Assembly: GCA_017622175.1 (NCBI GenBank)
Contig: JAGARQ010000029.1
Coordinates: forward strand, 30,002 to 94,001
Length of the DNA stretch: 64,000 bases
Direction: 5' to 3'
From: Bacilli bacterium
Lineage (GTDB): Bacteria; Bacillota_I; Bacilli_A; RF39; UBA660
In this document: positions 1 to 64,000 of the stretch, piece after piece
How positions within the stretch are numbered: the first letter of the stretch is position 1
How the letters are laid out: the number at the start of each line of letters is the position of its first letter
Program-made: the position numbers and the translations under genes
The notes under the pieces: model-generated
Databases searched by the model: none
The model's input: the letters and a program-made list of their open reading frames with translations, nothing else
What the model was told of the DNA's origin: nothing

Positions 1-393
1 TATAATTCCTTCTTTTATTTTATAAGTAGATCCATTTTTTAATGATGTTGATAGTGCAAAATTTTGAATATTTCCTTCTTCTAAATCAAGTAGTTCTTTT
101 TGTATTCTTTTATTTACAACCTTTAATAATTTGTTTACTTCTTTTGTATCATAATCTAATAATTCTATTTCACCTCTTTGATTTTTTGTTATTTCAAATA
201 AATCATCTGCTAAGTTTGTCTCTATCGTCTCATGAATTGAATAATTTACTATATTACTAGCTAATCGTTTGGACTCATCATTTATATATGAATAAAGTTT
301 TAAATTTAATTTTTTCCCCATTCTGTCTACTAGTATTAACGATGAGATTAATGCAAAAATTAATATTATTATTAGTTTTTTTATATTAGTCAT
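1..393 (-). CDS. YunB-like sporulation membrane protein, N-terminal part (ORF runs off the left edge)
   Basis: Not in the ORF track. Hand translation of the minus strand from ATG at 393 gives MTNIKKLIIILIFALISSLILVDRMGKKLNLKLYSYINDESKRLASNIVNYSIHETIETNLADDLFEITKNQRGEIELLDYDTKEVNKLLKVVNKRIQKELLDLEEGNIQNF..., open to position 1 (131 codons). One N-terminal TM helix followed by a pattern I recall from YunB. Lies next to ylmC-like/sigG. The start overlaps the upstream stop by 8 nt. Confidence 0.45.
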   Translation of the reverse strand, partial: MTNIKKLIIILIFALISSLILVDRMGKKLNLKLYSYINDESKRLASNIVNYSIHETIETNLADDLFEITKNQRGEIELLDYDTKEVNKLLKVVNKRIQKELLDLEEGNIQNFALSTSLKNGSTYKIKEGII

Positions 394-619
394 ATTGTGA
401 TGTTTTAACAAGAATTACATCTTCTCCAATTTTTGTTATATCTTTCCAAGGTATTTTAGTGTCAGATTCTTTGGTCAAAGAAAAAAAATTTTTGTTGTGT
501 TCTAAAACTAATGATTCAATAGTACCGTTTTCATGAATATTAATATCTATAATATTACCAATGTTTTTCCCGTCATCAATATTTATTATTTTTTTTGATT
601 GTAATTCAGATAATCTCAT
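386..619 (-). CDS. YlmC/YmxH-family PRC-barrel sporulation protein
   Basis: 77 aa. MRLSELQSKKIINIDDGKNIGNIIDINIHENGTIESLVL fits the YlmC/YmxH N-terminal pattern. Sits downstream of sigG, as in the B. subtilis sigE-sigG-ylm region. Confidence 0.75.
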   Translation of the reverse strand: MRLSELQSKKIINIDDGKNIGNIIDINIHENGTIESLVLEHNKNFFSLTKESDTKIPWKDITKIGEDVILVKTSQYD

Positions 620-654
620 ATTATCACCTACTATTTTATTATATTGTTAGTTGG

Positions 655-1434
655 TTATTTTAGAACTTTTTTTAATTGTTTTATAGCTCCTTTTTCAAGT
701 CTTGATACTTGAGCTTGACTAATATTAAGTTCTTTTGCTATTTCCATTTGTGTTTTACCAATTATAAATCTTTCGTCAAGAATATATTGCTCTCGTTCAT
801 TCAATTCATTAATTGCTGCTGTCACTGCTAATTTTGTTGATAGTTCATTTGATGATGAACTTTTGTCCTCTATTTGGTCATATAAATAAATGGTATCTCC
901 ACCATCATTATATATTGGTTCAAACATACTTATTGGTTCTCTTAATGATTCTAATGCATTTACAATTTCATATGAAGTTACATTTAATTTTTCAGCAAGT
1001 TCTTCTGTTGTAAGTTCTGAACCTGTTTTTTGGTGATGCTCTTCATTTAATTTCATCGTTTTGTACGCTAGATCTTTTAAAGAACGACTTACTCTTATAC
1101 TACTAGTATTATCTCTCACATATCTTTTAACCTCTCCAAGAATCATTGGAACTGCATAAGTAGAAAATTTCACTTCATGAGATAAATCAAAATTATCAAT
1201 TGCTTTTAGTAAACCAATACAACCAATTTGAAACAAATCGTCCATATTATCAAATCTATTAACAAATTTCTTTAAAATTGAAAGTACTAATTTTAGATTT
1301 CCTTCAACCAATAAATCTCTTGCAAATTGGTCACCTGTGTGCATTTTTTTAAATAACTCATTCATTTCTTCTTGTGATAGAACAACAATATCATTTGTAT
1401 TTATACCACTTATTTCTACTTTGTATTTTGCCAT
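655..1434 (-). CDS. sigG: Sporulation sigma factor SigG (forespore sigma-70 family)
   Basis: 259 aa, colinear with B. subtilis SigG as recalled. Shared blocks: KVEISG..T, FDLSHEVKFSTYAVPMILGEVKRYVRDN, IRVSRSLKD, FEPIYNDGGDTIY, GKTQMEIAKELNISQAQVSRLEKGAIKQL. RBS AAGGGAGA lies upstream of the ATG. Confidence 0.85.
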   Translation of the reverse strand: MAKYKVEISGINTNDIVVLSQEEMNELFKKMHTGDQFARDLLVEGNLKLVLSILKKFVNRFDNMDDLFQIGCIGLLKAIDNFDLSHEVKFSTYAVPMILGEVKRYVRDNTSSIRVSRSLKDLAYKTMKLNEEHHQKTGSELTTEELAEKLNVTSYEIVNALESLREPISMFEPIYNDGGDTIYLYDQIEDKSSSSNELSTKLAVTAAINELNEREQYILDERFIIGKTQMEIAKELNISQAQVSRLEKGAIKQLKKVLK

Positions 1435-1454
1435 AAAAAATCTCCCTTCATATC

Positions 1455-1484
1455 AATAATGATTGAAGAGAGAATTTTTTATTC
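1455..1484 (-). promoter_or_regulatory. Candidate forespore (sigma-F/sigma-G type) promoter of sigG
   Basis: Minus strand reads GAATA-18 nt-CATTATT about 20 nt upstream of the sigG RBS. This resembles the recalled sigma-G/F consensus (G.ATA -35, CA..TA -10). Imperfect match. Confidence 0.3.
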
Positions 1485-1490
1485 ATCTAA

Positions 1491-2312
1491 TTATTTATTG
1501 TAATTTTCTAAAAAAGAGATTTTATTACCATTTTTTTTCGTAGCTAGTACAGTATCTATATTTACATTTTCACTTGATTTGAAAATGTTATATGCAACAT
1601 TTTTATTTTTCTTCTCAAGTTCCTTTATTAGAAGTTTAATTTCTAATCTCTTTGAATCTTTTAAACTATCTTTTTCAGTAAACTTACAGGCACAATTTAT
1701 AAACTCTAAATTATTATATTTTTTCCATGCAATAATAGCATCTTCTCTTACAAGATATAGAGGTCTAATTAATTCCATGCCTTCAAAGTTAGTACTTTTT
1801 AATTTTGGCATCATGCCCTTGTATTCTCCACCATAAAGAATAGAAAGTAGTATTGTTTCTACAACATCATCAAAATGGTGTCCTAATGCAATTTTATTGC
1901 AGCCTAAGTTTTTTGCCTTATCATATAGAAATCCTCGACGCATTCTTGCACATAAATAACATGGTGAGTCGCTTGCATGTTTATTAACCACATCAAATAT
2001 ATCAGAATTAAATACTTGAATATCTATTCCTAATATTTTGGCATTTTCTAATATTTTATTTAAATTGTTGTCGTTATATCCTGGATTCATTACAATATAT
2101 ACTAATTCGAATTTTACTTTTCCATGTTTTTTTATTTCTTCCAAGCATTTTGCTAAAAGAACAGAATCTTTTCCGCCAGAAATACAAACTGCTATTTTAT
2201 CGTTTTCTTCGATTAGTTCATAGTCACGAATAGCTTTTGTAAATGGTCTCCATATTTCTTTGCGAAATTTTGTGATTATGCTTCTTTCGATTTGATGTTG
2301 CCTTTCTAACAT
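1491..2312 (-). CDS. ttcA: TtcA-family PP-loop ATPase (tRNA 2-thiocytidine biosynthesis type)
   Basis: 273 aa. PP-loop CISGGKDS, then CYLCARMRRG and ALGHHFDDVVETILL, typical of the TtcA/TilS-like PP-loop superfamily. Confidence 0.65.
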   Translation of the reverse strand: MLERQHQIERSIITKFRKEIWRPFTKAIRDYELIEENDKIAVCISGGKDSVLLAKCLEEIKKHGKVKFELVYIVMNPGYNDNNLNKILENAKILGIDIQVFNSDIFDVVNKHASDSPCYLCARMRRGFLYDKAKNLGCNKIALGHHFDDVVETILLSILYGGEYKGMMPKLKSTNFEGMELIRPLYLVREDAIIAWKKYNNLEFINCACKFTEKDSLKDSKRLEIKLLIKELEKKNKNVAYNIFKSSENVNIDTVLATKKNGNKISFLENYNK

Positions 2313-2327
2313 ATACTTCCTTCTTTC

Positions 2328-2837
2328 TTATTGTTCTAGAAAATCTGCTCCTTTATGTGGTTCTTCTTTTAGTAAATCATTATAGTCTTGTTGACGTAGA
2401 GCTTCATATATTACTATTGCTACACTATTTGATACATTTAGTGCTCTTACCTTATCGGTCATAGGAATACGCATACAATGTTCTAAATCGTTTTGAAGTA
2501 TTTCTTTTGGAATTCCTGTCGATTCCTTGCCAAATATAAAGTATAAATTTTTCTTTTCTTTATTACTATAGTCAAAACTTGTATGTGGCTTATGACCATA
2601 TCTTGTGAAATAATAGTAAACACCTGGATTTTTTGTTTTAAAATCTTCAAAGTTTTCATATACTTCGTAGTTTAACTTGTCAATATAGTTGACACCACTT
2701 CTTTTTAAATGAGCATCATCTATTTGAAAACCAAGTGGTTTAATTAAGTGCAACTTGGTATCTGTTGCTACGCATGTTCTCATAATATTCCCTGTATTTT
2801 GTGGAATTTCTGGTTGATATAAAACAATATTATTCAT
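2328..2837 (-). CDS. trmL: tRNA (cytidine/uridine-2'-O)-methyltransferase TrmL (SpoU/TrmH family)
   Basis: 169 aa. N-terminus IVLYQPEIPQNTGNIMRTCVATDTKLHLIKPLGF and C-terminal RIPM...RALNVSNSVAIVIYEALRQ are the TrmL/SPOUT knot motifs. Confidence 0.8.
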   Translation of the reverse strand: MNNIVLYQPEIPQNTGNIMRTCVATDTKLHLIKPLGFQIDDAHLKRSGVNYIDKLNYEVYENFEDFKTKNPGVYYYFTRYGHKPHTSFDYSNKEKKNLYFIFGKESTGIPKEILQNDLEHCMRIPMTDKVRALNVSNSVAIVIYEALRQQDYNDLLKEEPHKGADFLEQ

Positions 2838-2861
2838 ATTTCCTCCTAATTTAAAAGGAGA

Positions 2862-3383
2862 TTACTCTCCTATTTTATGTAATTCCATAAATTGTTTTGT
2901 TTTAGTAATTGTTAGTTTTTCATTTTCTTTTCCTTGAAGAAGATGAGTTACTTTTCCGTCTTCAAATATTACTAGAGCAGGATATGTGCTTTTTAGCTTT
3001 AAACTAGTTGTATATTTACTGTTAAATCCTTCTGGAAAGTTAGAAGCTTCTTCTTCTGTTAAATTTAAATAAACAATTACTTCTTGAAGTTCCTCACGAA
3101 CAACATATTTTTTTAGATTTTTTTCATATTTACGACATGTTTCGTTACTTGCTGTACAAATGTACATCATAATTGTTGGATTTTCAGAAATGTAATGCTC
3201 TAATTCTTCACTTGTTATTTCTGACAAAGTACCTCTTATTACTGGGATTTGACGTTTACTGTCTTCATAAACTGTATATACGTTACATAAATAAAATGTT
3301 ATAACTATTGATACTGTAAAAATAAGGGCCAATATTAAATAGTTTTTAATTCCTACTTTTCTTTCTGTTTCTTGTTTCTTCAT
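2862..3383 (-). CDS. Membrane-anchored thioredoxin-fold-like protein (no CXXC)
   Basis: One N-terminal TM (YLILALIFTVSIVITFYL), then an alpha/beta region ending PALVIFEDGKV, like thioredoxin-fold accessory proteins. No CXXC motif. Start moved to ATG at 3383 (MKKQETERK), which is preceded by TAAGGAG at 9 nt. Confidence 0.35.
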   Translation of the reverse strand: MKKQETERKVGIKNYLILALIFTVSIVITFYLCNVYTVYEDSKRQIPVIRGTLSEITSEELEHYISENPTIMMYICTASNETCRKYEKNLKKYVVREELQEVIVYLNLTEEEASNFPEGFNSKYTTSLKLKSTYPALVIFEDGKVTHLLQGKENEKLTITKTKQFMELHKIGE

Positions 3384-3449
3384 AATAAACAACTCCTTAT
3401 CTATCAATATTTTAACACAAATATTATTTTTTTAATACTATAAAGTTAA

Positions 3450-5627
3450 TTATAAATATTGATTTACAATATTTATAATTTCAGTTGCACTCTCGTCAAA
3501 AAAGTTAAAACGAATATTTGCTTTTCTTGTTGATATTATATTGTCGTCAATTATTTTAGTTTCGTAATTTAATATGTGAGTATTTACACCATCATAATAT
3601 ACTGGGAATTTTCTTTCTTTAAAGTCTATTAGATATGTGTCATATTCATTTTCATTTAGGGATAAAATATTTCCTTTTATGATCATATTTTCTACTCTTC
3701 CATAAACAACAACTTCTATATTTGGGTTATATTTAAATGTTTCGTAGTATTTTAAAATTATGTTATTAATTTCGTAATCAGTCAGTTCAACAGATAACGT
3801 TTTTACAGAGATATTTAATTTTTCCAAAAAATATAGTGTATAAATATTTGCAATGTTCATTGGATAATCTGCTACATAATCATTTTCTGTATTTGGAATG
3901 TAATAATCTGAAATTAAGTTTTGGGATTGTTCTAATTCAGATGGTTTTCTAGAACATCTAGGCAATTTATAATATATTTTTTTGTTACTAGAGTACTTAT
4001 TATATAATTCTAAACTTTCTACGTATATTCTTTTTAAATTTAAATCAAGACATGTTTTTAATTGTTCTTCATTATAAACTTGGGCTGTAATACCATATTC
4101 TTCATTATGATTGTTATTATAATCAAAATTTACTTCTTGCTTCTTGAATTCTACTTTTTTATTACTTCTTTTTTCTATTAGTCGTTCCACTAGATTTCTT
4201 CTTAATTCATTTAATTCTTTTATAGAAATAAATATTTCTTCATCATTTGCAATATTGAAATTGTGTAGTTTAAATGGTGTGTTACCTAATTTTTCAAGTT
4301 GTTCTTTAATTCTATCAGATGATACTGGTGAACTTATTGATTTTTGTACTTCGTTTCCATATGCTGTTATTGTATTTTCTTCATCTTTTATTGTTATAAC
4401 TAATGGTTGACCAATTTTGGCAGTAACTTCAAACGATATTGCTATTTTCCTCTCTGGAATTATACTTAAACTATTCATTAATTTATAGTCTTGTGTTTTG
4501 CAGACAACATCTAACTCAGTTAAATTTACTTTATTATCTACATAACAAATGTCATCTGCACTATTAATTAAGTTGTCTTTTGTATCATACAAGAAATTTA
4601 CAATAAATCCCTTTCCACTCTTTAAGAAACGTATTCCATCTTGTTGGTTTAGCGGCTTATCTAGTTTAATTTTTATTTTTGTTGGAGTTATTTCAATTAC
4701 TTTTCCAATTTCTAAACCTATATGATTTGGTGTTTTGGAATTCATTAATTCAGATGGAGATGCATTAAATAAATTGCCACAAGTAAATTCTCTATTGAAA
4801 ATGGTTTTTAATTTATTGGTTTCTTCGTCTAGGTTCTTCATGTTATTGTCAATTAAGTTTCTATAATATCTTGTAATAAATCCTACATATTCAGGGCTTT
4901 TCATTCTACCTTCAATTTTAAAACTTGTAATGTCACTTGCTAGTAACTCTTTCATTTTTATAGAGGAATTTAGTTCCTTTGTGCTAAGCAAATATTTATT
5001 TGACTCAATAATTTTGTTGTTTCTTTCTAAAGAATATGGCAGTCTACAACTTCCAGCGCATTCTCCTCTGTTTCCACTTCTTGTTCCTAACATACTGCTC
5101 ATTAAGCAGCATCCAGAATAACTAATGCATAGTGCTCCGTGTATGAAAACCTCTTTTTCTATCGGAACATCAATACTATTAATTTCTTCTAATGACATTT
5201 CCCTAGAAAAAACTACTCGTTTTACTCCAAGATTATAAAATAGTTTAGCTGTATCTTTGGATGATGTATTGGCTTGTGTTGATGCATGAACTTCTAAATT
5301 TGGATATTTTTGTCGTACTAAACATAACATTCCAAAGTCTTGTATTAATATAGCATCAACATTATTTTTATGTAAGAATTCTACTTGCTCTAAAAATTGT
5401 TCTACTTCATTATCTTTCACAAGTGTATTCATAGTTACATATATTTTTACACCATATAAGTGAGCTAATTTTATTGCCTCCACTATTTCTTCATTGTCAA
5501 AGTTTTTAGCAAATTTTCTGGCTCCAAAACTCTTACTCCCTAAATATATTGCATCAGCTCCATTAAAAATTGCTTGATGTAAACTTTCCATATTCCCCGC
5601 CGGAACTAATAACTCGTGTTTTTTCAT
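3450..5627 (-). CDS. Peptidase U32 family protein (long form)
   Basis: 725 aa. N-terminus ELLVPAGNMESLHQAIFNGADAIYLG, then EVHASTQ, FIHGALCISYSGCCLMS, GNRGECAGSCR, EGRMKSPEYV. These are the canonical U32 motifs. Confidence 0.85.
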   Translation of the reverse strand: MKKHELLVPAGNMESLHQAIFNGADAIYLGSKSFGARKFAKNFDNEEIVEAIKLAHLYGVKIYVTMNTLVKDNEVEQFLEQVEFLHKNNVDAILIQDFGMLCLVRQKYPNLEVHASTQANTSSKDTAKLFYNLGVKRVVFSREMSLEEINSIDVPIEKEVFIHGALCISYSGCCLMSSMLGTRSGNRGECAGSCRLPYSLERNNKIIESNKYLLSTKELNSSIKMKELLASDITSFKIEGRMKSPEYVGFITRYYRNLIDNNMKNLDEETNKLKTIFNREFTCGNLFNASPSELMNSKTPNHIGLEIGKVIEITPTKIKIKLDKPLNQQDGIRFLKSGKGFIVNFLYDTKDNLINSADDICYVDNKVNLTELDVVCKTQDYKLMNSLSIIPERKIAISFEVTAKIGQPLVITIKDEENTITAYGNEVQKSISSPVSSDRIKEQLEKLGNTPFKLHNFNIANDEEIFISIKELNELRRNLVERLIEKRSNKKVEFKKQEVNFDYNNNHNEEYGITAQVYNEEQLKTCLDLNLKRIYVESLELYNKYSSNKKIYYKLPRCSRKPSELEQSQNLISDYYIPNTENDYVADYPMNIANIYTLYFLEKLNISVKTLSVELTDYEINNIILKYYETFKYNPNIEVVVYGRVENMIIKGNILSLNENEYDTYLIDFKERKFPVYYDGVNTHILNYETKIIDDNIISTRKANIRFNFFDESATEIINIVNQYL

Positions 5628-5703
5628 AAGATCACCCCGATTTGTATAATGATTATATCATAATTTACGTTAATAATAAATTATATATATCATATATTTT
5701 ACT

Positions 5704-6054
5704 ATGAAGAATGAGGATTTAATTCAACGACTTAGTTTTGAAAATTATATTTGGATTACTTTTATTATTGTGTCTATTATTGATATCTATGGTGACGAAC
5801 TAATAAAAAAAAGTGTTTATGAAAATGATAAAAACTTAGAAAGTAAAGCTCAGAGTTTATTTTTAGGTGTATCGTTAATTTCTATTTTAGTTTATATTTA
5901 TTTTTTTTATAGAAACTATACTGATTATAAAAATAGTTGTTCAAAATATAATCAAATTAGACTACTTGGTAGTAGTTTAATATTAGTTGGGACATTTTGT
6001 TTATTATACTTTCAACTTTATAATAAAAAATTAGAATTGCCATCTAATATTTAG
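5704..6054 (+). CDS. Small multi-TM membrane protein, paralog A
   Basis: 116 aa. Shares the ENYIWI...YIYFFYRNYTDYKN layout with the next ORF. Function unknown. Confidence 0.5.
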   Translation: MKNEDLIQRLSFENYIWITFIIVSIIDIYGDELIKKSVYENDKNLESKAQSLFLGVSLISILVYIYFFYRNYTDYKNSCSKYNQIRLLGSSLILVGTFCLLYFQLYNKKLELPSNI

Positions 6055-6067
6055 AATAGAATTTAAT

Positions 6068-6442
6068 ATGAATAATGACAATATTTTAAAGTCAATTGAA
6101 ACTGAGAATTTTGTTTGGATTATATATTTATTTATAATTGGAATTTCCTTTGTAGCTAATAGTTTTGAAAAAGACTATTATGTGACCGGAAATGTTGACT
6201 CTAAAAATAAGTATAGAATTATTAATATATTTGCCTTTGCTACAGCATTACTAATTTATTTGTATTTTTTTTATGATAATTATAAAAACATTAAAAATTT
6301 AAACTGTAATAGTTCGAAAGAAAAAATATTTTTTAATAATCTTAATTTTGTTGCTTCCATACTAATTGTTATTGCTGGGACTATTTTTTTGTATATCGCA
6401 TTATACGATAAGAACTTAGATACTGAGATTGCATTCAATTAA
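6068..6442 (+). CDS. Small multi-TM membrane protein, paralog B
   Basis: 124 aa. ENFVWIIYL...IYLYFFYDNYKNIKN parallels the upstream ORF. Tandem duplicate. Confidence 0.5.
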   Translation: MNNDNILKSIETENFVWIIYLFIIGISFVANSFEKDYYVTGNVDSKNKYRIINIFAFATALLIYLYFFYDNYKNIKNLNCNSSKEKIFFNNLNFVASILIVIAGTIFLYIALYDKNLDTEIAFN

Positions 6443-6470
6443 AAAAATATTCCCGAAGGAATATTTTAAT
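6441..6470. terminator. Bidirectional rho-independent terminator between convergent genes
   Basis: 10-bp stem AAAATATTCC (6444-6453) / GGAATATTTT (6458-6467), loop CGAA. An A-run lies on one side and a T-run on the other. It sits between the stop at 6442 (+) and the rubrerythrin stop at 6473 (-). Confidence 0.6.
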
Positions 6471-6472
6471 TA

Positions 6473-7015
6473 TTATTTATAGTTGTCAGCTTGAACTTCC
6501 ATATAGCTTTGTGGATGTGCGCATACTGGACATACATCAAGAGCTTTATCACCTTCATATACGTGACCACAGTTACGACATACCCAGATTTTCTTTCCGT
6601 CTTTTTTAAATACACGATCATCTTTAATATTTTGTAATAAAGTTCTATATCTATTTTCGTGTTCTTTTTCGATTTCTCCAACCATTTCAAATAATTTAGC
6701 TAAACGAGTAAATCCTTCTTCTTTTGCTGTTTCAGCAAATTCTTTATACATTTCTGTCCATTCGTAGTTTTCACCCATTGCAGCATCAAGTAGGTTTTCT
6801 TCTGTTGATGGTACTGATCCACCATGTAATTCTTTAAACCATATTTTTGCATGTTCTTTTTCATTATTTGCTGTTTCTTCGAAAATAGCAGCTAATTGTT
6901 CATAACCATCTTTTTTTGCTTTACTTGCATAGTATGTATATTTATTTCTTGCTTGTGATTCTCCTGCAAATGCAGTCATTAAGTTTTGTTCTGTTTTACT
7001 TCCTTTTAGTTCCAT
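6473..7015 (-). CDS. rbr: Rubrerythrin
   Basis: 180 aa. [30 protein letters not shown] ferritin-like diiron domain with EKEH repeats, plus a C-terminal rubredoxin-like CRNCG...CPVC. Confidence 0.9.
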
Positions 7016-7069
7016 TTTAGTACCTCTTTTCTTAATTTTATTTATATTAAGGATTTTTTCCTAATATAC

Positions 7070-7486
7070 TTATATTATATCAATATTTTGTGTATTTTTC
7101 TTTTTATTTTTACATTTTGAACAAATTCCTTCTAAAATTAGTAGGGATTTTGTTATAGAAACCGAATTACTTGTTTCTATTTTTTTTATTATGTCATTAT
7201 AATCACCATCAAATATGTCTATTATTCTTCCACAAGAATTACAAATTAAATGATTATGATCTGTCATATTAATATCGTAGTGACAGCCTTCATCTTTAGT
7301 TCCTGGAAGACGTATTATTTTACCTTCCTCAACAAGTTTATTTACATTACGATATATTGTAGCTTGACCAATAGATGGATATTTTTCTTTTGATAATGAA
7401 TATATTTCTTGCATTGTAGGATGGATTCTATTTTGATCAAGTATGTTTAAAATCAACTCTTTTTGCTTTGTATTTCTTGTGTTCAT
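7070..7486 (-). CDS. Fur-family metalloregulator (Fur or PerR)
   Basis: Winged-helix N-terminus (ILDQNRIHPTMQEIY...ATIYRNVNKL), HNHLICNSCGRI and CSKC zinc site. The track start at 7492 is a GTG inside the RBS AAGAGGTG, so the start was moved to ATG at 7486 (MNTRNTKQ). Confidence 0.8.
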   Translation of the reverse strand: MNTRNTKQKELILNILDQNRIHPTMQEIYSLSKEKYPSIGQATIYRNVNKLVEEGKIIRLPGTKDEGCHYDINMTDHNHLICNSCGRIIDIFDGDYNDIIKKIETSNSVSITKSLLILEGICSKCKNKKKNTQNIDII

Positions 7487-7499
7487 ATACACCTCTTAT

Positions 7500-7514
7500 T
7501 GATAATGATTATCA
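7500..7514. promoter_or_regulatory. Perfect 7-1-7 Fur box (TGATAATGATTATCA)
   Basis: Exact palindrome identical to the B. subtilis Fur consensus TGATAATNATTATCA. Located between the -10 element and the RBS of the Fur-family gene. Confidence 0.6.
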
Positions 7515-7519
7515 ATATT

Positions 7520-7547
7520 ATTTTATCATAGTCATTTTATATGTCAA
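7520..7547 (-). promoter_or_regulatory. Sigma-A type promoter of the Fur-family/rubrerythrin unit
   Basis: Minus strand reads TTGACA (7547-7542), 16-nt spacer, TGaTAAAAT (-10 at 7525-7520, with an extended TG). Confidence 0.5.
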
Positions 7548-7759
7548 GATTTTTTTTATTGAATAAAATATTTTAGGTGATGTATTTGAAAAATAAACAT
7601 AATTTCTTTTGTAGGTGTAATTATTGCAAACAAAAAAGAAGAACTAACATCTTTTACATTTATTTAATATTTATTTTTTTAATTATTGTTTCTTATCAGA
7701 TGCTTTTGCTTTTATTCATTACAACTAGATTAAATGCATTTATTTTATTTATAGAATTT

Positions 7760-8617
7760 TTATTTATTATTTTCTTGATTTTCTTTATCATTTTTTAAAA
7801 ATTCACTTGTTAATTCTATGTAATTTAGGTGTTGTCTTGTTTTAATTGTATTAATTAAGTGTGATTTATTAAAGATTATTTTAGGTGGAATAGATAGTAA
7901 TGATTCAAAAAGAAGTTGTTCTTCTTCAGAATATTTGTATTTTCTTTGATAATTTGAAAATAATTTTTTCATATCTAAGTTATTAAATTCTTTTTTATAT
8001 AAATTTATAAAATCATAAATTGGGAGATTTTGTTCTGAGTTATTCCAATTAATTAAGTAATAGTTTTTATCTAATAATAGATTATCTAAAGAAAGGCTGT
8101 TGTGTAATTGAACATAACGGCATTGATTTTTTTTGTTTATTTTTTCGTACCAAGAATCTATCTTAAATTCAGAATAATTTATTGCTTTATAAATATTTGA
8201 AATATTATTTAATAATAGTTGTTCTTCTGGAGATGGAAATTCTTTAGTTTCAAAATAATCTTGTATTTCAAAATAATAGTTTCTTATTGAAGATAAATTT
8301 TCTTTCTGATTTGTATATATTTTTTTAATTTGTAATTTGTTTATTTCTTTGTAGCTTGTTGTTTTATTATGTAGTTCACTCATAATATTTATTAATTCAT
8401 TTGCTCTTTCTTCTTTATCTTGTGTTCTATTTTCAATAAATGGATATAGTTTATAATCCTTTGTTTTCTCTATTGGTTTAAAAAAATTGTTAAAATTTTT
8501 ACTTGAAAGATAATCATATAATTCTTCTTTGGTATTATCGCCCTTTAATTTTATATATTTTTTATTTTCTTTTGTGACAATTTGAATATTGTTTTTATAC
8601 TCTATTTTGTTATTCAT
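7760..8617 (-). CDS. YsxE/CotS-like spore coat kinase-fold protein
   Basis: 285 aa. Overlaps the upstream SpoVID-like gene by 8 nt, the same pairing as B. subtilis spoVID-ysxE. Contains a VQLHNSLSLDNLL stretch resembling the CotS-family catalytic region. The assignment rests largely on position. Confidence 0.45.
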   Translation of the reverse strand: MNNKIEYKNNIQIVTKENKKYIKLKGDNTKEELYDYLSSKNFNNFFKPIEKTKDYKLYPFIENRTQDKEERANELINIMSELHNKTTSYKEINKLQIKKIYTNQKENLSSIRNYYFEIQDYFETKEFPSPEEQLLLNNISNIYKAINYSEFKIDSWYEKINKKNQCRYVQLHNSLSLDNLLLDKNYYLINWNNSEQNLPIYDFINLYKKEFNNLDMKKLFSNYQRKYKYSEEEQLLFESLLSIPPKIIFNKSHLINTIKTRQHLNYIELTSEFLKNDKENQENNK

Positions 8618-9323
8618 TAAGTGGAATAATTATTTTTGTACCTATTGTTAAATTAGTTAAATCATTATATTTTTCTAGTTCTTCCTTTGTTGTTTTATAT
8701 TTAGAGATTAAAGATTGAATGGTTTCTTCTTCTCTTAAAATATATACAGAATATGTTGAGTAGGTTTCTTCACTTTCATTTATATTTTCAAATATTGATG
8801 TTACTGTTGTTTCTTTTGTGTCTATCATAATTTCTTCGTTATTCTCCTCTTCTTTGATATTTTGTAATTCTCCATCACATTCTCTTATATCATTGTCGGT
8901 ACTTTGTATATCTATGTTTTCTATCTTTAAATCTAGTTCTTGAAGTTCAATTGGATTTGTTTCTATTTCGTTTGTTATAGTTTGTTCTTCTATATCGACA
9001 ACTTCTACTCCTTCTACTCTGATATCTATATAACAGATTAAATTATAATCATTTTCTATCTCATAATAAAAATCATCTATTTCTATTTTTGATGAATCTG
9101 TATCTAACCTTTCGGTTAAAATTATTTCTGTAGGTAATTCATAGCTAAATGGTTCTTCTATCATTGAAGCTTCAGTTAATTTATATGTTCCATTTACAGT
9201 TAACATTCCTTCTATGTTAGTTTCATCAATAAATTCTAAGTCATGTTCTAAAGAAATTGAAGTTACTTCGCCAATCATTGATGGAAATTCAATTTTCTTT
9301 TCAAAAGATATTATTTTTTTCAT
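8610..9323 (-). CDS. SpoVID-like morphogenetic coat protein with C-terminal LysM
   Basis: 237 aa. N-terminus ISFEKKIEFPSMIGEVTSISLEHDLEFIDETNIEGMLTVNGTYKL resembles the SpoVID N-domain. Acidic middle region. C-terminal YSVYILREEETIQSLISKYKTTKEELEKYNDLTNLTIGTKIIIP is a LysM motif. Confidence 0.6.
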   Translation of the reverse strand: MKKIISFEKKIEFPSMIGEVTSISLEHDLEFIDETNIEGMLTVNGTYKLTEASMIEEPFSYELPTEIILTERLDTDSSKIEIDDFYYEIENDYNLICYIDIRVEGVEVVDIEEQTITNEIETNPIELQELDLKIENIDIQSTDNDIRECDGELQNIKEEENNEEIMIDTKETTVTSIFENINESEETYSTYSVYILREEETIQSLISKYKTTKEELEKYNDLTNLTIGTKIIIPLNE

Positions 9324-9362
9324 ATATTCCTCCTAAAATAGAGTATGAAAAAAGAAGAATTA

Positions 9363-10013
9363 TTATTCTTCTTTTGTTTTTAGTTTTTGGATATTTTTTA
9401 TTGCATCTTTGGCAAAAGCCCTTTCTGGATAATTCCAAATCCATCTTTTCTTAGCATGTTTATCTAATTGAGCCATTGTAAGATTTATTCTTTCTTCATC
9501 ATCTTGATAAAATTCTGGTAGAACTTTAGCAAGATAGTTTGTGCTGGAGAAGAAATATATTGGATCAACTTCACCAATGTGTCCACAATATAATTTTTCC
9601 ATAAGTTGAGCATCGTAAGCTAATGCTCTTAAAAAGTCTTCTTTTCCAGAAAAAGAAGTTTCTCTTACTTTTTGTTGCCAAGCAACATACTGCCTTCTTT
9701 GAATATTTTTTATGTTTTCTGGTACAGTTCTTAATTCATTTATTCTTCCAATAATTTCATTTATTACAGTATTGAAATCAGGATGTCTATAATCAAATCT
9801 TTTTTCATGAAGAACATCTTCTGCCTTTTTTATAATGGCCTCATCTAATATAAAGAATATTGGTTCTGAGTCCAGAGCAATATTTAATGTATCTAGAAAA
9901 AATGCATAGTCTTCTTCGCTTGAATATATTTTTTTTAAACTTGATGTTTCGGCATTAATTAACTGATTTCTTAAATATATTATGTTTTTCTTATCTTCTA
10001 AATTATATGACAT
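9363..10013 (-). CDS. Hypothetical protein
   Basis: 216-aa ORF with coding-like composition. The start overlaps the lon stop by 11 nt. No motif recognised. Confidence 0.4.
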   Translation of the reverse strand: MSYNLEDKKNIIYLRNQLINAETSSLKKIYSSEEDYAFFLDTLNIALDSEPIFFILDEAIIKKAEDVLHEKRFDYRHPDFNTVINEIIGRINELRTVPENIKNIQRRQYVAWQQKVRETSFSGKEDFLRALAYDAQLMEKLYCGHIGEVDPIYFFSSTNYLAKVLPEFYQDDEERINLTMAQLDKHAKKRWIWNYPERAFAKDAIKNIQKLKTKEE

Positions 10014-12327
10014 TCTTATTACCTACTTTAAATAATTGTTTATAAATTTCTTCATATTTTTTAACGAATTTAAATTCAATACTTTCTTTTACTTCTGATG
10101 GTATTTCATCTAAATCTTTTTCATTTTCTTGTGGAAGAATAATTTTTTTAATTCCGGCTCTATGAGCTCCAATTATTTTTTCTTTTAATCCACCAATTCC
10201 AAGAACTCTTCCTCTTAGTGTAATTTCTCCTGTCATAGCAACTAATTTATCTACAGCTTTATTTGTTAATAAACTAATTAAAGCTGTTGTGATAGTTATT
10301 CCGGCTGAAGGACCATCTTTATTTACTGCACCTTCTGGTACATGGATGTGGATGTCATTTTCTGTGAATATTTTTTCATTAAGTGAAAATTCTTTCATAT
10401 TTGCTTTTATATAACTTAGAGCTATACGACAAGATTCTTGCATAACATCACCAAGTGATCCTGTTAAAATTAAATTACCTTTACCTTTATATAGTGTTGC
10501 TTCTATTGGAAGAATATCTCCTCCGAAGACAGTGTATGCCATACCATTTACTACTCCTATTTCGTTTTTTTCTGAAGTTTCTGTATATTGATATTTTTTC
10601 TTTCCTAAAAACTCTTCTAGCGAACTATTATCAATTGTATAAAATGGCATATCTTTTTCTAATAATATTTTCTTTACTATCTTTCTAAATAATGTGGCAA
10701 TAACTCTTTCTAACTCTCTGACACCAGCTTCTTTTGTATAATTTCTAATTATTGTCATTAAAGATTCATCCGTTATTTGAACTTGTAATGGAGTTAATCC
10801 ATGTTCTTCTAATTCTTTTGGAACTAAGTGTCTTTTTGCTATATCTAATTTTTCATATTCTGTATAACTTGAAACATTTATAATTTCTAATCTATCTCTT
10901 AATTCATATGGAATTTGTTCTATGTAGTTTGCTGTTGCAATAAATAGAACTTTTGATAAATCAAAATCCTCTTCAATATAGTGGTCTGAGAATTTATTAT
11001 TTTGTTCTGGATCTAGAACTTCAAGTAAACTACTTGCAGGATCTCCTTTAATATCTTTTGTCATTTTATCGATTTCATCAATTATAAATACTGGATTTGT
11101 TGTTCCCGCTTTTCTTATTCCTTGAATTATTCTTCCTGGATTGGCACCTACGTATGTTCTTCTATGTCCAATAATTTCTGCTTCATCGTTAATTCCACCT
11201 ACACTTATCTTGGCTGTCTTTCTTCCTAATGATTTCGCAATACTTAATGCAAGGGAAGTTTTACCTACTCCAGGTGGACCTACTAAACATAAAATTGGAC
11301 TACGTAAACTATTTGTATTTTGTTTAACAGCTAGGTATTCTAAGATACGATCTTTTACATCATCTAAGGCATAGTGAGATGAGTCTAGGATATCTTTAAC
11401 TTTTACTAAATCCTCATTATCTTTTGTAGTGTTATTCCATGGAAGATTTAGCATCCAATCTAAATATTCTCTTACAATTCCTAGTTCTGGAGAATTGCTG
11501 TTTATTGCTTCATAACGGGCAATTTCGCGTTTAATTCTATCTTTTACTTTTGGAGAACATTTTAATTTATTACATTTATTTTTTAGCTTTACAACTTCAT
11601 CATCTTTACTATTTACTTCACCAAGTTCTTGTTGCATTACTTTTATTTTTTCACGTAAGAAATACTCTTTTTGTGTCTCTGATAATTCTTTTTCTACTTG
11701 TTCTTCTATTTTTTGTTCTAATTCAATGAATTTTAAATCTTCATTCATATCTTCTATTAATTGTTTACATCTTTCAACAGGATTTACTATTGTTATATAT
11801 CTTTTTTTCTTTTGATAGTCTATCGTTAAGAAAGAACCTGCTAAATCACATAATTCATCAAGATTATTTACTTTACTTAATTGAGTGATTACCGCATTAC
11901 TCATATATGGAACTCTATCAATATAATGTTCTAATGATTTAACCAAAATATTGTAATAATCTTTTTCATCTTTTGATGCTTCAGGATGTAGTTCTTTATA
12001 GTTTGCATAAAAGAATTTATCTTCTTCTTGAGAATAGTTAGATATTTCGATTCTTTTTAATCCTTCTATTACTACTCTTGTTTTTCCGTTTGGAACATTC
12101 ATTTTTAACTTTAATCGTCCAAGAGTTCCATAGCTAGGTAAATTTGTTACTTCCAAATCCTCACTTTCTTCAATTGGATTGGCAATTATCATCAAATCAT
12201 TGTCTAGCTTATCTATTATATTAATCATGGCTTTATCGAATGTATTGTCATATTCGATTCTTATCTCGTTATTGGGGAAGATAACCATGTCATTTATTAT
12301 TAGAACTAGTAATTTTTCTGATTCCAT
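10003..12327 (-). CDS. lon: ATP-dependent Lon protease (LonA)
   Basis: Lon N-domain, AAA+ Walker A GPPGVGKTS, Walker B FIIDEIDK, and protease catalytic PKDGPSAGITITTAL (the recalled LonA motif). The track start at 12345 is a TTG inside GGAGGTGG, so the start was moved to ATG at 12327 (MESEKLLVL). Confidence 0.92.
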   Translation of the reverse strand: MESEKLLVLIINDMVIFPNNEIRIEYDNTFDKAMINIIDKLDNDLMIIANPIEESEDLEVTNLPSYGTLGRLKLKMNVPNGKTRVVIEGLKRIEISNYSQEEDKFFYANYKELHPEASKDEKDYYNILVKSLEHYIDRVPYMSNAVITQLSKVNNLDELCDLAGSFLTIDYQKKKRYITIVNPVERCKQLIEDMNEDLKFIELEQKIEEQVEKELSETQKEYFLREKIKVMQQELGEVNSKDDEVVKLKNKCNKLKCSPKVKDRIKREIARYEAINSNSPELGIVREYLDWMLNLPWNNTTKDNEDLVKVKDILDSSHYALDDVKDRILEYLAVKQNTNSLRSPILCLVGPPGVGKTSLALSIAKSLGRKTAKISVGGINDEAEIIGHRRTYVGANPGRIIQGIRKAGTTNPVFIIDEIDKMTKDIKGDPASSLLEVLDPEQNNKFSDHYIEEDFDLSKVLFIATANYIEQIPYELRDRLEIINVSSYTEYEKLDIAKRHLVPKELEEHGLTPLQVQITDESLMTIIRNYTKEAGVRELERVIATLFRKIVKKILLEKDMPFYTIDNSSLEEFLGKKKYQYTETSEKNEIGVVNGMAYTVFGGDILPIEATLYKGKGNLILTGSLGDVMQESCRIALSYIKANMKEFSLNEKIFTENDIHIHVPEGAVNKDGPSAGITITTALISLLTNKAVDKLVAMTGEITLRGRVLGIGGLKEKIIGAHRAGIKKIILPQENEKDLDEIPSEVKESIEFKFVKKYEEIYKQLFKVGNKNVI

Positions 12328-12364
12328 GTGACTATCCACCTCCAATTTTTAAATACTGCTTACT

Positions 12365-12392
12365 ATTATATCTTAAAAAAATATTTTTTCAA
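12365..12392 (-). promoter_or_regulatory. Candidate sigma-A promoter of lon
   Basis: Minus strand reads TTGAAA (12392-12387), 16 nt, TATAAT (12370-12365). Confidence 0.4.
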
Positions 12393-12435
12393 GGAAATAC
12401 GTCATTTTTAATCAATTTTTAGTGTTTTATTTTTG

Positions 12436-12468
12436 GAAATAAAAAGAACACTAATTTTCAGTGTTCTT
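12436..12468 (-). terminator. Rho-independent terminator of tig
   Basis: 9-bp stem AAGAACACT (12444-12452) / AGTGTTCTT (12460-12468), 7-nt loop. On the minus strand it is followed by TTTTTATTT. Lies 8 nt after the tig stop. Confidence 0.65.
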
Positions 12469-12475
12469 ATGTTTA

Positions 12476-13750
12476 TTATTTATTTAATTCTTTTAGTAAT
12501 TCCATAACTTTACGGATTTCTAAATCATATTGAATCATATCGATTCCACCAAATTGAGCTAAGAATTCTTTCTTATCCATTTGATATTTTTCTGCTAAAG
12601 CTTCAGCTTCTTTTTCAGCCTCTTCTTCAGTTACTTCAATCTTTTCTAATGTCATTATTTCTTCTAACATTAAACGATATAGAACGTTGTTATAAGCTTC
12701 TTTTTCCATATTAGCTTTAAGTTCTTTTTCACTACTTCCAGTAAATTGATAGTATAAGTCTAGTGAGATTCCTTGCATCTTCATTTGTTCTGCAAATCTT
12801 CCCATTAATCTTTCTACTTCTTCATCTACCATTTCTTGTGGAATATCTACTTCTACGTTTTTAGCAACTGCTTCTAAGATTCTATCAACGTATGCGTTTT
12901 CAGCATCCATTTCTTTTTGTGCTTTTATTGAATCCTTAATTGAATTTTTTAATGATTCTTCTGAATCAATACCTTCCATTCCTAGATCTTCAAAGAATTC
13001 TTCATCTAATTCTCTAGCAACTTTTTGTTTGATTTCATTAACTTTTACTTTGAATACTACATCTGCTCCAGCTAAGTCTTTTGCACCGTAATCTTCTGGG
13101 AATGTTAAGTTAAGATCTTTTTCTTCTCCAATAGCCATTCCTTTTACTTGTTCTTCAAAACCTGGTATAAATGTATTTGATCCGATTTCTAGTGAATAGT
13201 TTTCTCCTTTTCCACCTTCGAATGCTACACCATCTTTGAATCCTTCAAAATCGATTACTGCGATTTCTCCTTCTTCAACTTTTCCTTCTTCTTTTGTAGT
13301 TAATTCTGTATATCTTTCTAATAAATGTCCAAGTTCATGATTTATTTCTTCATCTGTTACTTTAACTTCTTCAGGTTTAATGTTTAATCCTTTGTAGTTT
13401 TTAACTGTAACCTCTGGTTTTGTAATAATATTGAAAACAAATTCAACACCATTTTCATTAATACTTTTTAAATCAACACCTGGTTGTACAGCAGGAATTA
13501 AATTTGATTCTTCAATTGCTTTTACATAAGCAACTTGTAGTAAATCATCTGCTGCATCAAAGTATAATGATTCTTTACCAAAATTCTTTTCATAAATATC
13601 TCTAGGAACTTTTCCAGCACGGAATCCATCAACTTTAGCTGTTTTTTGTTTTTTTGCAAAAACTTTGTCTAAAGCTTTATTCCATTCAGCTCCTTCAATT
13701 TTAATAACTACTTCATGAACATTTTTCTTTGTTTCTTTTTCTTTTGCCAT
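12476..13750 (-). CDS. tig: Trigger factor
   Basis: 424 aa. The GFRAGKVP ribosome-binding signature, a central FKBP-type PPIase (IDFEGFKDGVAFEGGKGENYSLEIGSNTFIPGFE), and a helical C-domain. Confidence 0.92.
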   Translation of the reverse strand: MAKEKETKKNVHEVVIKIEGAEWNKALDKVFAKKQKTAKVDGFRAGKVPRDIYEKNFGKESLYFDAADDLLQVAYVKAIEESNLIPAVQPGVDLKSINENGVEFVFNIITKPEVTVKNYKGLNIKPEEVKVTDEEINHELGHLLERYTELTTKEEGKVEEGEIAVIDFEGFKDGVAFEGGKGENYSLEIGSNTFIPGFEEQVKGMAIGEEKDLNLTFPEDYGAKDLAGADVVFKVKVNEIKQKVARELDEEFFEDLGMEGIDSEESLKNSIKDSIKAQKEMDAENAYVDRILEAVAKNVEVDIPQEMVDEEVERLMGRFAEQMKMQGISLDLYYQFTGSSEKELKANMEKEAYNNVLYRLMLEEIMTLEKIEVTEEEAEKEAEALAEKYQMDKKEFLAQFGGIDMIQYDLEIRKVMELLKELNK

Positions 13751-13811
13751 TTATATTCCCTCCAACGTCTTATATTATACAGTATATTTCTTTTGAAAAC
13801 AACAATTTTTC

Positions 13812-14297
13812 TTAATTATCTTTTTTAGTTTTTAAGACAGATACTACTCTTTGAACTAGTGATTTTTTTAATGATTTGCTATCTTCTTTTACAAGCATCT
13901 TTCCAACCATTTCTGCGTAGTTTTTTGTCTTATCTAAATATTCGTAAGCTTCTCTTTGTGAAACTTCTCTTCCTTGGAAAATACAACCTCCACCAAGTGT
14001 TTCTAGCGTTTTGCCTGTTATATATTCTTGAATAGCATCTCCATTATCTATTGCAACAATGTATTTTGGTACTCCTAGAACCATATATAATGCATCTGTT
14101 TCTTTATTATATTCTCCTACAACTTCCTCGAGGTGAGGTGTCATAACTCCAGGGTTAGTTCCGCCGTATTGTAATTCAACACGTCCTTTTTCCCTATTAT
14201 ATAAATCCGGATAGTTATCCTTTAAAATGTCGAATAATGAAGTTCCATCTACTTTTATTATTCTTTCTGTCATTGGTATTTTATAATATTTTTTCAT
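13812..14297 (-). CDS. Hypothetical protein
   Basis: 161-aa ORF, soluble, no motif recognised. Confidence 0.4.
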   Translation of the reverse strand: MKKYYKIPMTERIIKVDGTSLFDILKDNYPDLYNREKGRVELQYGGTNPGVMTPHLEEVVGEYNKETDALYMVLGVPKYIVAIDNGDAIQEYITGKTLETLGGGCIFQGREVSQREAYEYLDKTKNYAEMVGKMLVKEDSKSLKKSLVQRVVSVLKTKKDN

Positions 14298-14407
14298 TAT
14301 TTCCCTCCTCTATTAAAATTTTTTATATTATATCATATATCATTAGATGTTCCAAGTTTTTTGTGTCAAGATATATGTAAATAAAAAAAAGAGAAAATTC
14401 TTCTCTT

Positions 14408-14845
14408 TTAAATGTTTGGATGTTTTTTACTACATTCATTGGCATGTTTTACAATTACTTTAGCAACTGTCATAGGATCTCTTTTTGATGGTTTAATTCT
14501 TTCGATTGGTGTCATATCAAAGAAGTCTCTTGCCCAGCTTATTTGACTATATCCATTTTGAGTCATACCTTGTAGTTTCCATAAGTCTTCTTCTTTTATA
14601 CTTCTTAATTGAGCTAAGTTATTTATGCCGTTATCATGTAACAATTCAATATAGTCTTGATCAATGTTAAACCAGTCTACTGGAAATTTTGAGTTCATAC
14701 TTGTTGTTAAATCTGCTTCTTTCTTTTTTATAACACTATCTATTACTTCTAATAATTCTTCTTTAGAAGTTGCTTGTAATACTTTTTCTCTGAATGTTTG
14801 TAATTCTTCTATTGAAAAAGATGATAATTTACTTTTTGATACCAT
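14408..14845 (-). CDS. Hypothetical protein with possible helix-hairpin-helix segment
   Basis: 145 aa. LHDNGINNLAQLRSIKEEDLWKLQGM resembles an HhH motif (RpoA-CTD-like). Weak. Confidence 0.35.
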   Translation of the reverse strand: MVSKSKLSSFSIEELQTFREKVLQATSKEELLEVIDSVIKKKEADLTTSMNSKFPVDWFNIDQDYIELLHDNGINNLAQLRSIKEEDLWKLQGMTQNGYSQISWARDFFDMTPIERIKPSKRDPMTVAKVIVKHANECSKKHPNI

Positions 14846-14957
14846 GAAAATCCCCCTCTTTCCGATACCGCTACATTATAACATATTTTCTCTTTTTTTG
14901 CAAATATAAGGCAAATTTTATAATAATGTGATAAAATATATCCAGGAAGTGATGTTT

Positions 14958-15962
14958 ATGAAAAAAACAATATTAACTGGATTGAGACCTACTGGTAATT
15001 TACACTTAGGTCATTATTTTGGAGCAGGACAAAATTATGTAAGATTACAAGATGATTATGATTTTTATTTAGAAATTGCTGATGTTCAAGCTTTAACTGA
15101 TAATTTTGATAATCCTGAAAAAGTTAGAAAAAATGTATTTGAAATTACAAAGGATTTGCTTGCTATTGGACTTGATCCAAATAAAGTACATTTCTTTATT
15201 CAATCACAAATACCTGAAATTGCAGAACTTACTGTTTTCTATTCTAATTTAGTAACTGTTGCTAGATTACAAAGAAACCCTACTGTTAAAACTGAAATAA
15301 GTCAAAAGAAAGAATTATTTGGTAATAATGGCGAAAGTATTACTTATGGTTTCTTGGGATATCCTGTAAGTCAAGCTGCTGATATAACTGCATTTGATGG
15401 TGAGGTTGTTCCTGTTGGTGATGATCAATTACCTTTACTTGAACAATGTAGAGAAATAGTTCGTAAATTTAATTCTATTTATGGGAATGTATTAAAAGAA
15501 CCACAACAAGTATTAAGTAAAACCACTAGAGTTAAAGGATTAGATGGTAATGAAAAGATGGGTAAAAGTCTTGGAAATGCAATTTACTTAGTTGATGATG
15601 ATGAAACAATAAGAACTAAAGTTATGGGAGCTGTTACTGATCCAAGTAAGATAAAAAAAGATGATCCTGCTAATCCAGACGTATGTATGGTTTACTATTA
15701 TCACAAGTTAGTTAATAATGAAGAAAATATTAATAAAATTTGTAGTGAATGTAAACAAGGTTCTCGTGGTTGTGTTCAATGTAAAAAAGAATTAATTGAA
15801 GCAATGAAATCATTCTTAGAACCAATTCAAGAACGTAGAAAGTTCTATGAAGATAATCCTGAAGAAGTTAAAAAGGTTCTTGAAGAAGGAACAAAAGCAG
15901 CTAGAGAAAAAGCTATGGCTAAGATGTGTGAAATTAAAAAAGCAATGAAAATAGACTATTAA
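14958..15962 (+). CDS. trpS: Tryptophan--tRNA ligase
   Basis: Class I signature TGNLHLGHY (HIGH) and KMGKS (KMSKS). Start moved to ATG at 14958 (MKKTILTGLRPTG), 8 nt after AGGAAG. The track start at 14928 is GTG. Confidence 0.9.
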   Translation: MKKTILTGLRPTGNLHLGHYFGAGQNYVRLQDDYDFYLEIADVQALTDNFDNPEKVRKNVFEITKDLLAIGLDPNKVHFFIQSQIPEIAELTVFYSNLVTVARLQRNPTVKTEISQKKELFGNNGESITYGFLGYPVSQAADITAFDGEVVPVGDDQLPLLEQCREIVRKFNSIYGNVLKEPQQVLSKTTRVKGLDGNEKMGKSLGNAIYLVDDDETIRTKVMGAVTDPSKIKKDDPANPDVCMVYYYHKLVNNEENINKICSECKQGSRGCVQCKKELIEAMKSFLEPIQERRKFYEDNPEEVKKVLEEGTKAAREKAMAKMCEIKKAMKIDY

Positions 15963-15980
15963 TATATAGTCTATTTTTTT
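15951..15980 (+). terminator. Rho-independent terminator of trpS
   Basis: Stem ATAGACTAT (15951-15959) / ATAGTCTAT (15966-15974). The loop contains the TAA stop. Followed by a run of T's. Overlaps the 3' end of the convergent ORF. Confidence 0.55.
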
Positions 15981-16615
15981 ATATATGTAAGCCGAACTAT
16001 TTCAAATAGTTCATTATGTATATTTGAATAATTTTCTTTTATATCTGTTTTTAGTCTTTGATATTTTTCTTTTATAGACAATTTATCCTTGGCAAATATT
16101 TCTTCATATAAATATGATAATTTATCATATTTTTTTTCTTTATATAAATAGTCTATTTCTTTTAATAAATATCTTTGTTGTAATAATTCTTTACGAGTTA
16201 AATAATCATTATATACAATTTTACTTTTTATTGTATAGTTTATGATTTCTTCTTTTGTATCATATGATTCTTCAAGAATTTCCTCTTCCTCATCTAATAA
16301 CAAGCTACTTTTACTTATTACTGTTCCATTTTTATTTATTTCAATAGCAATTACTTTATTAGAATCTGTTAATAAACAAGAATATTCAATTTTTCTGTTT
16401 GTTTTATACATAATTGTTTGATTTTTTATTTTATCTAAAAATAATTTGTCTATTTTTATATTATAATTTATTATTTCATATAGTTGTTTTGTAGAAACTT
16501 TTATGATTGGTATTTTTTTTATATGCTCTTCTTTATCTGTTTTATTCCATTCAAAGAATTCTATAATTCTTGGATTATCTGTATAATTTAAAATTACATC
16601 ATAAATATATGTCAT
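15971..16615 (-). CDS. Hypothetical protein
   Basis: 214-aa ORF. ATGA overlap with the upstream small membrane ORF. No motif recognised. Confidence 0.4.
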   Translation of the reverse strand: MTYIYDVILNYTDNPRIIEFFEWNKTDKEEHIKKIPIIKVSTKQLYEIINYNIKIDKLFLDKIKNQTIMYKTNRKIEYSCLLTDSNKVIAIEINKNGTVISKSSLLLDEEEEILEESYDTKEEIINYTIKSKIVYNDYLTRKELLQQRYLLKEIDYLYKEKKYDKLSYLYEEIFAKDKLSIKEKYQRLKTDIKENYSNIHNELFEIVRLTYIKK

Positions 16616-16821
16616 TTGTATTTTCCCTTTCTAATATTTAATCCTATCAATTCAATAATTATACCTAGTGGTAATAAATAACCTTCTAATCTTGTGAATA
16701 AAAATATTAAATACTCTTTTATAGTATAGCCAAATGAAAATAAATTTATGTACATAATTATATATGTGATTCCATATACCATGGATATATACCCTAATAT
16801 TAAAAGAATTATTTTTATCAT
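16612..16821 (-). CDS. Small membrane protein (2 TM)
   Basis: 69 aa with two clear hydrophobic helices. Translationally coupled (4-nt overlap) to the downstream ORF. Preferred over the alternative-frame ORF 16652-16834. Confidence 0.4.
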   Translation of the reverse strand: MIKIILLILGYISMVYGITYIIMYINLFSFGYTIKEYLIFLFTRLEGYLLPLGIIIELIGLNIRKGKYK

Positions 16822-16879
16822 GTTCTTTTACCAACCTTTTTAATAAAGTTTACTATTCCTATTTATTTTTTTTCTAAAA

Positions 16880-17110
16880 TTATTCATATTTATATTCTTC
16901 AAAAATTACTTTTGTTTTTGTTCCTTCTAATACCTTGAAATAGTCTATATTAGTAATATCTCTTTTACTAAATAAGTCTAGTATTCTTATACTGTTGTTT
17001 CTATAATATATTTTCATTATATATTGTTTTGGAAATATAAATCCATTATGCATGTTTTGAACTTTCGCATCTCTAAGTAGCTCAATTTTAATAATATCTT
17101 CTTTGTTCAT
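16880..17110 (-). CDS. Hypothetical small protein
   Basis: 76-aa ORF preceded by GAGGAGG. No motif recognised. Confidence 0.35.
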   Translation of the reverse strand: MNKEDIIKIELLRDAKVQNMHNGFIFPKQYIMKIYYRNNSIRILDLFSKRDITNIDYFKVLEGTKTKVIFEEYKYE

Positions 17111-17233
17111 AATTAAACCTCCTCTGTTTGTATTACCATTGTATCAGTAATATTTTCTAAAGATACGTTTTGGAAATTTAATTTAGTTAAATTATTAATT
17201 ATATTAAAGTGTATGTATTTTTATTTTTTATAT

Positions 17234-17258
17234 ACAAAAAAAAGAAGCTATGCTTCTT
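17234..17258 (-). terminator. Rho-independent terminator of rmuC
   Basis: Stem AAGAAGC (17242-17248) / GCTTCTT (17252-17258), loop TAT. Followed on the minus strand by a run of T's. Overlaps the stop codon. Confidence 0.5.
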
Positions 17259-18336
17259 ATTCTTCGTTTAGTTCTAGTTGTTTTACTACTTCTACTTCAA
17301 CTTTATTGATAGCTTCAAATTTCTTGGTGATTTTATCTGTTGTGATAGTGACATTTTCAACATCCTTATTAACTGTTTGGATGCTTTTGGCAAGTTTATC
17401 CCAACGTTCTTTATATCTAGCAAACTCTAATCCTAGTTTATTTAATTCTTCGTGGATAATTGATGTATACTTATCTCTTTCCATATTCTTAATAATCATT
17501 TCTACTACTGTTAGTGTTGAAATTAGGGTTGTTGGAGATGTAATCCAAACACGTTTTTTATATGCATAATTAATGATATCTTGATGATATGCATTTACTT
17601 CTGCGAAGATTGCTTCTGCTGGTAAGAATAAAATTGCTTGATCTGCTGTTTCTCCAGAAATTATATATTTGCTGCTAATGGCATCAATATGTTTTTTCAT
17701 GTCTTGCTTAAACATTTTTTCATAGTTATCACGCATATCTTGTGTTAGACTCTTATCTACCATTAATTGATAGTGTTCTAATGGGAACTTAGAATCAATT
17801 GCGATAGTACCTAATGGTTCTGGGGCAAATACTACTGAATCTGCAATAACTCCGGTAGATAGTGTATGTTGTAGTCTAAAGATATTATCATTTTTCTCAC
17901 CAAATACACTAGTTAAAATATGTTTTAAATTTACTTCTCCAAATATACCTCTTGTTTTCTTATCTGTTAGAATACTTTGAAGACTTACAATATCTGTTGA
18001 TAAAGTTTCTATTTTCTTTTGTGCTTCATCTATTTTTGATAGTCTTTCTATTACATTCATAAATGTCTTGTTTGTTTTTTCGAAGTTTTCATCTAAACGA
18101 GTATTTACTTTTTCATTAATTGCTAAAAGTCGTCTTTCTAATTGTTCGTTTAAATCTTGGAAATCTTTATTCATATTACGACTTAAATCAGTTTTAAAAT
18201 CTCCCATTTCTTTCATCATACTTAATTCAAGTTTTCCAAGTCTTTCTGTAATATTGCTTTCATTTATATTTTTAAATAATGCAACTACTCCAAGTATTAA
18301 GTTTATTACTAATAAAATTATAATTATATAGTCCAT
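17257..18336 (-). CDS. rmuC: DNA recombination protein RmuC
   Basis: 359 aa. N-terminal TM, long coiled-coil, then a nuclease-like C-domain with GEVNLKHIL, IAIDSKFPLEHY and LFLPAEAIFAE, typical of RmuC. Confidence 0.8.
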   Translation of the reverse strand: MDYIIIILLVINLILGVVALFKNINESNITERLGKLELSMMKEMGDFKTDLSRNMNKDFQDLNEQLERRLLAINEKVNTRLDENFEKTNKTFMNVIERLSKIDEAQKKIETLSTDIVSLQSILTDKKTRGIFGEVNLKHILTSVFGEKNDNIFRLQHTLSTGVIADSVVFAPEPLGTIAIDSKFPLEHYQLMVDKSLTQDMRDNYEKMFKQDMKKHIDAISSKYIISGETADQAILFLPAEAIFAEVNAYHQDIINYAYKKRVWITSPTTLISTLTVVEMIIKNMERDKYTSIIHEELNKLGLEFARYKERWDKLAKSIQTVNKDVENVTITTDKITKKFEAINKVEVEVVKQLELNEE

Positions 18337-18354
18337 TGTATTCCTTCCTTCTTT

Positions 18355-18942
18355 CTATTCAATTTTGAATTTCTTTGAAATTATTTTTGAAATAATATAA
18401 GCAATTATCAAGATAATTATAATAAATATAATTGCTTTAATATTTGTGATACTTTCTATTAGACTCATACCAATATATCCCCAAAATATAACATGAAAAA
18501 CTTTTCCAATTAATAAAGATATAAAATACTTTTCTTTAGAAACATTAGATATTCCTGCTATTAGATTAACAAAACATGATGGTGTAAATGGCAACGTTAT
18601 GATTAATACTAGTGATGTTAATTTAATCTTTTTAAAGTGCTCTGTTGTATTTATTATTTTTTCTTTAGTAGTTTCTTTGATAAATTTGTATATTATTTTA
18701 TTCGATACATAGTAACATAGTAAGTACATTAGAAAGCTTCCTGTTGCTGTTGCAGTCCATGATAATAATAAACCTATAAAACTACCAAAAGCATTTATAT
18801 TTAATGTAACAAATGCTCCTAGTGGAAGAATTGGTATAAAGGCTTCTAAAACTATTAGAAGAAAACCTATTATAAGGCCTCCGTCTTGAATTAGTTGTGT
18901 TGCATAATCTATTAGTTCTGTTAGGGTATTCAAGAGCATCAC
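18355..18942 (-). CDS. DedA/TVP38-TMEM64 family membrane protein
   Basis: 195 aa, polytopic. The pattern LEAFIPILPLGAFVTLNINAFGSFIGLLLSW is as in SNARE-associated/DedA proteins. Confidence 0.65.
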   Translation of the reverse strand: MMLLNTLTELIDYATQLIQDGGLIIGFLLIVLEAFIPILPLGAFVTLNINAFGSFIGLLLSWTATATGSFLMYLLCYYVSNKIIYKFIKETTKEKIINTTEHFKKIKLTSLVLIITLPFTPSCFVNLIAGISNVSKEKYFISLLIGKVFHVIFWGYIGMSLIESITNIKAIIFIIIILIIAYIISKIISKKFKIE

Positions 18943-18966
18943 CTTCTTTTTTATTATATTATAATT

Positions 18967-19275
18967 CTATTTTCTTAACAAGTAATTATTATAGCCACCA
19001 TTTATGTTTACAGTGTCATATCCTTTTTGATTTAGTACTTCTACTACTCTATTACTTGATATTCCAGAATTACAATAAATATAATAAGTTTTTTCTTTTT
19101 TTAAATACTTTTCTGGTGTTTTTATTAAGAAGAATTTATCTATGTTTATTGCGGTTGGAATTCTTCCATATTGATATTCAAAATATGTTCTTATATCTAT
19201 TATATTTAATTGCTCTTTTTCTATTTTTTTTACTAGTGAATCTATATCTATACTTTTCATTTTTTTCACCTCCAA
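18967..19275 (-). CDS. Rhodanese-like single-domain sulfurtransferase
   Basis: 102 aa. IIDIRTYFEYQYGRIPTAINI and active-site loop YCNSGISS. Confidence 0.8.
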   Translation of the reverse strand: MEVKKMKSIDIDSLVKKIEKEQLNIIDIRTYFEYQYGRIPTAINIDKFFLIKTPEKYLKKEKTYYIYCNSGISSNRVVEVLNQKGYDTVNINGGYNNYLLRK

Positions 19276-19284
19276 TATATTAGA

Positions 19285-19316
19285 TGAAAAAAAAAGAATC
19301 TATGAGATAGATTCTT
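19285..19316 (-). terminator. Rho-independent terminator closing the Tad-T4SS cluster
   Basis: 10-bp stem AAGAATCTAT (19294-19303) / ATAGATTCTT (19307-19316), loop GAG. Followed on the minus strand by about 9 T's. Overlaps the stop of the last cluster ORF. Confidence 0.6.
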
Positions 19317-20529
19317 ATTTAACCATGTATGGATCTTCTTTTGTACCTGAACCACTCTTATATAAAACGTTAGAGTTTAGGTAAACAACGGGTCTTATTG
19401 CTGCATAGTTATATGTTTCTGTTTCTTTAATACCGTTATTTATACTAACCATATATGCTAAGTAGTTATTTGTTTTTGAAGGTGTTAATGTCCACCATTC
19501 TGTTTTTGGTCCATTTAAATAGTTATAGTTTTGACAGTTTTTGCTTCCTGCTGTTGTACAAGCTGGATCAATACTTGCATTCATATAATCTATTGCTGTT
19601 AGAAGTCCTACTTTTTGATTTTGTTCTGTTTTCTTACATTCAACAGCTTGTTCTACACCTGTTTCTTTTATTCCACGTTCTCCAGAACAAACATTGTATG
19701 TTGTAGTTTTAGCTTTATCACTAGCACTTAAGAATGAGTCTTCTTTATCATATTCTTCTAGTAATTTTTCTTTTAATCTACTTGCTGAATAGTTGTTAAT
19801 TCCAGATTTAAAATTAGACTCTGTATTAAATCTATTATCGTATGGTGATGTCATTTGAAGAGGTTCATCAAGAATTAATACTGTATTACCACTTGATGTG
19901 ATTTTTACCACTCTCCATAAAGAGTTTTCTAATTGTACATAGTTGTTAACTGTTTCACCACGGAATACGTAGTTTCCACTCTTATTATATAGTCCATAAC
20001 CTGAACTTACTGTACTGTTATCAGCTTTTATTTGATCAGATAATTCTCTTGATGTATATGATTCTCCGCAATTTAATTTTGGTGTATATGAGTAAGTACT
20101 TCCTACTTTTTGGACTCTTACTTCTCCAGTACACATTGCATTAGTGTATTTTGATAAATCTTTCATATACCCTTCTGCAACTAAAATTGATACATCAATT
20201 GGTTGTGTTCCACCATCTTTTTTTGGTAAGTTTTCTTTATGATCAGCAAAATATGATTCTGCTGCTTCTGCCATAATTGCTTCAATATCTTCATATGATT
20301 TTTTACCATTACTACAAGATGTTAATAAAAACATAACTAAGATGAAAACTATTACAACCCCTAAAAGTAGTGCTAAAAGTCTAATTAATTTTTTCTTTTC
20401 ATCATTTCCACTATTATTTGATGATGCAGTTTCTTCTAGTTCTACTTCTTCTTCATATTCTTCTTCGTCTAGTTCGTCGGTAACTACTTCTTTTTCTTTG
20501 TCACCATCTACTTTAAAATTCATTGTCAT
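19315..20529 (-). CDS. Membrane-anchored surface protein with one DUF6273-like module
   Basis: Acidic N-terminus (DELDEEEYEEEVELEE), one TM (LLALLLGVVIVFILVMFLL). The ectodomain contains NNYVQLENSLWRVVKI...WWTLTPS...AAIRPVVYLNSNVLYKSGSGTKEDPYMVK, the WRVL / WW..S / VRPA layout I recall for DUF6273. Start set at the second ATG (8 nt after GGAG). Confidence 0.55.
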   Translation of the reverse strand: MTMNFKVDGDKEKEVVTDELDEEEYEEEVELEETASSNNSGNDEKKKLIRLLALLLGVVIVFILVMFLLTSCSNGKKSYEDIEAIMAEAAESYFADHKENLPKKDGGTQPIDVSILVAEGYMKDLSKYTNAMCTGEVRVQKVGSTYSYTPKLNCGESYTSRELSDQIKADNSTVSSGYGLYNKSGNYVFRGETVNNYVQLENSLWRVVKITSSGNTVLILDEPLQMTSPYDNRFNTESNFKSGINNYSASRLKEKLLEEYDKEDSFLSASDKAKTTTYNVCSGERGIKETGVEQAVECKKTEQNQKVGLLTAIDYMNASIDPACTTAGSKNCQNYNYLNGPKTEWWTLTPSKTNNYLAYMVSINNGIKETETYNYAAIRPVVYLNSNVLYKSGSGTKEDPYMVK

Positions 20530-20546
20530 ATGCATATCTCCTTTTA

Positions 20547-22898
20547 TTAATTATCAAAAAAGTCATCAAAGAAATCATCGTCATCACTTTCTTCATCAGT
20601 TAATGTTAAACTGCTCTTTTGTGTGATAACACTATTTACTGGTTCGACTACTTTTTCTTCTAAAGGTTTAATTTTTGGTACTGGTGTTTCTTTCTCTTTT
20701 GTAGTTGTTAGGAATTCATCAAGACTTGAAACTGTACCACCATTTGGTTCTTCTGTTTCTGTTGGTTTTTCTGTCTCAAATGGTTTAGCTTTTGGAATTG
20801 CAACTGGTTTATTAATGATTGGTGTCATTGCTGGTTTTGAAGAATCAGCTCCTGCTTTATTTCTTCTTTCTTCTTCTTCAAGTTCTGCAATTTTAGCATC
20901 AATCTTTTTTACTAGTTCATCTACATCAAATCCTAAATCATCATCAACAGGAGGCTTTGCCATTGGTTCTGTAAATGAAGATTCAACAGGACCACGTGAT
21001 GCAACTCTTCCACCACCCATAACTTTTCGTTCTTCTGCTTCTATTGGATTCCTTGTTAGAAAATCTGGAATTCTTGCAGCTTCTGCTGGTTTGTCAAATG
21101 GAAGTGGTTCCTTTTTCATGAAATCTGTTGGAGGCATTTTTGCCATTATTTCTTTCTTACTGTCATCTGAACCATTCATCATTTCAAGAAGTTTCTTCTT
21201 CTTTTGATCTTTTACAAATTCTTTAATATCAAATGTATCAACTTCTTGTTTCTTTCGTAATGGATATTTTGCAATTGGATATTTTACACCCCAATCTAAT
21301 TTCCAGTTAGGTGTAAGTTTTGTTTTAAACGGTTGTTTACGCATTCTTAAAATTACTGTTTCATATTGTTTCATACGTTGTAAGTCTGATACTGTAACTA
21401 GTGGTGTTGATGCTGTTTTATCATCTTTTTTAGATTTAACTTCACCACACATCTTAGAAATTTCTTCTAAAGCTTTTAATTCTGTAGTAATTAAGTAAAT
21501 AATGTTACCACAGTTACCACGAATTGTTTCTGCATCATCTTTACCATATGTACCATCTAATTGTGCAAAGTTTTGAATAATCATTGTAAATCTGATTCTA
21601 CGAGAACGTGCTGCTGTAATCATTGTTGTTACATCTTTTAACGGCGGCATGTTAGCAAACTCATCTAGAATGAAGTTTGTTCTTACTGGAAGTTTACCAC
21701 CATTTTTTTGAGCTGTAGAAATTAATGTTTCATATATTTGTTTTAATAAAATTGTAACTAATGAGTGATATGTCTTCTTTTCATCTTGAATAACAATAAA
21801 TACTGCAGTTGGTCTTGCTCCAATACTTTCTAAATCTATATCACTATGAGATAACATTTCACTTAAGTTTTCACGTGATGCGAATAATTTAACTTTTTGT
21901 TTAAATACTGAAAGGATACTTCCTTTTGTTTCTGTTGGAGCCATGATTGTACTTGATGCATTAATTGCAGCAGCACTTGCTTGGTCTTTAGCAGCAAAGT
22001 ATTCTTTAATATATGTTGAACCACCAAATTTTTCTTCTCCAACTGTTGTTGCTAAAGAGATACTATTAATATTAATTTCTGATTCTTTAGCATCTTCAAA
22101 TAGTCCTAATGCTACTCCTGAAAAATAGTCAGCTGATGTTTTTTCCCAGAATGGGTCGGCATTTTTATTTGAATCATCATAAAGAATGTTTAATGCTAAG
22201 TCGTCTAGTAACTCAATTGCTTTATCTTGGTTTCCTGATTTATACATTTTATATGGTAATGATAGTGGATTCCATGCATTACCATTTTGTGGATCACGGA
22301 AGTTTAAAAGTAAGATTTGATATCCTCTTTTACGTAACATTAAACTTGTTTGTTCGTAAATTTCACCCTTAGGGTCAGTAATAATCATTGACTCTCTTGC
22401 TTTAGCTAAACTGTTTACTTGTGGAAAAACAATTCCTTGTGTTTTACCTGAACCAGTAGCTCCGATTACAAGTGAGTGGTATTCACTATCGTCAACCCAC
22501 ATTTCATCTTCATTTAAAATAATTGGAATTCCCGCGGCTTTAGAATTTTTTTGTTTAATTTGAACACATTTTAGTTCTTCTTTAATTTCTTTATCTTTTG
22601 CCCATCTTGAATAACCTTTATCTTTTCTATCAGCAGTTAAACCAAAGCCTTTTTCTCTTTCAAAAAAGTATGATCCAACACTGATAAATAGTCCTCCTAG
22701 TGTTAAAAAATATAATACTAGTGTTGTTGTAATATGTTCTGTGCTAAATGCAGGAAATGGATTTAATCCTGATAGTGTTCCGTCTGCTGCAAATGATGAA
22801 AGATTTACTACAGCGATAGCAATAACATATAATAAAACAACTGCAAATACTCCAAATATCATCCAATCTTCTGGGTCTGCACGAAATTTTAGTTTCAT
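20547..22898 (-). CDS. virD4: Type IV coupling protein, VirD4/TraG family, with long disordered C-terminal tail
   Basis: 783 aa. Two N-terminal TM helices, Walker A VIGATGSGKTQG, ITDPKGE, Walker B FILDEFANM, and the IIQNFAQL motif. The last ~240 aa are P/E/K-rich and end in DEESDDDDFFDDFFDN. Confidence 0.85.
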   Translation of the reverse strand: MKLKFRADPEDWMIFGVFAVVLLYVIAIAVVNLSSFAADGTLSGLNPFPAFSTEHITTTLVLYFLTLGGLFISVGSYFFEREKGFGLTADRKDKGYSRWAKDKEIKEELKCVQIKQKNSKAAGIPIILNEDEMWVDDSEYHSLVIGATGSGKTQGIVFPQVNSLAKARESMIITDPKGEIYEQTSLMLRKRGYQILLLNFRDPQNGNAWNPLSLPYKMYKSGNQDKAIELLDDLALNILYDDSNKNADPFWEKTSADYFSGVALGLFEDAKESEININSISLATTVGEEKFGGSTYIKEYFAAKDQASAAAINASSTIMAPTETKGSILSVFKQKVKLFASRENLSEMLSHSDIDLESIGARPTAVFIVIQDEKKTYHSLVTILLKQIYETLISTAQKNGGKLPVRTNFILDEFANMPPLKDVTTMITAARSRRIRFTMIIQNFAQLDGTYGKDDAETIRGNCGNIIYLITTELKALEEISKMCGEVKSKKDDKTASTPLVTVSDLQRMKQYETVILRMRKQPFKTKLTPNWKLDWGVKYPIAKYPLRKKQEVDTFDIKEFVKDQKKKKLLEMMNGSDDSKKEIMAKMPPTDFMKKEPLPFDKPAEAARIPDFLTRNPIEAEERKVMGGGRVASRGPVESSFTEPMAKPPVDDDLGFDVDELVKKIDAKIAELEEEERRNKAGADSSKPAMTPIINKPVAIPKAKPFETEKPTETEEPNGGTVSSLDEFLTTTKEKETPVPKIKPLEEKVVEPVNSVITQKSSLTLTDEESDDDDFFDDFFDN

Positions 22899-22959
22899 AT
22901 TACTACTTCCTTTCTTTTTTCCATATTATTATAACTTATCTTTTATTAAGTGTCATTAA

Positions 22960-23742
22960 TTATTGATTTGAAATTATTATTTTAAAACCTTCATCAGTTA
23001 GTTTGTATAACATATCTGCAGGTTTATCTGTTGAGTATTTTCCACAACTTACAATCATTTCATATTTATTATCTTTATCCATATCTATTACAGCACTTAA
23101 ATATGGTTTACACCCATTGTTAGATCTATTTGGTGCTATATCGGTATACATTGGATAAATTTTGCTATTTTTTACCATAAATACAAGGGAAAAAATTTTA
23201 CTTGGATTATAGTCTAATGAAAATGCATTACTTACAAAGTAGAATGTTTCATTATTACCATCATTATCTATATCAAGAGATGTTTCTGTTGCTACTGTGT
23301 ATTTTGATGATGTACTTAAATCATTTTGTTCAAGAACTTTTTCAACATGATAATAATTTCTAATATCTTTTACATTAAAATCTTTTACTTTTATATCGTA
23401 ATTTGCTTTTATTGCTAAAAGATTTCCATCTCTAGTAATAGCATTTTTTTTCTCATCAAATAGGTACCATTTATCACGATCATTCCAAAGATAATAGTTC
23501 CCTGTTTTTTTATTATCTAAATATACATCGTAATTAGTCCAACTTAATGATTCAATAGTTGAAGGATTAGTTATGTTTGTCCATCCTTCATCTTTATATA
23601 TCCAAACTGATGTATCTCCTACAATTAATGTCATTGTATCTTTGTTTTTTATAAGCATATCTTTACCTAATACTAAAAGCATTAGTATGACATAAACTGC
23701 AAGGGCTGCTAATATCACAATATATCTTTTCTTCTTTTTCAT
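22960..23742 (-). CDS. Membrane-anchored extracellular protein with two DxDxDG-like motifs
   Basis: 260 aa. N-terminal TM (IVILAALAVYVILMLLVL), beta-rich ectodomain with DIDNDGNNETFYF and DMDKDNKYEMIV (FG-GAP/calcium-loop-like). Candidate structural T4SS component (VirB8/TcpC position). The family assignment is not supported by any motif I recognise. Confidence 0.4.
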   Translation of the reverse strand: MKKKKRYIVILAALAVYVILMLLVLGKDMLIKNKDTMTLIVGDTSVWIYKDEGWTNITNPSTIESLSWTNYDVYLDNKKTGNYYLWNDRDKWYLFDEKKNAITRDGNLLAIKANYDIKVKDFNVKDIRNYYHVEKVLEQNDLSTSSKYTVATETSLDIDNDGNNETFYFVSNAFSLDYNPSKIFSLVFMVKNSKIYPMYTDIAPNRSNNGCKPYLSAVIDMDKDNKYEMIVSCGKYSTDKPADMLYKLTDEGFKIIISNQ

Positions 23743-23746
23743 TTAA

Positions 23747-26059
23747 TTACCCCGCTTTAAAGTAGGCAAATGTACTTGTGTTTCTCCAGTCATATTGTGC
23801 CCACATATCTGTACTACTACTTCCTGGGTCCATCATAATAATTGTTTGTCCAGCTATAGCATCAACGGCTACCCAGTGTTGTCCTGTATTACCTTTAACT
23901 TCTGCAACGACATAATATCCTTGATTCATTAGGTCTGTAAGTGTTTTAAGTTTTTGATTTTTTGTATATCCTGAAACATATGCTCTTCCAACGAATTGGA
24001 ATGATGGAGCTGCTTTTGATACTGATGCCCATACGTAGTTTCCTCCAGATACAAACCCACCATTATTGTTTAAGAATTGGACAAATGTTCCTGGGTTAAA
24101 ATCATTTATTACTGTTGGAACTCCACTTTTTGCAACTAACATAGAAATTGATGTAACTAAACATCCTATTTGTCTAATATTTTTACCACTGTTTCCCATT
24201 GGAACTGTTGTCCATGGTCCTTCGTATTGTTTCCAACTTGCATATGGACCAGATGATGCTGTTCCACAGTTTGCAGAACCTGCTGTATTACAAGACATTT
24301 TTTGAATATCGGCTGCTCCATAGTTTCTATTTCCAGAGTTATATACTTGTAATAACATTTGTTTATAGTTCATTCCTTGACTTGCAAGACTAGATAATAA
24401 TTTTTGTTCTGTTGACAGATATCCTGCTTGAATAATATATCCTTGGTCATTAACTAATACTTCTCCTGCTGTTGCAGCCATTGCTGTTCTTAGTTGATGT
24501 TCTGCTGCCAAGGCATCTCTTGTTCTAACTGCTCCTGGAACCTTACCGCTTCGACAGATACCACCTTGTCCATCTCCGCCACCCATAAATGAGCATCCTT
24601 CGTTGATGTTACAGAATACTTGATCAGCTACACATGAAGATATTTGTAATACCCATCTACCATTTTCTTCTTCTAACTTTTTACCTAAGGCATTTCCCAT
24701 ACCAGTAGGTCTTGCTAAAGCAAAACTTCTTGCCATAACCATTTGTGCTTTTAGCACTTCTATATGTGCACTAGGTCCAACCTCTGCATATGCAACACCG
24801 GCAACATATTCTTCAAATGGTACTAAGTCTTGATCGATAGCTTTACCATATGTTCCATTTCCATAAGGTTTACCGCATTCCATCAATCTAACCATTAAAT
24901 TTGATATCTGCATTTGTTTTGGGATGTTTCCTGCTCCTGGGATGTAAAAGCCTTTAATATCATAATTACATGCACCTGCTGCTGCACATCCGTATCCTTC
25001 TGAACCAATGAAACTAAAATATCTGTCCATATAATCAAATACTTCTTCTGTCATTTGTTCACGTTTCTTTTGTGAGGTTCTCGGAAAATATTTATAGAAA
25101 ATTACATTTGTTAGATTATATTTAAATGTTGTTTCATCATAGACGTTTCCACTAAACATGCCATTTGCTATTTCAGTTATCACAGACTCTGTCATAAATT
25201 TATAATCATAGTCGTTATTATTAACATTCATGACATGATATACTGATGCTATTTTTAATGCATCTACACTTTTTCCATTTGCTTGCATTTTTAATTTTAC
25301 AGAGTTAATTCTGTCATAAAATGCTTGAGCTTCTGGGTCTGATGCTGTGAAAACGATGTTTCCTGTTTCGCCACCTGCAGCTCCACTAGCCCCTAGTGCA
25401 TCGTCAAAGTCGGCTACTCCACCACCTACTGCTCCAGATATTGCAAAGAAAAGTAATAATATTCCTGCAAGGGGAGCAACTAAAAGCATAATTGCTTTAG
25501 TTTCTGGTTTCATTTGAAATTCAAACATTGAGTCTAATGGGTCTTGTTCTTCTCCACCCATATCATCTCCGTCATCCATCCAATTTTTGGGTTTCTTTCC
25601 TCCAAATCCTTTGCCAAATCCACCAGATGAATCTGATGATGAACTTGAAGTTGAAGATGCTTTGTCTGCAGCATTTGCCGCATCCCCTGCTTTTGAAGCA
25701 GCATCTGCACCTCCAGATCCACCATTACTCATTCCGTTTTTAATGGCTGCTGCTTGTCCAATTTTATCACTTGCTCCACTTTCACTCATTTTATTTAGTG
25801 AATTTTGAACTTGATTTCCTCCTGGAGCCATTTTATTAGCTTGATTTAGGGCTTTTCCTGCCATTTCAGTACTTTTACCACCCGTAAGTTTATCAGCTGC
25901 TTTAACAGCAGCTCCTGCAGCCATAGCATAAGGATTACCGGAAGCCATGGCTACTTCAGCTGCATTTCTTATGTTGTTAGCATTATTTTGAATATTACGT
26001 TCATCTTGCGACATTTGATTTTCTCTTTGATCGCCTTCACGATTTGCTTCGTATGCCAT
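23747..26059 (-). CDS. Bifunctional cell-wall hydrolase: SpoIID/LytB-like domain plus C-terminal Cys-peptidase (CHAP/C39-like), VirB1 analog
   Basis: 770 aa. ~190-aa G/A/S/N-rich N-region, one TM (AIMLLVAPLAGILLLFFAISGAV). SpoIID-like FEEYVAGVAYAEVGPSAHIEVLKAQMVMARSFAL...ATAGEVLVNDQGYIIQAGY. C-terminal IGCLVTSISMLVAKSG...GQHWVAVDAI (Cys/His pair). Confidence 0.65.
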   Translation of the reverse strand: MAYEANREGDQRENQMSQDERNIQNNANNIRNAAEVAMASGNPYAMAAGAAVKAADKLTGGKSTEMAGKALNQANKMAPGGNQVQNSLNKMSESGASDKIGQAAAIKNGMSNGGSGGADAASKAGDAANAADKASSTSSSSSDSSGGFGKGFGGKKPKNWMDDGDDMGGEEQDPLDSMFEFQMKPETKAIMLLVAPLAGILLLFFAISGAVGGGVADFDDALGASGAAGGETGNIVFTASDPEAQAFYDRINSVKLKMQANGKSVDALKIASVYHVMNVNNNDYDYKFMTESVITEIANGMFSGNVYDETTFKYNLTNVIFYKYFPRTSQKKREQMTEEVFDYMDRYFSFIGSEGYGCAAAGACNYDIKGFYIPGAGNIPKQMQISNLMVRLMECGKPYGNGTYGKAIDQDLVPFEEYVAGVAYAEVGPSAHIEVLKAQMVMARSFALARPTGMGNALGKKLEEENGRWVLQISSCVADQVFCNINEGCSFMGGGDGQGGICRSGKVPGAVRTRDALAAEHQLRTAMAATAGEVLVNDQGYIIQAGYLSTEQKLLSSLASQGMNYKQMLLQVYNSGNRNYGAADIQKMSCNTAGSANCGTASSGPYASWKQYEGPWTTVPMGNSGKNIRQIGCLVTSISMLVAKSGVPTVINDFNPGTFVQFLNNNGGFVSGGNYVWASVSKAAPSFQFVGRAYVSGYTKNQKLKTLTDLMNQGYYVVAEVKGNTGQHWVAVDAIAGQTIIMMDPGSSSTDMWAQYDWRNTSTFAYFKAG

Positions 26060-26085
26060 GCTTCCACCACCTTACTACTTTTATT

Positions 26086-27876
26086 TTAGAATCCTCCGCC
26101 TGAACCGAATGAATCTAACTCTTCTTTTGTTACTACTACGTTAATTCTCATACGTCTACTTCCACATACAAACAGTGCTTCTCCTTGAGAATAACGTTTA
26201 ATGCTTTCTTTTTCGTTTTCATTCAAGTCAATTAATCTTGATAAATCTTCAACAGCTTGTTTCTTTAATCCCATTACTAAGTAATAAGAAGCATTATCGA
26301 AAATAGCTTTTCCATCAGTAATTACTGCTTCATCAGCAAAGTCACTTGGTTGTTGAGTTATGATTATTGTTCCAGTATTGTATTTACGAGCTCTTCTTTG
26401 TACTTGAGCTAAGAACTCTGAACCTTGTTGATTTCTACTACTCATTAATACGTGAGCTTCATCAACTAATAATACTGTATCTACACTTGGATCTAAGCAT
26501 AATCCCCAAGCATATTTTAAAACATTGAATAATAAAGCATTTCTTATATTTGCATCACTATTCATTAATTCTTTAATATTAAATACCATGAAGTCACTAC
26601 CTCGTGGTAATGTTGTGTGTCCATCGAAATAGAATCTTAATTCTTTAACGATTGGTCTAATTTCTAGTTCTAGTCTTTCCATGATATCACGTTCTTTTGT
26701 TTGATCTGTCATAGAAAGAAGTCTTCCCTTAATTGTTGCATAAACATCTGAGAATATTGGGAAATCTTTTGATGAGAATGATGAGAAATCTGTATCAAAG
26801 TCTATACCAAAACGTTTATATGTATCTTGAACTACATCACTAAACATAGCTAAAACATCTTGTGCTATTGCTGGGTTATAGTATTTCATAAAACCTTTAA
26901 GGAAATTTAATGTTCTATTTAATACTGTATATCCCATTCCTTGTTTAATTTCTTCTTCATCCGCGTCAAAAATTACTTCTAGTGGATTGATAAGTCCAAA
27001 TTCTCCACCCTTACCAATATCTACAGTGTCTCCTCCAAAAGATCTTGTGATTTCTCTGAATTCATCTTCTGGATCGATTATAACAATTTGACAACCATTT
27101 CTAATATGTGTTCTCAATAATAGTTTTGCTGCGGTTGATTTTCCTGAACCAGATGTTCCTAGAATAATCATATTAGCATTATTTCTATTATGTTCTTTTC
27201 TTATTTTATATAAGAATTGGTTAAATAGAATTACTCCTCCAGAGAAGTCAACACCTAATAATGTTGATAATCCTGGATCTTTAATACTATCGAAAATAAA
27301 TGGATACATAGCCGCTACTGTTACTGAAGGAATTGGTGTACCAATTCTTTGTTCAATATCTTGTGATGGGAATATTGGTAGCATTGATTTCAATACTTTT
27401 TCTTGTTCAAAGCGTAGTGAAATTGCTCTTAATTCCATTGCATCTAAATAGTTTTTAACATTCATTTTCTTTAATTCTAATTCTTCTTTTGTATTTGCAG
27501 CAATCATGATATGCATTTGGAAATCAAAGTTTTTGGCTTGGCTTCCAGCAATCATTGATGTAAAGTATTCCAAACTTTCTGCATCTTGTCTTAATCTTTC
27601 ACGAATAGTTTGGTCTCTTTCATTACGATATTTTTCTTTTAAATCTGCTACTTCTTTATTTAACATCTTAACCATATCTTGATATGGAACTGGAATATGT
27701 TTAACAACAATTTTAATACCAGCCATGTTTGTAAGTGATGCTAAATAACCAGGTGTAATGTATTTTGGAAATGATACAACAGTTAAAATTGTTGCATATT
27801 TATCACTTATAAAAAAATCACTTGGTGAGAAATGTAACCCCTTCGGAGCTAATTGACTTCTTAAACCTGTACTCAT
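26086..27876 (-). CDS. virB4: VirB4-family T4SS ATPase (ATPase part)
   Basis: 596 aa. LAPKGLHFSPSDFFISDKYATILTVVSFPKYITPGYL N-region typical of Gram-positive VirB4 (TraE/PrgJ/TcpF type). Walker A ILGTSGSGKST, Walker B VLLVDEAH, IIITQQPSDF. Confidence 0.85.
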   Translation of the reverse strand: MSTGLRSQLAPKGLHFSPSDFFISDKYATILTVVSFPKYITPGYLASLTNMAGIKIVVKHIPVPYQDMVKMLNKEVADLKEKYRNERDQTIRERLRQDAESLEYFTSMIAGSQAKNFDFQMHIMIAANTKEELELKKMNVKNYLDAMELRAISLRFEQEKVLKSMLPIFPSQDIEQRIGTPIPSVTVAAMYPFIFDSIKDPGLSTLLGVDFSGGVILFNQFLYKIRKEHNRNNANMIILGTSGSGKSTAAKLLLRTHIRNGCQIVIIDPEDEFREITRSFGGDTVDIGKGGEFGLINPLEVIFDADEEEIKQGMGYTVLNRTLNFLKGFMKYYNPAIAQDVLAMFSDVVQDTYKRFGIDFDTDFSSFSSKDFPIFSDVYATIKGRLLSMTDQTKERDIMERLELEIRPIVKELRFYFDGHTTLPRGSDFMVFNIKELMNSDANIRNALLFNVLKYAWGLCLDPSVDTVLLVDEAHVLMSSRNQQGSEFLAQVQRRARKYNTGTIIITQQPSDFADEAVITDGKAIFDNASYYLVMGLKKQAVEDLSRLIDLNENEKESIKRYSQGEALFVCGSRRMRINVVVTKEELDSFGSGGGF

Positions 27877-28433
27877 ACTGGCATCACCACCCCAAATTCT
27901 GTAGTACTTCCACCATTTAGGAAGTTTTCTAAGATTATTCTTAAATCTGCATTACTTGCTTGAGCTGATGCCATTCCGCAAGATGCTAAACCATTAATCA
28001 TCATTCTTACTCTTTTTGCTAAAAGATCAGGGTCTTTTGATTTAAATAAAAAATAATATTCTGTGTCTACAATGTTGTTATTAATAAATGTTTGTCCTTT
28101 ATTAATATCTTGCATAATTAATTTTCTAATTGCTGGTGTATGTGCTTCATTAAATAGAAGTTGCATTTGAGATAGGTAAACAGAAATGTCTACTGGTCTA
28201 TCAGCTACTACTAACCAGAATTCAAAATCAATTGTATTATAAAAGTTTTTTAGACTAATAAGCATATTATCTTGTGCTATTGGGTCTAAGATAAAAATAT
28301 TTTTTGGAGATATTTTAACTCCTGTTACTTTGTAATTATCCTTTGTAATAATCATATTGTTTTGGATACCTCGCACTGGTAGCCAATCTTCTGTATAACC
28401 ACTACTTACGTTTTTTGATGACTTTTTCGCCAC
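27873..28433 (-). CDS. VirB4 N-terminal-domain-like protein, translationally coupled to VirB4
   Basis: 186 aa. The stop overlaps the VirB4 start (GTATGAGT, ATGA overlap at 27873-27876). TEDWLPVRGIQNNMIITKDNYKVTGVKISPKNIFILDPIAQDNMLISLKNFYNTIDFEFWLVV resembles the N-terminal segment of long Firmicute VirB4s as I recall them. The GTG start overlaps the upstream ORF by 32 nt. Confidence 0.5.
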   Translation of the reverse strand: MAKKSSKNVSSGYTEDWLPVRGIQNNMIITKDNYKVTGVKISPKNIFILDPIAQDNMLISLKNFYNTIDFEFWLVVADRPVDISVYLSQMQLLFNEAHTPAIRKLIMQDINKGQTFINNNIVDTEYYFLFKSKDPDLLAKRVRMMINGLASCGMASAQASNADLRIILENFLNGGSTTEFGVVMPV

Positions 28434-28728
28434 TTCTAAAACACCAACCTTTCCATCTATATGTTTGATTCGTTGTTATAAATTCATACATTTCAATTAG
28501 GATATTAAGTATGTTATGGTAATAAGGTACAGGTAAAACTAAAAATCCAGTAATAAGCGCAGGGCTCAACACTAGTATAGTTACAAATGTTGAGCTTAGC
28601 GGCATAAATGCTAGAAATATAAATGTTATTAAAATACCTGTTCCAAATAACACCAAATCAAATGGTTTAAACATTCCAAGTATTAATTTTCCCTTTTTTG
28701 TATTGGCGGGAATTAAATAGTTACGCAC
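28402..28728 (-). CDS. PrgI/TcpE/VirB3-like small 2-TM T4SS protein
   Basis: 108 aa. IPANTKKGKLILGMFKPFDLVLFGTGILI followed by a second TM. Lies immediately upstream of VirB4, as for PrgI/VirB3. GTG start 9 nt after AAAGGAGTG. Confidence 0.55.
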   Translation of the reverse strand: MRNYLIPANTKKGKLILGMFKPFDLVLFGTGILITFIFLAFMPLSSTFVTILVLSPALITGFLVLPVPYYHNILNILIEMYEFITTNQTYRWKGWCFRSGEKVIKKRK

Positions 28729-28751
28729 TATGTATCACACTCCTTTTATTT

Positions 28752-30815
28752 CTATGGTCTTGGAGGTGGTCCACCAGGTCCTCCACCAGCCCATGGATAA
28801 GCATCATCTGTAAGTCCTGTATAACCTTCTTTAGTATCTGATTCATATGTATAATGTTGTCCTGTTGTTGTTGGATTTCTGTGTGCTGAATCAATTGATG
28901 CATCTGGCGGTGTTTGAGCATCTAAAATTGGATTTCCAGCTTCATCAAGTGCAACACCTCTGTATTGTACTTCGATTGGTCCTGCATCACCAGCATCATA
29001 TGTATATGTTGTATCTGTTGAAGTTGTGTGAACTTTTCTTGCTGAACGATATGTGTCTTGACGAATGTCAATTACACGTGGTGTTGTACCAAGTACACTT
29101 CTTTGTTCTTCCATTGTTTTAACAACTTTAGCAGCTTTTCCAGCTCTAGATGAAGCATTTTGATATGCATCATATAGTTTTTCATATCTATCACGTGCAG
29201 CTGCTTTTCCTGCTGCATCAGATGTTTCGTAATCCATTTTTGCCATTTCCATTTGTTTTTGTAATGCCGCTGCTCTATCATCCCAAGTATCTTGTTCATA
29301 TTTAGCTGCAGCAAGGGCATTACGTCCAATACCAAGTTCATTGGCACGTCTTTCTCTTGTTTCATAGTTAAGTCTATCTTGCATGTATCCAGCAAGTCCA
29401 CCATGAGCATCTTTATCTCCAGTTCTAATTTTAGCCATTGTATCGCTGTTTTGTGACCAGATAGCTCCAAGTGGAACAGCTTTTCCTTGATTGTATCCTT
29501 GAGTAGCTGCTTCTGTTCCTTGCATTGCTCCGTAGGCAAATCCTTTTAGACCACCACCACCAGCAAGCATTGCTGTTCCTCCAAGTAATCCTGCAAGTCC
29601 AACATTTGAACCAGCTCCCTTGATTCCAAGAATATCTTTTATAAACTTAGGTGCTTGTTTTACGAAGAAGAATAATCCTATCCAGATAAAGATACAAGAT
29701 AATACTCCAACAAGACCTGTTCCTGTATTGATTACAATTCCATTAACAATCATATCTTGAATTAGGAATATTACAAAGTAGATTACTGCTAAATGAATAA
29801 ATAATTCTAAGTATGTTGATGTTAAGGCTTTTGTCCAAGCACCAAATGCTCCATCTTTTTCTGATTTTGGATCGATGTAACTAATAATTGGAATTGGTGC
29901 AAGTAAACGTAATACTGCTAATTTTACTGAACGAATTGCAATTGTAATAATTTCTCCTAAAAGGATATAAATAAAGATTGCTGCTACAATTGTAGATACA
30001 ATTGGTAAATATGCAAATACATATCTATCTCCAGTAAATAATCTTGTAAAGAATGCTGCCATTGTATCAAAGAAACCATCATTACCTTGATATTCACAAC
30101 TTGCATTTACTAATGATAATATTTGATTTGGACTTGCTTCTAAATCTGCATAGGCATCTAAAACATCTTGTTCAATAAAGTCACAAACTCTATCGTCTGG
30201 ATTTGTTTCATCCATACCACCAGATTCTTTCATATTAATTCTTACAAATCCTTTAAGGATTGTTGAGGTAAACATATTAGCAGATTTTTTTAGTTTTTCT
30301 GCTTGAGTTAATGCTGTATTGGTTCCTCCACTTCCACTAGAACCAGTTCCATCATTTGTTCCTAATATTAATCTACCTAAAGTGTTGTTTTCTAAAATTC
30401 TATCTTGCAACTCATATAATGTACCAAATAATAAACCGTTATTATTAAGATTAATTTCATAACTACTTCGCGCTCCTGGAATATTAATTGGAGTTAATAC
30501 TGTTAACATAATTAGAGCAAAAATAACCCTACTGATTATGCTCGAAAATCCTGACTTTTTATCTGTAAAAGTATCAGGATTGATTATACCTTGAATAATT
30601 GAAACTCCAAGTTTAAATAGCATGAATACACCTATAATCATTTGAACACGACCATAGAATTTTTGTACTGTATCATTTGCAAAAATATCTGCACTTGCTA
30701 CGTTAAACAAAATTTCATACATTCCACCTAGTAATATGTATGCTGCTTTATCTAACAACGCGAATAAACTTCTAAACAAGTCGTTTATCGTGTTGGCTGT
30801 CATATAATCTGTCAT
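28752..30815 (-). CDS. VirB6/TcpH/ConG-like polytopic T4SS channel protein with ~270-aa hydrophilic C-terminal extension
   Basis: 687 aa. At least 6 TM helices in the first ~400 aa, interrupted by a Gly/Ser loop (GTNDGTGSSGSGGTN). Position between VirB2-like and VirB3/VirB4. The C-terminal region is soluble, partly coiled-coil-like, and ends WAGGGPGGPPPRP. Confidence 0.6.
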   Translation of the reverse strand: MTDYMTANTINDLFRSLFALLDKAAYILLGGMYEILFNVASADIFANDTVQKFYGRVQMIIGVFMLFKLGVSIIQGIINPDTFTDKKSGFSSIISRVIFALIMLTVLTPINIPGARSSYEINLNNNGLLFGTLYELQDRILENNTLGRLILGTNDGTGSSGSGGTNTALTQAEKLKKSANMFTSTILKGFVRINMKESGGMDETNPDDRVCDFIEQDVLDAYADLEASPNQILSLVNASCEYQGNDGFFDTMAAFFTRLFTGDRYVFAYLPIVSTIVAAIFIYILLGEIITIAIRSVKLAVLRLLAPIPIISYIDPKSEKDGAFGAWTKALTSTYLELFIHLAVIYFVIFLIQDMIVNGIVINTGTGLVGVLSCIFIWIGLFFFVKQAPKFIKDILGIKGAGSNVGLAGLLGGTAMLAGGGGLKGFAYGAMQGTEAATQGYNQGKAVPLGAIWSQNSDTMAKIRTGDKDAHGGLAGYMQDRLNYETRERRANELGIGRNALAAAKYEQDTWDDRAAALQKQMEMAKMDYETSDAAGKAAARDRYEKLYDAYQNASSRAGKAAKVVKTMEEQRSVLGTTPRVIDIRQDTYRSARKVHTTSTDTTYTYDAGDAGPIEVQYRGVALDEAGNPILDAQTPPDASIDSAHRNPTTTGQHYTYESDTKEGYTGLTDDAYPWAGGGPGGPPPRP

Positions 30816-30843
30816 TTTTTAATCACCTCTTTTTTGCTCTAAA

Positions 30844-31911
30844 CTATTGTAATCCACAGATTCCACTTGATGTTATATTAAATAGTTCTAATAGCGCTCC
30901 AATTAAATCTGGTAAGAAGAATAAACTGGCAGCAAGAATTAATCTTATGATTAATTTACTTTGCGCTTTTTTCATACCATCATCGTCACCCATTACAACA
31001 ACTTTAGCAAAATCTATACCGCTCATTACAACTACTATAAATGGACCAATTAATTTAATCCAATTAAATATAATTTGTAAGAAATATGCTACTGAATTTG
31101 GATCATTGTAACTACCTAAGATACTGTTATCTCCAGTACAATCTTGATTTTGATTATAATCTTCTAACCATTCATCCATATCAGGGTCACCATATGCTGC
31201 GTGATATGCTCTAGCACTTGTTTCTTGACCATCTGTTAAACTATAACCACTTTCTTTTTTATTAGATAATAAATATACATAAACGTCATTTTCTTTTTTT
31301 ACATTTCTAAATATTAATTCATGATTATCTAATAATGTGTTATCTATTTTAATTTCTAATTTATTATCTTTATATACTTTAAATATTGAGTCGTTTGTTG
31401 AATCAAAGTTTAGTCCATCAACTGACCATTCTTTAGTTCCATCATCTAATACTCTTATGTATGGGATAAAATAGTTATCTTCATTATAAATTCCTACACT
31501 ACTAAGAGCAGTAGTCTCTACTGCTTTTTTTACAGAAATATTTGTGTTTGAATCAAATTCATATGCACTTATTGTAGTACATTTTCCATTACATTCATCT
31601 TTACTTTTAGGATTATTAAACACAGTTGTAAAGATTTCTGTTTCTTCAATTGTGATTGTTGGACAAACATAACTATTACTATTTTCTTTTGCTAATTTTA
31701 AATATTTTTTAGCAAAGTCTTGTTCATGATACCAATTATTTTTTCCATCTTCAAATGGCAATTCTGTTTTACCATTAATTGTATAAACTAATTCTTTATC
31801 TTGATATTGATATTTACATGTTACCTTTGCTTCTTTTGCATTAATATTATTTGGTATAAGCAGTGCTACTAATACTGCTAAAATTAAACCAAAAAGTTGC
31901 TTTTTTTTCAT
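30844..31911 (-). CDS. Secreted protein with C-terminal VirB2/TrbC-like two-TM hairpin
   Basis: 355 aa. Signal peptide MKKKQLFGLILAVLVALLIPNNINA, ~250-aa ectodomain. The C-terminus IGPFIVVVMSGIDFAKVVVMGDDDGMKKAQSKLIIRLILAASLFFLP is homologous to the 106-aa ORF upstream. Confidence 0.55.
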   Translation of the reverse strand: MKKKQLFGLILAVLVALLIPNNINAKEAKVTCKYQYQDKELVYTINGKTELPFEDGKNNWYHEQDFAKKYLKLAKENSNSYVCPTITIEETEIFTTVFNNPKSKDECNGKCTTISAYEFDSNTNISVKKAVETTALSSVGIYNEDNYFIPYIRVLDDGTKEWSVDGLNFDSTNDSIFKVYKDNKLEIKIDNTLLDNHELIFRNVKKENDVYVYLLSNKKESGYSLTDGQETSARAYHAAYGDPDMDEWLEDYNQNQDCTGDNSILGSYNDPNSVAYFLQIIFNWIKLIGPFIVVVMSGIDFAKVVVMGDDDGMKKAQSKLIIRLILAASLFFLPDLIGALLELFNITSSGICGLQ

Positions 31912-31950
31912 AAGATCACTCCAAATACATTATAACATATTAAGTATAAC

Positions 31951-31986
31951 AAAAGAAAAAAAAAATAGCAATTTATTTACTATTTT
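31951..31986 (-). terminator. Weak hairpin / possible attenuator after the VirB2-like gene
   Basis: 7-bp AT-rich stem AAAATAG (31962-31968) / CTATTTT (31980-31986), 11-nt loop. Followed on the minus strand by about 10 T's. Weak stem. Confidence 0.25.
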
Positions 31987-32003
31987 TTATTTTTTGCTTT
32001 ATA

Positions 32004-32324
32004 TTATACTGATTCCCAGCAAGACCACCAATTTCCAGTATTTCCAGTTCCACCTTTAGCAACAACATCCATTACTGCTTTTACTAGGAATACTACGAAG
32101 AAAATTAGCGCTGCATAAATAGCACGTTTGATTAATCTACTTTGTGCTGCCTTAACTTCTTTTTCATCACTTGCAATTACTGCTTTACCGAAATCGATAA
32201 CTGCATATACAAGTAATGCAATTGGAATAACAATATATACAATTGGGAATAACCCGTTTTTAACTAAACTTACTAGTGGGTCTAATCCTCCACAAGCTGA
32301 AGCTAATTGAACTAATTCTAACAT
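32004..32324 (-). CDS. VirB2/TrbC-like pilin-type T4SS protein (two-TM hairpin)
   Basis: 106 aa. Two TM helices joined by a charged loop: FPIVYIVIPIALLVYAVIDFGKAVIASDEKEVKAAQSRLIKRAIYAALIFFVVFLV. Strong RBS GAAGGAGAGG. Size and topology match VirB2/TrbC and the pilin-like conjugal transfer proteins of Firmicutes/Mollicutes. Confidence 0.55.
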   Translation of the reverse strand: MLELVQLASACGGLDPLVSLVKNGLFPIVYIVIPIALLVYAVIDFGKAVIASDEKEVKAAQSRLIKRAIYAALIFFVVFLVKAVMDVVAKGGTGNTGNWWSCWESV

Positions 32325-32379
32325 ACAAACCTCTCCTTCAATGTATATAATACATTATATCATTTTTTTTGTCAAATAT

Positions 32380-33459
32380 TTAACGTCTAAATAAACCAAA
32401 TATTTTTCCAGAACCATTACCACCTTGGGTTATTTGTAATAAACCAATTTTAGCAAGTAATTCGGTTACAATTTCATTTTTCTTTCTATCGTTTACTGGT
32501 GGTAAATTAAAGAATGATTTGATTCCTGCTTCATACTCTAATTCACTTACATCTTTACTAGTTAGTAAACTTTGATTGAAAACGATTTTTTTATCTTTTA
32601 TTTTTCCAAAAATATTTTTGTTTTTTCTAATTAATTTATTTAATTTTAATGTGCTTGGTTCTAATAGATATATTACATCATCACAAATTGAATTATCTTC
32701 ATAATCATTTAAATCTATTAGAAGTACAGATATTCCACTATATCTTTCAATTAGTGTTTTTACATCATTTGTTGTTGTTGATAACATATTTTTATCATTG
32801 TAGAATTGAAAATCATTTTTGTTTATTTCTACTGCAACAACATTGTTTTCACCAAATACTGATGCTAATTCTTTTTTAAACATATAAATTAAACTTGTTG
32901 CTCCTGCATGTTCTGTAACATTTCTAACTCCAACTTTTATAGTTCTTGCCATGTTACCTTGCTGAACTTGAACTTGATGATGAGCAGGTGCAATAAATCC
33001 TCCACCTGCTGGAGCATGTTGTTCTTCTACTTGTTCTTGAGCTGGCTCTGGTTGTTGAAGTTCTTCAATTACTCCACCACCCATTTGTTGGATATGAGCC
33101 ACATCATTATATGTATTTGAATTTTTTAGTAAATATTTAACCCCATCAATATTTGTTGTGAAATTATATATTCCTAAGGTTACTAGTTTAGCTAAGAAAG
33201 TTGGAGTACATAGACTACTACCTTCTGGAATATAGAAAATAATTTTATCAGCATCTAAACCATCTGCTAATGTCTTATATTCTAAGATATTATTATAATT
33301 TTTTATTGCTGTTACATCTAGAACCATTTTACTATAGAAGAAATTTTTAAACATTTCAACTAATTCATTAGAACTATATGCACCAGTTATGCTTTTAATA
33401 ATATCGACATCTAAGTTAGCCATTTGACTTTGTTGTTCATTTGAAACTATTACGTTCAC
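32380..33459 (-). CDS. TadZ/CpaE-like protein: receiver-like N-domain plus ParA/MinD-like domain with degenerate Walker A
   Basis: 359 aa. N-terminal ~125 aa with CheY-like beta/alpha periodicity, then a Q/P-rich linker (QQPEPAQEQVEEQHAPAGGGFIAPAHHQVQVQQG). IKVGVRNVTEHAGATSLIYMF stands in place of KGGxGK[ST]. VLLIDLN is Walker-B-like. GTG start. Confidence 0.45.
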   Translation of the reverse strand: MNVIVSNEQQSQMANLDVDIIKSITGAYSSNELVEMFKNFFYSKMVLDVTAIKNYNNILEYKTLADGLDADKIIFYIPEGSSLCTPTFLAKLVTLGIYNFTTNIDGVKYLLKNSNTYNDVAHIQQMGGGVIEELQQPEPAQEQVEEQHAPAGGGFIAPAHHQVQVQQGNMARTIKVGVRNVTEHAGATSLIYMFKKELASVFGENNVVAVEINKNDFQFYNDKNMLSTTTNDVKTLIERYSGISVLLIDLNDYEDNSICDDVIYLLEPSTLKLNKLIRKNKNIFGKIKDKKIVFNQSLLTSKDVSELEYEAGIKSFFNLPPVNDRKKNEIVTELLAKIGLLQITQGGNGSGKIFGLFRR

Positions 33460-33482
33460 TCTGTATCACTCACCCTTTACAA

Positions 33483-33953
33483 CTATTTCATAACTATAGG
33501 CTTTGTATCACCTGAAATTTGGAATATCTTTAGTCCAGGTAATATTTTATTAATGATTGGTATGTCTATATTAATTTGTGTAACTACTTTAAAATAGGCT
33601 CTATCTTTTGTATCTTGCGTACTACCAACTTGAACTGAATTCATTGGTATTTTCTTAATACAATATCCTGCTCCATCACCACAATCCCATTTTGCACCAT
33701 TTTCTTCATCTTTTAAATCTAAGTTTGGCGCATTATATCCTAGAGAATTCATATATGATTGTATTTCTAGGTGACAATCATTTGTTGGGTCTACTTCACA
33801 TTGACCTTCATATTGCTCTATTGTTGAGATAATTTTATTTTTTACTCTGAATGCTTTAGTATAGTTAACATTGAATGCTAAATATCCAGAGACTAGTGTA
33901 AGGAACACAACGATGATAGCTAAGTTTGCTACCCCACCAAAAGCATCACGCAT
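33483..33953 (-). CDS. TadE/TadF-like pseudopilin candidate
   Basis: 156 aa. MRDAFGGVANLAIIVVFLTLVSGYLAFNV is a short polar leader ending in Gly-Gly followed by a hydrophobic helix. Four Cys in the ectodomain. Lies directly downstream of the Flp-like ORF. Confidence 0.45.
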   Translation of the reverse strand: MRDAFGGVANLAIIVVFLTLVSGYLAFNVNYTKAFRVKNKIISTIEQYEGQCEVDPTNDCHLEIQSYMNSLGYNAPNLDLKDEENGAKWDCGDGAGYCIKKIPMNSVQVGSTQDTKDRAYFKVVTQINIDIPIINKILPGLKIFQISGDTKPIVMK

Positions 33954-33971
33954 TTAAACACACCTTCTTTA

Positions 33972-34139
33972 TTACTTTTCTACAATTACAGTACTAACTC
34001 CACCTGCAGTGATGTTGTCCCATTGAGCATTTAATGACTTTTGAATATTTGGCCACATAACCCAGAAGAATCCGATAACTGCAGCGATTGCTACTAATGT
34101 AATAACTGTTAAGTTTAATTCACCTGTCGCATCTTTCAT
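33972..34139 (-). CDS. Flp-like prepilin (55 aa), absent from the ORF track
   Basis: Hand translation: MKDATGELNLTVITLVAIAAVIGFFWVMWPNIQKSLNAQWDNITAGGVSTVIVEK. ATG at 34139, TAA at 33972-33974. RBS AAAGGATGG. Short charged leader ending in Gly plus a ~22-residue hydrophobic helix. Occupies the canonical flp slot between tadC and the tadE-like gene. Confidence 0.6.
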   Translation of the reverse strand: MKDATGELNLTVITLVAIAAVIGFFWVMWPNIQKSLNAQWDNITAGGVSTVIVEK

Positions 34140-34172
34140 TTACTTTTACCATCCTTTCATTATCATAATTTT

Positions 34173-34201
34173 ATTATAACAAAATAATATTTGTTAAACA
34201 A
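34173..34201 (-). promoter_or_regulatory. Internal sigma-A promoter driving the Flp-like pilin gene
   Basis: Minus strand reads TTGTTT (34201-34196), 17-nt spacer, TGtTATAAT (extended -10, hexamer 34178-34173), about 35 nt upstream of the pilin ATG. Confidence 0.5.
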
Positions 34202-34217
34202 CTTTTTTTTAGTTGGT

Positions 34218-35024
34218 TTACATACTGAACATTGATAGCATTGCTATTAAAATAATAAGCATTACACCAACACCAGTAACAACAAGCATTACCATAGTTT
34301 GTGATTCCATAAATCCTAAACGTTCTTTATATTTTGTTTCACGAGCTTTATTTTGTAATGCTGAAACTGTTTTTGAGAACATCATTAAACGTTCTTGTTT
34401 CTTTTCTTGAGAACCAAGTCCTAAACGATATAATAAACGCATCATACGCATTGAATCTCTTACTGGATATGTATTTGCAAATTCCATATAAGGATCAATT
34501 GTTGCATCACCGGCATTGATTCTATCTATTAATTTTCTAAGTCCAGGTTTGAATATTTCAGGAGCATCGTCAATTGATTTTCCTAAGGCTACTGGAACTG
34601 TATAGTGTTGAATTAATATTTCCAAACTCTTTAAATAGTATGGCAACATAATATCAATTTCATGTAAATGTTTTTTATAATAACTTTTTAATTGTGAGTA
34701 TGATGATTTAAATACTACAAAGGCAACTACTCCTGCGATTGCTAAGTATAAGAAGAATTCAGATCCTAATGTGTCTTGATTTCCACCACTTACTGCAAAT
34801 CCTAAAACGATAAAAAATGTAATGATTGCATAAGTTACTCTTTGCATATATAGTTGTTTAGTATCAACATTATCACCATATCTTGCATATACTAAGAATT
34901 CATAGTCTTTTTCTTTTAGTGCTTCTAGATATTTTTCGTTATCTGCGAAGAATTTATTCTTATCAATGGTATTATTGTAAATTAATACAAATAGTATAAT
35001 TGCACCTATAATTAATACTTCCAT
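34218..35024 (-). CDS. tadC: TadC-like platform protein (T2SSF domain)
   Basis: 268 aa. TM helices flank a cytoplasmic helical domain (LKSLEILIQHYTVPVALGKSIDDAPEIFKPGLRKLIDRINAGDATIDPYMEFANTYP), as in GspF/TadC. Second of two such genes after tadA. Confidence 0.6.
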   Translation of the reverse strand: MEVLIIGAIILFVLIYNNTIDKNKFFADNEKYLEALKEKDYEFLVYARYGDNVDTKQLYMQRVTYAIITFFIVLGFAVSGGNQDTLGSEFFLYLAIAGVVAFVVFKSSYSQLKSYYKKHLHEIDIMLPYYLKSLEILIQHYTVPVALGKSIDDAPEIFKPGLRKLIDRINAGDATIDPYMEFANTYPVRDSMRMMRLLYRLGLGSQEKKQERLMMFSKTVSALQNKARETKYKERLGFMESQTMVMLVVTGVGVMLIILIAMLSMFSM

Positions 35025-35026
35025 TA

Positions 35027-35929
35027 TTATTCAGCTCCTACATTTTCATTATAATATTTTTCTCCTTTTAGAAGGAAATATGTATTTACTATAATTACTG
35101 CATGTAATAAGAATTGAACATACCATCTTTCTAATAGAAGAATGTAACTTTCATTACCTAATAAAAGTTGTACTAACATTACTAATAGGTATAATGTAAT
35201 ACCGAATGTTAGGAAGTTCTTATGGAAGGAAGATCTTTCAATACGGTCACGATATACGCTTTCAATTAACATGTCGATATCTAATTGCATATTATCAAGT
35301 GAATCGGCTGAGTTTCTTGCTCCTTCTTTTGTAATTTGTAAGAATAATTGGTGCATATTTTTTACTATATAATAAGGATATAATTCACTCATGTACTCTA
35401 ATGCTTCATCTATTGTACCATTGTCATATGATAATTCAATCATATGATTTACATCACTTAGAACAGGGTCTTCAAGAATACCTGAGTTTCTAACTCCTTC
35501 TAATGATTTAACAAATGATTGTGTTGTTGCAAATTCCATAATAACGTTTGATGTATATACTTGGATTTGCTCAAAGATAAATTCACTATAAACTCTTTTA
35601 CATCTTAAATAAGCTAAGTAAGGAACAAATGTTACAGCAATAACTGCATACATTAAACTAATAACAATATTATAAAAATATAAATAAGTTATTCCTGCTG
35701 CACCTCCTGCAAAGATACATATTTGCATTACATATTGCTTTGTTGTATATTCTTGCCCTAATTCTTTGGCTTTTTCTCTTACTACTTTGAAGGAGAATGG
35801 TGCGTATTTTTCATAGATTGTTGTAACTTGTTCAGTAATAAATTTTCCTACGTTTTGACCTTTGTAATTTCTATATAAGAAAACACCAACAATAATCACT
35901 ATAATTATTAATAGTTCTTCTACATACAT
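35027..35929 (-). CDS. tadB: TadB-like platform protein (T2SSF domain)
   Basis: 300 aa. SFVKSLEGVRNSGILEDPVLSDVNHMIELSYDNGTIDEALEYMSELYP plus flanking TM helices. Directly downstream of tadA. Confidence 0.6.
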   Translation of the reverse strand: MYVEELLIIIVIIVGVFLYRNYKGQNVGKFITEQVTTIYEKYAPFSFKVVREKAKELGQEYTTKQYVMQICIFAGGAAGITYLYFYNIVISLMYAVIAVTFVPYLAYLRCKRVYSEFIFEQIQVYTSNVIMEFATTQSFVKSLEGVRNSGILEDPVLSDVNHMIELSYDNGTIDEALEYMSELYPYYIVKNMHQLFLQITKEGARNSADSLDNMQLDIDMLIESVYRDRIERSSFHKNFLTFGITLYLLVMLVQLLLGNESYILLLERWYVQFLLHAVIIVNTYFLLKGEKYYNENVGAE

Positions 35930-35948
35930 ACAAACACACTCCTTTCTA

Positions 35949-37244
35949 TTATAGACTATCTAGTTTTGCAACTGCAGGTTGTGAAGGAGTTGCAGAAGCA
36001 GTTGGTTGAGGAGTTGTTGTTTGTTGAACTACAGTTTGTGTTGGTAACGGTTGAACTGTAGGTTGTGCTTGTTGAATTGTATCCTTTTTATCCTCTACTT
36101 TTACTTCCTTCTTTTCTTCAGGAGTTGCCTGACTGATAGAATTATCTTCTAATTTTAAATCTTCTTGTTCTTTAAATGGCATATCATCAGGTAAATTATC
36201 AACTATAGCACTTACATCAATATTTTGATTTTCTAGGAATTGAAGCAAGTGTTCACTTGGCTTACGCATAACAGGATTTTTACCAAATATTTTTTGATAA
36301 ATAATTCTTGATTGAGGAACATTGTTATCATCTACGTAGAATTCACAAACTTCATCTAATTCACGATGGAACTTTCCTCTTTCTTTACTATAGTAAGCTT
36401 TGATATGTACACCCAATTGGATGTAGCGATATATTGTTGATAAGAATTGATTAACATCTAAGTCTGTTTCCATAAGTGAATAAAGACGATATGGAATTGC
36501 TGATGCTTTATCAGCGTGGATTGTAGATAAGATGTTGTGTCCTGATGAAATTGAGTTACGTACTGCAGAAACTGCTTCAGCACTACGAACTTCTGATAGT
36601 AGAATCCATTTTGGATTCTGACGCATACAAGTAACTAATACATCTGAGTAACTTGCAACGTTGTTGGTCTTCATTGAAACAATATCTCTTTGTGGGAAGA
36701 TTTTGTCTAAGTGAAGTTCCAATGTATCTTCAATTGTGATAATTTTTTCACTTGTTTTAGTATGACTAGCTAGATATTTAACGAACTCTGTTTTTCCGGA
36801 ACCAGTTTCTCCTGCTACCATAACATTACAGTGTCCTTGTACACAATTTATTAATAAATCATGAACATCTTTTGTAAAGTAGTCATCTTTAATTAATTTG
36901 TCTTTTTCCAAACGAATTTTTGCTGGTGTTTTACGAATAACCAAGGCAATTCCGTTTGTAGCAATTGACTGGTGTACGAAGTTCATACGCAACTCTGCGG
37001 ATTCTGCATCTAGAAAAGGCTTAGCATTATTAAATGTTGTTCCCATTACGTTAGAACATTGGAATGCTAATTTTTCTACGAATTCGGGAGTTGCACCTTC
37101 TATTTCTACACGTAGGGATCCCTGAGTTAGAGAACGTATCCATATTTGCCCTCCGTTACTGTATGAAATATCGGTAATATCATCGTTGTCTAATAATGGA
37201 CGAAATGCACCGAAGTCTAACTTGTCAAAAATATTTTCATTCAT
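35949..37244 (-). CDS. tadA: CpaF/TadA-family secretion ATPase (VirB11/T2SSE superfamily) with P/Q/T-rich C-terminal tail
   Basis: 431 aa. Walker A VAGETGSGKTEF, Asp box ITIEDTLEL, Walker B WILLSEVRSAEA, His box GHNILSTIHAD. The last ~90 aa are low complexity (QQAQPTVQPLPTQTVVQQTTTPQPTASATPSQP). Confidence 0.85.
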   Translation of the reverse strand: MNENIFDKLDFGAFRPLLDNDDITDISYSNGGQIWIRSLTQGSLRVEIEGATPEFVEKLAFQCSNVMGTTFNNAKPFLDAESAELRMNFVHQSIATNGIALVIRKTPAKIRLEKDKLIKDDYFTKDVHDLLINCVQGHCNVMVAGETGSGKTEFVKYLASHTKTSEKIITIEDTLELHLDKIFPQRDIVSMKTNNVASYSDVLVTCMRQNPKWILLSEVRSAEAVSAVRNSISSGHNILSTIHADKASAIPYRLYSLMETDLDVNQFLSTIYRYIQLGVHIKAYYSKERGKFHRELDEVCEFYVDDNNVPQSRIIYQKIFGKNPVMRKPSEHLLQFLENQNIDVSAIVDNLPDDMPFKEQEDLKLEDNSISQATPEEKKEVKVEDKKDTIQQAQPTVQPLPTQTVVQQTTTPQPTASATPSQPAVAKLDSL

Positions 37245-37292
37245 CTAACTCACATCCCTTTAATATCTTTTTGTTTTCTTTTATTCTTTATT

Positions 37293-38099
37293 TTATGTTT
37301 CTTGCCAAACTGTAACTTTATTAATCCAGTCTTTTAATGATTCACTACTGATTTCTAATTCTCCTGGTTCATCTTTTAAACTTTCGTTTGTTGGAACTGG
37401 GATTAGTGTTGAATCATATGTTCTTAAGTATTCTGCTTTCTTTAATAAGATATAGTATTCTTCTGGTAAAGCAAATACTATCATTGATGGTGTTCTTTGC
37501 TCATCTAAATTTGAGAATACTGCTTGTCCAGCTGAATCTTTAACTGCTAATACTTTTACGTTAGACATTAATTTTCCTAACATAATCTTGTTAGCATCTG
37601 CTGTCATTTCTTCTCCATCAGCAATTTTATTAACTGCTTTTAGGTAAATATCAATGTAGTTACCTGGGTAAACTGAGTTACCGTATGTTGTTTGTGTTGT
37701 AACTGACATATTATATAATACGTATCCTTTTGGATATGTAAGGATAATATTTCCTGGTAGTTGTTCTTTTTCTACTACTGTTCTTTCATAGAATAAACTA
37801 CCTGCAGGTATAACTGTATCTGCACTTGAGAATTTATCAATTACTGCACTTTGAGATGTAATAACATCTCCTTCTAACATTGATGGTGGAACTGCTCTTG
37901 TACCAACCATATTTGCGGTAATTTGTGTTCCTGGTGAAATTTGTTCTTTGGCATATGGTACATTTATTGGATTGATAGCTGATTGAACACGCATATTATA
38001 TGCAACATATAATACAATGATTGCAACTACTACTCCAAGAACAGTTACAGTGTTTTTGTTTTGTAAAAACTTTTTAATTCCTGTAGTTAGATTTCCCAT
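37293..38099 (-). CDS. CpaB/RcpC-like Flp pilus assembly protein (SAF domain)
   Basis: 268 aa. N-terminal TM, then AKEQISPGTQITANMVGTRAVPPSML (SAF-like), IPAGSLFYERTVV, PGNYIDIYL, VKVLAVKD, MIVFALPEEYYILLKKAEYL. These match the CpaB pattern. Confidence 0.65.
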   Translation of the reverse strand: MGNLTTGIKKFLQNKNTVTVLGVVVAIIVLYVAYNMRVQSAINPINVPYAKEQISPGTQITANMVGTRAVPPSMLEGDVITSQSAVIDKFSSADTVIPAGSLFYERTVVEKEQLPGNIILTYPKGYVLYNMSVTTQTTYGNSVYPGNYIDIYLKAVNKIADGEEMTADANKIMLGKLMSNVKVLAVKDSAGQAVFSNLDEQRTPSMIVFALPEEYYILLKKAEYLRTYDSTLIPVPTNESLKDEPGELEISSESLKDWINKVTVWQET

Positions 38100-38119
38100 T
38101 TTATTCCTCTCCTTCTCTC

Positions 38120-38605
38120 TTATCTTCTTTCTTTTCCATCTTCTTTAATAATTGGATTTCCAGTTGTATCAGTTGGGTCTTTTAAAGCTTTTTCTGTAAG
38201 TGGGTCTTCAGTATAATCTGCTTCTAGAATTGCATCAAGACTTGTTGAAATATTTGCTGCTTCTCCAGAGAAACTTAATACTGTATGTGAATCTACTTTT
38301 ACACTTACTTTTGGTGGCACTTCGTTAATATCATAAAAACTTACTGTATATGAACGAGTACTATCAACGCTATCAGCGAATCGACGAAGGAAACTCTCAA
38401 TGAATTTTTCCTTGTCGATTCTGATTAGCGAATTTAATCTATAATATTCTAGGTCTACTGCATCTTCCATTGCAGCTTCTGTTGTTTCTTTTACTAGGTA
38501 GTAGTCTAGTTCTCCACCTGTTGAATAGTTACTAATAACATTGATTAATAATAATGCCATTAAACTTAATAAAATAATTCCTACTGTTAACATTCCTTTA
38601 TTCAT
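38120..38605 (-). CDS. Pilin-like / minor pseudopilin candidate
   Basis: 161 aa. MNKGMLTVGIILLSLMALLLINV is a very short leader ending in Gly followed by M-L-T and a hydrophobic helix (type IV prepilin-like, but no Glu at +5). Small soluble domain. Confidence 0.35.
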   Translation of the reverse strand: MNKGMLTVGIILLSLMALLLINVISNYSTGGELDYYLVKETTEAAMEDAVDLEYYRLNSLIRIDKEKFIESFLRRFADSVDSTRSYTVSFYDINEVPPKVSVKVDSHTVLSFSGEAANISTSLDAILEADYTEDPLTEKALKDPTDTTGNPIIKEDGKERR

Positions 38606-38620
38606 ATATTATTTAGCCTC

Positions 38621-41602
38621 CTATTCTACACTTGAACGGTAGTTTTCATTGTTTACTCCAGGTTTTCCTAATTTAATAATTGAGTTAGGAACTTCTGTTA
38701 AAACTTTTGTATGACTTCCTACATTTCTAAATAAATTACTTTGATATACTTTAATTCCGTTTACTAGTTCAACTGTACCATCCCATGATGCATAATCATT
38801 ATTATTATTATAAGATTTGATTTTTGCAAGAGTTGCTGGTGTTAAGTAGAATTTGTAATCTAGGTTATTTGCATCATCACTATATAGTGTTGCTGCACCA
38901 TTTTCAATGTGGTCAATTAATGCTACAGGGTCAACTACATATTTATCATTTTTGATTGATAATGCTTTTGATGTCCAGTTGAATCCGATTTCTCGTTTAT
39001 CTGGATCTACAACTCCTTCTTCCACTGCATTAGGGAATAGGTTATTTACTGCAACTGATCTAAATGTATAATTACTTACACCATTTGATTCTTTTGCTGT
39101 TGTTCCACAACATCCATTTTCTTGAACATTACAAATTTCATTTCTTAATCCATAGAAACAATTGATATCGAAATTCCATCCGAAATATCCAAATTTCTTA
39201 GCTTTAGCTGAAATATTGTATCCATTTGATGTTCCTGTTTTTCCTGCTAATTCACTTTCAATTTCTGAACGTGTATAACATGTATTTCCAAGTTTATACC
39301 ATTCCCACCATTTTACGTTTACACTATCTGCATCTAATGGCATACAGAATTTTTTATCATCATAGTACCAACCGTCTGTAACATCTGGTCTTTGGAATGA
39401 TATTTCTCCAGTTTTGTTATGAATATAAGTTCCTGGGAAACTCCATTCAGTCATGTAATGATTTCCTACATCTTTGTTTTTATAACATCCATCGAAATCA
39501 AGAATTGATGATCTACTTCTATCAGTTATATTATTTGTTTTATTTGCGATTAATGTATCTTTCTTAGTATCGTATGGGAATGTTACTGTATTTTGTTTTT
39601 TAACTTCATTTGTTGTTGTATCGTATGTTAATGAAATTGAGAATTCTGCAGTATGTTCTGAACATGTTGCTGTTCCAATACAAGATCTTACTGCATCTTC
39701 GTATGCTGCTTGGTTAGCTTTTGCATCTTGTTCAATTGTACCTGGATTTAAGTAATCATTTCCGTCAACTGAATTAGGTGTTCTTTGACATAATCCTGTT
39801 GTCTTGTTAGCTTTATCTTCTGCATCACCTTTATATCTCCAGTGACAATTATCAGTACATAATGAATTATATCTATTTGAACGATAGATACCATCTTGGT
39901 CTGCTACATATGAATCCCAATCACCACCGGCTTCAACACTATCTTTATATGCTTCTTTTATTCCTGTAATCTTATATCCGCCATTACTACGTACGTAATT
40001 AGCATTAGCATTCCACTCATCTAAATAAGTTCCATCTGCTTGTTTATATACTCTATCAATATACCAACGTCCTAAGGCATATCTTCTATTCCATACTTGT
40101 TGTTTGAAAACAGCTTCTTCTTTTCCGTTTACTGTTTCTACTGCATAATTTGTATGAGATAACCATTTAATTTCATCACCATTATATACATAACATCCAA
40201 AATAATTAGCATTATCTTTTAGACATTGTGCTTGGCTATATAAACTAGCATCTGTTGCCATTGCTGTTTTTGCAAGAAGTGCATCTTCATAATTGATGGC
40301 AAGTTTTGGATTTGATTTTCCATACACTTCGTTATAACATTTAATACTACATTTTTCTGAGTATTTTCCACCATCACATGATTTAACACATTGATCAAAT
40401 TGTTCTTTTGGTCCAGCTTGTTCTAGATTTCTAAGTGTTCCATTTATTGAATAACAAATTGGTGCTGGATTACAATAACTTGTAAATTCTTTTGGTGGTT
40501 GTGCAATAACTTCTGCTGTACATTTTACATAACTTGTTACTTTTACTTTATATTCAAAACATAGTCCAGCTTTTGAAGCAATTGGTGGTCCATACTCTAC
40601 TTTTACTGCTTCTTCACAAGTTCTTTTACACGCTTGTTGTGTATCTGTTACTGTGTTACCAGGAGCAAAGTTATATACATATTTTACTTCTCCATCAATT
40701 GTTGTTGCTGATGAGTAATAATAATCTTTGTTTAAATAATAATCTATTGAAGATATAGAATCTCCATATTCGTTTGTATAAACTACTGGTGTGTCTGCTC
40801 CAGTTTTTACTTTATCATAAGCACATTTTAATGTAAGTGTTGTGTTTAATGGATCTAGCACAACATTTGTTGTTGGATACTTATGAGCTTTGTCCTTAAC
40901 ATCATTAAATAAAGCATTAAAATCAGCTGTACCTGAGTTATTTTGATTTTGATAAGCAGTCCATAATGAGACAATACTATCTATTTTCTTTTGTAATTCT
41001 GTTTCAGTGTAGTTAACTACTACTGATGTTTGATAACAGTATGGTAAAGCTGTTTCGAAGAACGCAACTCCGTTTTGAGCAATTGCTGTTTGTCTGAAGT
41101 TTGCACATAATCCATAATAATTTGTATTTGCCTTACCTACAGTTCCTGTACCTGCAGCTTCTCTTTCTTCAAGGTATTGAACTTCAATCTTTTCATCTGG
41201 ATTAGCTACGTTTTCTACTATAACTGACACATAATATGTGTTACCATTGATTGGTCCTAAGAAACCGGCTTTGAACACATGATTATTGTTGTCTTTTGTT
41301 AATGTTACTCCTGTTGTAACAGCAGTTCCATTTACCGAAATAATTTTAACAGATACATCTGAGTGAACTTTACCGTCTTCACATTTTATTGCTGGATCTT
41401 TAATAAGTCTGAACTCATCAGGATTTCCAGTTGCTTCTATATATAATCCGTATTTATCGACTAGTTGTTCACATGACAATGGTGTAACTGTTTCAGTAGC
41501 GGTTGGCGCTTCTTCTGCTTTAATTTGCGGAATAACCATAACCGCACAAATCATTACTAATAAAATGACAACCCCAATTATTCTACGCTTTAGATTTTGC
41601 AT
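38621..41602 (-). CDS. Large Cys-rich secreted protein (candidate fibre tip, adhesin or effector)
   Basis: 993 aa from ATG at 41602 (MQNLKRRIIGVVILLVMICAVMVIPQIKAEE, 9 nt after GGAAGGAG). The track start at 41623 is TTG. About 29 Cys in the mature part by my count, often paired (QQACKRTCEE, DQCVKSCDGGKYSEKCSIKCY, NGCCGT). No LPXTG or C-terminal TM. No family recognised. Confidence 0.6.
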   Translation of the reverse strand: MQNLKRRIIGVVILLVMICAVMVIPQIKAEEAPTATETVTPLSCEQLVDKYGLYIEATGNPDEFRLIKDPAIKCEDGKVHSDVSVKIISVNGTAVTTGVTLTKDNNNHVFKAGFLGPINGNTYYVSVIVENVANPDEKIEVQYLEEREAAGTGTVGKANTNYYGLCANFRQTAIAQNGVAFFETALPYCYQTSVVVNYTETELQKKIDSIVSLWTAYQNQNNSGTADFNALFNDVKDKAHKYPTTNVVLDPLNTTLTLKCAYDKVKTGADTPVVYTNEYGDSISSIDYYLNKDYYYSSATTIDGEVKYVYNFAPGNTVTDTQQACKRTCEEAVKVEYGPPIASKAGLCFEYKVKVTSYVKCTAEVIAQPPKEFTSYCNPAPICYSINGTLRNLEQAGPKEQFDQCVKSCDGGKYSEKCSIKCYNEVYGKSNPKLAINYEDALLAKTAMATDASLYSQAQCLKDNANYFGCYVYNGDEIKWLSHTNYAVETVNGKEEAVFKQQVWNRRYALGRWYIDRVYKQADGTYLDEWNANANYVRSNGGYKITGIKEAYKDSVEAGGDWDSYVADQDGIYRSNRYNSLCTDNCHWRYKGDAEDKANKTTGLCQRTPNSVDGNDYLNPGTIEQDAKANQAAYEDAVRSCIGTATCSEHTAEFSISLTYDTTTNEVKKQNTVTFPYDTKKDTLIANKTNNITDRSRSSILDFDGCYKNKDVGNHYMTEWSFPGTYIHNKTGEISFQRPDVTDGWYYDDKKFCMPLDADSVNVKWWEWYKLGNTCYTRSEIESELAGKTGTSNGYNISAKAKKFGYFGWNFDINCFYGLRNEICNVQENGCCGTTAKESNGVSNYTFRSVAVNNLFPNAVEEGVVDPDKREIGFNWTSKALSIKNDKYVVDPVALIDHIENGAATLYSDDANNLDYKFYLTPATLAKIKSYNNNNDYASWDGTVELVNGIKVYQSNLFRNVGSHTKVLTEVPNSIIKLGKPGVNNENYRSSVE

Positions 41603-42431
41603 TTTTTTCATCTCCTTCCACAATTTTTCTTATTTCTTCATAATTCTTGTTTGCTTTTGATTCATAATTGTTTAACTTTTCATTTTCTCTTAATTGTCTT
41701 CCTACAACAACAAGTTGTCTTTTGTCATATTGACCAAACATTCTTGTACAAGTTGTTAATGTAATTAATTTATCATTTTCATCAACTTCTATGTCAAAAT
41801 CGTAGACATTTAATTCTTTTATTTGATTTAAATATTTTTTAGTTTCTTCTTTTGTGTAGTTTTCTTCATGCCTTAAGTCAAGATTAAAACTTCTATCAAA
41901 GAATACACCAAATATTTTATAAACATAATCTTCTCCATTTATTGTATATTGAATATGTTTATTTTCAGCTACAAAGTCTTCATAGACAAAAGCCATTAAA
42001 TCATCAAATCTAGAAAAATATTCTTTACCAATTAGTGGTTGTTTAGATAAATTTAGTATATTATGTCCAGATATTGCCACTTGATTAAATAGTTTTTCTT
42101 TATTGTTACTATTCCAAGCATAATCTGCTTTTTCTACTTTATCAAGAGCAGTTACATTGTCATAACTAATTATCGGAGTATCAATATTTGTTCCTTGCAC
42201 TCTTAACCAAGCTATTGTTTCATAACCTAATTCTTTTTTATCTTTTTTCTTTTCTTTTTCGATTGTTTTTATTCTACTTTCAACTTCAAATTTCTTTGTA
42301 TCTGTATTATTTATGATTACTAATAAAGCTGATACAATACAGCAACAAATCAGAAGACCTGTTACTAAGACTAATGTCTTGATCCTCTGACTTTGTTTTA
42401 ATTTTAATTTTTTCTTTCGCAACTTCGTCAT
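41583..42431 (-). CDS. srtB: Class B sortase
   Basis: 282 aa. N-terminal TM, IAWLRVQGTNIDTPIISY, ISGHNILN (catalytic His), LITLTTCTR (TLXTC Cys), QLVVVGRQLR (Arg). The layout matches SrtB-type enzymes. Confidence 0.75.
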   Translation of the reverse strand: MTKLRKKKLKLKQSQRIKTLVLVTGLLICCCIVSALLVIINNTDTKKFEVESRIKTIEKEKKKDKKELGYETIAWLRVQGTNIDTPIISYDNVTALDKVEKADYAWNSNNKEKLFNQVAISGHNILNLSKQPLIGKEYFSRFDDLMAFVYEDFVAENKHIQYTINGEDYVYKIFGVFFDRSFNLDLRHEENYTKEETKKYLNQIKELNVYDFDIEVDENDKLITLTTCTRMFGQYDKRQLVVVGRQLRENEKLNNYESKANKNYEEIRKIVEGDEKNAKSKA

Positions 42432-42439
42432 TGTTACAC

Positions 42440-44251
42440 CTACTTACTAACTGTATATGGAAAATCAACTGTTCCATTTCCTTTTGTAATATTTACTGAT
42501 TTTTTCAAATTAGCTACAACTCTTATTCCATATTTGTCGTAGTTTCCAATTCCGTCTGTTAGAACAACGCCTGCATCGGTTACCGCTGTTTTTTGTAATT
42601 CGCTTTTTGTTGAATTGATTAGCCAATAAGAACGAGTTGAATTAACCACTGTTGATTTTGAACTAAACATTTCATACATATTTGGAGCTGATAGTTTAAC
42701 TTTATATTTTTTTGTTTCAGTTTGTTTTCCATATAGCATTCCATTTTCGTAGATAGGAACTTCGATGTTCTTATTTACAAAATATGATGTATCAATAAAC
42801 TCACTTACTTTGTTGTTTATATAATGTCCAACATTTCCTTTTTGAAGTGGATTGTAAGTTTTTTCTTCAGTTTTTACATCTTCATAATTTGTCGTTACAT
42901 TTGTTCCACTTTGTTTAACATTTTCTACGGAAATTATTCTTGTTGTCCCATCACTATTCACTTCTAAAATTCTCCATAAAATACCTCCATAACTAATGTA
43001 TTCACCAGAGTATCTTTTATTTATTGGTTCATCAGATTTACCTGTTTTAATTTCACCAAATTCATATGGGGAAATTCTAGTTCCATCACCTTTTTTAATA
43101 AGCGTATCTCCTTTTATTGTTAAAACAGGACGTACTCCATAATTTTTTTCTTTTGAATCAATGTAGAATCTACTTCCAGCAGCATTACCATAGAAAACGC
43201 TTCTTGTTGTATATGCTGTTTTATCATCCGCTACGTTTGCTAACCATGAAATTGTAGAAGGTTTCATAAATGAATTTTTATTTTCATCTAGTGTTTTATT
43301 AACATCAACAACTGATGGAATATATGCATATCTATTTTTTGTATATGCAGTACACTCTAAGGCTGATGAATTTTCAGCAGTAACTGGCATATTACAATAT
43401 TTGTTTTTTACTAATAGTTTTTTTGCTTCTTCAGCAATGTGTTTCATATAGTAATTATCTAGCCAAGAACTAATTCCTGAGTAGTTTACATTTGCAATAT
43501 CTTCTTCTGCTACAACTTTAACATTTTCTCCATCTATGCCAATAATTCTAAATAACATTCCTGATAATCTTACATAATTATTTGGCGTTGCTCCTGTATA
43601 GTATCCTTTTTTTTCTGTTGCAACATTAACTGCATTTTTAATTTTTGATACAACTTCAACAGTTCTTGTAACTGTTGTTTTATTTTTTAGAGCATCTAAA
43701 ACTGTATATGTAACTTCATATGTACCAACTTTATTAGTGTCCACCTTCTTAGAGTTAATTGTTACTTTTTTTGTATCTATTTTTCCATCTGTATTATCAA
43801 CTACGCTTTTTACTCCAAGTTCTTTATATTTTTCTCCTAAATCAACTGTGATTTTATCCGAACCATTCAATTTAATATCTGGTCCTTTATTATCTACATT
43901 TGATTTCATAGCACCACATTGTAGATATGTATAGTATTTATACTCTCCATCTACTTTTCTTACTTTCACCCATGATTCTTTTAAATCACATGGTTTATCA
44001 GTATAAGGAATATAAAAATCTTCTTCTAAATATGATTTATGATATAAAGTTTGCATATCTACAGTTGCTACACGTGTTCCTGTAGGTAGTTCTGTATGAT
44101 TAAGATTAAAATACCTTTTGGCTGCTGTTTCTAAAGTGTTTTCATATTTTTTAAAACTATACATCGGTTTAATTACTATAAACCAAGCAAATAAGGCTAT
44201 TATTACTACTACAACTAAAAGTTTTATATATTTCATTGTCTTGCTATTCAT
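42440..44251 (-). CDS. Membrane-anchored surface protein: Ig-like (DUF5011-type) domain plus two DUF6273-like modules
   Basis: 603 aa. N-terminal TM. GPDIKLNGSDKITVDLGEKYKELGVKSVVDNTDGKIDTKKV...VGTYEVTYTVLDALKNKTTVTRTVEVV fits the DUF5011 Ig pattern. Two modules follow, ending YGVRPVLTIKGDTLIKKGDGTRISPYEFG and YGIRVVANLKKSVNITKGNGTVDFPYTVSK. Confidence 0.55.
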   Translation of the reverse strand: MNSKTMKYIKLLVVVVIIALFAWFIVIKPMYSFKKYENTLETAAKRYFNLNHTELPTGTRVATVDMQTLYHKSYLEEDFYIPYTDKPCDLKESWVKVRKVDGEYKYYTYLQCGAMKSNVDNKGPDIKLNGSDKITVDLGEKYKELGVKSVVDNTDGKIDTKKVTINSKKVDTNKVGTYEVTYTVLDALKNKTTVTRTVEVVSKIKNAVNVATEKKGYYTGATPNNYVRLSGMLFRIIGIDGENVKVVAEEDIANVNYSGISSWLDNYYMKHIAEEAKKLLVKNKYCNMPVTAENSSALECTAYTKNRYAYIPSVVDVNKTLDENKNSFMKPSTISWLANVADDKTAYTTRSVFYGNAAGSRFYIDSKEKNYGVRPVLTIKGDTLIKKGDGTRISPYEFGEIKTGKSDEPINKRYSGEYISYGGILWRILEVNSDGTTRIISVENVKQSGTNVTTNYEDVKTEEKTYNPLQKGNVGHYINNKVSEFIDTSYFVNKNIEVPIYENGMLYGKQTETKKYKVKLSAPNMYEMFSSKSTVVNSTRSYWLINSTKSELQKTAVTDAGVVLTDGIGNYDKYGIRVVANLKKSVNITKGNGTVDFPYTVSK

Positions 44252-44259
44252 AATGCCTC

Positions 44260-45813
44260 CTATCTAATTTTATAAACATATCGATTATTTCTTATTGTGT
44301 ATTCCAATTCAATAGAATTTGAATTTGCAACAGCTACTGGAATCTTAATAAATAAGTACTTTCCGTAGTATGTTTTATTGAATGGATTTTTGATTGTAAG
44401 TACAGTCTTCTTATTCTTATTATCTATATAATTTATTGTACCATATTTGATTGAAAAGTCAATCATATCTTTGCCCTCAAAATTGTTTGAAGAAAAAGGA
44501 ATTTTAAGGATTTTGAACCCCTCTCCAGCACTGTAATTTGCAGTCTTTGTAGAACAGTTTGAACTAGTACAAATTCTATATGAATAATTTACTGTATCTA
44601 GTAGTTCATAATCATCAAAAATTATTTCTTCTGTTTTTTCTTTTAATTTAAATTTTAATTCTTGGCCGATTGAAAGTTTTTTATGAGTAATAATTTCTGA
44701 TACATCTGTCATTTTTAATTTAATTTTTCTTAAATGTGGCTTATCACCATTAAATTCTTGATAATATAATACAAATCTATTTTTTGATAATTTCTTATCA
44801 ACTTTAAAAATCATTATTAAATTTTGTTCTGCATCTCTTTTTAAATCTAATACTTGGTATGCTTTACCAAAATCTTGAAATTCTGTTTCGTATGTTTTTG
44901 CTGTTGTTACATAGTCTTTAATTCCGTTCATTATGTGGAATTTTTGTAAGTCTACTTCTCTTTGTTGCATATTGTTTTTAATGTTTAAATTGACTATTAC
45001 AAAGGCACTTTTATCACTTATTTCTCTTCCTGCGTAGTCTTTGTCTGTATAATAACTTTTATTTATGGTTATTGTATAACCATTTGCATTTAATGATTGA
45101 CCTTGTTTGTATGATTTATTTGTTACAAATACAAATTTATATGTACCAAAAAGGAGTAACACAAATAAAACTGATGCTACTATGTTTATTATTAATTTAT
45201 GTTCTATATAAATATAGCTTATATTTCTAAAGAAACGCTTTGTACCTCTTTTTAAGCTATCTTTATCAAAATTAATATTAATTTCTAATTCTTCTCTATC
45301 TTCATTGCTTAGTTCAAGAAATTCTTCATCTGATTGGAAATTAAATTTCTTTAGGTCTACACCTACGGAACGTACTAAGAAAATTAACATTGATGGATAT
45401 TGAAGTACTCCAGCAATAAACAAGAAGTCTCGTACCGCTCTTATACCAGCAGAGTCAACTATCCCATTATATTGATCAAAGAAACTCTTTGCTGAAAAGA
45501 ATACTATTACCATAAAAATATATGTAAAGGCTGGAATTATATATAATTTCCATGGTTTCTTTTTATGATGTAATAATATAATTAAAACTATACTTCCTAT
45601 AAACAATAATAACATTGCTAGTATTGGCAAGAATGAAACATAATTAGTTATTGGTTCATTATACATATCATATGTTTCTAGGCGCATAAATTCATTTACA
45701 AATGATGTTATTTGTAAATGTTTGTAATATATAAAAGCACTTAAAAATAATAATATGATGTGTATTTTCTTAAAATGTTTTATTAAAAAGGCATACGGTT
45801 TTCTAATTATCAT
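44260..45813 (-). CDS. Polytopic membrane protein with extracellular beta-rich (DUF4352-like) domain; first gene of the cluster
   Basis: 517 aa. About 5 TM helices in the first 230 aa. AFVIVNLNIKNNMQQREVDLQKFHIMNG...NLIMIFKVDKK resembles the DUF4352 Ig-like fold pattern. RBS AAGGGAGTG. Confidence 0.45.
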   Translation of the reverse strand: MIIRKPYAFLIKHFKKIHIILLFLSAFIYYKHLQITSFVNEFMRLETYDMYNEPITNYVSFLPILAMLLLFIGSIVLIILLHHKKKPWKLYIIPAFTYIFMVIVFFSAKSFFDQYNGIVDSAGIRAVRDFLFIAGVLQYPSMLIFLVRSVGVDLKKFNFQSDEEFLELSNEDREELEININFDKDSLKRGTKRFFRNISYIYIEHKLIINIVASVLFVLLLFGTYKFVFVTNKSYKQGQSLNANGYTITINKSYYTDKDYAGREISDKSAFVIVNLNIKNNMQQREVDLQKFHIMNGIKDYVTTAKTYETEFQDFGKAYQVLDLKRDAEQNLIMIFKVDKKLSKNRFVLYYQEFNGDKPHLRKIKLKMTDVSEIITHKKLSIGQELKFKLKEKTEEIIFDDYELLDTVNYSYRICTSSNCSTKTANYSAGEGFKILKIPFSSNNFEGKDMIDFSIKYGTINYIDNKNKKTVLTIKNPFNKTYYGKYLFIKIPVAVANSNSIELEYTIRNNRYVYKIR

Positions 45814-45929
45814 TTGTATCTACACTCCCTTACCCTATTCTTTTTTAGTATATCGTATTTTTTATAAAAATAAAAGATGGTAATGTAGAAAAAAGTCCCT
45901 ATTTATATAAGGACTTTTTAATTTTAAAT

Positions 45930-45962
45930 AATAAAAAAAGATAATCATGCTTGATTATCTTT
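45930..45962 (-). terminator. Rho-independent terminator of greA (upstream boundary of the cluster)
   Basis: 11-bp stem AAAGATAATCA (45937-45947) / TGATTATCTTT (45952-45962), loop TGCT. Followed on the minus strand by T's. Begins 3 nt after the greA stop. A second weaker hairpin (AAAGTCC/GGACTTT) follows at about 45890-45920. Confidence 0.6.
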
Positions 45963-45964
45963 AT

Positions 45965-46435
45965 TTATTTAATTTCAATGATTTCAACATCATATGAACC
46001 ATTTGGACTTTCAACTGTTACAATGTCTCCAACCTTGTGGTCAAATAATGCTTTAGCGATTGGTGATTCATTAGAAATCTTACTTTCAAATGGATCTGCT
46101 TCTTGAGAACCAACGATTTTGTATTCGTCTTCTTCATCATCGTCAACATATTTGATAGCAACAGTATTTCCAATACCAACTGTATCATTTGATACATCTG
46201 TAATGATTGAAACATTTTCTAACATTTTTTCTAATTGTTGGATTCTTGCTTCTATTTGAGCTTGTTCATTACGAGCTGCATCATATTCTGCATTTTCAGA
46301 TAAGTCTCCTAAAGATCTTGCTTCTTTAATGGCAATAATGTTTTCTGGACGTCTTACATTTATTAAGTTGTCTAATTCTTTCTTTAAATCTTCCAACCCT
46401 TGTTGTGTTAAATACACAGTGTTTTTATTTCCCAT
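45965..46435 (-). CDS. greA: Transcription elongation factor GreA
   Basis: VYLTQQGLEDLKKEL...RPENIIAIKEARSLGDLSENAEYDAARNEQAQIEARIQQLE and C-terminal ISNESPIAKALFDHKVGD. Start moved to ATG at 46435 (MGNKNT), 5 nt after GAGGTGA. The track start is GTG. Confidence 0.92.
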   Translation of the reverse strand: MGNKNTVYLTQQGLEDLKKELDNLINVRRPENIIAIKEARSLGDLSENAEYDAARNEQAQIEARIQQLEKMLENVSIITDVSNDTVGIGNTVAIKYVDDDEEDEYKIVGSQEADPFESKISNESPIAKALFDHKVGDIVTVESPNGSYDVEIIEIK

Positions 46436-46503
46436 TTCTATCACCTCATTGTAAATGTTTATCTAAATTTTTAGATAGTTGAACTCTAGACTCAACTTGC
46501 GAT

Positions 46504-46532
46504 AGTATAACATATTTAAAAAATTATTTCAA
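46504..46532 (-). promoter_or_regulatory. Candidate sigma-A promoter of greA
   Basis: Minus strand reads TTGAAA (46532-46527), 17 nt, TATACT (46509-46504). The ~60-nt leader contains two small hairpins. Confidence 0.45.
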
Positions 46533-46545
46533 TATATTATTGTGA

Positions 46546-47229
46546 TTATTTTTTCGCAGTTGCTGGTCTTTTTGAATAAGTAAATTTATAAGTTTTTTCT
46601 GTATCAATATTTTCAATGATTTGTTCTAAGTCACTTTGTGAGAATTCGTCAATTTCAGTAATGCAGAATGGATCATTTCCTTCTTCTGTCATTTCGCTAA
46701 ACCATCTTCTCTTACGTGAAGATAATCCTACTAATGAATTTTCATATTGATTAAATGTAGCTAACTCTTTTCTATGATCATCACGATATTTAATTTTTCT
46801 TAATTCACTTACTTTTCCAGCATTTTTAACTAATGAACATACTGCTGGGATTGCTGTTGCTACTGTAAGAATTCCTGCTCCAATTGCAACTGTAAATGGA
46901 TTTGGTAATAATCCAGCTGCTACCGCTCCAATAACTGGACCACCAACGATTGATGCAGCTGTCATAATTCCAGCTTTTGTTTTTCTTTTTTCGAATACAC
47001 TAATATTTCCTACACCTGCTGCTGCTTGTTTTTCTTGTTGTTCAATAATTTTCTTTAAGTTTTCTTCACTATACTCTAAATTATTAAATACACGACCGTC
47101 TGCAAATACAACTCTTAATGTTTCTGTAGTTTCTCTACTATCATCTTCTGTTACAGTTGTTTCTGTTCCTGTTTTAACATCTAAAATATATTTTGGTTCG
47201 GCTTTACGATCTAATCTAAAATCTTTCAT
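46546..47229 (-). CDS. Hypothetical membrane protein with glycine-zipper TM segments
   Basis: 227 aa. Central AGIMTAASIVGGPVIGAVAAGLLPNPFTVAIGAGILTVATAIPAV. No family recognised. Confidence 0.4.
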   Translation of the reverse strand: MKDFRLDRKAEPKYILDVKTGTETTVTEDDSRETTETLRVVFADGRVFNNLEYSEENLKKIIEQQEKQAAAGVGNISVFEKRKTKAGIMTAASIVGGPVIGAVAAGLLPNPFTVAIGAGILTVATAIPAVCSLVKNAGKVSELRKIKYRDDHRKELATFNQYENSLVGLSSRKRRWFSEMTEEGNDPFCITEIDEFSQSDLEQIIENIDTEKTYKFTYSKRPATAKK

Positions 47230-47320
47230 TCTATCATCCCTTTATAAATAAATTTGCCTACTTCCCCTTTTATCAGAAAGCAGGCTAATTATATCATATT
47301 TCTTAAAAAAATGCAAGTGT

Positions 47321-48457
47321 TTACTGCATTTTATGGTTATGATTAATTAATTCAGATATAAATAAATCGTCAGTCATACCAGCAATAAAATCTATTACCA
47401 TTCTTTTTTTAGGTGTATTTTTAAGATAATTATCATTAATATGATTTAAAAAATATTCATAAATGATATTTGTTTTATCTTGTTTCTCTATCGCATTTAG
47501 ATAATCATTAAATAGTATATTCATTCCAGTTTTATAATATTCTTTTTCCTCTAATGTCATACTTTTGCTATATATATTCTTGGAATTAAACTTTTTTAAT
47601 GCAAATAAAGCATTATATATATTTTCACTCATTCCAATATATGGTTTACCAATACTTTCTTTTATAATATCTAAAATTATAGTATTTATTATTTCTTTAT
47701 TTGTAGTACCTAAAATGTCAGATATTTCCTTTGGAATTTCTTCTCTTTTTATTTTTCCTAGACTGATGGCATCTTCGATATCTCTTCCAATATAGCCAAT
47801 TATATCGCTGATTCTAACAACACAGCCTTCTAGTGTCATTGGACTGCACTTCTTTGTTGCGGCATAATCTTTATATGAATTTTCAAATTCTTTTAAAAAT
47901 TCTTCTTTGTCCTTTTTCATTGGTATATATTTATTAGATAGCATTTCTCCATTGTGACACATTATTCCATCTAGAACTTGAATTGATAGGTTTAATCCTT
48001 CACCCTTGTTTTCAACATACATACAGTGTCTAACACTTTGAATATTATGAGCAAATTTTTCACCTAGTTCTCTTTGTGATATTTCATCTAATATGTATTC
48101 TCCTTCATGTCCTAGTGGAGTATGTCCAATATCATGACCTAAGGCAATTGCTTCTATTAAATCTTCATTTAAATTTAATGCTCTACCAATTGTTCTTGCT
48201 ACTTTACTTACTAGTTGAACATGTATCATTCTTTTAGAAATGTGATCATTTTCCTTATAAGAGAATACCTGTGTCTTGTCCGCATATCTTGTGTAGCTTA
48301 GTGAATGAATAATTCTATCAATATCTCGAAAGTAATTTGGACGAAGATCTTCCTCTAAGGGTTTAAGACGTATTGCATCTTTACTTTTTGTTGCATATTC
48401 ACTTAAGTTTTCTTCTTTTGATAGAAAGTTTTGTTTAGCTTGTTCTAAATAATTCAT
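47321..48457 (-). CDS. HD-domain dGTPase-like phosphohydrolase
   Basis: 378 aa. RMIHVQLVSKVARTIG...ALGHDIGHTPLGHEGE and DDLFISEL at the C-terminus, typical of the dGTP triphosphohydrolase-like family. Confidence 0.75.
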   Translation of the reverse strand: MNYLEQAKQNFLSKEENLSEYATKSKDAIRLKPLEEDLRPNYFRDIDRIIHSLSYTRYADKTQVFSYKENDHISKRMIHVQLVSKVARTIGRALNLNEDLIEAIALGHDIGHTPLGHEGEYILDEISQRELGEKFAHNIQSVRHCMYVENKGEGLNLSIQVLDGIMCHNGEMLSNKYIPMKKDKEEFLKEFENSYKDYAATKKCSPMTLEGCVVRISDIIGYIGRDIEDAISLGKIKREEIPKEISDILGTTNKEIINTIILDIIKESIGKPYIGMSENIYNALFALKKFNSKNIYSKSMTLEEKEYYKTGMNILFNDYLNAIEKQDKTNIIYEYFLNHINDNYLKNTPKKRMVIDFIAGMTDDLFISELINHNHKMQ

Positions 48458-48466
48458 ATTATCACC

Positions 48467-48898
48467 TTATTTTTTTGTACCTTTATAAGTTCTAACTTTT
48501 TGTTTAACTGTTGGTTCTTTTTGTGATTGAACTGGAATTCTTGTTCTAATGTTTTCATAGATTTCTTTAAATCTTACGTTATCACATTCATAATCATCTA
48601 CATAATCTTCTATCATTGTTGGTGTTACTAAATGTTCTTTATTTAGTGAACTCTTGAATACAACTAAATGATAGCCAGTTTCTTCTGCAATTCTTGTATT
48701 ATGATAACTTTCATCAATGCGACCAAATTGATTTATTTTTGCTGAATCAGGCAATACATCAATTTCATGCTCTGTTAATAGTTCACAAACGTGTCCCAAT
48801 CTTTTTTCAACAATTATGTCTGAAATATAAATTGCTTGACCTCTAAAACCATCTTTATATCTTATTTCATATAAATCAGCATAATAATATTTTGGCAT
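48467..48898 (-). CDS. Hypothetical protein
   Basis: 143-aa ORF tightly packed between the U32 and HD genes. No motif recognised. Confidence 0.4.
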   Translation of the reverse strand: MPKYYYADLYEIRYKDGFRGQAIYISDIIVEKRLGHVCELLTEHEIDVLPDSAKINQFGRIDESYHNTRIAEETGYHLVVFKSSLNKEHLVTPTMIEDYVDDYECDNVRFKEIYENIRTRIPVQSQKEPTVKQKVRTYKGTKK

Positions 48899-48900
48899 TT

Positions 48901-50094
48901 TTACACATCTCTTTTCTTAATTAGTCTAATCATAGAATATTCTGGAATATTTATGTCTGTATCTAGATATATATAATAAATATTATCTGGATGTCTTGCT
49001 ACATCTATTGATTCTTTATTTTCATCAAATAATTTTTCTACATTAAAAGATATTACTTCTCCAGATGGTGTGAATAATTCTAATGAGTCACCTACTTCAA
49101 AATAATTTCTTTCATAGAATTTTATTAGTTTTGTTTCATTATCATACTCTATTACTTGACCTAAGTAATCTTGGTTAGATATTTCTTGTCTTCCTGTATA
49201 GTATTGATCTGTTTCATCTGCTTCTTTTGTGAAATAGTGAGTTGATACTTCTCTATTTGCTACTCTGCTTAAACGATATTCTAATAATTCTAGTTTTTCT
49301 TTTGTTAAAGCGTTTGAATAAATTGAATCTATTAACTCTCTATATGTACCTATTACTGTTGCTAGATAATATAGTGAACGCATACGGCCTTCTACTTTTA
49401 ATGATTTAACACCAATTTCAATTAAATCTTTTATATGATTGGCCATATTTAAGTCTTTTGTTGCCATTGTAAATTTCTTTTCTTCATCTGTTTCGAAAGC
49501 AAAACGACATACTTGAGAACATCCTCCACGATTAGCATCTCTGTTAGTTACATAATTCGATAATGCACATCTTCCAGAAAAACATGTACACATTGCACCA
49601 TGAATAAATACTTCAATATCTACTTTTGTTTTATCAATTATTTCTTTGATTTCATTTTTTGATAATTCTCTTGCAAGGACTACTCTATCTATTCCTTCTT
49701 CTTTAAAATATTCTACTGCAGAATAATTGCTTGTTGAGTTTTGGGTTGATAAGTGAACTTCAACATTTGGATAATTTGTTTTTATATGAGAAATAATAAA
49801 TGGATCACTTACTATAAAAGCGTCTATTCCTGCATCTACTACTTCTTTAATATATTCTTCTACCCCATCCATATCTTCATTATGGAAAACAATATTTAGG
49901 GTAAGATATACTTTTTTATTTAGTTTATGAGCAAAGTCACAGCCTTCTTTTATTTCTTCAATTGAGAAATTTGTGGCATTGGCACGTAAACTATATTTTT
50001 GTCCTCCAATGTATACAGCATCTGCTCCATATGAAAGAGTTACTTTTAGTCTTTCTAAATCACCTGCTGGTGATAATAATTCTACTCTATCCAT
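48901..50094 (-). CDS. Peptidase U32 family protein, YrrO/TrhP2-like
   Basis: 397 aa. ELLSPAGDLERLKVTLSYGADAVYIGG, EVHLSTQ, FIHGAMCTCFSGRCALS, ANRGGCSQVCR, EGRMRSLYY. Sits in the yrrM-yrrN-yrrO type arrangement. Confidence 0.8.
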   Translation of the reverse strand: MDRVELLSPAGDLERLKVTLSYGADAVYIGGQKYSLRANATNFSIEEIKEGCDFAHKLNKKVYLTLNIVFHNEDMDGVEEYIKEVVDAGIDAFIVSDPFIISHIKTNYPNVEVHLSTQNSTSNYSAVEYFKEEGIDRVVLARELSKNEIKEIIDKTKVDIEVFIHGAMCTCFSGRCALSNYVTNRDANRGGCSQVCRFAFETDEEKKFTMATKDLNMANHIKDLIEIGVKSLKVEGRMRSLYYLATVIGTYRELIDSIYSNALTKEKLELLEYRLSRVANREVSTHYFTKEADETDQYYTGRQEISNQDYLGQVIEYDNETKLIKFYERNYFEVGDSLELFTPSGEVISFNVEKLFDENKESIDVARHPDNIYYIYLDTDINIPEYSMIRLIKKRDV

Positions 50095-50950
50095 TTTTCT
50101 TCACCTGATATATGGTTTTCTTGAAGAAGAAGTTTGTATTTGTACCAAGTTTTTCATATTTAGTTACATAATTACTATCTGTACATGAATCATTAATGTA
50201 GTTTCTTGTATCAGTTAATATTTCTAAGAATAAATCTTCTTCTATGCCATACCCTCTCATAATAATATACTCTAAGCCATTATCATATAAATCCTTAATT
50301 ACACTAGTACCATTAATAATATCTTTTAAGAAGAAACTTGTACCATTTTTATCTTCGGCTAAGTGATAGGTTGATGATGTAACTTTTTCTAAGACATCCA
50401 AACTACTTTTTGATTCCTTATTTAAATCTTTATAATAATTTGTAATTAATTTTCTTTTGGAAAAAGCAACACTAGGTAATCCTAGAACTTCTACCATTGA
50501 TGTAATTGTAGATTTCTTTATTATTTCAATAATTTCTTCTAAAGTTATTTCTTTTCCAAGGAGAGCATATTTCACTCCTTTGGAATGGTAATAATTACAT
50601 GTTTTGTAATTATTAACCATATGTGTTTGACTCCATACTAAATCAGTATTTAGATTTAGTTCTTTTTTTAATTTTAAAAGTGCTAAATCATAGAAGAAAA
50701 TACCATTTAAATTTAATGTGTCTAGTTCTTTTAAAATATCTTTTAATGGTTCAATGTCATTATTTAGTAAATTTTTATTGATATTTACATATATTTCTAG
50801 TTGTGGATTATTTATTTTTAGTTGTTTTATTTCATCTAGTGAATAATATATTGGACTTTGTACTGAGTAATCTTTTAATGATACTATTAGTCCATTTACG
50901 ATATCTTTATATATATTATTTTTATTGCTTGGTTCTATTAAAAGTTTCAT
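50087..50950 (-). CDS. U32-family partner protein, YrrN/TrhP1-like
   Basis: 287 aa. Overlaps the downstream U32 gene by 8 nt. TIM-barrel-like periodicity without the Cys-rich motif. Assignment is mainly by synteny with B. subtilis yrrN-yrrO. Confidence 0.5.
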   Translation of the reverse strand: MKLLIEPSNKNNIYKDIVNGLIVSLKDYSVQSPIYYSLDEIKQLKINNPQLEIYVNINKNLLNNDIEPLKDILKELDTLNLNGIFFYDLALLKLKKELNLNTDLVWSQTHMVNNYKTCNYYHSKGVKYALLGKEITLEEIIEIIKKSTITSMVEVLGLPSVAFSKRKLITNYYKDLNKESKSSLDVLEKVTSSTYHLAEDKNGTSFFLKDIINGTSVIKDLYDNGLEYIIMRGYGIEEDLFLEILTDTRNYINDSCTDSNYVTKYEKLGTNTNFFFKKTIYQVKKNG

Positions 50951-51012
50951 AAGTCACCTCGTTCATATTATATAATAAAGTCTAAAAAAATAAAACACCC
51001 AACTGTGTTTGT

Positions 51013-51822
51013 TTAGGTGTTATTTACTTCACTTGAAAGTGGTTTGTTTTCTTCTTCTGTTACTGGTGATGATGCTATTTCAAATTCAAAACTTTTATCT
51101 GAAAAATATTCTTCTTCACCAAATATAGAGTGAGCTATAAATGTTTTAAAAGCAATTAGTTTTCCATCTCTTACATAATAAGATAAGTGGTCACTATATT
51201 TACTTACTCCACGCCATTTTAGGAAACAATTAAAGTTACATTCATTGGCAGAATAATATTTTTCTTTTAATATATCTGCATAATAATTTTGGAATTGTCT
51301 TTTTATTTTGTATTCTACATTTGACTTTGTTATTCCAAAGAATTGTAGTAATGCATCATCCGCTATAACTTCTTCTCTTTCTAGGTTGATATTATATGTT
51401 CTAAAGTATGGTTCAGGAGCATATGTTGTGTCATTATTGATAACTTTTATTACTAAAGAAAGAATTATCCCGTTAATATCATATTCATATGTTATTACAC
51501 TTTTTTCTTTCATGTATTTGTCACAGAATAATAATATATCTTTATTCACTTCTTTAAATACATCTGCTTTTAAATTAACATATGGAACTTCTTTTGTATA
51601 TTTTGTACTTGTATCTGAATATTTTGTATATACTAAATACATGCCTTTATCTTGTTTAATATTGTTATAATTTACGTTGGTTGTATTATGATAAAAAACT
51701 ACCATTAAGAAAGCAATTAATATTACTGTTCCAGCGATAAGGCTGGCTTTTTTTGTACTTTGACTAACTTTGGTTGGTCTTTTTACTTTTCTAACTCTTC
51801 TTATATTTCTATTACTAGCCAT
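51013..51822 (-). CDS. Membrane-anchored hypothetical protein
   Basis: 269 aa. Basic N-terminus, one TM (LIAGTVILIAFLMVVFY), extracellular domain of unknown family. Confidence 0.4.
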   Translation of the reverse strand: MASNRNIRRVRKVKRPTKVSQSTKKASLIAGTVILIAFLMVVFYHNTTNVNYNNIKQDKGMYLVYTKYSDTSTKYTKEVPYVNLKADVFKEVNKDILLFCDKYMKEKSVITYEYDINGIILSLVIKVINNDTTYAPEPYFRTYNINLEREEVIADDALLQFFGITKSNVEYKIKRQFQNYYADILKEKYYSANECNFNCFLKWRGVSKYSDHLSYYVRDGKLIAFKTFIAHSIFGEEEYFSDKSFEFEIASSPVTEEENKPLSSEVNNT

Positions 51823-51834
51823 ATTCCCCTCCTA

Positions 51835-52713
51835 TTAATTTACACCATTTATTCTCATAATTCCTAGGATAGCGTGACTGGAACAAGTTCTATAATCTGG
51901 ATCAAGAACTACTCCCCATTTTGAGCCTTTTGCATGAACAACTTCTGTTCCAATTCCTGTTAGAATTCCTACGTGTCCATCGTACATTACTAAGTCTCCT
52001 GCTCTAATATCTGCAGGACTTACTAATTGATAAGTAGATTTTGCAGCCCATTGTGTGGAAGTTGTTCTATTTAATTGAATTCCAAAATGTCTAAAGACAC
52101 CTTGTACAAAACCACTACAGTCTGTTGGAGTGTATGGTAATTCTCCATTCCAAGTACCACCATAAACATATCTTTGTCCAACAAATCGTTTGGCATAAGC
52201 TACTATTTCTGCACCCCTCATTGAAGATTGACCATTACCAGGCTGTGGTGTTGTTCCTGTTGGATTGGATGGTGTTCCTGGTTTATATAAACTTGGATCA
52301 ATAAGAATTGATTTTCTATCATCACCTTTATTTGGATCAATATATCTAGCTTTTCCAGCTTGGGATACTTCACTAGATATTTTTGCAAGTTCCCAACAAT
52401 CAGCTATTTTGAAAGTTGATGTTTGGCTTACCATTCCTAAAACAACATCTACAATAACTGGTATAAAGAAACATATTAGTGCGGCTATAGCACGATTTGT
52501 TATTTCTTTCATACCATTTTTTCTTTCTGGATCATTCATTAATTTTATTAGTTGTATTGTTACTCCAATGATTAATAAAATTGGAACTACTATTTGAAAA
52601 ATATTAAAAAACTTGCGAACTATATCTAATACTGTTGCTAAAGCAAAATCGGTACAACAAGTTCCTAATGTATCATTACATGTTAATATTTGAAAATATT
52701 GCATTGGTTTCAC
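51835..52713 (-). CDS. NlpC/P60 (C40) peptidoglycan endopeptidase fused to an N-terminal VirB2-like two-TM hairpin
   Basis: 292 aa. N-terminal FQIVVPILLIIGVTIQLIKLMNDPERKNGMKEITNRAIAALICFFIPVIVDVV parallels ORFs 32004-32324 and 30844-31911. C-terminal YVYGG...DCSGFVQGVFRHFG...GDLVMYDGHVGI...H is the C40 catalytic pattern. Confidence 0.7.
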   Translation of the reverse strand: MKPMQYFQILTCNDTLGTCCTDFALATVLDIVRKFFNIFQIVVPILLIIGVTIQLIKLMNDPERKNGMKEITNRAIAALICFFIPVIVDVVLGMVSQTSTFKIADCWELAKISSEVSQAGKARYIDPNKGDDRKSILIDPSLYKPGTPSNPTGTTPQPGNGQSSMRGAEIVAYAKRFVGQRYVYGGTWNGELPYTPTDCSGFVQGVFRHFGIQLNRTTSTQWAAKSTYQLVSPADIRAGDLVMYDGHVGILTGIGTEVVHAKGSKWGVVLDPDYRTCSSHAILGIMRINGVN

Positions 52714-52810
52714 TTCCTTGCTTCTTAAGATTATTTTATCAAATTTATATTTTTTTGGGAATTATTTTATATTAGACTTTACAGAATAAAAAAAGATGTA
52801 TAAACATCTT

Positions 52811-53398
52811 TTATTGAGGTCTTGAAATAGCTATTCCATCACCAATTTCTAAAAATTCTGTATCATACTTTTTATTTTCTTTTAGAAATGTTGCATAGTC
52901 TTTAAGTTTTCTAACTAAAGCTCTTAGATTTCTACTTTTAATATCTTCAGGATCTTTGTTTACTAAACCATGGAAATTCATATTATCAGTAATAATTGTT
53001 CCTTTAGGATTTAGATATTTAGAGAACATTTCAAAAAATTTAATATTTTGAGCTTTAGCAGCATCAATAAAGATCAAATCATAGGTACCTTCAATTTTTA
53101 CATCAAATGCATCTTTATATATTAGATTAATTCTATCTTCTAAATGAAATTTTTTTATATTTTTTACTGCTTCAAGATATCTTTTTTCATCTCTTTCAAT
53201 TGTTGTTATTTCGATTTGTTCATCTACTAGTGCCATTTTTATTGCAGAATATCCTATAGCAGCACCTATTTCTAATATTCTTTTTACTTTATGTTTTTTT
53301 ATATATTCTGTTAAAAACTCGATTCCATCTTTTGTCATGATTGGAACATTATTTTCTTCTGCATATTCTTCAATGCGAACTAGTTCAGTTTCTACCAT
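52811..53398 (-). CDS. trmR: SAM-dependent O-methyltransferase, YrrM/TrmR-like
   Basis: 195 aa. ILEIGAAIGYSAIKMA (motif I), LIFIDAAK, family-3 O-methyltransferase layout. Adjacent to mltG, as yrrM is in B. subtilis. Confidence 0.6.
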   Translation of the reverse strand: MVETELVRIEEYAEENNVPIMTKDGIEFLTEYIKKHKVKRILEIGAAIGYSAIKMALVDEQIEITTIERDEKRYLEAVKNIKKFHLEDRINLIYKDAFDVKIEGTYDLIFIDAAKAQNIKFFEMFSKYLNPKGTIITDNMNFHGLVNKDPEDIKSRNLRALVRKLKDYATFLKENKKYDTEFLEIGDGIAISRPQ

Positions 53399-54468
53399 AT
53401 CCAGTCACCTTTTTCTTTTATTTCTTTTACTTTGGCATTGTGTTCTGCTAAAGTGCTTGTGAAATATATTTTACCATACTTATCCGCAACAAAGTATAAA
53501 TAATTTGACTTTGTTGGTGAAGTAGCGGCTTGGATTGATGATTCTGAAGGGTTACAAATTGGTCCAATTGGCATTTTTCCCATCATAGATGTTGAACGAG
53601 TGTTGTATGGGTTTACGGTTGCAAATTGAGCTGTTGTTAAATCTTGTGTCATTGGGTGTTGAAGAGCATAATAAGTTGTTACATCACTACCTAAATTCAT
53701 TCCTTTTATTAATCTATTTTCAAATACGTTTACTATTTGCTTTCTATTTTCAGTATTTGTTCCTTCTAGTTCTGCAAGGGATGCCATGGTTACATAATAA
53801 TGAACTGGTAATGTCATACTATCTTTATATTTATTTAATACTTTTTCTGTTTGATTTAACATAGTTTCAATTATTGCTTCAACTGAAACATCTTTATTTG
53901 AAAATTGATATGTATTTGGTGCAAGATATCCTTCTAATGGATAATAAATGCTTTCATTTAAAATATCTTCTGTTAAAAACCAATAATTATCAACTAATTT
54001 TTTAGCATAATTTTTATCTTTCATTATTGCTATTACTTCATCATATGTGTGATTTGTTTTATTAGAAATTGTTTTACTATAATCAGTTATCCATTCTCCT
54101 TCTTTGAAGGTAATTGTTATAACATCTGGATTATAACTATTTCCACTTTCTAGTACTTTTACTATTTCTTCTAAAGACATATCTTTTGTCATGGTATAAG
54201 TTGAAGCCTTCATAGGAGCTGGCCTTTTTACTTTAATATATATATTAAAGAATAGTTCACTTCTTATTAAGCCTTTTTGTTTTAAAATTACACCAATTTG
54301 ACGAGATGTTGTTCCATTAGGAATTATTACTTCTACTTTATTTTTGTCATTTTTATTAACTGGGCTTGTAAAAATAGACCAAGTTATTCCTAATGCAATT
54401 GCAATTATAATTAAAATTATTAAGATTATTAATAATGGTTTTGCCTTCATTTTCTTCTTAACTGTCAT
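53392..54468 (-). CDS. mltG: Endolytic murein transglycosylase MltG (YceG-like)
   Basis: N-terminal TM, LEGYLAPNTYQF, VNPYNTRSTSMMGKMPIGPICNPSESSIQAATSPTKSNYLYFVAD. The track start at 54483 is a TTG inside GAGGAGG, so the start was moved to ATG at 54468 (MTVKKKMK). Confidence 0.85.
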   Translation of the reverse strand: MTVKKKMKAKPLLIILIILIIIAIALGITWSIFTSPVNKNDKNKVEVIIPNGTTSRQIGVILKQKGLIRSELFFNIYIKVKRPAPMKASTYTMTKDMSLEEIVKVLESGNSYNPDVITITFKEGEWITDYSKTISNKTNHTYDEVIAIMKDKNYAKKLVDNYWFLTEDILNESIYYPLEGYLAPNTYQFSNKDVSVEAIIETMLNQTEKVLNKYKDSMTLPVHYYVTMASLAELEGTNTENRKQIVNVFENRLIKGMNLGSDVTTYYALQHPMTQDLTTAQFATVNPYNTRSTSMMGKMPIGPICNPSESSIQAATSPTKSNYLYFVADKYGKIYFTSTLAEHNAKVKEIKEKGDWIW

Positions 54469-54500
54469 TAAAGACCTCCTCAAGAAAAAATAAAGAGCTT

Positions 54501-54788
54501 TTATTGCTCGTTATTTTGTGATTTCTTTTTAATTTCTTCTTGTAGTGTTTCTAAAATTGTTTCAATTACTTTCCATTCTTTTTCAGTTTCAATTGCTTCT
54601 AATCTTCCATTATTATCTTCTGGATGATAGATTGATGCATAAACTTCAATATTTCCTTTTTCATCTCTAGTATTATCTGTATATACAATGTAGTTTTTCT
54701 TTGTTTCATCACTTTCAAATGTGAATAAAACATCGTATTCTACTTCTACTCCATTTTCATCTAACATTGTGAATGTATTCTTTTTCAT
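54501..54788 (-). CDS. DUF1292 protein (YrzB-like)
   Basis: 95 aa. FTMLDENGVEVEYDVLFTFESDETKKNYIVYTDN...LEAIETEKEW fits the DUF1292 pattern. Position matches yrzB. Confidence 0.7.
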   Translation of the reverse strand: MKKNTFTMLDENGVEVEYDVLFTFESDETKKNYIVYTDNTRDEKGNIEVYASIYHPEDNNGRLEAIETEKEWKVIETILETLQEEIKKKSQNNEQ

Positions 54789-54790
54789 AA

Positions 54791-55207
54791 TTAATTCCTC
54801 TTTCTATCTAAAAATGTTTGTAATATTATAGTGGCTGCTACACTATCAACTACTTTTTTTCTATCTTTTCGTGAGACATTTCCCATAATCAACATATCTG
54901 TAGCACTTTTCGTAGTTAGTCTTTCATCTTGAAGATGAATTGGTATTGTTACTAGTTTTTCTAGTTTTTCTTTAAATTCTAAACTAAGTTCGCCTTTAGG
55001 GCCAATTGTATTATTCATGTTTTTAGGAAAACCTAATACAATTTCATCGATTTTCAATTCTTCTACTAATTGTTGTACTTCTGTTAGTAGTCTATCATAT
55101 TCTTCATTATGACGAATTGTTTTATATGTGGACGCAATTAGTCCTGTTGCATCAGATGTGGCAATTCCTAAGGTTCTACTTCCTAAGTCTAATCCTAAAT
55201 ATTTCAT
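54791..55207 (-). CDS. ruvX: Pre-16S rRNA nuclease / Holliday junction resolvase-like RuvX (YqgF)
   Basis: 138 aa. LGLDLGSRTLGIATSD, VLGFPKNMNNTIGP, DERLTTKSA, AATIILQTFLD. Confidence 0.88.
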   Translation of the reverse strand: MKYLGLDLGSRTLGIATSDATGLIASTYKTIRHNEEYDRLLTEVQQLVEELKIDEIVLGFPKNMNNTIGPKGELSLEFKEKLEKLVTIPIHLQDERLTTKSATDMLIMGNVSRKDRKKVVDSVAATIILQTFLDRKRN

Positions 55208-55461
55208 TACTTATTTTTCTTTTGGAATTCTACTAGTAATATTTCTACGATTTTAGCGCGATCAATTTCTTGAATTTTATTTCTAGCATCTTTATAACTT
55301 GAAATATATCCTGGATCTCCACTGATTAAATATCCAACTATTTGGTTGATTGGATTGTATCCTCTTTCTTCTAATGCCGCATATACTTCTTTTAAAGTTA
55401 CACGTGTCATTTCTGTATCAAGTTCTTGCACGCTAAATAAGCTTGTATTTTCTTGTGACAT
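55207..55461 (-). CDS. IreB/UPF0297 family protein (YrzL-like)
   Basis: 84 aa. [41 protein letters not shown] is the UPF0297 signature. Confidence 0.8.
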
Positions 55462-55532
55462 ATGATCACCTCACTATAATATTTATATTTTAATTTTATC
55501 ATTATTTACCTGTAATTACAATAATCGTTTTA

Positions 55533-56690
55533 TTATGCGGCATAGAAAAATGCCATGTAAATTGTAAATACTAAGAATAATAAAGTTATTATACAACCAT
55601 TAAGTTCTTCAAACCAACTACTTTTATTTTTAACACCTAATGATAATGTAATTAGCGCTCCTCCAATTAGACCACCAATGTGAGCTGCATTATCTACTCC
55701 AGAAATTAAAAATCCTGAGATTAAGTTAATTACTAGTAATGGTAAAATTTGACTTTTGATAACGTTTCCTAAATATACACGATAGTGATATCCAAAGTAT
55801 AATAGCGCTCCCATCAAACCAAAGATGGCTCCACTAGCACCAACTGATGCTACATCACCATTAAAGATAATTGAGAATAAACTTCCAAATAAGGCACTAA
55901 CAAAATAGATAACAATATATTTTGCTTTTCCTAGGAAACTTTCAAGTTGACTACCTAGAACATATAATGAATAGCAGTTTACTGCTAAATGTACTATTCC
56001 AGAATGTAAAAATGTTCCTGTTAAAAGTCTATAATATTGACCATATCTGATACTTGGTCCATGAACACAAAAGTCTAGAATAATGTTATTTAATTCTCCA
56101 AATAATGCTGGTGCTATATACATAATTACATTAAAAGCAATTAATATATATGTAATCATCGGAAACTTACTTTTAAACACTTTTTCAACTTTTTTTGCAT
56201 CTTCTTGGTTGTGCTTGTTAATATCACCAGTAATCTTCATAAATAATTCAGTCCCCTTTTCAGTAAATTTTAATTTCTTTTTTAAATCTGGGAAGGCTTT
56301 TTTAGCTTCTTCATTTTTATTAAGATCACTTTCTTCTTTTAGACGAATGCAAAGATTATTTTTTGTATTAGCCTCTTCAGTATTAACATTGTCACCCATA
56401 TTTAAGAAAAATGATGCTACGTTCATATCAAATATAGATAAAGTTTTTCTTTTTATCTTTTTCATGATTCTTTTTGTTTTAAATTTATCAAAATCAAATT
56501 GTTCATCATTGTGGATATATCCAGAAACAATTCTAACAACTTGATATTCTTCTTGTAGGTTTTCTAACCAAATTTCATCTTCAACCCCTTGAAGAATAAT
56601 AGGATTATAATTTTTTTCGGTAATAAAATAATGAAGAAGTTTCATCGCCATTACATTTTTATCATCGAATAAGACATCATCATGCTTCAT
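55533..56690 (-). CDS. Rhomboid-family intramembrane serine protease with cytoplasmic N-domain
   Basis: 385 aa. C-terminal 6 TM with YRLLTGTFLHSGIVHLAVN, GASGAIFGLMGA (catalytic Ser), AHIGGLIGG (catalytic His). Confidence 0.85.
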   Translation of the reverse strand: MKHDDVLFDDKNVMAMKLLHYFITEKNYNPIILQGVEDEIWLENLQEEYQVVRIVSGYIHNDEQFDFDKFKTKRIMKKIKRKTLSIFDMNVASFFLNMGDNVNTEEANTKNNLCIRLKEESDLNKNEEAKKAFPDLKKKLKFTEKGTELFMKITGDINKHNQEDAKKVEKVFKSKFPMITYILIAFNVIMYIAPALFGELNNIILDFCVHGPSIRYGQYYRLLTGTFLHSGIVHLAVNCYSLYVLGSQLESFLGKAKYIVIYFVSALFGSLFSIIFNGDVASVGASGAIFGLMGALLYFGYHYRVYLGNVIKSQILPLLVINLISGFLISGVDNAAHIGGLIGGALITLSLGVKNKSSWFEELNGCIITLLFLVFTIYMAFFYAA

Positions 56691-56761
56691 GTTTTGTTTA
56701 CCTCCTAAAATACTAATAATATTATAATATAAAACATAAAATAATAAAAGAGGTGATTATT

Positions 56762-57220
56762 TTGTTAAGAAAGTTTTTTATATTTATTTTATGTCTTGCT
56801 CCATGGTTTTTAGCAACATTAGTTCCAGTTGATTATAATTATTATAATGATATTATTTTACCATGGTTTGCTCCTCCTACTATATTTTATAGTATTGCTT
56901 GGACAATTGTTTACATATTAATTGCATTAACAATAACTATGATAATTGATTCTTATAAGTTTAAAGAGATTCCTATGTCTTATAAAATAACATTACTTGT
57001 TAATTATTTATTTAATCAAAGTTATACTTTAGTATTTTTTGGACTTAAAAATAATTTTTTAGGTTTTGTTAGTTGTTTGGGCACTTTAATTAGTTGTTTA
57101 TTTTTAGTTAATGAGACTTATAATTTAAAAGAAAAAAGTAGAAAGTACTTTATTCCATATATTTTACTTTCTACTTTTGCTGTTATTCTTTCATTTTCAA
57201 TTTATATTTTAAACTTATAA
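56762..57220 (+). CDS. tspO: TspO/MBR family tryptophan-rich sensory protein
   Basis: 5-TM protein with LPWFAPPTIFYSIAWTIVYILIAL. The track start at 56753 is a GTG inside AAAGAGGTGA, so TTG at 56762 is proposed. The exact start is uncertain. Confidence 0.65.
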   Translation: MLRKFFIFILCLAPWFLATLVPVDYNYYNDIILPWFAPPTIFYSIAWTIVYILIALTITMIIDSYKFKEIPMSYKITLLVNYLFNQSYTLVFFGLKNNFLGFVSCLGTLISCLFLVNETYNLKEKSRKYFIPYILLSTFAVILSFSIYILNL

Positions 57221-57247
57221 AAACTTCAGTTTGACTGAAGTTTTTTT
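57219..57247. terminator. Bidirectional rho-independent terminator between tspO and the histidine kinase
   Basis: 10-bp stem AAACTTCAGT (57221-57230) / ACTGAAGTTT (57234-57243), loop TTG. T-run downstream and A-run upstream. Confidence 0.6.
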
Positions 57248-59513
57248 ACATTTCATTATAAGTTTTTGCAATATTTAATGCTTTATTATATTCAGTTTCA
57301 AGTTCAGTAAAATGTTCTTGAACGAATGTCGAATCATTTTCTTTACTTTTTAATTCATGTTGATAAGAGATATCTGCTAAAGACATAAAACCTAAGTATT
57401 TGGCATCACTTTTTAAAGAGTGAACTTCTATAGCATAGTTTTCCATATCATTGTTATCTTTATAATTAATTATGTTTTGCCATTTTTCTTCTACTTCTGA
57501 TAAGAAATCTGAAATAGTCATATTATACATTTCAATATCTCCTAGTAATTCTAGGGCTTTATCTAAATCAACTTTATTTTCTCTTAAGTATGATTCTTTT
57601 GAAGGAGCAATTGGTTCAACTAATTCTAATTCTTGTGTTGTTTCTAATAGTTCTATTTCGTCCTCTTCAGGGGGATTTGGACTAGTTTGATATTTACTGA
57701 AAATTGTATTACATACTCTAATAAGTTCATCTTTTTCTATTGGTTTTGCTAGATAATCTTCAAATCCTTCACTTAGATATTTTTCTTTCATTCCCGTAAT
57801 AGCATTTGCAGTTAGGATAACAACTGGTTGATTAAATCCATCAAGTTCTTTTAGTTTATGGAATGTTTCTACTCCACTCATCTTTGGCATCATATCATCC
57901 ATTAAGATAATATCAAATACTTTTCCTGATTTAATTAGTTCAATACAATCAAATCCATTATCTAATGATGTTATGTTGTTAGCATTAAATCTTTCTAATA
58001 TCTTATTAGCAACTTTTATATTTAATGAGTTGTCATCTACTAATAAAATCTTTTTATCTTTTAAATCTAGGGTTGTTTTTATTTCTGTTTTTTGTTCTAC
58101 AAGAACTGGAGTTTTTTCAATACTTTGATTTAAGACAACTGTGAATTTAGAACCTTCTCCGTAAACTGTATGGACAAGTATTTTTCCACCCATTAGTTCA
58201 ATTAATTGTTTAGTAATCGCAAGTCCTAGACCAGTTCCTTCAATAGTTGTATTTCTATCTTCATCAAGTCTTTGGAATTTAGTAAATAATTTATCAATAC
58301 TTTCTTGTTTAATTCCTCGGCCAGTATCTTCTACTGTGATTATTAATTTAGATATATTATTACTATTAATACAATTTACTTCATAACGTACTGAACCTTT
58401 ATCAGTATATTTATAGGCGTTACTTAAAAGGTTGGTAATAATTTTTTTAAGATTAGCATGGTCTCCAAATAATGTATCAGGAAGATCCGGAGCAATATAA
58501 TAGCTAAAATCTAAGCCTTTTTCTTGCATTTTTGGTGTTATTAACTTAGCAAGTCCTTCAAATGTTTGTTTTGCATTATATTTAGAATTTACAATTTCAA
58601 GTTTACCTGCTTCTATTTTAGAAATATCTAGAATACCATTGACTATTTCTAAAAGTGTTTTTGATGCATTTACAATATCTTGAGCATTTTCTTTAGCTTC
58701 TTCTAATGAATTAGATGACATTATGTAATCACTAAAACCAACAATGGCATTTAATGGTGTTCTAATTTCATGTGACATACTTGATAAAAAGTCAGTTTTA
58801 GCGTGATTGGCTTTGTCAGCTTGTTCTTTAGCCACATCTAATTGATGTATCATTTTAACATCAGGATTTTCTATTGTGTTATACATTAAAAAAATAAGAA
58901 AAGTTTCCATTGATGTTGCTAATGTTAATGCAGGATTCATTTGTTGAATCAGTGCAACTGCGCCACATCCAATAATATATGCAAATAATAAAAGTGTTTT
59001 TTTCCTTTTTATATTCTTAAATTTAAATATCATCATGCCAACACATAGTAATGTACAAATTGTAGATACAAAATACACTACATTGGCAGCTGGTCCAGAT
59101 GAGTACATCACACCATTATTACTATATAATTCTATGGGAACAACTAATACAACTATAGCCATTATCATTTCAAATATTGAGGCAATAAGTCGTATTTTAT
59201 TATGAACTTGTTTAGATTTGTTTTCTGTTCCATCTATAATTGTAATATATACTGCATACATTCCGAATAAAATTGCAAATGTTAACAAGTATACAAGAAA
59301 TAATTTATTAATCAATATTACTAAAATATTTTCTGTTCCTAAAAAGTATATTGAAGAAATACATCCAAACTCTAATAGTATTCCTATTAAATTGCTTACA
59401 ACCATAATACTAAACATTTTTGTTTCATATGTTTTTATATGTTTTTTGGAAAAAAATATAATATTTAAAAATATAGAATATAGCAAACTAACACATAAAA
59501 TTGCAATTCCCAT
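57246..59513 (-). CDS. Hybrid sensor histidine kinase (multi-TM sensor, HisKA, HATPase_c, REC, HPt)
   Basis: 755 aa. About 7 N-terminal TM helices, H-box SHEIRTPLNAI, N/G boxes (LLSNAYKYT, DTGRGI, GTGLGLAI), receiver LLVDDNSLN...DIILMDDMMPKMSG, and C-terminal HPt HSLKSDAKYLG. Confidence 0.88.
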   Translation of the reverse strand: MGIAILCVSLLYSIFLNIIFFSKKHIKTYETKMFSIMVVSNLIGILLEFGCISSIYFLGTENILVILINKLFLVYLLTFAILFGMYAVYITIIDGTENKSKQVHNKIRLIASIFEMIMAIVVLVVPIELYSNNGVMYSSGPAANVVYFVSTICTLLCVGMMIFKFKNIKRKKTLLLFAYIIGCGAVALIQQMNPALTLATSMETFLIFLMYNTIENPDVKMIHQLDVAKEQADKANHAKTDFLSSMSHEIRTPLNAIVGFSDYIMSSNSLEEAKENAQDIVNASKTLLEIVNGILDISKIEAGKLEIVNSKYNAKQTFEGLAKLITPKMQEKGLDFSYYIAPDLPDTLFGDHANLKKIITNLLSNAYKYTDKGSVRYEVNCINSNNISKLIITVEDTGRGIKQESIDKLFTKFQRLDEDRNTTIEGTGLGLAITKQLIELMGGKILVHTVYGEGSKFTVVLNQSIEKTPVLVEQKTEIKTTLDLKDKKILLVDDNSLNIKVANKILERFNANNITSLDNGFDCIELIKSGKVFDIILMDDMMPKMSGVETFHKLKELDGFNQPVVILTANAITGMKEKYLSEGFEDYLAKPIEKDELIRVCNTIFSKYQTSPNPPEEDEIELLETTQELELVEPIAPSKESYLRENKVDLDKALELLGDIEMYNMTISDFLSEVEEKWQNIINYKDNNDMENYAIEVHSLKSDAKYLGFMSLADISYQHELKSKENDSTFVQEHFTELETEYNKALNIAKTYNEM

Positions 59514-59551
59514 TCTATACCACCTCTATTATAAATATATCATAGTTGAAT

Positions 59552-59580
59552 AAAAAAAAATAGATTAATCAAATCTATTT
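59552..59580 (-). terminator. Rho-independent terminator after the adenylate-forming enzyme gene
   Basis: 9-bp stem AAATAGATT (59558-59566) / AATCTATTT (59572-59580). Followed on the minus strand by a T-run. Overlaps the stop codon. Confidence 0.5.
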
Positions 59581-61539
59581 TTTATATACTTTTGATGATT
59601 CTCCAATTGACACTAATTCAATCTTCGAATCATATCCTACTTCTACAGGTTTAACACACTTAGATGTTACACCTTCTTGTTTAAGTGCTTGACCATTTCT
59701 TTTTCCACAACCAGTCAATTCAAAAGATTCGTCAAAAGAATGAACTCTATATAATAATCTTGATGTAAAATCTTCTCCAAACTGTTTTTTACATCGTTGA
59801 TCTGCACTATATAGAATTTGTGGTAATTTTGTTTTTTCTGGTTGAAGTTCTACGTGAGCAACATAATAACTAGTCTCAGGATCTTCAACAACTTCACAAG
59901 ATAAAATATTTTTCGTATCTTTTAAAATTGTATCTGCTACAACAAAAGGTGGAAGTGTTTCTTTTTCTGATGGCATTCTTCCTTTCATATGAACTCCACC
60001 CATACTATCTATGTAGCTATAAACATTACAGTCTCCCCAAACTTTTCCATTTGCATCTTTAATAAAAAATCTTTCTGTTGCTTCAGGATTATTTTTGTAA
60101 CATTTCATATTACATGGCGAATTTGCAACTAAACGTCCCATTTGATATGGTTGACATTCTTTTCCTTCTTCATCTAAAACTGCTACATCTACCATTTGAA
60201 AAGGATTTAGTCCGGCAACTTGTTTTTTTAACAATCTTCCTGGAGTTTTACTTTGCAAGGCTCTAAATAAAATCCAGAATATACCACCATGTTCACAATC
60301 GCCACCTGCCACTGACATGGTAATTGGCGATACAGGTGATGGTATTTTATTTCGACCAGCCTGCAATCTTCTTAAACCTTTATTTAAGAATTTTTCTTCA
60401 TTCCTTTCTAATGGTTCACCAACTGAGAATGGTATTAGTAAAAATGGCATTTTTATATTTTTATATTTTGGATCATATAATACCTTTTTCATTGTATTAA
60501 TCCAAAAACTTCTTGTAGCAACAACATATGTTGGCTCATTGATAAGTAATGAATCAATAAAGAAATCTTTATCATAAATTGGTTCTAAAGCAAGTTTTGA
60601 ACCTTGCATTAACGAATCTGAAATACTAGATATTATGTCAGTGTTTGAGTGAGTTGGTATTTGCGCTTGAATTGTAAAATTCTTCATTGAAGCAGATTTT
60701 TGCACATCAGTATCGTGACATCGACCAATTGTAATAAAACTTCTTACAGTATGTACAATGGCTTTAGCTCGTGTTGAATTTGTAGAACCACTTGAGTATG
60801 TAATTGTAAATTCATCATCAAGATCAACATCTGAAAGTAACCATCCTTTAAATGATTCTCCAACTTTTAAAAATTCTTTTATATCACATATATTAGAGTT
60901 TGTTTGCTTATGATGCTCAACACTATTTACAAATTTTCCATGTGCCTGGTCAAATAGTTCATATGGATTACCTGTTTTAGGTAACGAATCTGTTAGGGAT
61001 GTCATAATTATTTTTGAAATATGACTATCAGCTATCGCACCTTTCAATTCATCATATTTTCCATCTTCTACAAACATTAATTCTGCATTACATCCATCAA
61101 TTATTTCAGTAATGTAATCCTTGTCAAATTCTGTAGAAAAAATATTTGCTTTTGCCCCAATCATACTAATCGCACCAAGTAAATAAACAAGTTCCGGTGT
61201 ATTCGACATACAAATTGGAATCTCTGTTCCTTTTGTTACACCTAACTGTTTTAATGACTGTGCATATTTTCGCATGTTCTCAAACATTTCTCCATAAGTC
61301 ACTTCTGTGCCTCTATAGAACAATGCAATATCATTTAAGTTATTTTTATTTCTATGATATAGTTCTTCATACCATGAGTGATTATGGTTTTGTTCTAATT
61401 CTTCAAGAACATCTTGAATAAATCTATCGTTTTTTTCTTTCTTTTTTTCTGAAAAACTTTTTCTTTTAATTTCTCCGGCTTTTGTCGATAAACTTAATTT
61501 TTCTTTTGAAATTTTTAACAATTCTTTTATATTAATCAT
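59575..61539 (-). CDS. Adenylate-forming (AMP-binding/acyl-CoA-synthetase-like) family protein, divergent
   Basis: 654 aa. YGEMFENMRKYAQSLKQLGVTKGTEIPI, ITYSSGSTNSTRAKAIVHT (degenerate T[ST]G[ST]TG.PK motif), SVAGGDCEHGG. The overall ANL superfamily layout is present. Substrate unknown. Confidence 0.5.
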   Translation of the reverse strand: MINIKELLKISKEKLSLSTKAGEIKRKSFSEKKKEKNDRFIQDVLEELEQNHNHSWYEELYHRNKNNLNDIALFYRGTEVTYGEMFENMRKYAQSLKQLGVTKGTEIPICMSNTPELVYLLGAISMIGAKANIFSTEFDKDYITEIIDGCNAELMFVEDGKYDELKGAIADSHISKIIMTSLTDSLPKTGNPYELFDQAHGKFVNSVEHHKQTNSNICDIKEFLKVGESFKGWLLSDVDLDDEFTITYSSGSTNSTRAKAIVHTVRSFITIGRCHDTDVQKSASMKNFTIQAQIPTHSNTDIISSISDSLMQGSKLALEPIYDKDFFIDSLLINEPTYVVATRSFWINTMKKVLYDPKYKNIKMPFLLIPFSVGEPLERNEEKFLNKGLRRLQAGRNKIPSPVSPITMSVAGGDCEHGGIFWILFRALQSKTPGRLLKKQVAGLNPFQMVDVAVLDEEGKECQPYQMGRLVANSPCNMKCYKNNPEATERFFIKDANGKVWGDCNVYSYIDSMGGVHMKGRMPSEKETLPPFVVADTILKDTKNILSCEVVEDPETSYYVAHVELQPEKTKLPQILYSADQRCKKQFGEDFTSRLLYRVHSFDESFELTGCGKRNGQALKQEGVTSKCVKPVEVGYDSKIELVSIGESSKVYKK

Positions 61540-61637
61540 ATTAACCTCCTGAAATGGCTATTATTCAAGTTAAGTATATCATTATGTTTTTTTAGATAAC
61601 AACAAATTTTACTTATTTAGACATAAAAAAGAGAGTT

Positions 61638-62120
61638 TTAACCTCTCTTTATTTGTTTTCTTCTTTGTTTTTGTACTTTTTTCATTTCTTTTATTGCTTC
61701 ATTTGTACTTCTTTTTTCTTGTTTTTTACGTTCTTTTCTAGCTTGTTGGTCTTTATAATACTGATTCAATCTTGAATGTTCGAAGTTTTCAACTATTGTA
61801 TCTATGTCTTCCTTACTTGCTTCTCTAATAGGATATTTTTCATTAATAAAATCATCTATTAATAATTGTGTTTCTCCATCTTCTAACTTTTGTGCAATAC
61901 TACTATCAGTTAATATATATGGAGCAGATACACAATTATATGTTCCTTCATTCTTTTTTAGATAAGTTCCTTTTTTAAAGCTTCGACCAGTCAATGTTTC
62001 TTTATAACCAAATGCTGTTTTCTTTACTAATATATCGTCTGTTATTACTTTTACTGCACCATTGCCATAGAAAAACAGTGGTTTTATCATTACCATTTTA
62101 GCTACATATAATTTTGCCAT
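61638..62120 (-). CDS. Hypothetical protein with basic C-terminal tail
   Basis: 160 aa. The last 40 aa are K/R/Q-rich. No family recognised. Confidence 0.35.
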   Translation of the reverse strand: MAKLYVAKMVMIKPLFFYGNGAVKVITDDILVKKTAFGYKETLTGRSFKKGTYLKKNEGTYNCVSAPYILTDSSIAQKLEDGETQLLIDDFINEKYPIREASKEDIDTIVENFEHSRLNQYYKDQQARKERKKQEKRSTNEAIKEMKKVQKQRRKQIKRG

Positions 62121-62121
62121 A

Positions 62122-63009
62122 TTATTCCTCTATCCTTAATTCTTCTAATTTTTCCAAGAATTCTTTTGGTGGTTCTACTTCAAAGAATATTTCTTTACCA
62201 GTTCTTGGATGATTAAATTTAATTGATTTTGAATGTAGCATTTGGCCAAAGTCAATTGCTTTACCTTTACCATAGGCTGGGTCATTTAATACTGGGTGAT
62301 TTATATAAGCAAGATGTACTCTAATTTGATGAGTTCTTCCTGTTTCTAGAATACATTCGATTAAAGTATTTTCTTTAAATTGTTCTAATACTCTAAAGTG
62401 AGTTATTGCTTCTTTGGCATTTTGATCTGTTACTGCCATTTTTTGTCTATCAGTTGTATCTCTTCCGATAGGTGCATCAATTGTTCCTGTGTCATGTTTA
62501 ATAAGGCCTGTTACAATAGCTAGATAATGACGTTCTACTTCTTTTTTAGAAATCATTTCAGATAGTTTTTCATGTGTCCATTCATTTTTAGCTACTAACA
62601 TTAATCCTGATGTATCTTTATCTAATCTATGAACAATTCCTGGTCTATGTTGTTCTCCACCAGTAATATTAAATCTATAAAGTAATGCATTTACTAATGT
62701 ACCTGTATAATGTCCTGGTGCTGGATGAACTACCATTCCACTTTTTTTATTAATAACTAATAAATCATCATCTTCATATACTACATCAATTTCAATATTT
62801 TCTGGTTCTACATTTATTTCATAATTTAAGTCATCATTTACTTCTATTTCATCATTTAATTTTACTTGGTAACTTCCATTTACATTTTTACCATTTACTG
62901 TTACTAAATTTTCTTTAATTAATTTTTGTACTTTACTACGAGACAGTTCTAATTGTTCTGATAAATAACTATCTAATCTTGAATTAACTTCTGTTTCTAC
63001 TTTTATCAT
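62122..63009 (-). CDS. rluD: RluA-family 23S rRNA pseudouridine synthase (RluD-type, with S4 domain)
   Basis: RLDSYLSEQL...SRSKVQKLI (S4), HRLDKDTSGLMLVAKN catalytic Asp motif, GRTHQIRVHL. Start moved to ATG at 63009 (MIKVETEV), 6 nt after GAAGGAGG. Confidence 0.85.
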   Translation of the reverse strand: MIKVETEVNSRLDSYLSEQLELSRSKVQKLIKENLVTVNGKNVNGSYQVKLNDEIEVNDDLNYEINVEPENIEIDVVYEDDDLLVINKKSGMVVHPAPGHYTGTLVNALLYRFNITGGEQHRPGIVHRLDKDTSGLMLVAKNEWTHEKLSEMISKKEVERHYLAIVTGLIKHDTGTIDAPIGRDTTDRQKMAVTDQNAKEAITHFRVLEQFKENTLIECILETGRTHQIRVHLAYINHPVLNDPAYGKGKAIDFGQMLHSKSIKFNHPRTGKEIFFEVEPPKEFLEKLEELRIEE

Positions 63010-63093
63010 AAGAGTTTCCTCCTTCATTTCGACTTGTATTATAACATATCTATTTTTATTTTACCATAAAAAAAGTATTGATTACTCAATACT

Positions 63094-63321
63094 TTAAATT
63101 ATATCTTTTATTTGTTCATAGAACATTGGTAATAGTTTGTTTACTAGTTCTTTATCTTCTACTTCTGTAAGTTTATCTCCATTTTTATATAGAAATTTAA
63201 CATTAGATATTTCATTAATATCTACTAAGTAATAATATATTCTATACTCATAATCAACAATACTTACTACTTGATATTCATTTTGGTCACTTAATGTGAC
63301 AATATCTTTTATTTCAATCAT
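63094..63321 (-). CDS. Hypothetical small protein
   Basis: 75-aa ORF with a 4-nt overlap with the upstream ORF. No family recognised. Confidence 0.35.
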   Translation of the reverse strand: MIEIKDIVTLSDQNEYQVVSIVDYEYRIYYYLVDINEISNVKFLYKNGDKLTEVEDKELVNKLLPMFYEQIKDII

Positions 63322-63584
63322 CTTGATTTACCTTTTAGTTCTTCTTTTGCTTTTGATTTTTCTTCGATGTTTTCTTTTAATCCTTTAATACTTGCACTTG
63401 CAATACCTACTCCACCAAAAGCAGTTAATGTATGAAGTAGTCCTCCTGTTATTACACCAAAACCTACTCCAGCAAGTATAATCCCTGCTACTGCGAATAT
63501 TGAATTTAATGCAATTTTACCATTTGTTCTTTTGATTACTTCTTCTGGTTTTTCAATTTTTTCAATTGTATAGTCTTTTGCCAT
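63318..63584 (-). CDS. Small membrane protein (2 TM, Gly-rich)
   Basis: 88 aa. IALNSIFAVAGIILAGVGFGVITGGLLHTLTAFGGVGIASA. Confidence 0.4.
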   Translation of the reverse strand: MAKDYTIEKIEKPEEVIKRTNGKIALNSIFAVAGIILAGVGFGVITGGLLHTLTAFGGVGIASASIKGLKENIEEKSKAKEELKGKSR

Positions 63585-63618
63585 AAGTTATCACCTCTAT
63601 TACTTTTATTATAACATA

Positions 63619-63975
63619 TTATTTTTTCTCATTAATAGTCTTTTGATATACTTTTGGTTTGTCGGTTGACAATTCATCCATTGTAAGGTCATAATCAATT
63701 TCTCTTACTCGTTGTTTTAAAGCTTCTCTTTCAACAATTCTTTTTACTGCACAAATAGAATTTACAATTACACTTGCACCACTTGTTACACCTACTAAAT
63801 TGTCAATAACTTCGTTATTAGTAAGTTCTCCACCTATACTAAAAATCGCAAGAGCCATGCCAAGTCCTAGAAAGGCAAACATACCATTTCTATTTATTTT
63901 AAAATATAAATCATTGATAGTAGTTTGATACTCTTCTTTTAATTTTTTTGCATATTCTCTTTGTTGTTCATTCAT
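63619..63975 (-). CDS. Small membrane protein (2 TM)
   Basis: 118 aa. GMFAFLGLGMALAIFSIGG and GVTSGASVIVNSICAV helices. RBS GGGAGG upstream. Confidence 0.4.
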   Translation of the reverse strand: MNEQQREYAKKLKEEYQTTINDLYFKINRNGMFAFLGLGMALAIFSIGGELTNNEVIDNLVGVTSGASVIVNSICAVKRIVEREALKQRVREIDYDLTMDELSTDKPKVYQKTINEKK

Positions 63976-64000
63976 AATGAACCTCCCTAAGCTTTGGAGA

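Follow-up and report, generated by a model that had tools for sequence, protein, structure and literature searches.

Does a chromosomal locus that sets pilus-motor genes beside a Gram-positive type IV secretion system (T4SS) encode a new hybrid machine, a mobile element or a function kept by its host? The question is raised by a 64,000-nucleotide stretch of DNA from a Bacilli bacterium of the order RF39 (hereafter the window, analysed whole), in which 22 co-oriented ORFs, g01 to g22, occupy positions 19315-45813 of the minus strand with only small gaps or overlaps between neighbours. The same gene set was called independently on a metagenome contig of identical sequence.

Layout and boundaries of the cluster

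The first-pass annotation had described 22 tightly packed minus-strand ORFs between two terminators, with housekeeping genes on both flanks. The ORF list and hairpins at both ends uphold this layout, the flanks on the greA side and the rhodanese side are indeed housekeeping genes, and the sequence motifs quoted at the time were all found in the translations. A terminator-like hairpin with a T9 run lies 3′ of g22 (19283..19316, minus strand; -8 kcal/mol, z -4.0), and two further terminator-like hairpins with T-runs lie between greA and g01 (45925..45962, -9.5 kcal/mol, z -5.5; 45888..45925, -13.6 kcal/mol, z -5.7; both minus strand). A consensus terminator scan picked up none of these three because it requires at least three G-C pairs and the stems are AT-rich. 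A possible outlying component is found at 51835..52713 on the minus strand, where an ORF conserved on sister contigs fuses a T4SS_pilin domain (31.7 bits, cut-off 26.6) to an NlpC/P60 peptidase (54.3 bits).

The locus had also been reported to lack mobility genes. This holds from ~2.5 kb to the window end, where precomputed Pfam annotation contains no relaxase, integrase or Rep (ORFs in the first ~2.4 kb lie outside the annotated part), and a tRNA scan of the window was empty. A relaxase search of 1.9 Mb of related loci returned no MOBP2/MOBP3-like relaxase. The relaxase-less status is demonstrated for the inspected sequence, as distinct from whole genomes; other parts of the genome may encode a relaxase or a prepilin peptidase.

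Pilus-motor, T4SS and surface genes

The motor of the first module is g07 (35949..37244), a secretion ATPase of the Tad/archaeal-pilus branch whose T2SSE match (98.5 bits) exceeds the curated cut-off. Because FlaI (7.8e-19) and CpaF (5.6e-18), its best solved relatives, both outscore VirB11 (1.3e-13), the module is filament-type and not VirB11-type, with further support from the CpaB-like signal of g06 and the TadZ-like fold of g12. The g07 equivalent goes by the name 'VirB11' in the plasmid literature. Assignment of g06 (37293..38099) as a CpaB/RcpC-like SAF protein draws on sub-cut-off HMMs (RcpC 26.9 bits against a cut-off of 28.8; TIGR03177 E 7e-11) and on homology to the pBMB67 SAF protein (29% identity, E 3e-19); its distant homologue at locus L105 is a confident RcpC match. 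An AF2 model of g12 (32380..33459; pLDDT 78.9) combines a receiver/flavodoxin-like domain with a MinD/ParA-like domain carrying a degenerate P-loop. Foldseek matched the model to 3fkq (E 9.4e-4, probability 0.95) and also to ParA, MinD, FlhG, HypB and UreG, which supports a TadZ-like protein at the level of the predicted fold; HMM searches gave no sequence-level match.

Two membrane proteins are candidate platform proteins. The polytopic g08 (35027..35929, 300 aa, dN/dS 0.035) aligned by hhalign with h305 of pBMB67 (96.7%, E 4e-10) and with pLS20 gene 38 (96.1%, E 3e-9), of which it is a homologue, and g09 (34218..35024, 268 aa), with a median identity of 74% across 66 species, resembles a 244-aa protein of pBMB67 (24% identity, E 1e-4). 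Every sequence test of TadB/TadC (T2SSF) identity was negative for both proteins, and the structure model was poor; in the divergent Tad cluster of TANB77 gut bacteria, TadB/TadC are recognisable by structure only (PMC11680825). Candidate fibre subunits are small. The 55-aa, pilin-like g10 (33972..34139) opens with a short, charged leader that runs into a hydrophobic helix, and its N-terminus, MKAATGELNLTVITL, is nearly invariant among 67 sequences, an alignment that contains no Flp G/XXXXEY motif; no Pfam family matched. A related leader, MRDAFGG, appears in the 67-sequence consensus of the pseudopilin-like g11 (33483..33953, 156 aa; no family match in HMM searches), and g05 (38120..38605; DUF5411, 163 bits, above the curated cut-off) is a small pseudopilin-like protein with an N-terminal membrane helix. 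No prepilin peptidase occurs in the precomputed Pfam annotation from ~2.5 kb to the window end.

The Tad module of the first-pass annotation therefore stands in part: the T2SSE ATPase was confirmed, the TadZ-like protein is supported by its predicted fold and the CpaB-like protein is sub-cut-off but consistent, while the T2SSF assignments and the Flp motif were not borne out. Likeness to Tad/Flp (type IVc) systems resides in an ATPase nearest CpaF/FlaI, in CpaB-like and two-domain TadZ-like proteins and in small proteins with a charged leader and hydrophobic helix. Unlike those systems, the RF39 window is without a T2SSF signature, G/XXXXEY motif or prepilin peptidase, and its ATPase module sits inside the operon of a T4SS.

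The core of that operon is well defined. The VirD4 coupling protein g21 (20547..22898), which bears a long acidic tail, scores 305.6 bits against the NCBIfam CD1115 equivalog NF045973 (cut-off 250) and 199 bits against T4SS-DNA_transf. VirB4 is split, as in pBMB67 and pLS20, into an N-terminal domain ORF, g17 (27873..28433; TraC-like in precomputed Pfam, VirB4_plasma E 1.4e-14, sub-cut-off), and the ATPase g18 (26086..27876; AAA_10 57 bits, above the curated cut-off; P-loop_TraG 47.5 bits; dN/dS 0.03). The wall hydrolase g19 (23747..26059) joins a SpoIID/LytB domain (47.1 bits, above the curated cut-off) to a C-terminal C39-like Cys peptidase with a weak match (Peptidase_C39_2 19.2 bits, cut-off 24, E 0.0019). 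For the extended VirB6/TrbL-like polytopic protein g15 (28752..30815), matches to TrbL_4 (17.6 bits, cut-off 27, E 0.0027) and to the pLS20_p028 family (E 4.4e-10) are sub-cut-off; the L105 gene at the equivalent position passes TrbL_4 at 30.9 bits. The VirB2-like pilin candidate g13 (32004..32324) is a 106-aa two-helix hairpin with a sub-cut-off T4SS_pilin match (15.1 bits, E 0.025); its relatives also match weakly, and that of locus L092 passes (28.7 bits, cut-off 26.6). The secreted 355-aa g14 (30844..31911) carries a paralogous C-terminal hairpin (residues 281-353, 34% identity by BLASTP, E 3e-12), itself sub-cut-off for T4SS_pilin at 11 bits. By position and size, the 108-aa two-helix g16 (28402..28728) fills the VirB3/PrgI slot, whose occupants carry the annotation PrgI on pBMB67 and DUF5592 on pLS20; no HMM matched it. 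The 260-aa membrane-anchored g20 (22960..23742), found at 65 of 80 loci, gave no family match. Earlier calls of a two-part VirB4, VirD4 and SpoIID were thus sound, those of VirB6, hairpin pilins and a Cys peptidase are sub-cut-off, and the PrgI/VirB3 identity of g16 is unconfirmed by profiles.

Surface and accessory genes bracket the two modules, those upstream (g01-g04) having been seen in only a few relatives' contexts. The 517-aa g01 (44260..45813) has several N-terminal membrane helices and an extracellular domain; neither Pfam nor NCBIfam matched it, and relatives have a gene of the same 517-aa length. The 603-aa surface protein g02 (42440..44251; Bact_surface_Ig-like 64 bits, above the curated cut-off) is a paralogue of g22 (BLASTP E 2e-6 and 4e-4), a DUF6273 surface protein at the other end (19315..20535; 27.1 bits, cut-off 23.5). 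A sortase with a TLTTC catalytic motif is encoded by g03 (41583..42431; Sortase 35.4 bits, cut-off 26.6), and its SrtB score of 57.5 bits, under the 153.75 cut-off, hints weakly at class B. The secreted g04 (38621..41602) has 993 aa, a length also called on sister contigs, and 30 Cys; it has no family match in profile searches and occupies the slot of the adhesin in pLS20 (Tie / thioester adhesin) and pBMB67. Of the accessories named previously, the sortase, the Cys-rich protein, DUF6273 in g22 and g02 as its paralogue were recovered, with class B sub-cut-off.

Relation to conjugative plasmids

A fusion of Tad and T4SS genes had been proposed as novel. Both modules do form one operon-like chromosomal unit, but the combination is not new: the same layout occurs in the pLS20 family and pBMB67, and the gene layout itself is thus known from Bacillus conjugative plasmids. 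Pairwise or profile homology to plasmid proteins was found for g06, g07, g08, g09, g17, g18 and g21, and relatives of the g07 ATPase occur on 649 plasmids, of which Bacillus, Listeria and Enterococcus supply most.

The conjugation operon of the pLS20-family plasmids of Bacillus subtilis (genes 34-54) is collinear with the cluster. It runs from an adhesin, a small one-helix protein, a CpaF/VirB11-type ATPase and two ~250-270-aa membrane proteins, through small pilin-sized proteins, a two-helix hairpin, a C-terminal-helix protein and a ~360-aa soluble protein, to VirD4 (CD1115 family), an extended VirB6 (pLS20_p028 family), a VirB3-like protein, split VirB4 and a wall hydrolase. Identities are 34% for the ATPase (g07), 28% for VirD4 and 23% for VirB4. 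The position of VirD4 differs, since in pLS20 it precedes VirB6; genes for a CpaB-like protein, a sortase and DUF6273 proteins are absent from pLS20, where wall hydrolysis falls to a lytic transglycosylase with a C40 peptidase, in place of the SpoIID type of g19. The plasmid further has a MOBP2 relaxase, is controlled by quorum sensing and shows surface exclusion; the RF39 cluster, in contrast, is chromosomal and lineage-wide, with no relaxase nearby.

The best plasmid VirB4 matches (29-30% identity over 99% of the length) came from the tra region of pXO2, pAW63, pBT9727 and pBMB67 of the Bacillus cereus group. On pBMB67, a large surface protein, a weak DUF5411 match in the slot equivalent to g05, a SAF/CpaB protein, an AAA_31 ATPase, a T2SS/T4P ATPase, two membrane proteins, small proteins and DUF4320 accompany VirD4 (CD1115), TrbL, PrgI and split VirB4. 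Homologues of VirB11, VirB4 and VirD4 were listed side by side as early as a 2005 paper on pAW63 (PMC1196294), and the literature regards the ATPase of pXO2/pAW63-type plasmids as a VirB11 and does not assign it to a Tad-like module. These elements differ from the cluster in being plasmid-borne, in having several genes between modules and in placing a canonical ParA-like TadZ after CpaB and before the ATPase or the reverse; they also carry introns, transposons, partition genes and a MOBP3 relaxase. The relaxase of pLS20, like that of pBMB67, lies within or beside the conjugation operon.

Conservation and likely role in RF39

The cluster is not peculiar to one genome, a point that the first-pass annotation overlooked. 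VirB4 relatives occur in at least 489 species-representative genomes, and g18 is 80-98% identical in the best 80 of these, whose loci were inspected. The VirB4-bearing relatives are gut and rumen MAGs, RF39 genus CAG-877 among them; one locus, L063, belongs to Candidatus Faecimonas gallistercoris, and the genus Faecimonas corresponds to GTDB CAG-877 in order RF39 (PMC8035907). Synteny of rhodanese, VTT and RmuC genes is kept at 64-69 of the 80 loci, and a full-length Tad-like ATPase is present at 57. On the contigs shown with identical GreA, the cluster adjoins GreA in 10/10. It is therefore conserved at a fixed chromosomal locus throughout an order-level lineage of uncultured gut bacteria.

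This conservation bears directly on whether the locus is an ordinary ICE, or a decaying remnant of one, with its integrase and relaxase beyond the window. The machinery is of conjugative type, and total GC is higher in the cluster (30-37%) than in the flanks (25-29%). The excess, however, sits at codon position 2, with GC3 (0.156) matching the flanks (0.143), the chromosomal neighbours are shared across species as above, and none of the ten contigs shown with identical GreA has an empty site. None of the cluster genes is broken, and selection on them is purifying (dN/dS 0.03-0.38 for all genes tested), and the 64-kb window contains no tRNA, integrase or relaxase from ~2.5 kb to its end. An ICE is therefore very improbable, and largely refuted already.

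Whether the modules always travel together had been posed as a question, and in nearly all inspected relatives they do. Leaving L089 aside, loci with 10 kb of upstream flank recovered have both modules in the same order, apart from L092, where the 10 kb upstream of the T4SS genes contain nothing Tad-like, and L091, where extra genes are inserted between the modules. Even L105, at ~30% identity, retains the linkage, in the order CpaB, g08-like, g09-like, g12-like and then TrbL. Two independent neighbours with no shared mechanism, a T4SS and, apart from it, a Tad-type pilus for adhesion, would account for L092 and for the tolerated insertion in L091; the type IV pilus of IncI plasmids is a mating aid only (PMC12857230), and TANB77 gut bacteria are described with a divergent Tad cluster, T4SS unmentioned (PMC11680825). 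Such independence is nonetheless distinctly improbable, as the interleaved order recurs from Bacillus plasmids to RF39 to the ~30%-identical lineage, the hairpin genes of the T4SS are flanked by the TadZ-like gene on one side and VirB6 on the other, VirD4 of pLS20 directly follows the gene 47 equivalent, and Tad-like protein distances co-vary with those of the T4SS proteins (r 0.50-0.65). With both modules in nearly every inspected relative, they are not separable neighbours.

Distances among cluster proteins correlate moderately with those of RmuC (Mantel r 0.39-0.55, p 0.002), which, with the flank-like GC3, supports vertical inheritance and long residence. Retained function is indicated by the low dN/dS values and by VirB4, whose mean p-distance (0.124) is below that of RmuC (0.165). 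In our reading, the cluster probably derives from a Gram-positive mating apparatus of the pLS20 or pXO2/pAW63 type that became fixed in the chromosome, was passed on vertically and was co-opted. The lineage that keeps it is an order-level group of gut bacteria with reduced genomes, comprising GTDB order RF39 and its close kin. The absence of relaxase, integrase and replicon from the inspected sequence, together with housekeeping-slow evolution, leads us to infer co-option for a host-cell function and not mobile-element spread. Among the three roles suggested at first, a domesticated remnant of a conjugative element comes closest, although 'remnant' does not fit genes that are all intact and under purifying selection.

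Conjugation may instead continue, with chromosomal DNA passing between RF39 cells in an Hfr-like or mycoplasma-like manner and a relaxase or other initiator that is encoded elsewhere or of unrecognised type. All characterised relatives are conjugation machines, VirD4 is above the conjugal CD1115 equivalog cut-off, g17 resembles mycoplasma ICE VirB4 (E 1.4e-14) and relaxase-poor chromosomal transfer systems are described in a T4SS review (PMC12857230). We consider this unlikely, if with a real chance of being correct: neither the annotated stretch of the window nor the 1.9 Mb of related loci contains a relaxase, whereas pLS20 and pBMB67 keep theirs at the operon, and fixation across the order, with less divergence in VirB4 than in RmuC, is unusual for gene exchange, yet compatible with it.

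For the co-opted apparatus that we favour, the closest functional analogue is, on the best reading, probably the relaxase-less chromosomal T4SS of Patescibacteria (e.g. Southlakia epibionticum). This monoderm-type system, with VirB1/3/4/6/8/D4-like components, is nearly lineage-wide, mostly without a relaxase and read as co-opted from conjugation (PMC12102498; PMC12857230). VirB2-like pilin genes alongside the T4SS and genome-reduced, auxotrophic hosts add to the likeness. The hosts belong to a different phylum, however, and the Patescibacteria locus has six-pilin arrays and a separate type IV pilus elsewhere but no in-operon FlaI/CpaF-type module; essentiality by Tn-seq applies to that locus.

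By analogy with homologues, the cluster products would form one envelope-spanning, contact-dependent translocation machine, its substrate, secretion, fibre and contact dependence all being predicted on this basis. VirD4 would recruit cytoplasmic substrates, which would cross the membrane via a VirB4/VirB3-like/extended-VirB6 channel, with the wall opened by the SpoIID-peptidase hydrolase. The FlaI/CpaF-like ATPase and its putative partners, g08, g09 and the CpaB-like and TadZ-like proteins, may assemble a short fibre or piston from g10, g11 and g05, perhaps also with the VirB2-like hairpins g13 and g14 as subunits. The Cys-rich, Ig-like and DUF6273 surface proteins, together with the sortase, would mediate contact with a partner cell. 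Its most likely functions would be to exchange DNA or proteins with neighbouring cells or to acquire such macromolecules from them. What appears to be novel is the chromosomal fixation of such a machine, without nearby DNA-mobilising genes, across hundreds of species of uncultured, genome-reduced RF39.

Gene content of the cluster

The 22 minus-strand ORFs at 19315-45813 (g01 to g22) are separated only by small gaps or overlaps, and an identical metagenome contig, on which genes had been called independently, carries the same gene set, bearing out the packed arrangement described in the first-pass annotation. Every motif quoted there from the sequence was found in the translations, and the proposed terminators at both ends were recovered by folding as AT-rich hairpins followed by T-runs; a consensus terminator scan matched at neither border because it demands three G-C pairs. 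Precomputed Pfam annotation, covering genes from about 2.5 kb to the window end, confirmed housekeeping genes on both flanks: DNA polymerase III alpha, LspA, an RluD-type synthase, rhomboid, IreB, RuvX, MltG, U32 peptidases, an HD hydrolase and GreA on one side, and rhodanese, VTT, RmuC, a class Ib tRNA synthetase, trigger factor, Lon, Fur and rubrerythrin on the other. No tRNA was found, as had been stated.

Curated HMM cut-offs upheld the assignments of VirD4 and of the C-terminal part of VirB4. The VirD4 protein (g21) scored 199 bits against T4SS-DNA_transf and 305.6 bits against NF045973, the NCBIfam model of the CD1115 family (cut-off 250), which is the same annotation as in the plasmids pLS20 and pBMB67. 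The C-terminal part of VirB4 (g18) matched AAA_10 (57.2 bits), P-loop_TraG (47.5 bits) and DUF87 (38.2 bits), with AAA_10 and P-loop_TraG passing curated cut-offs, and the 186-aa ORF upstream (g17) is the TraC-like VirB4 N-terminal domain (VirB4_plasma, E = 1.4e-14, below cut-off), which also occupies its own ORF in pLS20 and pBMB67. The wall hydrolase (g19) had been described as SpoIID plus a Cys-peptidase; SpoIID scored 47.1 bits against a cut-off of 23, while the C-terminus gave a weak C39-like peptidase signal, consistent with the description, and an empty PDB sequence search. Below-cut-off matches to TrbL_4 (17.6 bits, cut-off 27) and to the pLS20_p028 family (39 bits, cut-off 150) are weak but consistent with a VirB6-like g15. 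The proposed PrgI/VirB3-like g16 agrees in position and size, but no HMM matched it and its family identity was not confirmed. The two hairpin proteins are supported by paralogy between g13 and the C-terminal hairpin of g14 (E = 3e-12); weak T4SS_pilin matches to g13 and to the g14 C-terminus are consistent, and the same family scored above cut-off in L092, a locus from a related genome, and in an outlying gene of the window.

This outlying gene (51835-52713, minus strand) lies 6 kb outside the cluster amid housekeeping genes and is kept in sister contigs. It encodes a 292-aa protein matching both T4SS_pilin (31.7 bits, cut-off 26.6) and an NlpC/P60 peptidase (54.3 bits), next to a gene for a 269-aa protein without a family match (51013-51822, minus strand). 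In pLS20 a single protein unites lytic transglycosylase and C40 peptidase, so the 292-aa protein may correspond to the C40 peptidase that goes with the T4SS wall hydrolase.

Among the accessory genes, DUF5411 (g05), Sortase (g03), the Ig-like surface domain (g02) and DUF6273 (g22) all passed curated cut-offs. g02 and g22 are paralogues, which supports the earlier placement of DUF6273-like proteins at both cluster ends. The sortase (41583-42431, minus strand) retains an intact TLTTC active-site motif; its assignment to class B is weak but consistent. Read by eye, the C-termini of g02, g04, g14 and g22 show no sorting signal of the classical kind (motif, hydrophobic stretch and basic tail). A PHROGs search with six proteins lacking a family was empty, and a prophage was considered and rejected, phage families being unmatched.

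A further set of genes had been read as a Tad module. The g07 ATPase (35949-37244, minus strand) scored 98.5 bits against T2SSE (cut-off 24.9), and among solved structures it comes nearest to FlaI, the ATPase of the archaellum (7.8e-19), and to CpaF (5.6e-18); VirB11 ranks lower (1.3e-13). It missed every NCBIfam equivalog cut-off (VirB11, 106.6; TadA-conjugal, 105.3), yet counts as the TadA/CpaF-type secretion ATPase expected of a Tad system. For g06, the CpaB-like assignment is weak but consistent (RcpC, 26.9 bits, cut-off 28.8; TIGR03177, 41.8, cut-off 71); g06 is homologous to the SAF protein of pBMB67, and its homologue in the distant locus L105 has a confident RcpC match. The TadZ-like protein g12 was corroborated by fold, with no family match at the sequence level and an empty PDB sequence search. 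Its two-domain AF2 model is good (pLDDT 78.9, both domains well predicted), comprising a flavodoxin/receiver-like N-terminal domain and a C-terminal domain of MinD/ParA/HypB/UreG fold. Foldseek aligned the model across both domains with 3fkq (E = 9.4e-4, probability 0.95), which we take to be TadZ of Eubacterium rectale, and also returned MinD, ParA, FlhG, HypB and UreG.

The platform and pilin genes were less readily matched to the Tad families. Two T2SSF platform proteins had been proposed, and g08 and g09 do agree with TadB/TadC, but solely in size, topology and position beside the ATPase. T2SSF was absent from Pfam searches of each protein, of 29 members of the g08 family (E up to 10), and of ten distant g08 homologues drawn from a 1.84-billion-protein library. 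Two PDB profile searches with the g08 family were empty, the g08 AF2 model (pLDDT 56) was of too low a quality for use and gave meaningless Foldseek matches, and hhalign comparison of g08 with g09 was unusable, the alignments being too shallow (Neff 1.5). The 55-aa g10, described as a Flp-like prepilin, has a nearly invariant N-terminus (MKAATGELNLTVITL; 67 sequences) in which, as in pilins, a hydrophobic helix comes after a short, charged leader; this architecture stands, but the 67 sequences lack the Flp G/XXXXEY motif, with no EY after Gly, and Flp_Fap did not match. No prepilin peptidase (TadV/CpaA, Peptidase_A24) occurs among the precomputed Pfam matches from about 2.5 kb to the window end. 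Overall, the structural neighbors of g07, the g12 fold and the CpaB-like g06 support a filament-type ATPase sub-module that is Tad-like in its working mode, and not by strict family membership.

Conservation and inheritance among relatives

At E up to 1e-20 we found 7499 homologues of the ATPase, the best 120 of which are 73-100% identical, and those bearing names are titled 'MAG: Bacilli bacterium'. Genomic contexts at 86% and 73% ATPase identity contained the same 22 genes at nearly equal lengths. Across the ATPase and its relatives P0079-P0120 the core is 73-100% conserved and a Pro/Gln/Thr-rich low-complexity C-terminal tail varies; the homologues of different species are between 431 and about 608 aa long. 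In a scan with one genome per species, VirB4 relatives were present in at least 489 genomes. The best 80 of these are 80-98% identical, and their loci are titled as uncultured Mycoplasma, Tenericutes, Bacilli or Erysipelotrichaceae MAGs from gut and rumen, including 'Mycoplasma sp. CAG:877' and Candidatus Faecimonas gallistercoris. The genus Candidatus Faecimonas corresponds to GTDB CAG-877 in order RF39 (PMC8035907). A wall-less mollicute host was considered and rejected, as the wall hydrolase, the sortase and the flanking MltG point to a peptidoglycan wall.

Gene content was inspected in these best 80 loci; the view of the upstream accessory genes g01-g04 comes from a handful of contexts. 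Wherever 10 kb of upstream flank was recovered, both modules were present in the same order, with three flagged exceptions (L089, L091 and L092); co-occurrence of the two modules in relatives, named as a check in the first-pass annotation, was seen among these loci. L089 lacks g06/g07 within its flank. L091 (3133-6181) and L092 (2962-6007) carry genes for an amine-oxidase-like flavoprotein and a ~500-aa protein between the TadZ-like gene and the T4SS pilin genes. In L091 these two genes separate the modules and the Tad-like genes are displaced outward; in L092 Tad-like genes are absent within 10 kb upstream, the sole such case among the full-flank loci examined. Median identities over the 80 loci were 84% for VirB4, 79% for the ATPase, 75% for g08/g09, 73% for VirD4 and 72% for g10, and 47%, 50% and 85% for the neighboring rhodanese, VTT and RmuC.

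The g08 family places the whole lineage in one 50%-identity cluster, plus about a dozen distant full-length groups. One distant group, from another low-GC genome (L105, 9209-14539; likewise L106) and 28-30% identical, encodes CpaB, g08-like, g09-like and g12-like proteins and then TrbL above cut-off, amid rplQ, ECF-transporter, truA, rplM and rpsI genes. L105 has no ATPase between CpaB and the g08-like gene and no small pilin genes, and appears to be a chromosomal relative with another arrangement; its gene order and neighbors indicate that the modules are linked and chromosomal even in this distant group. Protein distances also co-vary between the two modules (r = 0.50-0.65). That two unrelated systems should merely be neighbors fits poorly with this linkage.

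An ICE or its decaying remnant likewise fits poorly. In 64-69 of the 80 loci, each from a separate species, the cluster is followed by rhodanese, VTT and RmuC, the other loci stopping at contig edges, and contigs with identical GreA carry the cluster alongside in 10 of the 10 shown, with no empty site seen among them. No integrase was detected in the annotated part of the window (about 2.5 kb to its end), in agreement with the first-pass annotation, nor was there a tRNA. The cluster is richer in GC than its flanks (30-37% versus 25-29%), but the excess lies at codon position 2 (0.343 versus 0.279), with GC3 as in the flanks (0.156 versus 0.143), and therefore reflects amino-acid composition and not foreign codon usage. 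Distances of cluster proteins co-vary with those of RmuC (Mantel r = 0.39-0.55, p = 0.002), and every gene has a dN/dS of 0.03-0.38 when compared with three close relatives (VirB4, 0.03; g08, 0.035). In L018 (1-1504; 73% ATPase identity) the upstream neighbors of g01 are a second sortase gene and a gene for a 353-aa protein instead of greA, so the greA-side junction is less conserved than the RmuC-side junction.

A relaxase had also been reported as missing, and this holds: no relaxase domain occurs among the genes annotated from about 2.5 kb to the window end, and when 1.9 Mb of related loci were searched by tblastn with the MOBP2 and MOBP3 relaxases of the plasmids, no match was better than E = 0.9. 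Chromosomal conjugation by means of a relaxase encoded elsewhere is nevertheless a serious rival to a function for the host cell. The cluster is a fixed part of the chromosome that a whole lineage has conserved; its genes are intact and evolve under purifying selection, and no mobility or DNA-processing genes lie nearby.

Collinearity with plasmid conjugation operons

Tad-type and T4SS genes had been said not to be known together, and a machine uniting them to be new. The best plasmid matches of VirB4 lie on Bacillus thuringiensis plasmids of the pXO2/pAW63 family. One of the Bacillus plasmids, pBMB67, has one gene set encoding a MOBP3 relaxase, VirD4 (CD1115 family), TrbL, PrgI and a split VirB4, and, a few genes away, a second set encoding a large surface protein, a weak DUF5411 match, SAF/CpaB, a ParA-like ATPase, a T2SS/T4P ATPase, two membrane proteins, small proteins and DUF4320. 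By tblastn, counterparts in pBMB67 were found for six proteins of the window. A pLS20-family plasmid resembles the cluster even more closely in its order of genes, and its operon ends with a MOBP2 relaxase. The family shares a conserved gene series (34, 36-41, 45-50 and 52-54) in which gene 37 is termed a 'putative VirB11' (PMC8557374). Pairwise similarity to pLS20 was limited to three ATPases, and a g08-family profile that included distant homologues recovered pBMB67 h305 (96.7%, E = 4e-10) and pLS20 gene 38 (96.1%, E = 3e-9). The hydrolase differs in domain type, SpoIID in the cluster versus lytic transglycosylase/C40 in pLS20. ATPase relatives occur on 649 plasmids, chiefly of Bacillus, Listeria and Enterococcus, and for pAW63, homologues of VirB11, VirB4 and VirD4 had been described together as early as 2005 (PMC1196294).

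By gene order and homology, the cluster has the collinear operon of a pLS20/pXO2-type T4SS, including the CpaF/VirB11-type ATPase sub-module. The cluster therefore shares both ancestry and gene order with the conjugation operons of plasmids; its gene architecture is already known from plasmids, and given the pBMB67 and pLS20 layouts and the pAW63 report, the claim of a new combination fails at the level of gene content.

A proposed host function in RF39

We infer that the cluster works as one machine, which now serves the host cell and not a mobile element. VirD4 would feed a channel of VirB4, VirB3-like and VirB6 proteins, the wall hydrolase would open the peptidoglycan, and the FlaI/CpaF-type motor, with its membrane partners and the CpaB-like and TadZ-like proteins, may form a fibre or piston from the pilin-like subunits, contact probably being made by the surface proteins and sortase. 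The nearest functional analogue is the chromosomal T4SS of Patescibacteria, which is mostly relaxase-less, has VirB2-like pilins and is essential in Southlakia (PMC12857230; PMC12102498). The RF39 cluster is likewise chromosomal and lineage-wide, with no relaxase nearby and with VirB2-like pilin genes, the T4SS_pilin match being weak in the cluster.

The plasmid comparison also touches the textbook view. Recent reviews describe Gram-positive T4SSs as lacking VirB11 homologues and pili (PMC12857230), and a 2014 survey of MPF classes did not find T4SS pilin homologues in the FATA class (PMC4027160). The 'VirB11' of the cluster, pLS20 and pXO2-type plasmids is nearer FlaI/CpaF and is accompanied by CpaB-like, TadZ-like and pilin-like genes. 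In the literature open to search we found nothing relevant on a T4SS or pilus in RF39 and no paper treating the ATPase sub-module as Tad-like. Both the order-wide domestication in RF39 and the view that the 'VirB11' sub-module of Gram-positive systems is a filament motor of Tad/archaeal type, partnered by TadZ-like and CpaB-like proteins, thus appear undescribed in that literature. pLS20 is a genetically tractable system, in which the idea of a Tad-like 'VirB11' is directly testable.

RF39 is a widespread, uncultured gut order. Its members have been described as genome-reduced, unable to make nucleotides de novo and possibly reliant on other cells (PMC13155120), which makes a possible contact-dependent role in acquisition or exchange attractive. 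It is conceivable, though we think it rather unlikely, that RF39 depends on the machine as Saccharibacteria do on their T4SS, as a lineage-defining, near-essential contact-dependent conduit in which a T4SS channel and a Tad-like fibre take macromolecules from neighbors or deliver them; RF39 cells, abundant in human and animal guts and auxotrophic for nucleotides and amino acids, might in this way take up DNA, for example, from neighboring cells as a nucleotide source. Strong purifying selection is the one indirect sign that the cluster may be needed for growth or for a lifestyle dependent on other cells. Were this conduit reading true, the apparatus of monoderm conjugation would have been domesticated independently a second time, and for the first time with a type-IV-filament motor as an integral part. 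A host function would be a second instance, beyond Patescibacteria, of a conjugation apparatus turned to such use. Because this 26-kb machine is kept at one locus in hundreds of RF39 species, with VirB4 more conserved than a neighboring housekeeping gene, it is likely central to RF39 life and offers a concrete target for cultivation and co-culture of the order.

Follow-up and report, generated by a model that had tools for sequence, protein, structure and literature searches.

Two adjacent genes on the minus strand of the window, the 64,000-nucleotide stretch of Bacilli DNA analysed here, encode a 106-aa protein (32004..32324) and a 355-aa protein (30844..31911) that carry the same homologous module of two transmembrane (TM) helices. 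On balance, we favour the explanation that the two are paralogous subunits of the T4SS_pilin (PF18895) kind, one an abundant core subunit and the other a low-copy variant with an ectodomain, of a chromosomal monoderm (FATA-like) T4SS. The high- versus low-expression wiring of the two genes, together with the T4SS pilin family to which they are related, suggests that they serve a Gram-positive secretion machine whose surface part resembles a pilus, and in the best reading both subunits act at the outer face of that machine.

A module common to two adjacent genes

An earlier sequence-only reading of the window had placed both open reading frames (ORFs) at these positions and proposed that they bear a common two-TM module; both points are borne out. 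By BLASTP, residues 25-97 of the 106-aa protein align with residues 281-353 of the 355-aa protein over 73 aa, with 34% identity, 60% positives and no gaps, and the similarity is significant in this proper alignment (E 3e-12 with composition-based statistics). The module makes up the last ~100 residues of the 355-aa protein. Since the polar loop IDF.K.V...D...K.AQS.LI.R falls within the aligned stretch, the similarity is more than one of hydrophobic composition.

A joint module profile was built from 19 small proteins and 14 C-terminal modules (A2). Against the six-frame translation of the window it matched exactly three ORFs, namely the two adjacent ones (E 2e-46 and 7e-35) and a third at 51838-52761 (E 1.5e-11). 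The module family comprises 9265 cluster representatives at 50% identity. TM helices are prone to spurious matches, and several family members do give marginal matches to unrelated GPCR and DUF families. Nevertheless, chance resemblance of hydrophobic segments is refuted as the source of the ORF similarity and retains practically no probability, given the E value obtained with composition-based statistics over an alignment that covers the polar loop, the invariant C, P, D and R positions that both subfamilies have in common, and the 3106 cluster representatives recovered by the joint profile at E<=1e-10.

The small protein

The small protein consists of a short N-tail with C11, TM1, a basic helical loop GKAVIASDEKEVKAAQSRLIKR of net positive charge, TM2, and a C-tail with a conserved W..CW motif that contains C102. 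Among 148 diverse members, the conservation of C11 and of C102 is 90% or higher. Its AF2 model has two long helices, 12-50 and 54-91, with a mean pLDDT of 80. No upstream extension of the ORF start is possible, and a long cleavable leader of the VirB2 type is absent, the 24 residues before TM1 having no basic n-region. Uncultured gut Bacilli carry the small gene in at least 245 species-level genomes, the protein being 95-99% identical across many contigs, and tblastn against 72,556 plasmids gave no match for it.

Two other readings of the N-terminus were rejected. For a lipoprotein signal at the LASAC motif, inspection by eye found neither a basic n-region nor an h-region, and the D or S that precedes the Cys in relatives also opposes it. 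A double-glycine leader with CGG as its end is opposed by a variable distance to the N-terminus and by the wider family, in which GG is not kept.

The large protein and its ectodomain

The 355-aa protein starts with a Sec-type N-terminus, MKKKQLFGLILAVLVALLIPNNINA/KE (signal peptide, aa 1-25, positions 31837-31911), which is followed by a Cys-containing, beta-rich ectodomain and a low-confidence stretch (aa 26-255, 31147-31836) and by the pilin-like hairpin module with conserved C258 and C352 (aa 256-355, 30847-31146), all on the minus strand. With a Sec-type N-terminus and a 230-aa ectodomain, the proposed fusion of a large secreted domain N-terminal to the module is upheld. In the structure model, the beta-rich ectodomain spans residues ~28-225 and is predicted with confidence (pLDDT about 90), residues 230-255 have pLDDT below 50, and the hairpin helices follow at 274-307 and 310-343.

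Residues 26-255 match no Pfam or NCBIfam family, and the ectodomain model has no Foldseek match in the PDB with E below 0.1. Searches in Pfam, NCBIfam and the PDB (Foldseek) gave no similarity to VirB5, TraC or CagL, so any tip role for the protein is by analogy only. Among relatives, the second-gene paralog has a bimodal length of 107-519 aa, its ectodomain being nearly missing at one extreme and longer than 400 aa at the other. Compared with the window protein, the ectodomain has a median identity of 38% and its module one of 54%; for the small protein the median is 60%. No LPXTG sorting signals were found in the large proteins adjoining the sortase.

Family placement and the third paralog

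The module falls in the Mollicute/Firmicute pilin-like families, as the sequence-only reading had suspected, namely PF18895 (T4SS_pilin) and NCBIfam Mbov_0395, which the window proteins match weakly. Against PF18895 the small protein scores 15.1 bits (E 0.025) and the large protein 11.0 bits (E 0.48), both below the gathering threshold of 26.6 bits. Against NF045849 (Mbov_0395) the small protein scores 14.9 bits (E 0.016), below the curated cut-off of 40 bits, and the large protein has no NCBIfam match. With E<=1 allowed, all 33 family members match PF18895 (best 8.5e-5); at E<=0.01, 72 of 148 distant relatives do so (best 1.9e-7). The alignments span nearly the whole 71-position model. For Mbov_0395 the number is 12 of the 148 at E<=0.01 (best 5.1e-6), and relatives also match the Mollicute ICE families MMCAP2_0566 and Mbov_0396.

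The third ORF (51835..52713, minus strand, probable start 52704) encodes a T4SS_pilin hairpin at the N-terminus (aa 30-91), with the same ..DCW.. tail, and an NlpC/P60 peptidoglycan hydrolase domain at the C-terminus (E 1.4e-14). It scores 31.7 bits against PF18895, above the 26.6 cut-off, and aligns with the module profile at 97.4% probability (hhalign, E 1e-11), which ties the module by homology to a threshold-passing member of PF18895. Judged from these profile matches, the module is a divergent branch of PF18895 (T4SS_pilin) and the Mollicute ICE pilin-like family. About 20 kb separate the third gene from the cluster, its neighbours are cell-wall and housekeeping genes, and an identical protein in the same gene context was found on 14 contigs.

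The label VirB2/TrbC-like, which had been given to the module at the outset, stands for architecture, gene position and family label. The small protein has the two hydrophobic helices and short basic loop of a VirB2-type subunit, and its gene has the corresponding T4SS operon site beside virB3, virB4 and virB6. On the other hand, PF04956 was matched neither by the window proteins, nor by the 33 family members (E<=1), nor among the families matched by the 148 relatives. The HMM-HMM comparison with TrbC/VirB2 went against the label as well: hhalign gave 0.14% probability for R388 TrwL against the module profile and 0.2% for an 82-TrwL profile against a 167-sequence module profile, with the TrbC/VirB2 family represented by the TrwL branch only (as a control, TrwL matches PF04956 at 1.3e-19). 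Foldseek with the small model against the PDB returned 8 matches, all with E>4 and none a pilin, simple helical hairpins being poorly discriminated by such a search, and PDB sequences gave only chance GPCR matches to the module profile (E about 0.3). As no sequence or fold link to TrbC/VirB2 was found, 'VirB2-like' refers only to the three features named above.

This missing homology and fold match to VirB2 is compatible with a different role, which we regard as a serious contender of lower probability. The hairpin would be a non-polymerising two-helix anchor or docking subunit of the channel, as with pCF10 PrgF or Mycoplasma ICE CDS15, the 355-aa protein an anchored adhesin or enzyme-like domain, and the 106-aa protein a many-copy membrane component. 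Among the top 146 relatives, 55 have N-terminal extensions of more than 100 aa and 9 have C-terminal extensions of more than 30 aa, and the enzymes fused in relatives are NlpC/P60, GDSL lipase and C39-like peptidase. Since family members are fused to enzymes and the NlpC/P60 paralog sits outside the cluster, among cell-wall and housekeeping genes, a generic membrane-anchor role fits equally. Moreover, a 2025 review describes Mycoplasma CDS15 as VirB3-like and not as a pilin (PMC12857230), and monoderm conjugation systems are thought to be pilus-free, their T4SS being said to lack VirB2 homologues as well as pili (PMC4027160). Against the anchor role, tandem divergent copies of the module resemble pilin arrays, and the conserved Cys pair in tails that are probably outside suggests that the extracellular face matters.

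Neighbouring genes and conservation of the locus

Immediately downstream of the pair lies the gene of a 687-aa VirB6/TrbL-like polytopic membrane protein (28752..30815, minus strand; NCBIfam pLS20_p028, E 4.4e-10; Pfam TrbL_4, E 0.0027). NCBIfam searches identified a VirB3-like protein (108 aa) and a VirB4 ATPase in an N-terminal (186 aa) and a C-terminal part (596 aa) at 26086..28728 (minus strand). The best family match of this VirB4 is the Mollicute VirB4, VirB4_plasma (Mbov_0397), with E values of 2.4e-101, 1.4e-14 and 0.024 over consecutive model parts. TGA-recoding and sequencing error were rejected as causes of the three-piece VirB4, the middle ORF being off-frame and the 108/186/596 split recurring identically in relatives (107/183/595 aa in a more distant one). 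That a separate VirB3-like ORF already stands ahead of VirB4 counts against assigning the hairpin an anchoring part like that of CDS15. A VirD4-type coupling protein (783 aa), a 260-aa membrane protein and a 770-aa SpoIID-domain protein, the last a candidate for the cell-wall hydrolase of the system, are encoded at 20547..26059 (minus strand). The cluster order is small, large, VirB6-like, VirB3-like, VirB4, hydrolase, VirD4.

Directly upstream of the pair are Tad-like pilus genes (32380..38099, minus strand), recognised by T2SSE, RcpC and their conserved order: RcpC/CpaB-like, CpaF/TadA ATPase, two polytopic TadB/C-sized proteins, a 55-aa Flp-sized protein, and proteins of 156 and 359 aa. The ATPase matches T2SSE at E 4.2e-28, and the RcpC match (E 4.9e-6) is just under the cut-off. 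The small ORFs of this region have no Pfam or NCBIfam match; the N-terminus of the 55-aa protein, MK(A/D)ATGELNLTVITL, is conserved, but the protein has no Flp family match and no EY motif. The gene order of the region is conserved in relatives. Among the ORFs scanned, no prepilin peptidase, relaxase or integrase was found. The co-occurrence of a Flp-like and a VirB2-like pilin candidate had been considered unusual; it is instead conserved across the lineage, with precedents in R64 and Patescibacteria (PMC12102498).

The small and large genes are kept as a pair in 81 of the 86 loci examined, from many species, and in these their position between the Tad-like and the VirB6/VirB3/VirB4 genes is fixed. 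This fixed position argues against another reading, to which we give very little probability, that the module is a holin-like or bacteriocin/immunity two-TM peptide, that the NlpC/P60 fusion is endolysin-like, and that the genes, working in lysis or antagonism, only adjoin the secretion genes. The small two-TM protein with charged ends would suit such a peptide, as would the peptidoglycan hydrolase fused to one paralog, and one family member has a single marginal Holin_SPP1 match (E 0.14). However, the family matches are T4SS_pilin and ICE transfer proteins rather than holins, and no phage genes lie near the pair.

Promoters, terminator and expression

A near-consensus sigma-70-type promoter-like site, TTGACA-17 nt-TATTAT, precedes the small gene (32347..32375, minus strand; 11/12 in the scan), with the ribosome-binding site GAAGGAGAGG lying between it and the gene. 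Of 81 distinct upstream regions from relatives, 70 contain TTGACA and a TATAAT-like -10 (at least 10/12). At 31956..31985 (minus strand), 41 nt past the stop codon of the small gene, there is an intrinsic-terminator-like hairpin composed of AAATAGTAA (31985-31977), the loop ATAAA and TTGCTATTT (31971-31963), with a T10 run (31965-31956). Its stem has 9 bp (1 G-C, 1 G-U and 7 A-U) around the 5-nt loop, and the RNA around the hairpin has an MFE of -17 kcal/mol (z = -4.45 versus shuffles).

The hairpin and T-run had been described as weak and as possibly tuning stoichiometry, an idea that is now far better supported at the sequence level by compensatory stem changes across about 80 relatives. A generic GC-rich terminator scan misses the hairpin. 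In a per-sequence stem search, 77 of 80 distinct relatives were found to keep a hairpin of 5 bp or more set directly against 7 or more consecutive T, and in 77 of 80 no more than 10 of 200 shuffles matched the real stem. Altogether 32 distinct stems occur, some of them fully compensatory (AGAACTTA/TAAGTTCT, AAGGAAATAT/ATATTTCTTT and TAGTAAA/TTTACTA). RNAalifold on the MAFFT alignment of the terminator region gave no consensus structure, because MAFFT set the stems out of register.

For the second gene, the promoter scan gave the promoter-like elements TTGCTA-17 nt-TG-n-TATACT (31971..31943, minus strand) and a second extended -10, TGTTATAAT (31937-31929, minus strand). The TTGCTA element on the -35 side doubles as the 3' arm of the terminator, and relatives have the block TTGCTAT(T)n..TG(A/T)TATACTTA..TGTTATAAT in their intergenic sequences too. 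This layout of promoter, gene, terminator and second promoter predicts a major and a minor subunit. A strong promoter and a terminator around the 106-aa gene form a layout for a subunit in large excess, which speaks against a hairpin that only anchors or docks. In metatranscriptomes, the small gene is covered in 5 of 5 runs examined and the large gene hardly touched. This coverage was read from assembled contigs, and the stronger conservation of the small gene confounds it. These assembled contigs end at 31997-32001, in an A-rich stretch before the stem.

Proposed arrangement of the subunits

In the explanation we favour, both proteins would span the membrane as hairpins whose basic loop faces the cytoplasm and whose two tails lie outside the cell. 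This topology is deduced from the basic loop, from the signal peptide and ectodomain that precede TM1 in the large protein, and from the NlpC/P60 domain of extracellular type that follows TM2 in the third paralog. The near-invariant Cys of each tail probably joins the two tails by a disulfide. The 106-aa protein would be the abundant core subunit, having its own near-consensus promoter, strong ribosome-binding site and conserved terminator, and the 355-aa protein a low-copy variant, putatively co-transcribed with the VirB6-like, VirB3-like and VirB4 genes from the second promoter, whose Sec signal peptide would place the fast-evolving ectodomain outside the cell. The VirB6-like platform may receive both subunits, driven by VirB4. 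The small subunit would then build a stalk or short pilus-like conduit, and the large one may be incorporated rarely, at the tip or as initiator, offering its ectodomain to the surface of a partner cell. We infer polymerisation, the disulfide, the in vivo stoichiometry and the role of the ectodomain; the fibre with a tip or cap variant that had been suggested is consistent with the data.

A broader proposal, which we put forward as speculation and think improbable, is that the lineage, with its monoderm envelope, builds a true pilus or stalk analogous to that of VirB2, with the small hairpin as the shaft and hairpin-anchored ectodomains (adhesin-like or wall-degrading) as exchangeable tips, in the service of an obligate cell-to-cell interaction. 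If this were true, the relaxase-less machine and the Tad-like pilus would serve uptake from or delivery to other gut bacteria, as an analogue of the essential T4SS-plus-pilus set of epibiotic Patescibacteria; this could be one reason why the lineage has stayed uncultured.

The same pilin-like family is now seen in Bacilli, in a lineage-wide chromosomal system, and its members are testable candidates for Gram-positive machines that reach a partner cell across the wall. Three features were undescribed in the papers that we found: the hairpin as a carrier of large, fast-evolving ectodomains and of a peptidoglycan hydrolase, the near-invariant Cys pair in two tails predicted to be outside, and the conserved layout of promoter, gene, terminator and second promoter.

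Comparison with known systems

In MPF-T systems (R388 TrwL/TrwJ and Agrobacterium VirB2/VirB5), the likeness is one of proposed function, with a two-helix basic-loop subunit and a rarer distal subunit, and the pilin genes likewise adjoin virB3, virB4 and virB6. No sequence or fold relationship was detected, however; the small protein has no long leader, the envelope is monoderm, and the candidate minor subunit is a paralog of the major subunit with an added domain, whereas MPF-T has a helical protein of the VirB5 type. MPF-I TraQ/TraR and MPF-G Tfc9/Tfc10 also have two pilin-like paralogs per locus (Guglielmini et al. 2014, PMC4027160), but they are diderm, with no ectodomain fusion described, and are set beside the window pair by description. 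PrgF of pCF10 is likewise small, with two TM helices and a charged loop, and lies upstream of PrgH (VirB6-like), PrgI (VirB3-like) and PrgJ (VirB4-like), yet no similarity to the module was detected (hmmsearch E 0.28, hhalign 0.3%); PrgE, PrgG, PrgH, PrgI and PrgM, compared with the module profile together with PrgF, showed none either.

The Mycoplasma ICE resembles the window in having a small hairpin protein, Mbov_0395, adjoining larger hairpin proteins (Mbov_0396, MMCAP2_0566) upstream of a Mollicute-type VirB4, and the Mbov_0396 and MMCAP2_0566 models contain a similar hairpin at model positions ~55-125. Mbov_0395 (NF045849) is probably ICEA CDS15. CDS15 and CDS16 are required for transfer of the ICE (PMC6030558). 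In contrast to the window system, which is chromosomal with no mobility genes found, this ICE is mobile with a DDE transposase, and its larger proteins have the hairpin near the N-terminus instead of at the C-terminus as in the 355-aa protein.

A T4SS and a type IV-filament pilus are combined, or required together, in IncI R64 (thin pilus), PAPI-1 and Patescibacteria (PMC12102498, PMC12857230), whereas here the Tad-like set is head-to-tail with the secretion genes, chromosomal and lineage-wide. No pilus has been demonstrated for any monoderm T4SS (PMC4027160, PMC12857230), and Patescibacteria are the sole monoderms with potential for conjugative pili according to a review (PMC12857230). Their PF18895 VirB2-like arrays (Quinonero-Coronel et al. 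2025, PMC12102498; PMC12857230) have the same two-helix hairpin of ~70 residues; they too stand beside FATA-type VirB4, VirB3 and VirB6, are chromosomal and have no relaxase, and they likewise have tandem divergent copies and a co-occurring type IV-filament pilus. The window differs in its Bacilli host, in having proteins under the Pfam cut-off and a Tad-like instead of a type IVa pilus, and in its copy with a 230-aa secreted ectodomain, its NlpC/P60 copy and its conserved Cys pair in the tails. One relative has three tandem module genes, which recall the Patescibacteria arrays (PMC12102498).

Shared module in two adjacent genes

The small pilin-like gene (106 aa, 32004..32324) and the large pilin-like gene (355 aa, 30844..31911) are separated by 92 nt. 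Both lie on the minus strand, which carries every gene in this part of the window. The small protein aligns over residues 25-97 to residues 281-353 of the large protein with 34% identity, 60% positives and zero gaps (BLASTP with composition-based statistics, E 3e-12). The similarity is more than a likeness between hydrophobic helices because a polar loop lies inside the aligned stretch. When 19 small and 14 large orthologues were aligned, five columns were invariant: the Cys before helix 1, a Val, the helix-1 Pro, the loop Asp and the loop Arg. In a six-frame translation of the window, the profile of these small proteins and C-terminal modules (called A2) matched three ORFs and no others, namely the two genes (E 2e-46 and 7e-35) and a third ORF at 51838-52761 (E 1.5e-11). 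The module that the sequence-only reading had seen in both neighbours is thus borne out by the pairwise alignment and the profile matches.

The third paralog (51835-52713, minus strand) joins a T4SS_pilin hairpin to a C-terminal NlpC/P60 hydrolase, and it lies about 20 kb from the cluster, amid the YceG/MltG, RuvX and U32 peptidase genes. Its listed GTG start is probably wrong, and Met-4 (52704) is the probable start; the exact product from this Met is on record on 14 contigs. The gene after it encodes a 269-aa membrane protein (51013-51822) with no family match.

Relationship to known pilin families

The family matches of the single window proteins are weak. The small protein matches PF18895 (T4SS_pilin) at E 0.025 with 15.1 bits, where the cut-off is 26.6, and NCBIfam NF045849 (Mbov_0395 pilin-like) at E 0.016; the large protein matches PF18895 at E 0.48 and has no NF045849 match. 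The third paralog, with 31.7 bits, is above the PF18895 threshold, and it also matches the A2 profile with 97.4% probability (E 1e-11). PF18895 is matched at E<=1 by all 33 A2 members, the best at 8.5e-5. When 1.84 billion cluster representatives were searched exhaustively with the profile, 9265 relatives of the module were recovered at E<=1e-3 and 3106 at E<=1e-10. When the best 146 of the 9265 were scanned with the two window proteins, 72 of these 148 matched PF18895 at E<=0.01 (best 1.9e-7), and the NCBIfam matches were all Mollicute ICE transfer proteins: MMCAP2_0566 (21), Mbov_0395 pilin-like (12, best 5.1e-6) and Mbov_0396 (6). Owing to this consistent signal across the family, together with the third-paralog match, we place the module in a divergent branch of the T4SS_pilin superfamily.

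The relationship to VirB2/TrbC that had been proposed from the sequence was not supported by the searches. R388 TrwL, annotated as a VirB2-family major pilin, matches PF04956 at 1.3e-19 as a control, and its probability against A2 is 0.14% (hhalign). An 82-sequence TrwL-family profile, which represents only the TrwL branch of PF04956, gave 0.2% against a 167-sequence module profile. PF04956 was matched by none of the members scanned (the window proteins, the 33 A2 members and the 148-protein set), and no pilin was found among PDB sequences with the module profile or among PDB structures with Foldseek and the small-protein model. PrgF of pCF10, a two-TM protein at the equivalent operon position, likewise has no detectable similarity to the module. 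The term "VirB2-like" therefore rests on architecture, gene position and family name only, and homology is not demonstrated.

Protein anatomy and topology

AlphaFold2 models were obtained with family alignments. The small protein is modelled with two long helices (12-50 and 54-91) and a short C-terminal helix, at a mean pLDDT of 80. The large protein is modelled with a signal-peptide helix (3-18), a beta-rich domain (about 28-225, pLDDT about 90), a low-confidence stretch (230-255, pLDDT <50) and the hairpin helices (274-307 and 310-343). Foldseek of this model found no PDB relative of the ectodomain.

Three features argue for a topology with the N-terminus outside, the loop inside and the C-terminus outside. 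The loop, unlike the tails, is strongly basic; the large protein carries a Sec signal peptide and the ectodomain N-terminal to helix 1; and the third paralog carries its NlpC/P60 domain, a peptidoglycan hydrolase that must work extracellularly, C-terminal to helix 2. Each tail has one Cys (small protein, C11 and C102; large protein, C258 and C352), and both positions are at least 90% conserved in the 148 diverse relatives, so a disulfide may join the two outside tails.

Gene cluster and its distribution

The window is chromosomal and has a low GC content (about 28%). The two genes belong to a Tad-like and type IV secretion cluster (19315-46444), and this cluster is flanked by housekeeping genes (Lon, trigger factor, class I tRNA synthetase, RmuC, GreA, U32 peptidases, YceG, sigma factor and pseudouridine synthase). 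In the direction of transcription, between about 19.3 and 45.8 kb, surface, Ig-like and sortase genes are followed by DUF5411, an RcpC/CpaB-like protein, a CpaF-type ATPase (E 4e-28), two TadB/C-sized membrane proteins, and proteins of 55 (Flp-sized), 156 and 359 aa. After the small and large pilin-like genes come a VirB6/TrbL-like protein (pLS20_p028 family, E 4e-10), a VirB3-like ORF, VirB4 in two ORFs (Mollicute-type, E 2e-101) and then, at the end of the cluster, proteins with a SpoIID domain, of 260 aa and of the VirD4 coupling type (E 1e-58). A scan of all larger cluster ORFs and most window ORFs turned up neither a relaxase nor an integrase or transposase, and the cluster appears to be fixed in the chromosome and not to be an ICE.

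The small protein is encoded in 245 genomes (GTDB representatives, one genome per species), and it is 95-99% identical in many metagenomic contigs, including a 1.39-Mb contig of a "Bacilli bacterium" MAG. The listed carriers are all MAGs of uncultured gut bacteria, under the labels Bacilli, Tenericutes, Mycoplasmatota or Candidatus Faecimonas (Bacilli incertae sedis); a few bins under other labels are probably mis-assignments. The lineage may be the RF39-type one. Each Tad-like or secretion gene is present in 62 to 86 of 86 loci, some of which are shortened by contig ends. A second module gene lies directly 3' of the small gene in 81 of them; none was present in the sequence retrieved for the five others, several of which end within a few hundred bases of the small gene.

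The second paralog is the more variable of the two. Compared with the window proteins, small proteins have a median identity of 60%, the modules of second proteins 54% and the ectodomains 38%; one MAG encodes a small protein 97% identical to that of the window and a large one 67% identical. Lengths in the 81 pairs are bimodal: 43 second paralogs of 107-200 aa consist of a signal peptide, a few dozen residues and the module, and 29 of 350-450 aa carry an ectodomain. The N-terminus is signal-peptide-like in 70 of the 81, and the ectodomain can be aligned to that of the window in 32. Three tandem module genes precede the VirB6-like gene in the locus of one relative (L089, 4122-6698), encoding a free 109-aa copy, a 442-aa protein that has a large ectodomain as well as a small-type (..CW..) tail, and a 266-aa protein of the second type; this array resembles those reported in Patescibacteria. 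Among the best 146 of the 9265 relatives, more than 100 residues precede the module in 55 and more than 30 follow it in 9. Nameable added domains in relatives are NlpC/P60, GDSL lipase, C39-like peptidase and the Listeria-Bacteroides repeat, and with such additions on either side the hairpin is a carrier for extracellular domains in wide use. In one 520-aa protein from the profile search (P0180), a SNF2-family helicase N-terminus is joined to an ectodomain and a pilin-like module; it is most likely a gene-calling or assembly chimera and not a real fusion.

Expression signals

Just upstream of the small gene is a near-consensus promoter-like site (TTGACA, 17 nt, TATTAT at 32375..32347, then GAAGGAGAGG). 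A counterpart with a score of 10 or more out of 12 occurs in 70 of 81 distinct upstream regions of relatives, and in most of the 11 others the start codon was mis-placed by the script.

The hairpin and T-run noted after the small gene in the sequence-only reading are indeed present. The hairpin begins 41 nt past the stop codon, with stem AAATAGTAA (31985-31977) and TTGCTATTT (31971-31963), loop ATAAA and ten T (31965-31956), and the region folds at -17 kcal/mol (z -4.45). With only one G-C pair in its stem, it is missed by a generic terminator scan. In 77 of 80 distinct relatives' sequences, a run of at least 7 T is abutted by a hairpin of 5 bp or more, in most cases 8-10 bp, and the T-run starts 16-53 nt after the stop codon in all but two relatives. 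For 77 of the 80, no more than 10 of 200 shuffles reached the real stem. The stems are of 32 kinds, and some have no base in common with the usual one (for example AGAACTTA/TAAGTTCT and AAGGAAATAT/ATATTTCTTT); this diversity, with the shuffle controls, is the signature of a selected RNA structure.

The second gene has its own promoter-like element (TTGCTA, 17 nt, TG-n-TATACT), whose TTGCTA -35 is also the 3' arm of the terminator, and a further extended -10 (TGTTATAAT) lies between this element and the gene. In five gut metatranscriptome assemblies, the small gene is covered by contigs and the large gene by almost none; the ends of two contigs fall at 31997-32001. At 80% likeness the small gene attracts contigs from many related taxa. 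These data agree with high expression of the small gene, as weak evidence, since the contigs are assembled and the large gene is much less conserved than the small.

Proposed mechanism

For a subunit that is needed in large excess, one would expect this layout, in which a strong promoter, a short gene and a terminator come ahead of the machinery. In view of this layout, and of the hairpin, variable domain and co-transcription of the second paralog, we lean towards a major subunit and a rare ectodomain-bearing variant that are assembled at the VirB6-like platform into the extracellular stalk or a short pilus. The small protein would be the major subunit, and the second paralog, with its assembly-competent hairpin and variable surface domain, would be co-transcribed with the machine as the rare variant. 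Assembly would be driven by VirB4, and the polymer, its location outside the cell and the partner are all parts of the model. The main rival, in which the hairpin is a plain membrane anchor or channel subunit and no fibre exists, is favoured by the undetectable VirB2 homology, the enzyme fusions in some family members, the third paralog's position away from the cluster and the fact that pilus formation has not been demonstrated for any monoderm system. We regard it as the less likely of the two readings, and the major-subunit model as slightly more likely than not. In the major-subunit model, the ectodomain would touch the partner cell, and the Tad-like pilus would give attachment or retraction, the role that type IV pili have for R64 and Patescibacteria (PMC12102498).

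Pfam and NCBIfam already list the family, and VirB2-like arrays have been reported from Patescibacteria. As far as the literature is searchable, five points are new: the family occurs in gut Bacilli, at a chromosomal Tad and type IV secretion locus found throughout the lineage; a free copy is systematically paired with one that has a signal peptide and an ectodomain; hydrolase fusions occur; the Cys pair is conserved; and so are the terminator and promoter switch.

Other genes of the cluster

VirB3/VirB4 is encoded in three ORFs of 108, 186 and 596 aa (26086-28728, minus strand) with overlaps of 32 and 4 nt, the middle one in a different frame. An assembly error is excluded because the split recurs at identical lengths in close relatives; the pieces may be separate subunits or may be joined through frameshifting.

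The 55-aa Flp-sized protein (33972-34139, minus strand) has a highly conserved N-terminus, MK(A/D)ATGELNLTVITL, and it has neither the usual Flp G/XXXXEY motif nor a Pfam or NCBIfam match. The 156-aa protein (33483-33953, minus strand; N-terminus MRDAxGG...) looks like a pseudopilin. There was no prepilin peptidase among the ORFs scanned.

In the surface and sortase group (38621-45813, minus strand), the sortase gene (41583-42431) has an overlap with the beginning of the gene for a 1000-aa secreted protein and adjoins a 603-aa Ig-like surface protein and a 517-aa protein; the C-termini of all three are without an LPXTG-type sorting signal. The 359-aa protein between the Tad-like and secretion genes (32380-33459, minus strand) has no family match, and 84 of the 86 loci retain it. 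To the eye, the C-terminal half looks like a ParA/MinD-type fold in which the P-loop (..EHAGATSL..) is degenerate, and the protein could be TadZ/CpaE-like.

Follow-up and report, generated by a model that had tools for sequence, protein, structure and literature searches.

A conserved 55-residue pilin-like protein with its own promoter beside a secretion ATPase in uncultured gut Bacilli

Gene content of the locus

Here, we describe a 55-aa pilin-like protein encoded on the minus strand of a 64-kb window (the whole stretch of DNA that was analyzed), together with its promoter and the genes that surround it (Table 1). The gene closes a conserved order of genes that runs from a DUF5411 protein through a CpaB-like protein, a FlaI/CpaF/VirB11-type ATPase and two membrane proteins to the 55-aa gene itself. 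The original prediction had set the gene inside a cluster, and this context is confirmed: the gene belongs to a conserved module that also encodes a T2SSE-family ATPase and a protein resembling CpaB. In the window, the module lies within a chromosomal Gram-positive-type type IV secretion system (T4SS) cluster with VirD4, VirB4, a TrbL-like protein and a cell-wall hydrolase; no relaxase was found for this chromosomal T4SS. At the distantly related locus L091, the module travels with the 55-aa gene, and neither VirB4 nor VirD4 adjoins it.

Table 1. Features of the module and of the 55-aa gene region, in the direction of transcription
Feature	Positions	Strand	Basis
DUF5411 protein	38120..38605	minus	PF17424, E = 3e-48
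CpaB/RcpC-like protein (SAF plus RcpC)	37293..38099	minus	TIGR03177 pilus_cpaB, Pfam RcpC
T2SSE-family secretion ATPase	35949..37244	minus	Pfam T2SSE, E = 4e-28
300-aa polytopic membrane protein ('tadB' position), possible platform protein	35027..35929	minus	position conserved
268-aa polytopic membrane protein ('tadC' of the original prediction), possible platform protein	34218..35024	minus	position conserved
A-tract, just upstream of the -35 box	about 34203-34210	minus	A-rich tract also in relatives
-35 box TTGTTT	34196..34201	minus	read directly; conserved in related upstream regions
Extended -10 box TG-T-TATAAT	34173..34181	minus	conservation; predicted transcription start near 34165
Ribosome-binding site AAAGGATGG	34149..34157	minus	9 nt 5' of ATG; read directly
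55-aa pilin-like protein MKDATGELNLTVITLVAIAAVIGFFWVMWPNIQKSLNAQWDNITAGGVSTVIVEK	33972..34139	minus	homologues, pN/pS, AlphaFold2 helix
156-aa protein, related leader (MRDAFGGVANLAIIVVF...), candidate minor pilin	33483..33953	minus	conserved N-terminus
359-aa conserved protein	32380..33459	minus	always follows the 156-aa gene (synteny)

The NCBIfam scores of the ATPase (VirB11 107 bits, TadA-conjugal 105, FlaI 92) give no clean placement in TadA rather than VirB11; against the PDB, the scores were FlaI 71 bits, CpaF 68.5 and VirB11 54, and archaeal FlaI is the best solved relative. The CpaB-like protein scored 41.8 bits with TIGR03177 (E = 7e-11; cutoff 71) and 26.9 with Pfam RcpC (cutoff 28.8), each short of its cutoff. 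In a scan, the N-terminus of the DUF5411 protein, MNKG/MLTVGIILL, was prepilin-like and class III-like.

The neighbors that had originally been read as tadC and tadE were matched by no T2SSF or TadE model. Neither the 300-aa nor the 268-aa protein had a T2SSF or PDB match in phmmer and profile searches, and T2SSF found no support in Pfam scans of 15-17 relatives at E ≤ 10 or in an hhalign comparison of the two proteins. For the 268-aa protein, AlphaFold2 gave an all-alpha model of low confidence (pLDDT 60) with which Foldseek found nothing. The 156-aa gene begins 18 nt past the stop codon of the 55-aa gene and has no Pfam or NCBIfam match, TadE included. Its N-terminus, M[RKQ][DE]A[FYLI]GG[IV]xN[LI], is conserved across ~65 loci and has the same leader shape as the 55-aa protein. 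The 359-aa protein has no Pfam or PDB match; a reading of it as TadZ-like, from an apparent degenerate ParA fold, was dropped without support from either database. Among the scanned ORFs of the window, no A24 prepilin peptidase was found, and the ORFs with multiple transmembrane (TM) segments comprise VTT, rhomboid, TspO and histidine kinase proteins and others without a GxGD motif.

The 55-aa gene and its promoter

The ORF extends from an ATG at 34139-34137 to a stop codon at 33974-33972 on the minus strand, and M1 is the sole possible start because an in-frame TAA lies immediately 5' of the ATG. GAAAGGA is present in the majority of related upstream regions, the remainder having close variants. 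The ORF, the ribosome-binding site and the TTGTTT-17-TGtTATAAT promoter lie at the positions originally predicted.

Two types of evidence establish the 55-aa ORF as a real gene under purifying selection. First, a homologue search returned 603 clusters of close homologues of 47-71 aa, a profile search returned 531 representatives at 50% identity, and relatives occur in uncultured gut Bacilli ("Tenericutes"/"Mycoplasma sp. CAG"), where at least 148 species genomes encode one. Second, when 76 distinct sequences are compared over their first 42 codons, pS is 0.53 and pN 0.097, giving pN/pS = 0.18, and the invariant residues of the family are each encoded by 2-4 synonymous codons. The description of the gene as unannotated is correct in that it is missing from an ORF track with a 60-aa cutoff, but gene callers and GenBank records of metagenome-assembled genomes do list homologues, as 'hypothetical protein'. 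Complete genomes of this kind with a member of the family include GCA_948922285.1 and GCA_910586635.1, and another carrier is a 668-kb ENA contig (locus L003). None of the distant relatives carries a name. A megablast search of window positions 30000-40000 against plasmids and phages gave no match, and the family consensus was found neither by tblastn against plasmids nor in a scan of viral contigs.

Of 75 distinct upstream regions, 69 carry the extended -10 motif TGNTATAAT exactly and 74 carry at least a near match, with a background of ~0.02 per 110 nt; the box is also kept at L091. When 74 related regions are anchored on the -10 box, a -35 box TTG(T/A)(T/A)A stands at a fixed 17-nt spacer, its T, T and G being conserved in 96, 100 and 96%, respectively. 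By consensus match alone, the site is not significant in a window of 28.6% GC, in which 89 promoter-like sites were found versus 105 expected from shuffles. The strict pattern TTGNNN-N14-TGNTATAAT occurs only four times in the two strands of the window taken together, and within the cluster it occurs solely at the pilin-like gene. It is conservation, not consensus match, that is decisive for the reality of the promoter, and on that ground the proposal that the gene has an extended -10 promoter of its own holds. At the related locus L089, a terminator-like hairpin precedes the promoter. From the promoter, it can reasonably be inferred that the subunit is over-expressed relative to the machinery: with a UP-like A-tract, a -35 box and an extended -10 box, this near-consensus promoter would yield more of the subunit, and of the products of the genes 3' of it, than of the machinery encoded 5' of the promoter.

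Features of the 55-aa protein

The protein begins with a six-residue leader, MK[ADE]A[TS]G, followed by a hydrophobic stretch from L8 to W29. Within the leader, M1, A4 and G6 never vary and K2 hardly does. The prepilin-like layout that had been proposed is thereby recovered, i.e., a charged leader that ends in Gly, ~22 hydrophobic residues and one predicted helix. Residues 1-40 are close to invariant (26 columns show no change at all) and give way to a linker that is rich in G, P and T and contains indels, and then to a variable tail; the succession of invariant N-terminus, linker and variable tail resembles the classic conservation pattern of pilins. The wider family keeps MKEA[TS]GELN[ML]TV[IV]T and has diverse C-terminal extensions, some of them Cys-rich, up to 107 aa. 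At L089, there are tandem paralogues of the pilin-like gene together with duplicated downstream genes.

Structure prediction, which had been suggested as a check, yielded one long helix, from residue 10 to residue 44, without a globular head (AlphaFold2, pLDDT 79; core > 90). Such a one-helix prediction is not peculiar to pilins. Foldseek with the one-helix model returned 0 matches, and profile searches of the PDB (A1, A5) returned chance matches alone (unrelated TM helices, myosin light chain) and no pilin.

Cleavage after Gly6 would leave a mature protein of 49 aa. As originally noted for the window protein, the canonical G/XXXXEY motif is not present; family-wide, the consensus is G/ELN[LM]TV, with Glu at +1 and no Tyr. 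The Glu at +5 that is almost universal in type IV pilins is thus missing. The residue in question, Glu7, is invariant and lies at +1 after Gly6 and at +3 after Ala4; only cleavage after Lys2 would place it at +5, and A24 peptidases are not known to cut there. The segment E-L-N-[LM]-T also fits the bacterial N-glycosylation sequon D/E-X-N-X-S/T, a fit that we judge coincidental because the segment would be cytoplasmic before assembly and in the filament core afterwards. One sequence, P0142, joins a canonical Flp leader (KG/QTLVEY) to the body of the family; it comes from a single 729-bp contig at a coverage of 0.59, on which the next ORF downstream reads as a fusion of unrelated genes, and was rejected as evidence.

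No pilin HMM reaches its threshold for the 55-aa family. The archaeal type IV pilin N-terminus PF07790 was the commonest weak match, in 24 of 150 relatives at ~14 bits versus a cutoff of 25.2, with residues 6-28 of the relatives aligned on profile positions 8-30; the NCBIfam class III signal TIGR04205 matched 9 of the 150. The very short leader and an ATPase whose best solved relative is FlaI are shared with archaeal type IV pilins; the bacterial host sets the family apart from them, every match is subthreshold and the window protein itself is unmatched. Like VirB2-like pilins, the 55-aa protein is small, hydrophobic and encoded within a T4SS cluster; those pilins are two-helix hairpins, whereas the 55-aa protein has one predicted helix and matches neither PF18895 nor PF04956. 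Separate PF18895-like genes are present in the window at 32004-32324, 30844-31911 and 51835-52713. For Gram-positive T4SSs, a conjugative pilus of PrgF/VirB2-like small hydrophobic proteins has been proposed (bioRxiv 10.64898/2025.12.18.695078). In Clostridia (Roseburia, Ruminococcus, Eubacterium), DUF5411 was reported next to CpaF and PilC/GspF in a predicted secretion/pilus system (PMC9523054). As in those operons of gut Firmicutes, the DUF5411 protein here adjoins a CpaF-type ATPase; by contrast, PilC/GspF is recognizable there and not here, and a small pilin of the 55-aa family is not described there.

A proposed pilus and alternative readings

We suggest, with a probability of roughly 0.6, that the adjacent module builds a type IV filament-like pilus (Tad/archaeal-type) whose major structural subunit is the product of the 55-aa ORF. 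Polymerization, the cleavage site and a role in contact are what we infer for this subunit. On its insertion into the membrane, the short leader MK[ADE]A[TS]G, which is positively charged, would stay on the cytoplasmic side; a peptidase with its gene in another part of the genome would probably remove it by a cut behind Gly6, which is invariant. Subunits would then be drawn out of the membrane and polymerized by the ATPase together with the membrane proteins. In the filament, the invariant hydrophobic helix (residues about 7-30) would pack in the core, and the hypervariable tail at the C-terminus would face outward together with the polar end of the helix. The 156-aa and DUF5411 proteins, with their comparable N-termini, may act as minor or priming subunits. 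Because a T4SS cluster surrounds the module in the window, the filament would probably function in cell-cell or cell-host contact of the T4SS.

Less probably, the system represents a distinct, undescribed lineage of type IV filament machines in monoderm Bacillota, in which the subunit would be processed by a noncanonical peptidase or left unprocessed, the filament would be a contact or DNA-exchange pilus of the T4SS, and pLS20 p36-p41 would be a distant mirror image. Observations that belong beside this reading are the MKxA[ST]G/E signal without Glu at +5 and the two membrane proteins that cannot be recognized as T2SSF. The hosts are genome-reduced uncultured gut Bacilli, and the contact or DNA-exchange role would be analogous to that of the T4SS and pilin arrays that are essential in Patescibacteria.

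The pLS20 parallel also bears on a reading that we consider unlikely, namely that the 55-aa protein is a nonpolymerized single-pass membrane component, e.g., a stabilizer, a regulator or an anchor for the ATPase or platform, comparable to the 47-aa p41, whose gene occupies the corresponding place in pLS20. In pLS20 genes 36-41, p37 is listed as 'putative VirB11' and p36 and p38-p41 as 'Unknown' (PMC8557374). The ATPase of the module shares 34-35% identity with p37, the 'CpaF/VirB11' protein of the pLS20 family (E = 4e-41), and the Bacillus subtilis plasmid likewise has an operon for a protein with an N-terminal TM segment, an ATPase and two polytopic proteins inside a Gram-positive T4SS, together with a 120-aa protein with an N-terminal TM segment and tandem 47-aa single-TM proteins. 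This architecture, with small TM proteins in tandem, is shared by pLS20-family plasmids and favors a machine component, as do the missing Glu at +5 and the fact that no pilin HMM or peptidase backs polymerization. However, the small and membrane proteins of the two systems have no significant sequence similarity (the 55-aa family has no detectable similarity to p41, at an hhalign probability of 0.7%), the order of the small and the ~120-156-aa genes is reversed, and pLS20 has no CpaB-like gene. Moreover, a stoichiometric part needs no strong conserved promoter of its own, tandem paralogues suit a pilin better, and polymer subunits exposed at the surface typically show what is seen here, a hypervariable, indel-rich and sometimes Cys-rich C-terminal extension next to an N-terminus that does not vary.

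Far less probable still is the original proposal that the protein is a true, if divergent, Flp/Fap pilin (type IVc, Tad), which a TadV-type peptidase would process. Its appeal lies in the likeness to Flp/Tad pilins (Flp_Fap, PF04964), which extends to a helix-only protein with a charged leader and to CpaF-like ATPase and CpaB-like neighbors in the module. Caulobacter crescentus PilA (PDB 8u1k) is similar in size, at 45 aa when mature versus 49 aa here, and the solved Tad pilin is likewise described as having no globular domain (PMC11067988). The leader ends also correspond, K-D-x-[ST]-G here and K-D-E-S-G in PilA: MKDATG aligns with the leader end LKDESG, directly before the known cleavage site, a match that alone is not significant. 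Against this, the window protein did not match Flp_Fap even at E ≤ 10 and, at E ≤ 1, had no match in Pfam or NCBIfam, Flp_Fap is absent from the 25 most-matched Pfam families of 150 diverse relatives at E ≤ 10, and hhalign against the verified Caulobacter PilA gave a probability of 0.8%. The defining G/XXXXEY is missing from every family member seen, the leader has 6 aa rather than 14, and Glu is at +1 rather than +5. Unlike Tad systems, the module lies within a T4SS cluster of a monoderm host and has no recognizable TadV, TadB/C or TadE. The gene had also been said to sit where flp sits relative to tadC and tadE. A tadC-flp-tadE order is found in actinobacterial tad loci, e.g., in Bifidobacterium breve; in the canonical Aggregatibacter locus flp comes first, so that this order does not hold there. 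The 55-aa gene does occupy a conserved place in its module, but between neighbors that match no Tad HMM. On these sequence comparisons, the 55-aa protein belongs to a new pilin-like family and not to the known Flp family, to which it had been likened.

A chance ORF, or a conserved noncoding DNA or RNA feature, is effectively refuted by homologue counts and codon analysis: the ORF is short and lies in AT-rich DNA, in which ORFs and promoter-like sites easily occur, but here synonymous change is near-saturated at a pN/pS of 0.18 with several codons per invariant residue, the reading frame and length class are common to hundreds of homologues, the ribosome-binding site is kept in nearly all relatives, and an Rfam search returned nothing relevant.

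The 55-aa family has no name in Pfam, NCBIfam or the literature; therefore, pipelines label its members 'hypothetical', and cutoffs for short ORFs miss the family. If the protein is the major pilus subunit, it would form an abundant and antigenically variable fiber on gut Bacilli that is tied to a chromosomal T4SS cluster, with a bearing on attachment to host or partner cells and on DNA exchange. A pilin of TANB77, another uncultured gut clade, is reported to modulate the response to immunotherapy (PMC11680825). The signal MK[ADE]A[TS]G/ELN[LM]T, with a 6-aa leader and no Glu at +5, would broaden the definition of type IV pilin signals, and the comparison provides a testable hypothesis for the block of 'VirB11 plus unknowns' in pLS20-type conjugative plasmids. 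For matching the pilin-like protein in gut metaproteomes, the sequence of interest is SLNAQWDNITAGGVSTVIVEK.

The small gene and its promoter

The small gene in the gap of the T4SS-plus-pilus cluster and its promoter are confirmed, with the 55-aa ORF and its RBS located in the window sequence where the original prediction had placed them (see the table). The description of the ORF as unannotated holds in that it is absent from the ORF track with its 60-aa cutoff; it does not hold otherwise, since homologue clusters exist, all of them unnamed or labelled "hypothetical protein".

Three lines of evidence support a protein-coding gene. First, homologues are widespread: the 55-aa protein matched 603 clusters of 47-71 aa in a search of 5.8 billion proteins, the family profile matched 531 of 1.84 billion representatives scanned (E <= 0.001), and relatives turned up in at least 148 species when one genome per species was scanned. 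The carriers, all uncultured gut or rumen MAGs, are labelled Bacilli, Tenericutes, Mollicutes, "Mycoplasma sp. CAG:877" or Ca. Faecimonas intestinavium (Bacilli incertae sedis at NCBI), an assemblage that corresponds to the GTDB order RF39. Second, across codons 1-42 of 76 distinct sequences, pS is 0.53 and pN 0.097 (pN/pS 0.18), and invariant residues, e.g., A4, G6, N9, T11, A17, F24, and P30, are encoded by several synonymous codons. Third, no Rfam family matched the small-gene region. Therefore, the small gene is real, protein-coding, and under strong purifying selection.

Because a consensus scan of positions 30000-46500 found 89 promoter-like sites versus 105 expected from shuffles, a lone match has little weight in this DNA of 28.6% GC. 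We therefore rely on comparison of the 110 nt 5' of the start codon in related loci (75 distinct sequences). The extended -10 element TGNTATAAT is exact in 69 of these and nearly matched in 74, with a background elsewhere in the same loci of ~0.02 per 110 nt. Aligned on the -10 box, the -35 box reads T (96%), T (100%), G (96%), then T/A, T/A, and A, at a constant spacing of 17 nt; an A-rich tract lies 5' of it, GAAAGGA or a close variant lies 30-40 nt 3' of the -10 box in most regions, and positions flanking these elements are not conserved. The distant relative L091, whose pilin is ~44% identical, retains TTGATA-17-TGCTATAAT, and in the related locus L089 a terminator-like hairpin (9866-9890) after the upstream gene precedes a TTGATA-17-TATAAT pilin promoter. 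This conservation argues that the promoter is real. The downstream gene starts 18 nt past the small-gene stop, so the two genes are expected to be co-transcribed.

The strict pattern TTGNNN-N14-TGNTATAAT has four exact copies in the 64-kb window, all on the minus strand, and only the pilin promoter is inside the cluster. The other three (47316, 14903, and 14355) are, by position, each directly 5' of an ORF on the minus strand and probably act as true strong promoters in this organism.

Features in and around the T4SS-plus-pilus cluster
Feature	Position	Strand	Remarks
55-codon ORF	ATG at 34139, end 33972	minus	in-frame TAA immediately 5' of ATG
RBS AAAGGATGG	34157-34149	minus	
Promoter TTGTTT, 17 nt, TG-T-TATAAT	34201-34173	minus	read in window
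T4SS_pilin PF18895 match	32004-32324	minus	weak, within cluster
T4SS_pilin PF18895 match	30844-31911	minus	weak, within cluster
T4SS_pilin PF18895 match	51835-52713	minus	E = 1.6e-7, above threshold; fused to NlpC/P60 hydrolase domain; 6 kb outside cluster
T4SS-plus-pilus cluster	19315-45813		same-strand housekeeping genes on both sides
Class B sortase-like gene	41583-42431	minus	TIGR03064 E = 1e-15, below cutoff
1000-aa Cys-rich secreted protein	38621-41623	minus	listed TTG start overlapped by 41 nt by the sortase-like gene

A pilin-like family distinct from Flp

The best explanation, to which we assign a probability of about 0.6, is that the 55-aa protein serves as major subunit of a type IV filament-like pilus. 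It falls in a pilin-like family that is new and has no name, and its signal is non-canonical, i.e., a 6-aa leader and Glu at +1. The close family shares the consensus MK[AD]A[TS]GELNLTVITL[IV]AIAAVIGFFWxMWPNIQxSxNxQWxNI[ST], with 26 invariant positions among the first 40, followed by a G/P/T-rich linker of variable length and, in most members, a short hydrophobic terminus (e.g., IIVER/K). The wider family retains MKEA[TS]GELN[ML]TV[IV]T and ~20 hydrophobic residues and diverges completely beyond, some members carrying Cys-rich C-terminal extensions of up to 107 aa. This distribution of conservation, with the hydrophobic N-terminus invariant and the exposed C-terminus variable, is characteristic of filament subunits. 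No leader peptidase gene lies near the subunit gene, and we infer processing, polymerisation, and function of the protein; the main rival, a small membrane component that does not polymerise, is unlikely.

The protein had been described as an Flp-like prepilin; membership of the Flp family is not supported by the profile searches. AlphaFold2 (32 sequences) predicts one long helix (residues 10-44; pLDDT >90 for residues 11-40, flexible ends), in line with a prepilin-like layout. No Pfam or NCBIfam model matched the 55-aa protein at E <= 1, and among 150 diverse relatives (E <= 10) Flp_Fap fell outside the 25 most-matched Pfam families. The weak match shared by the most relatives (24 of 150) was PF07790, the archaeal type IV pilin N-terminus (best E = 0.0038, ~14 bits versus a cutoff of 25.2; residues 6-28 on profile positions 8-30); Flp1_like matched 4/150 and the NCBIfam class III signal TIGR04205 9/150. 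Using hhalign, the family aligned to PilA, the Caulobacter crescentus Tad major pilin (checked against PDB 8u1k; mature form ATAIEYG..., 45 aa), with a probability of 0.8%. The sole aligned stretch pairs MKDATGE with LKDESGA at the end of the PilA leader, a register that, though not significant, would favour cleavage after Gly6. Taken together, the protein resembles a Tad/archaeal-type pilin in its presumed mode of action without belonging to Flp_Fap.

P0142, in which a canonical Flp-type leader (KG/QTLVEY) is joined to the body of the small-protein family, was rejected as evidence of a natural hybrid because its source (L094, ENA contig NODE_134582, 729 bp, coverage 0.59) is low-coverage and reads as chimeric. 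The invariant E-L-N-[LM]-T (residues 7-11) fits the bacterial N-glycosylation sequon D/E-X-N-X-S/T, probably coincidentally because of topology; a second conserved N-[IV]-[ST] (residues 42-44), close to the helix end, would be surface-exposed.

The assembly module and its neighbourhood

The Tad identity of the assembly machine is only partly supported. The ATPase matches NCBIfam models (VirB11 107 bits, TadA-conjugal 105, FlaI 92) and solved structures (FlaI 71, CpaF 68.5, archaeal GspE 57, VirB11 54), and the CpaB model spans ~190 residues of the CpaB-like protein (E = 7e-11, below the model cutoff). The two polytopic membrane proteins and the 156-aa protein, among them the neighbours read as tadC and tadE, gave no T2SSF or TadE match by model or structure; AlphaFold2 modelled the 268-aa protein too poorly (pLDDT 60) for use.

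Gene order is the same in every locus with sufficient flank: an Ig-like surface protein, a sortase-like or other protein, a ~990-aa Cys-rich protein, DUF5411, CpaB-like, the T2SSE ATPase, ~300-aa and ~265-aa polytopic membrane proteins, a ~70-150-nt gap, the small gene, one or two 130-170-aa proteins, and a ~340-aa protein. Small two-TM proteins follow, matched weakly by PF18895 in the window and the related loci L005-L007, and then a Gram-positive T4SS (TrbL-like, TraC-like, VirB4, SpoIID-domain hydrolase, VirD4). The downstream protein begins M[RKQ][DE]A[FYLI]GG[IV]xN[LI] in ~65 loci, with a leader shaped like that of the small protein, and the DUF5411 protein has a prepilin-like N-terminus (MNKG/MLTVGIILL). 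Uncultured gut Bacilli of many species share the module order, and in all seven close-relative loci with long flanks T4SS genes adjoin the module. In L091, genes for a cation ATPase and pyruvate phosphate dikinase flank the block that runs from DUF5411 to two small two-TM proteins, and no VirB4 or VirD4 gene adjoins it; therefore, the small gene is part of the ATPase module rather than of the T4SS proper. These two-TM proteins (L091 11720-12458) resemble the weakly PF18895-like protein of the window, and their presence in a module without adjacent VirB4/VirD4 means that its fibre-forming protein is not obvious. The small gene is duplicated in L089, where two tandem pilin paralogues (10001-11592; 94 and 82 aa, Cys-rich C-terminal extensions) precede two paralogous 169-aa proteins starting MRE[AV]IGGTWL.

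The window flanks encode housekeeping proteins, i.e., by Pfam a sigma factor, RmuC, a rhomboid protease, and a histidine kinase, and judged from N-termini Lon, trigger factor, TrpS, and GreA; the window ORFs scanned yielded no relaxase, integrase, or A24 peptidase. The cluster has the appearance of a chromosomal T4SS, possibly a domesticated one, as in Patescibacteria, in which most chromosomal T4SS clusters lack a relaxase and arrays of VirB2-like pilin genes are often nearby (PMC12102498). VirB2-like pilins of Gram-positive T4SS differ in kind from the 55-aa protein and are represented by other genes of the window; the three PF18895-matching proteins, of which the two within the cluster have E values of 0.025 and 0.48, are candidates.

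The ATPase matched 649 plasmid records, and its best annotated relatives are encoded by Bacillus plasmids of the pLS20 family, where they are called "CpaF/VirB11 family" proteins (34-35% identity, E = 4e-41). In pLS20, p36 (126 aa, N-terminal TM), p37 (ATPase), and the polytopic p38 and p39 precede p40 (120 aa, N-terminal TM) and tandem 47-aa single-TM proteins, with VirD4 further on; p37 appears in Val-Calvo et al. as "putative VirB11", whereas p36 and p38-p41 carry the entry "Unknown" (PMC8557374). Because no significant similarity links the pLS20 accessory proteins to the window ones, the parallel is architectural. Operons of DUF5411/CpaF/PilC have been predicted in gut Clostridia by Miller et al. 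(PMC9523054).

No LPXTG-type sorting signal was seen by eye in the 1000-aa Cys-rich protein, and the position of the sortase-like gene is occupied in other loci by an unrelated 253-264-aa protein. In the B. subtilis pLS20-family plasmid NZ_OX419552.1 (L093, ~12000-12150), two identical 47-aa genes are annotated, and the "intergenic" DNA 5' of both encodes a third, diverged, unannotated copy (..LDQNADRMYWVIGAVLVVGALIGLSVKEYPDILNNVFSGFTAKIPKF).
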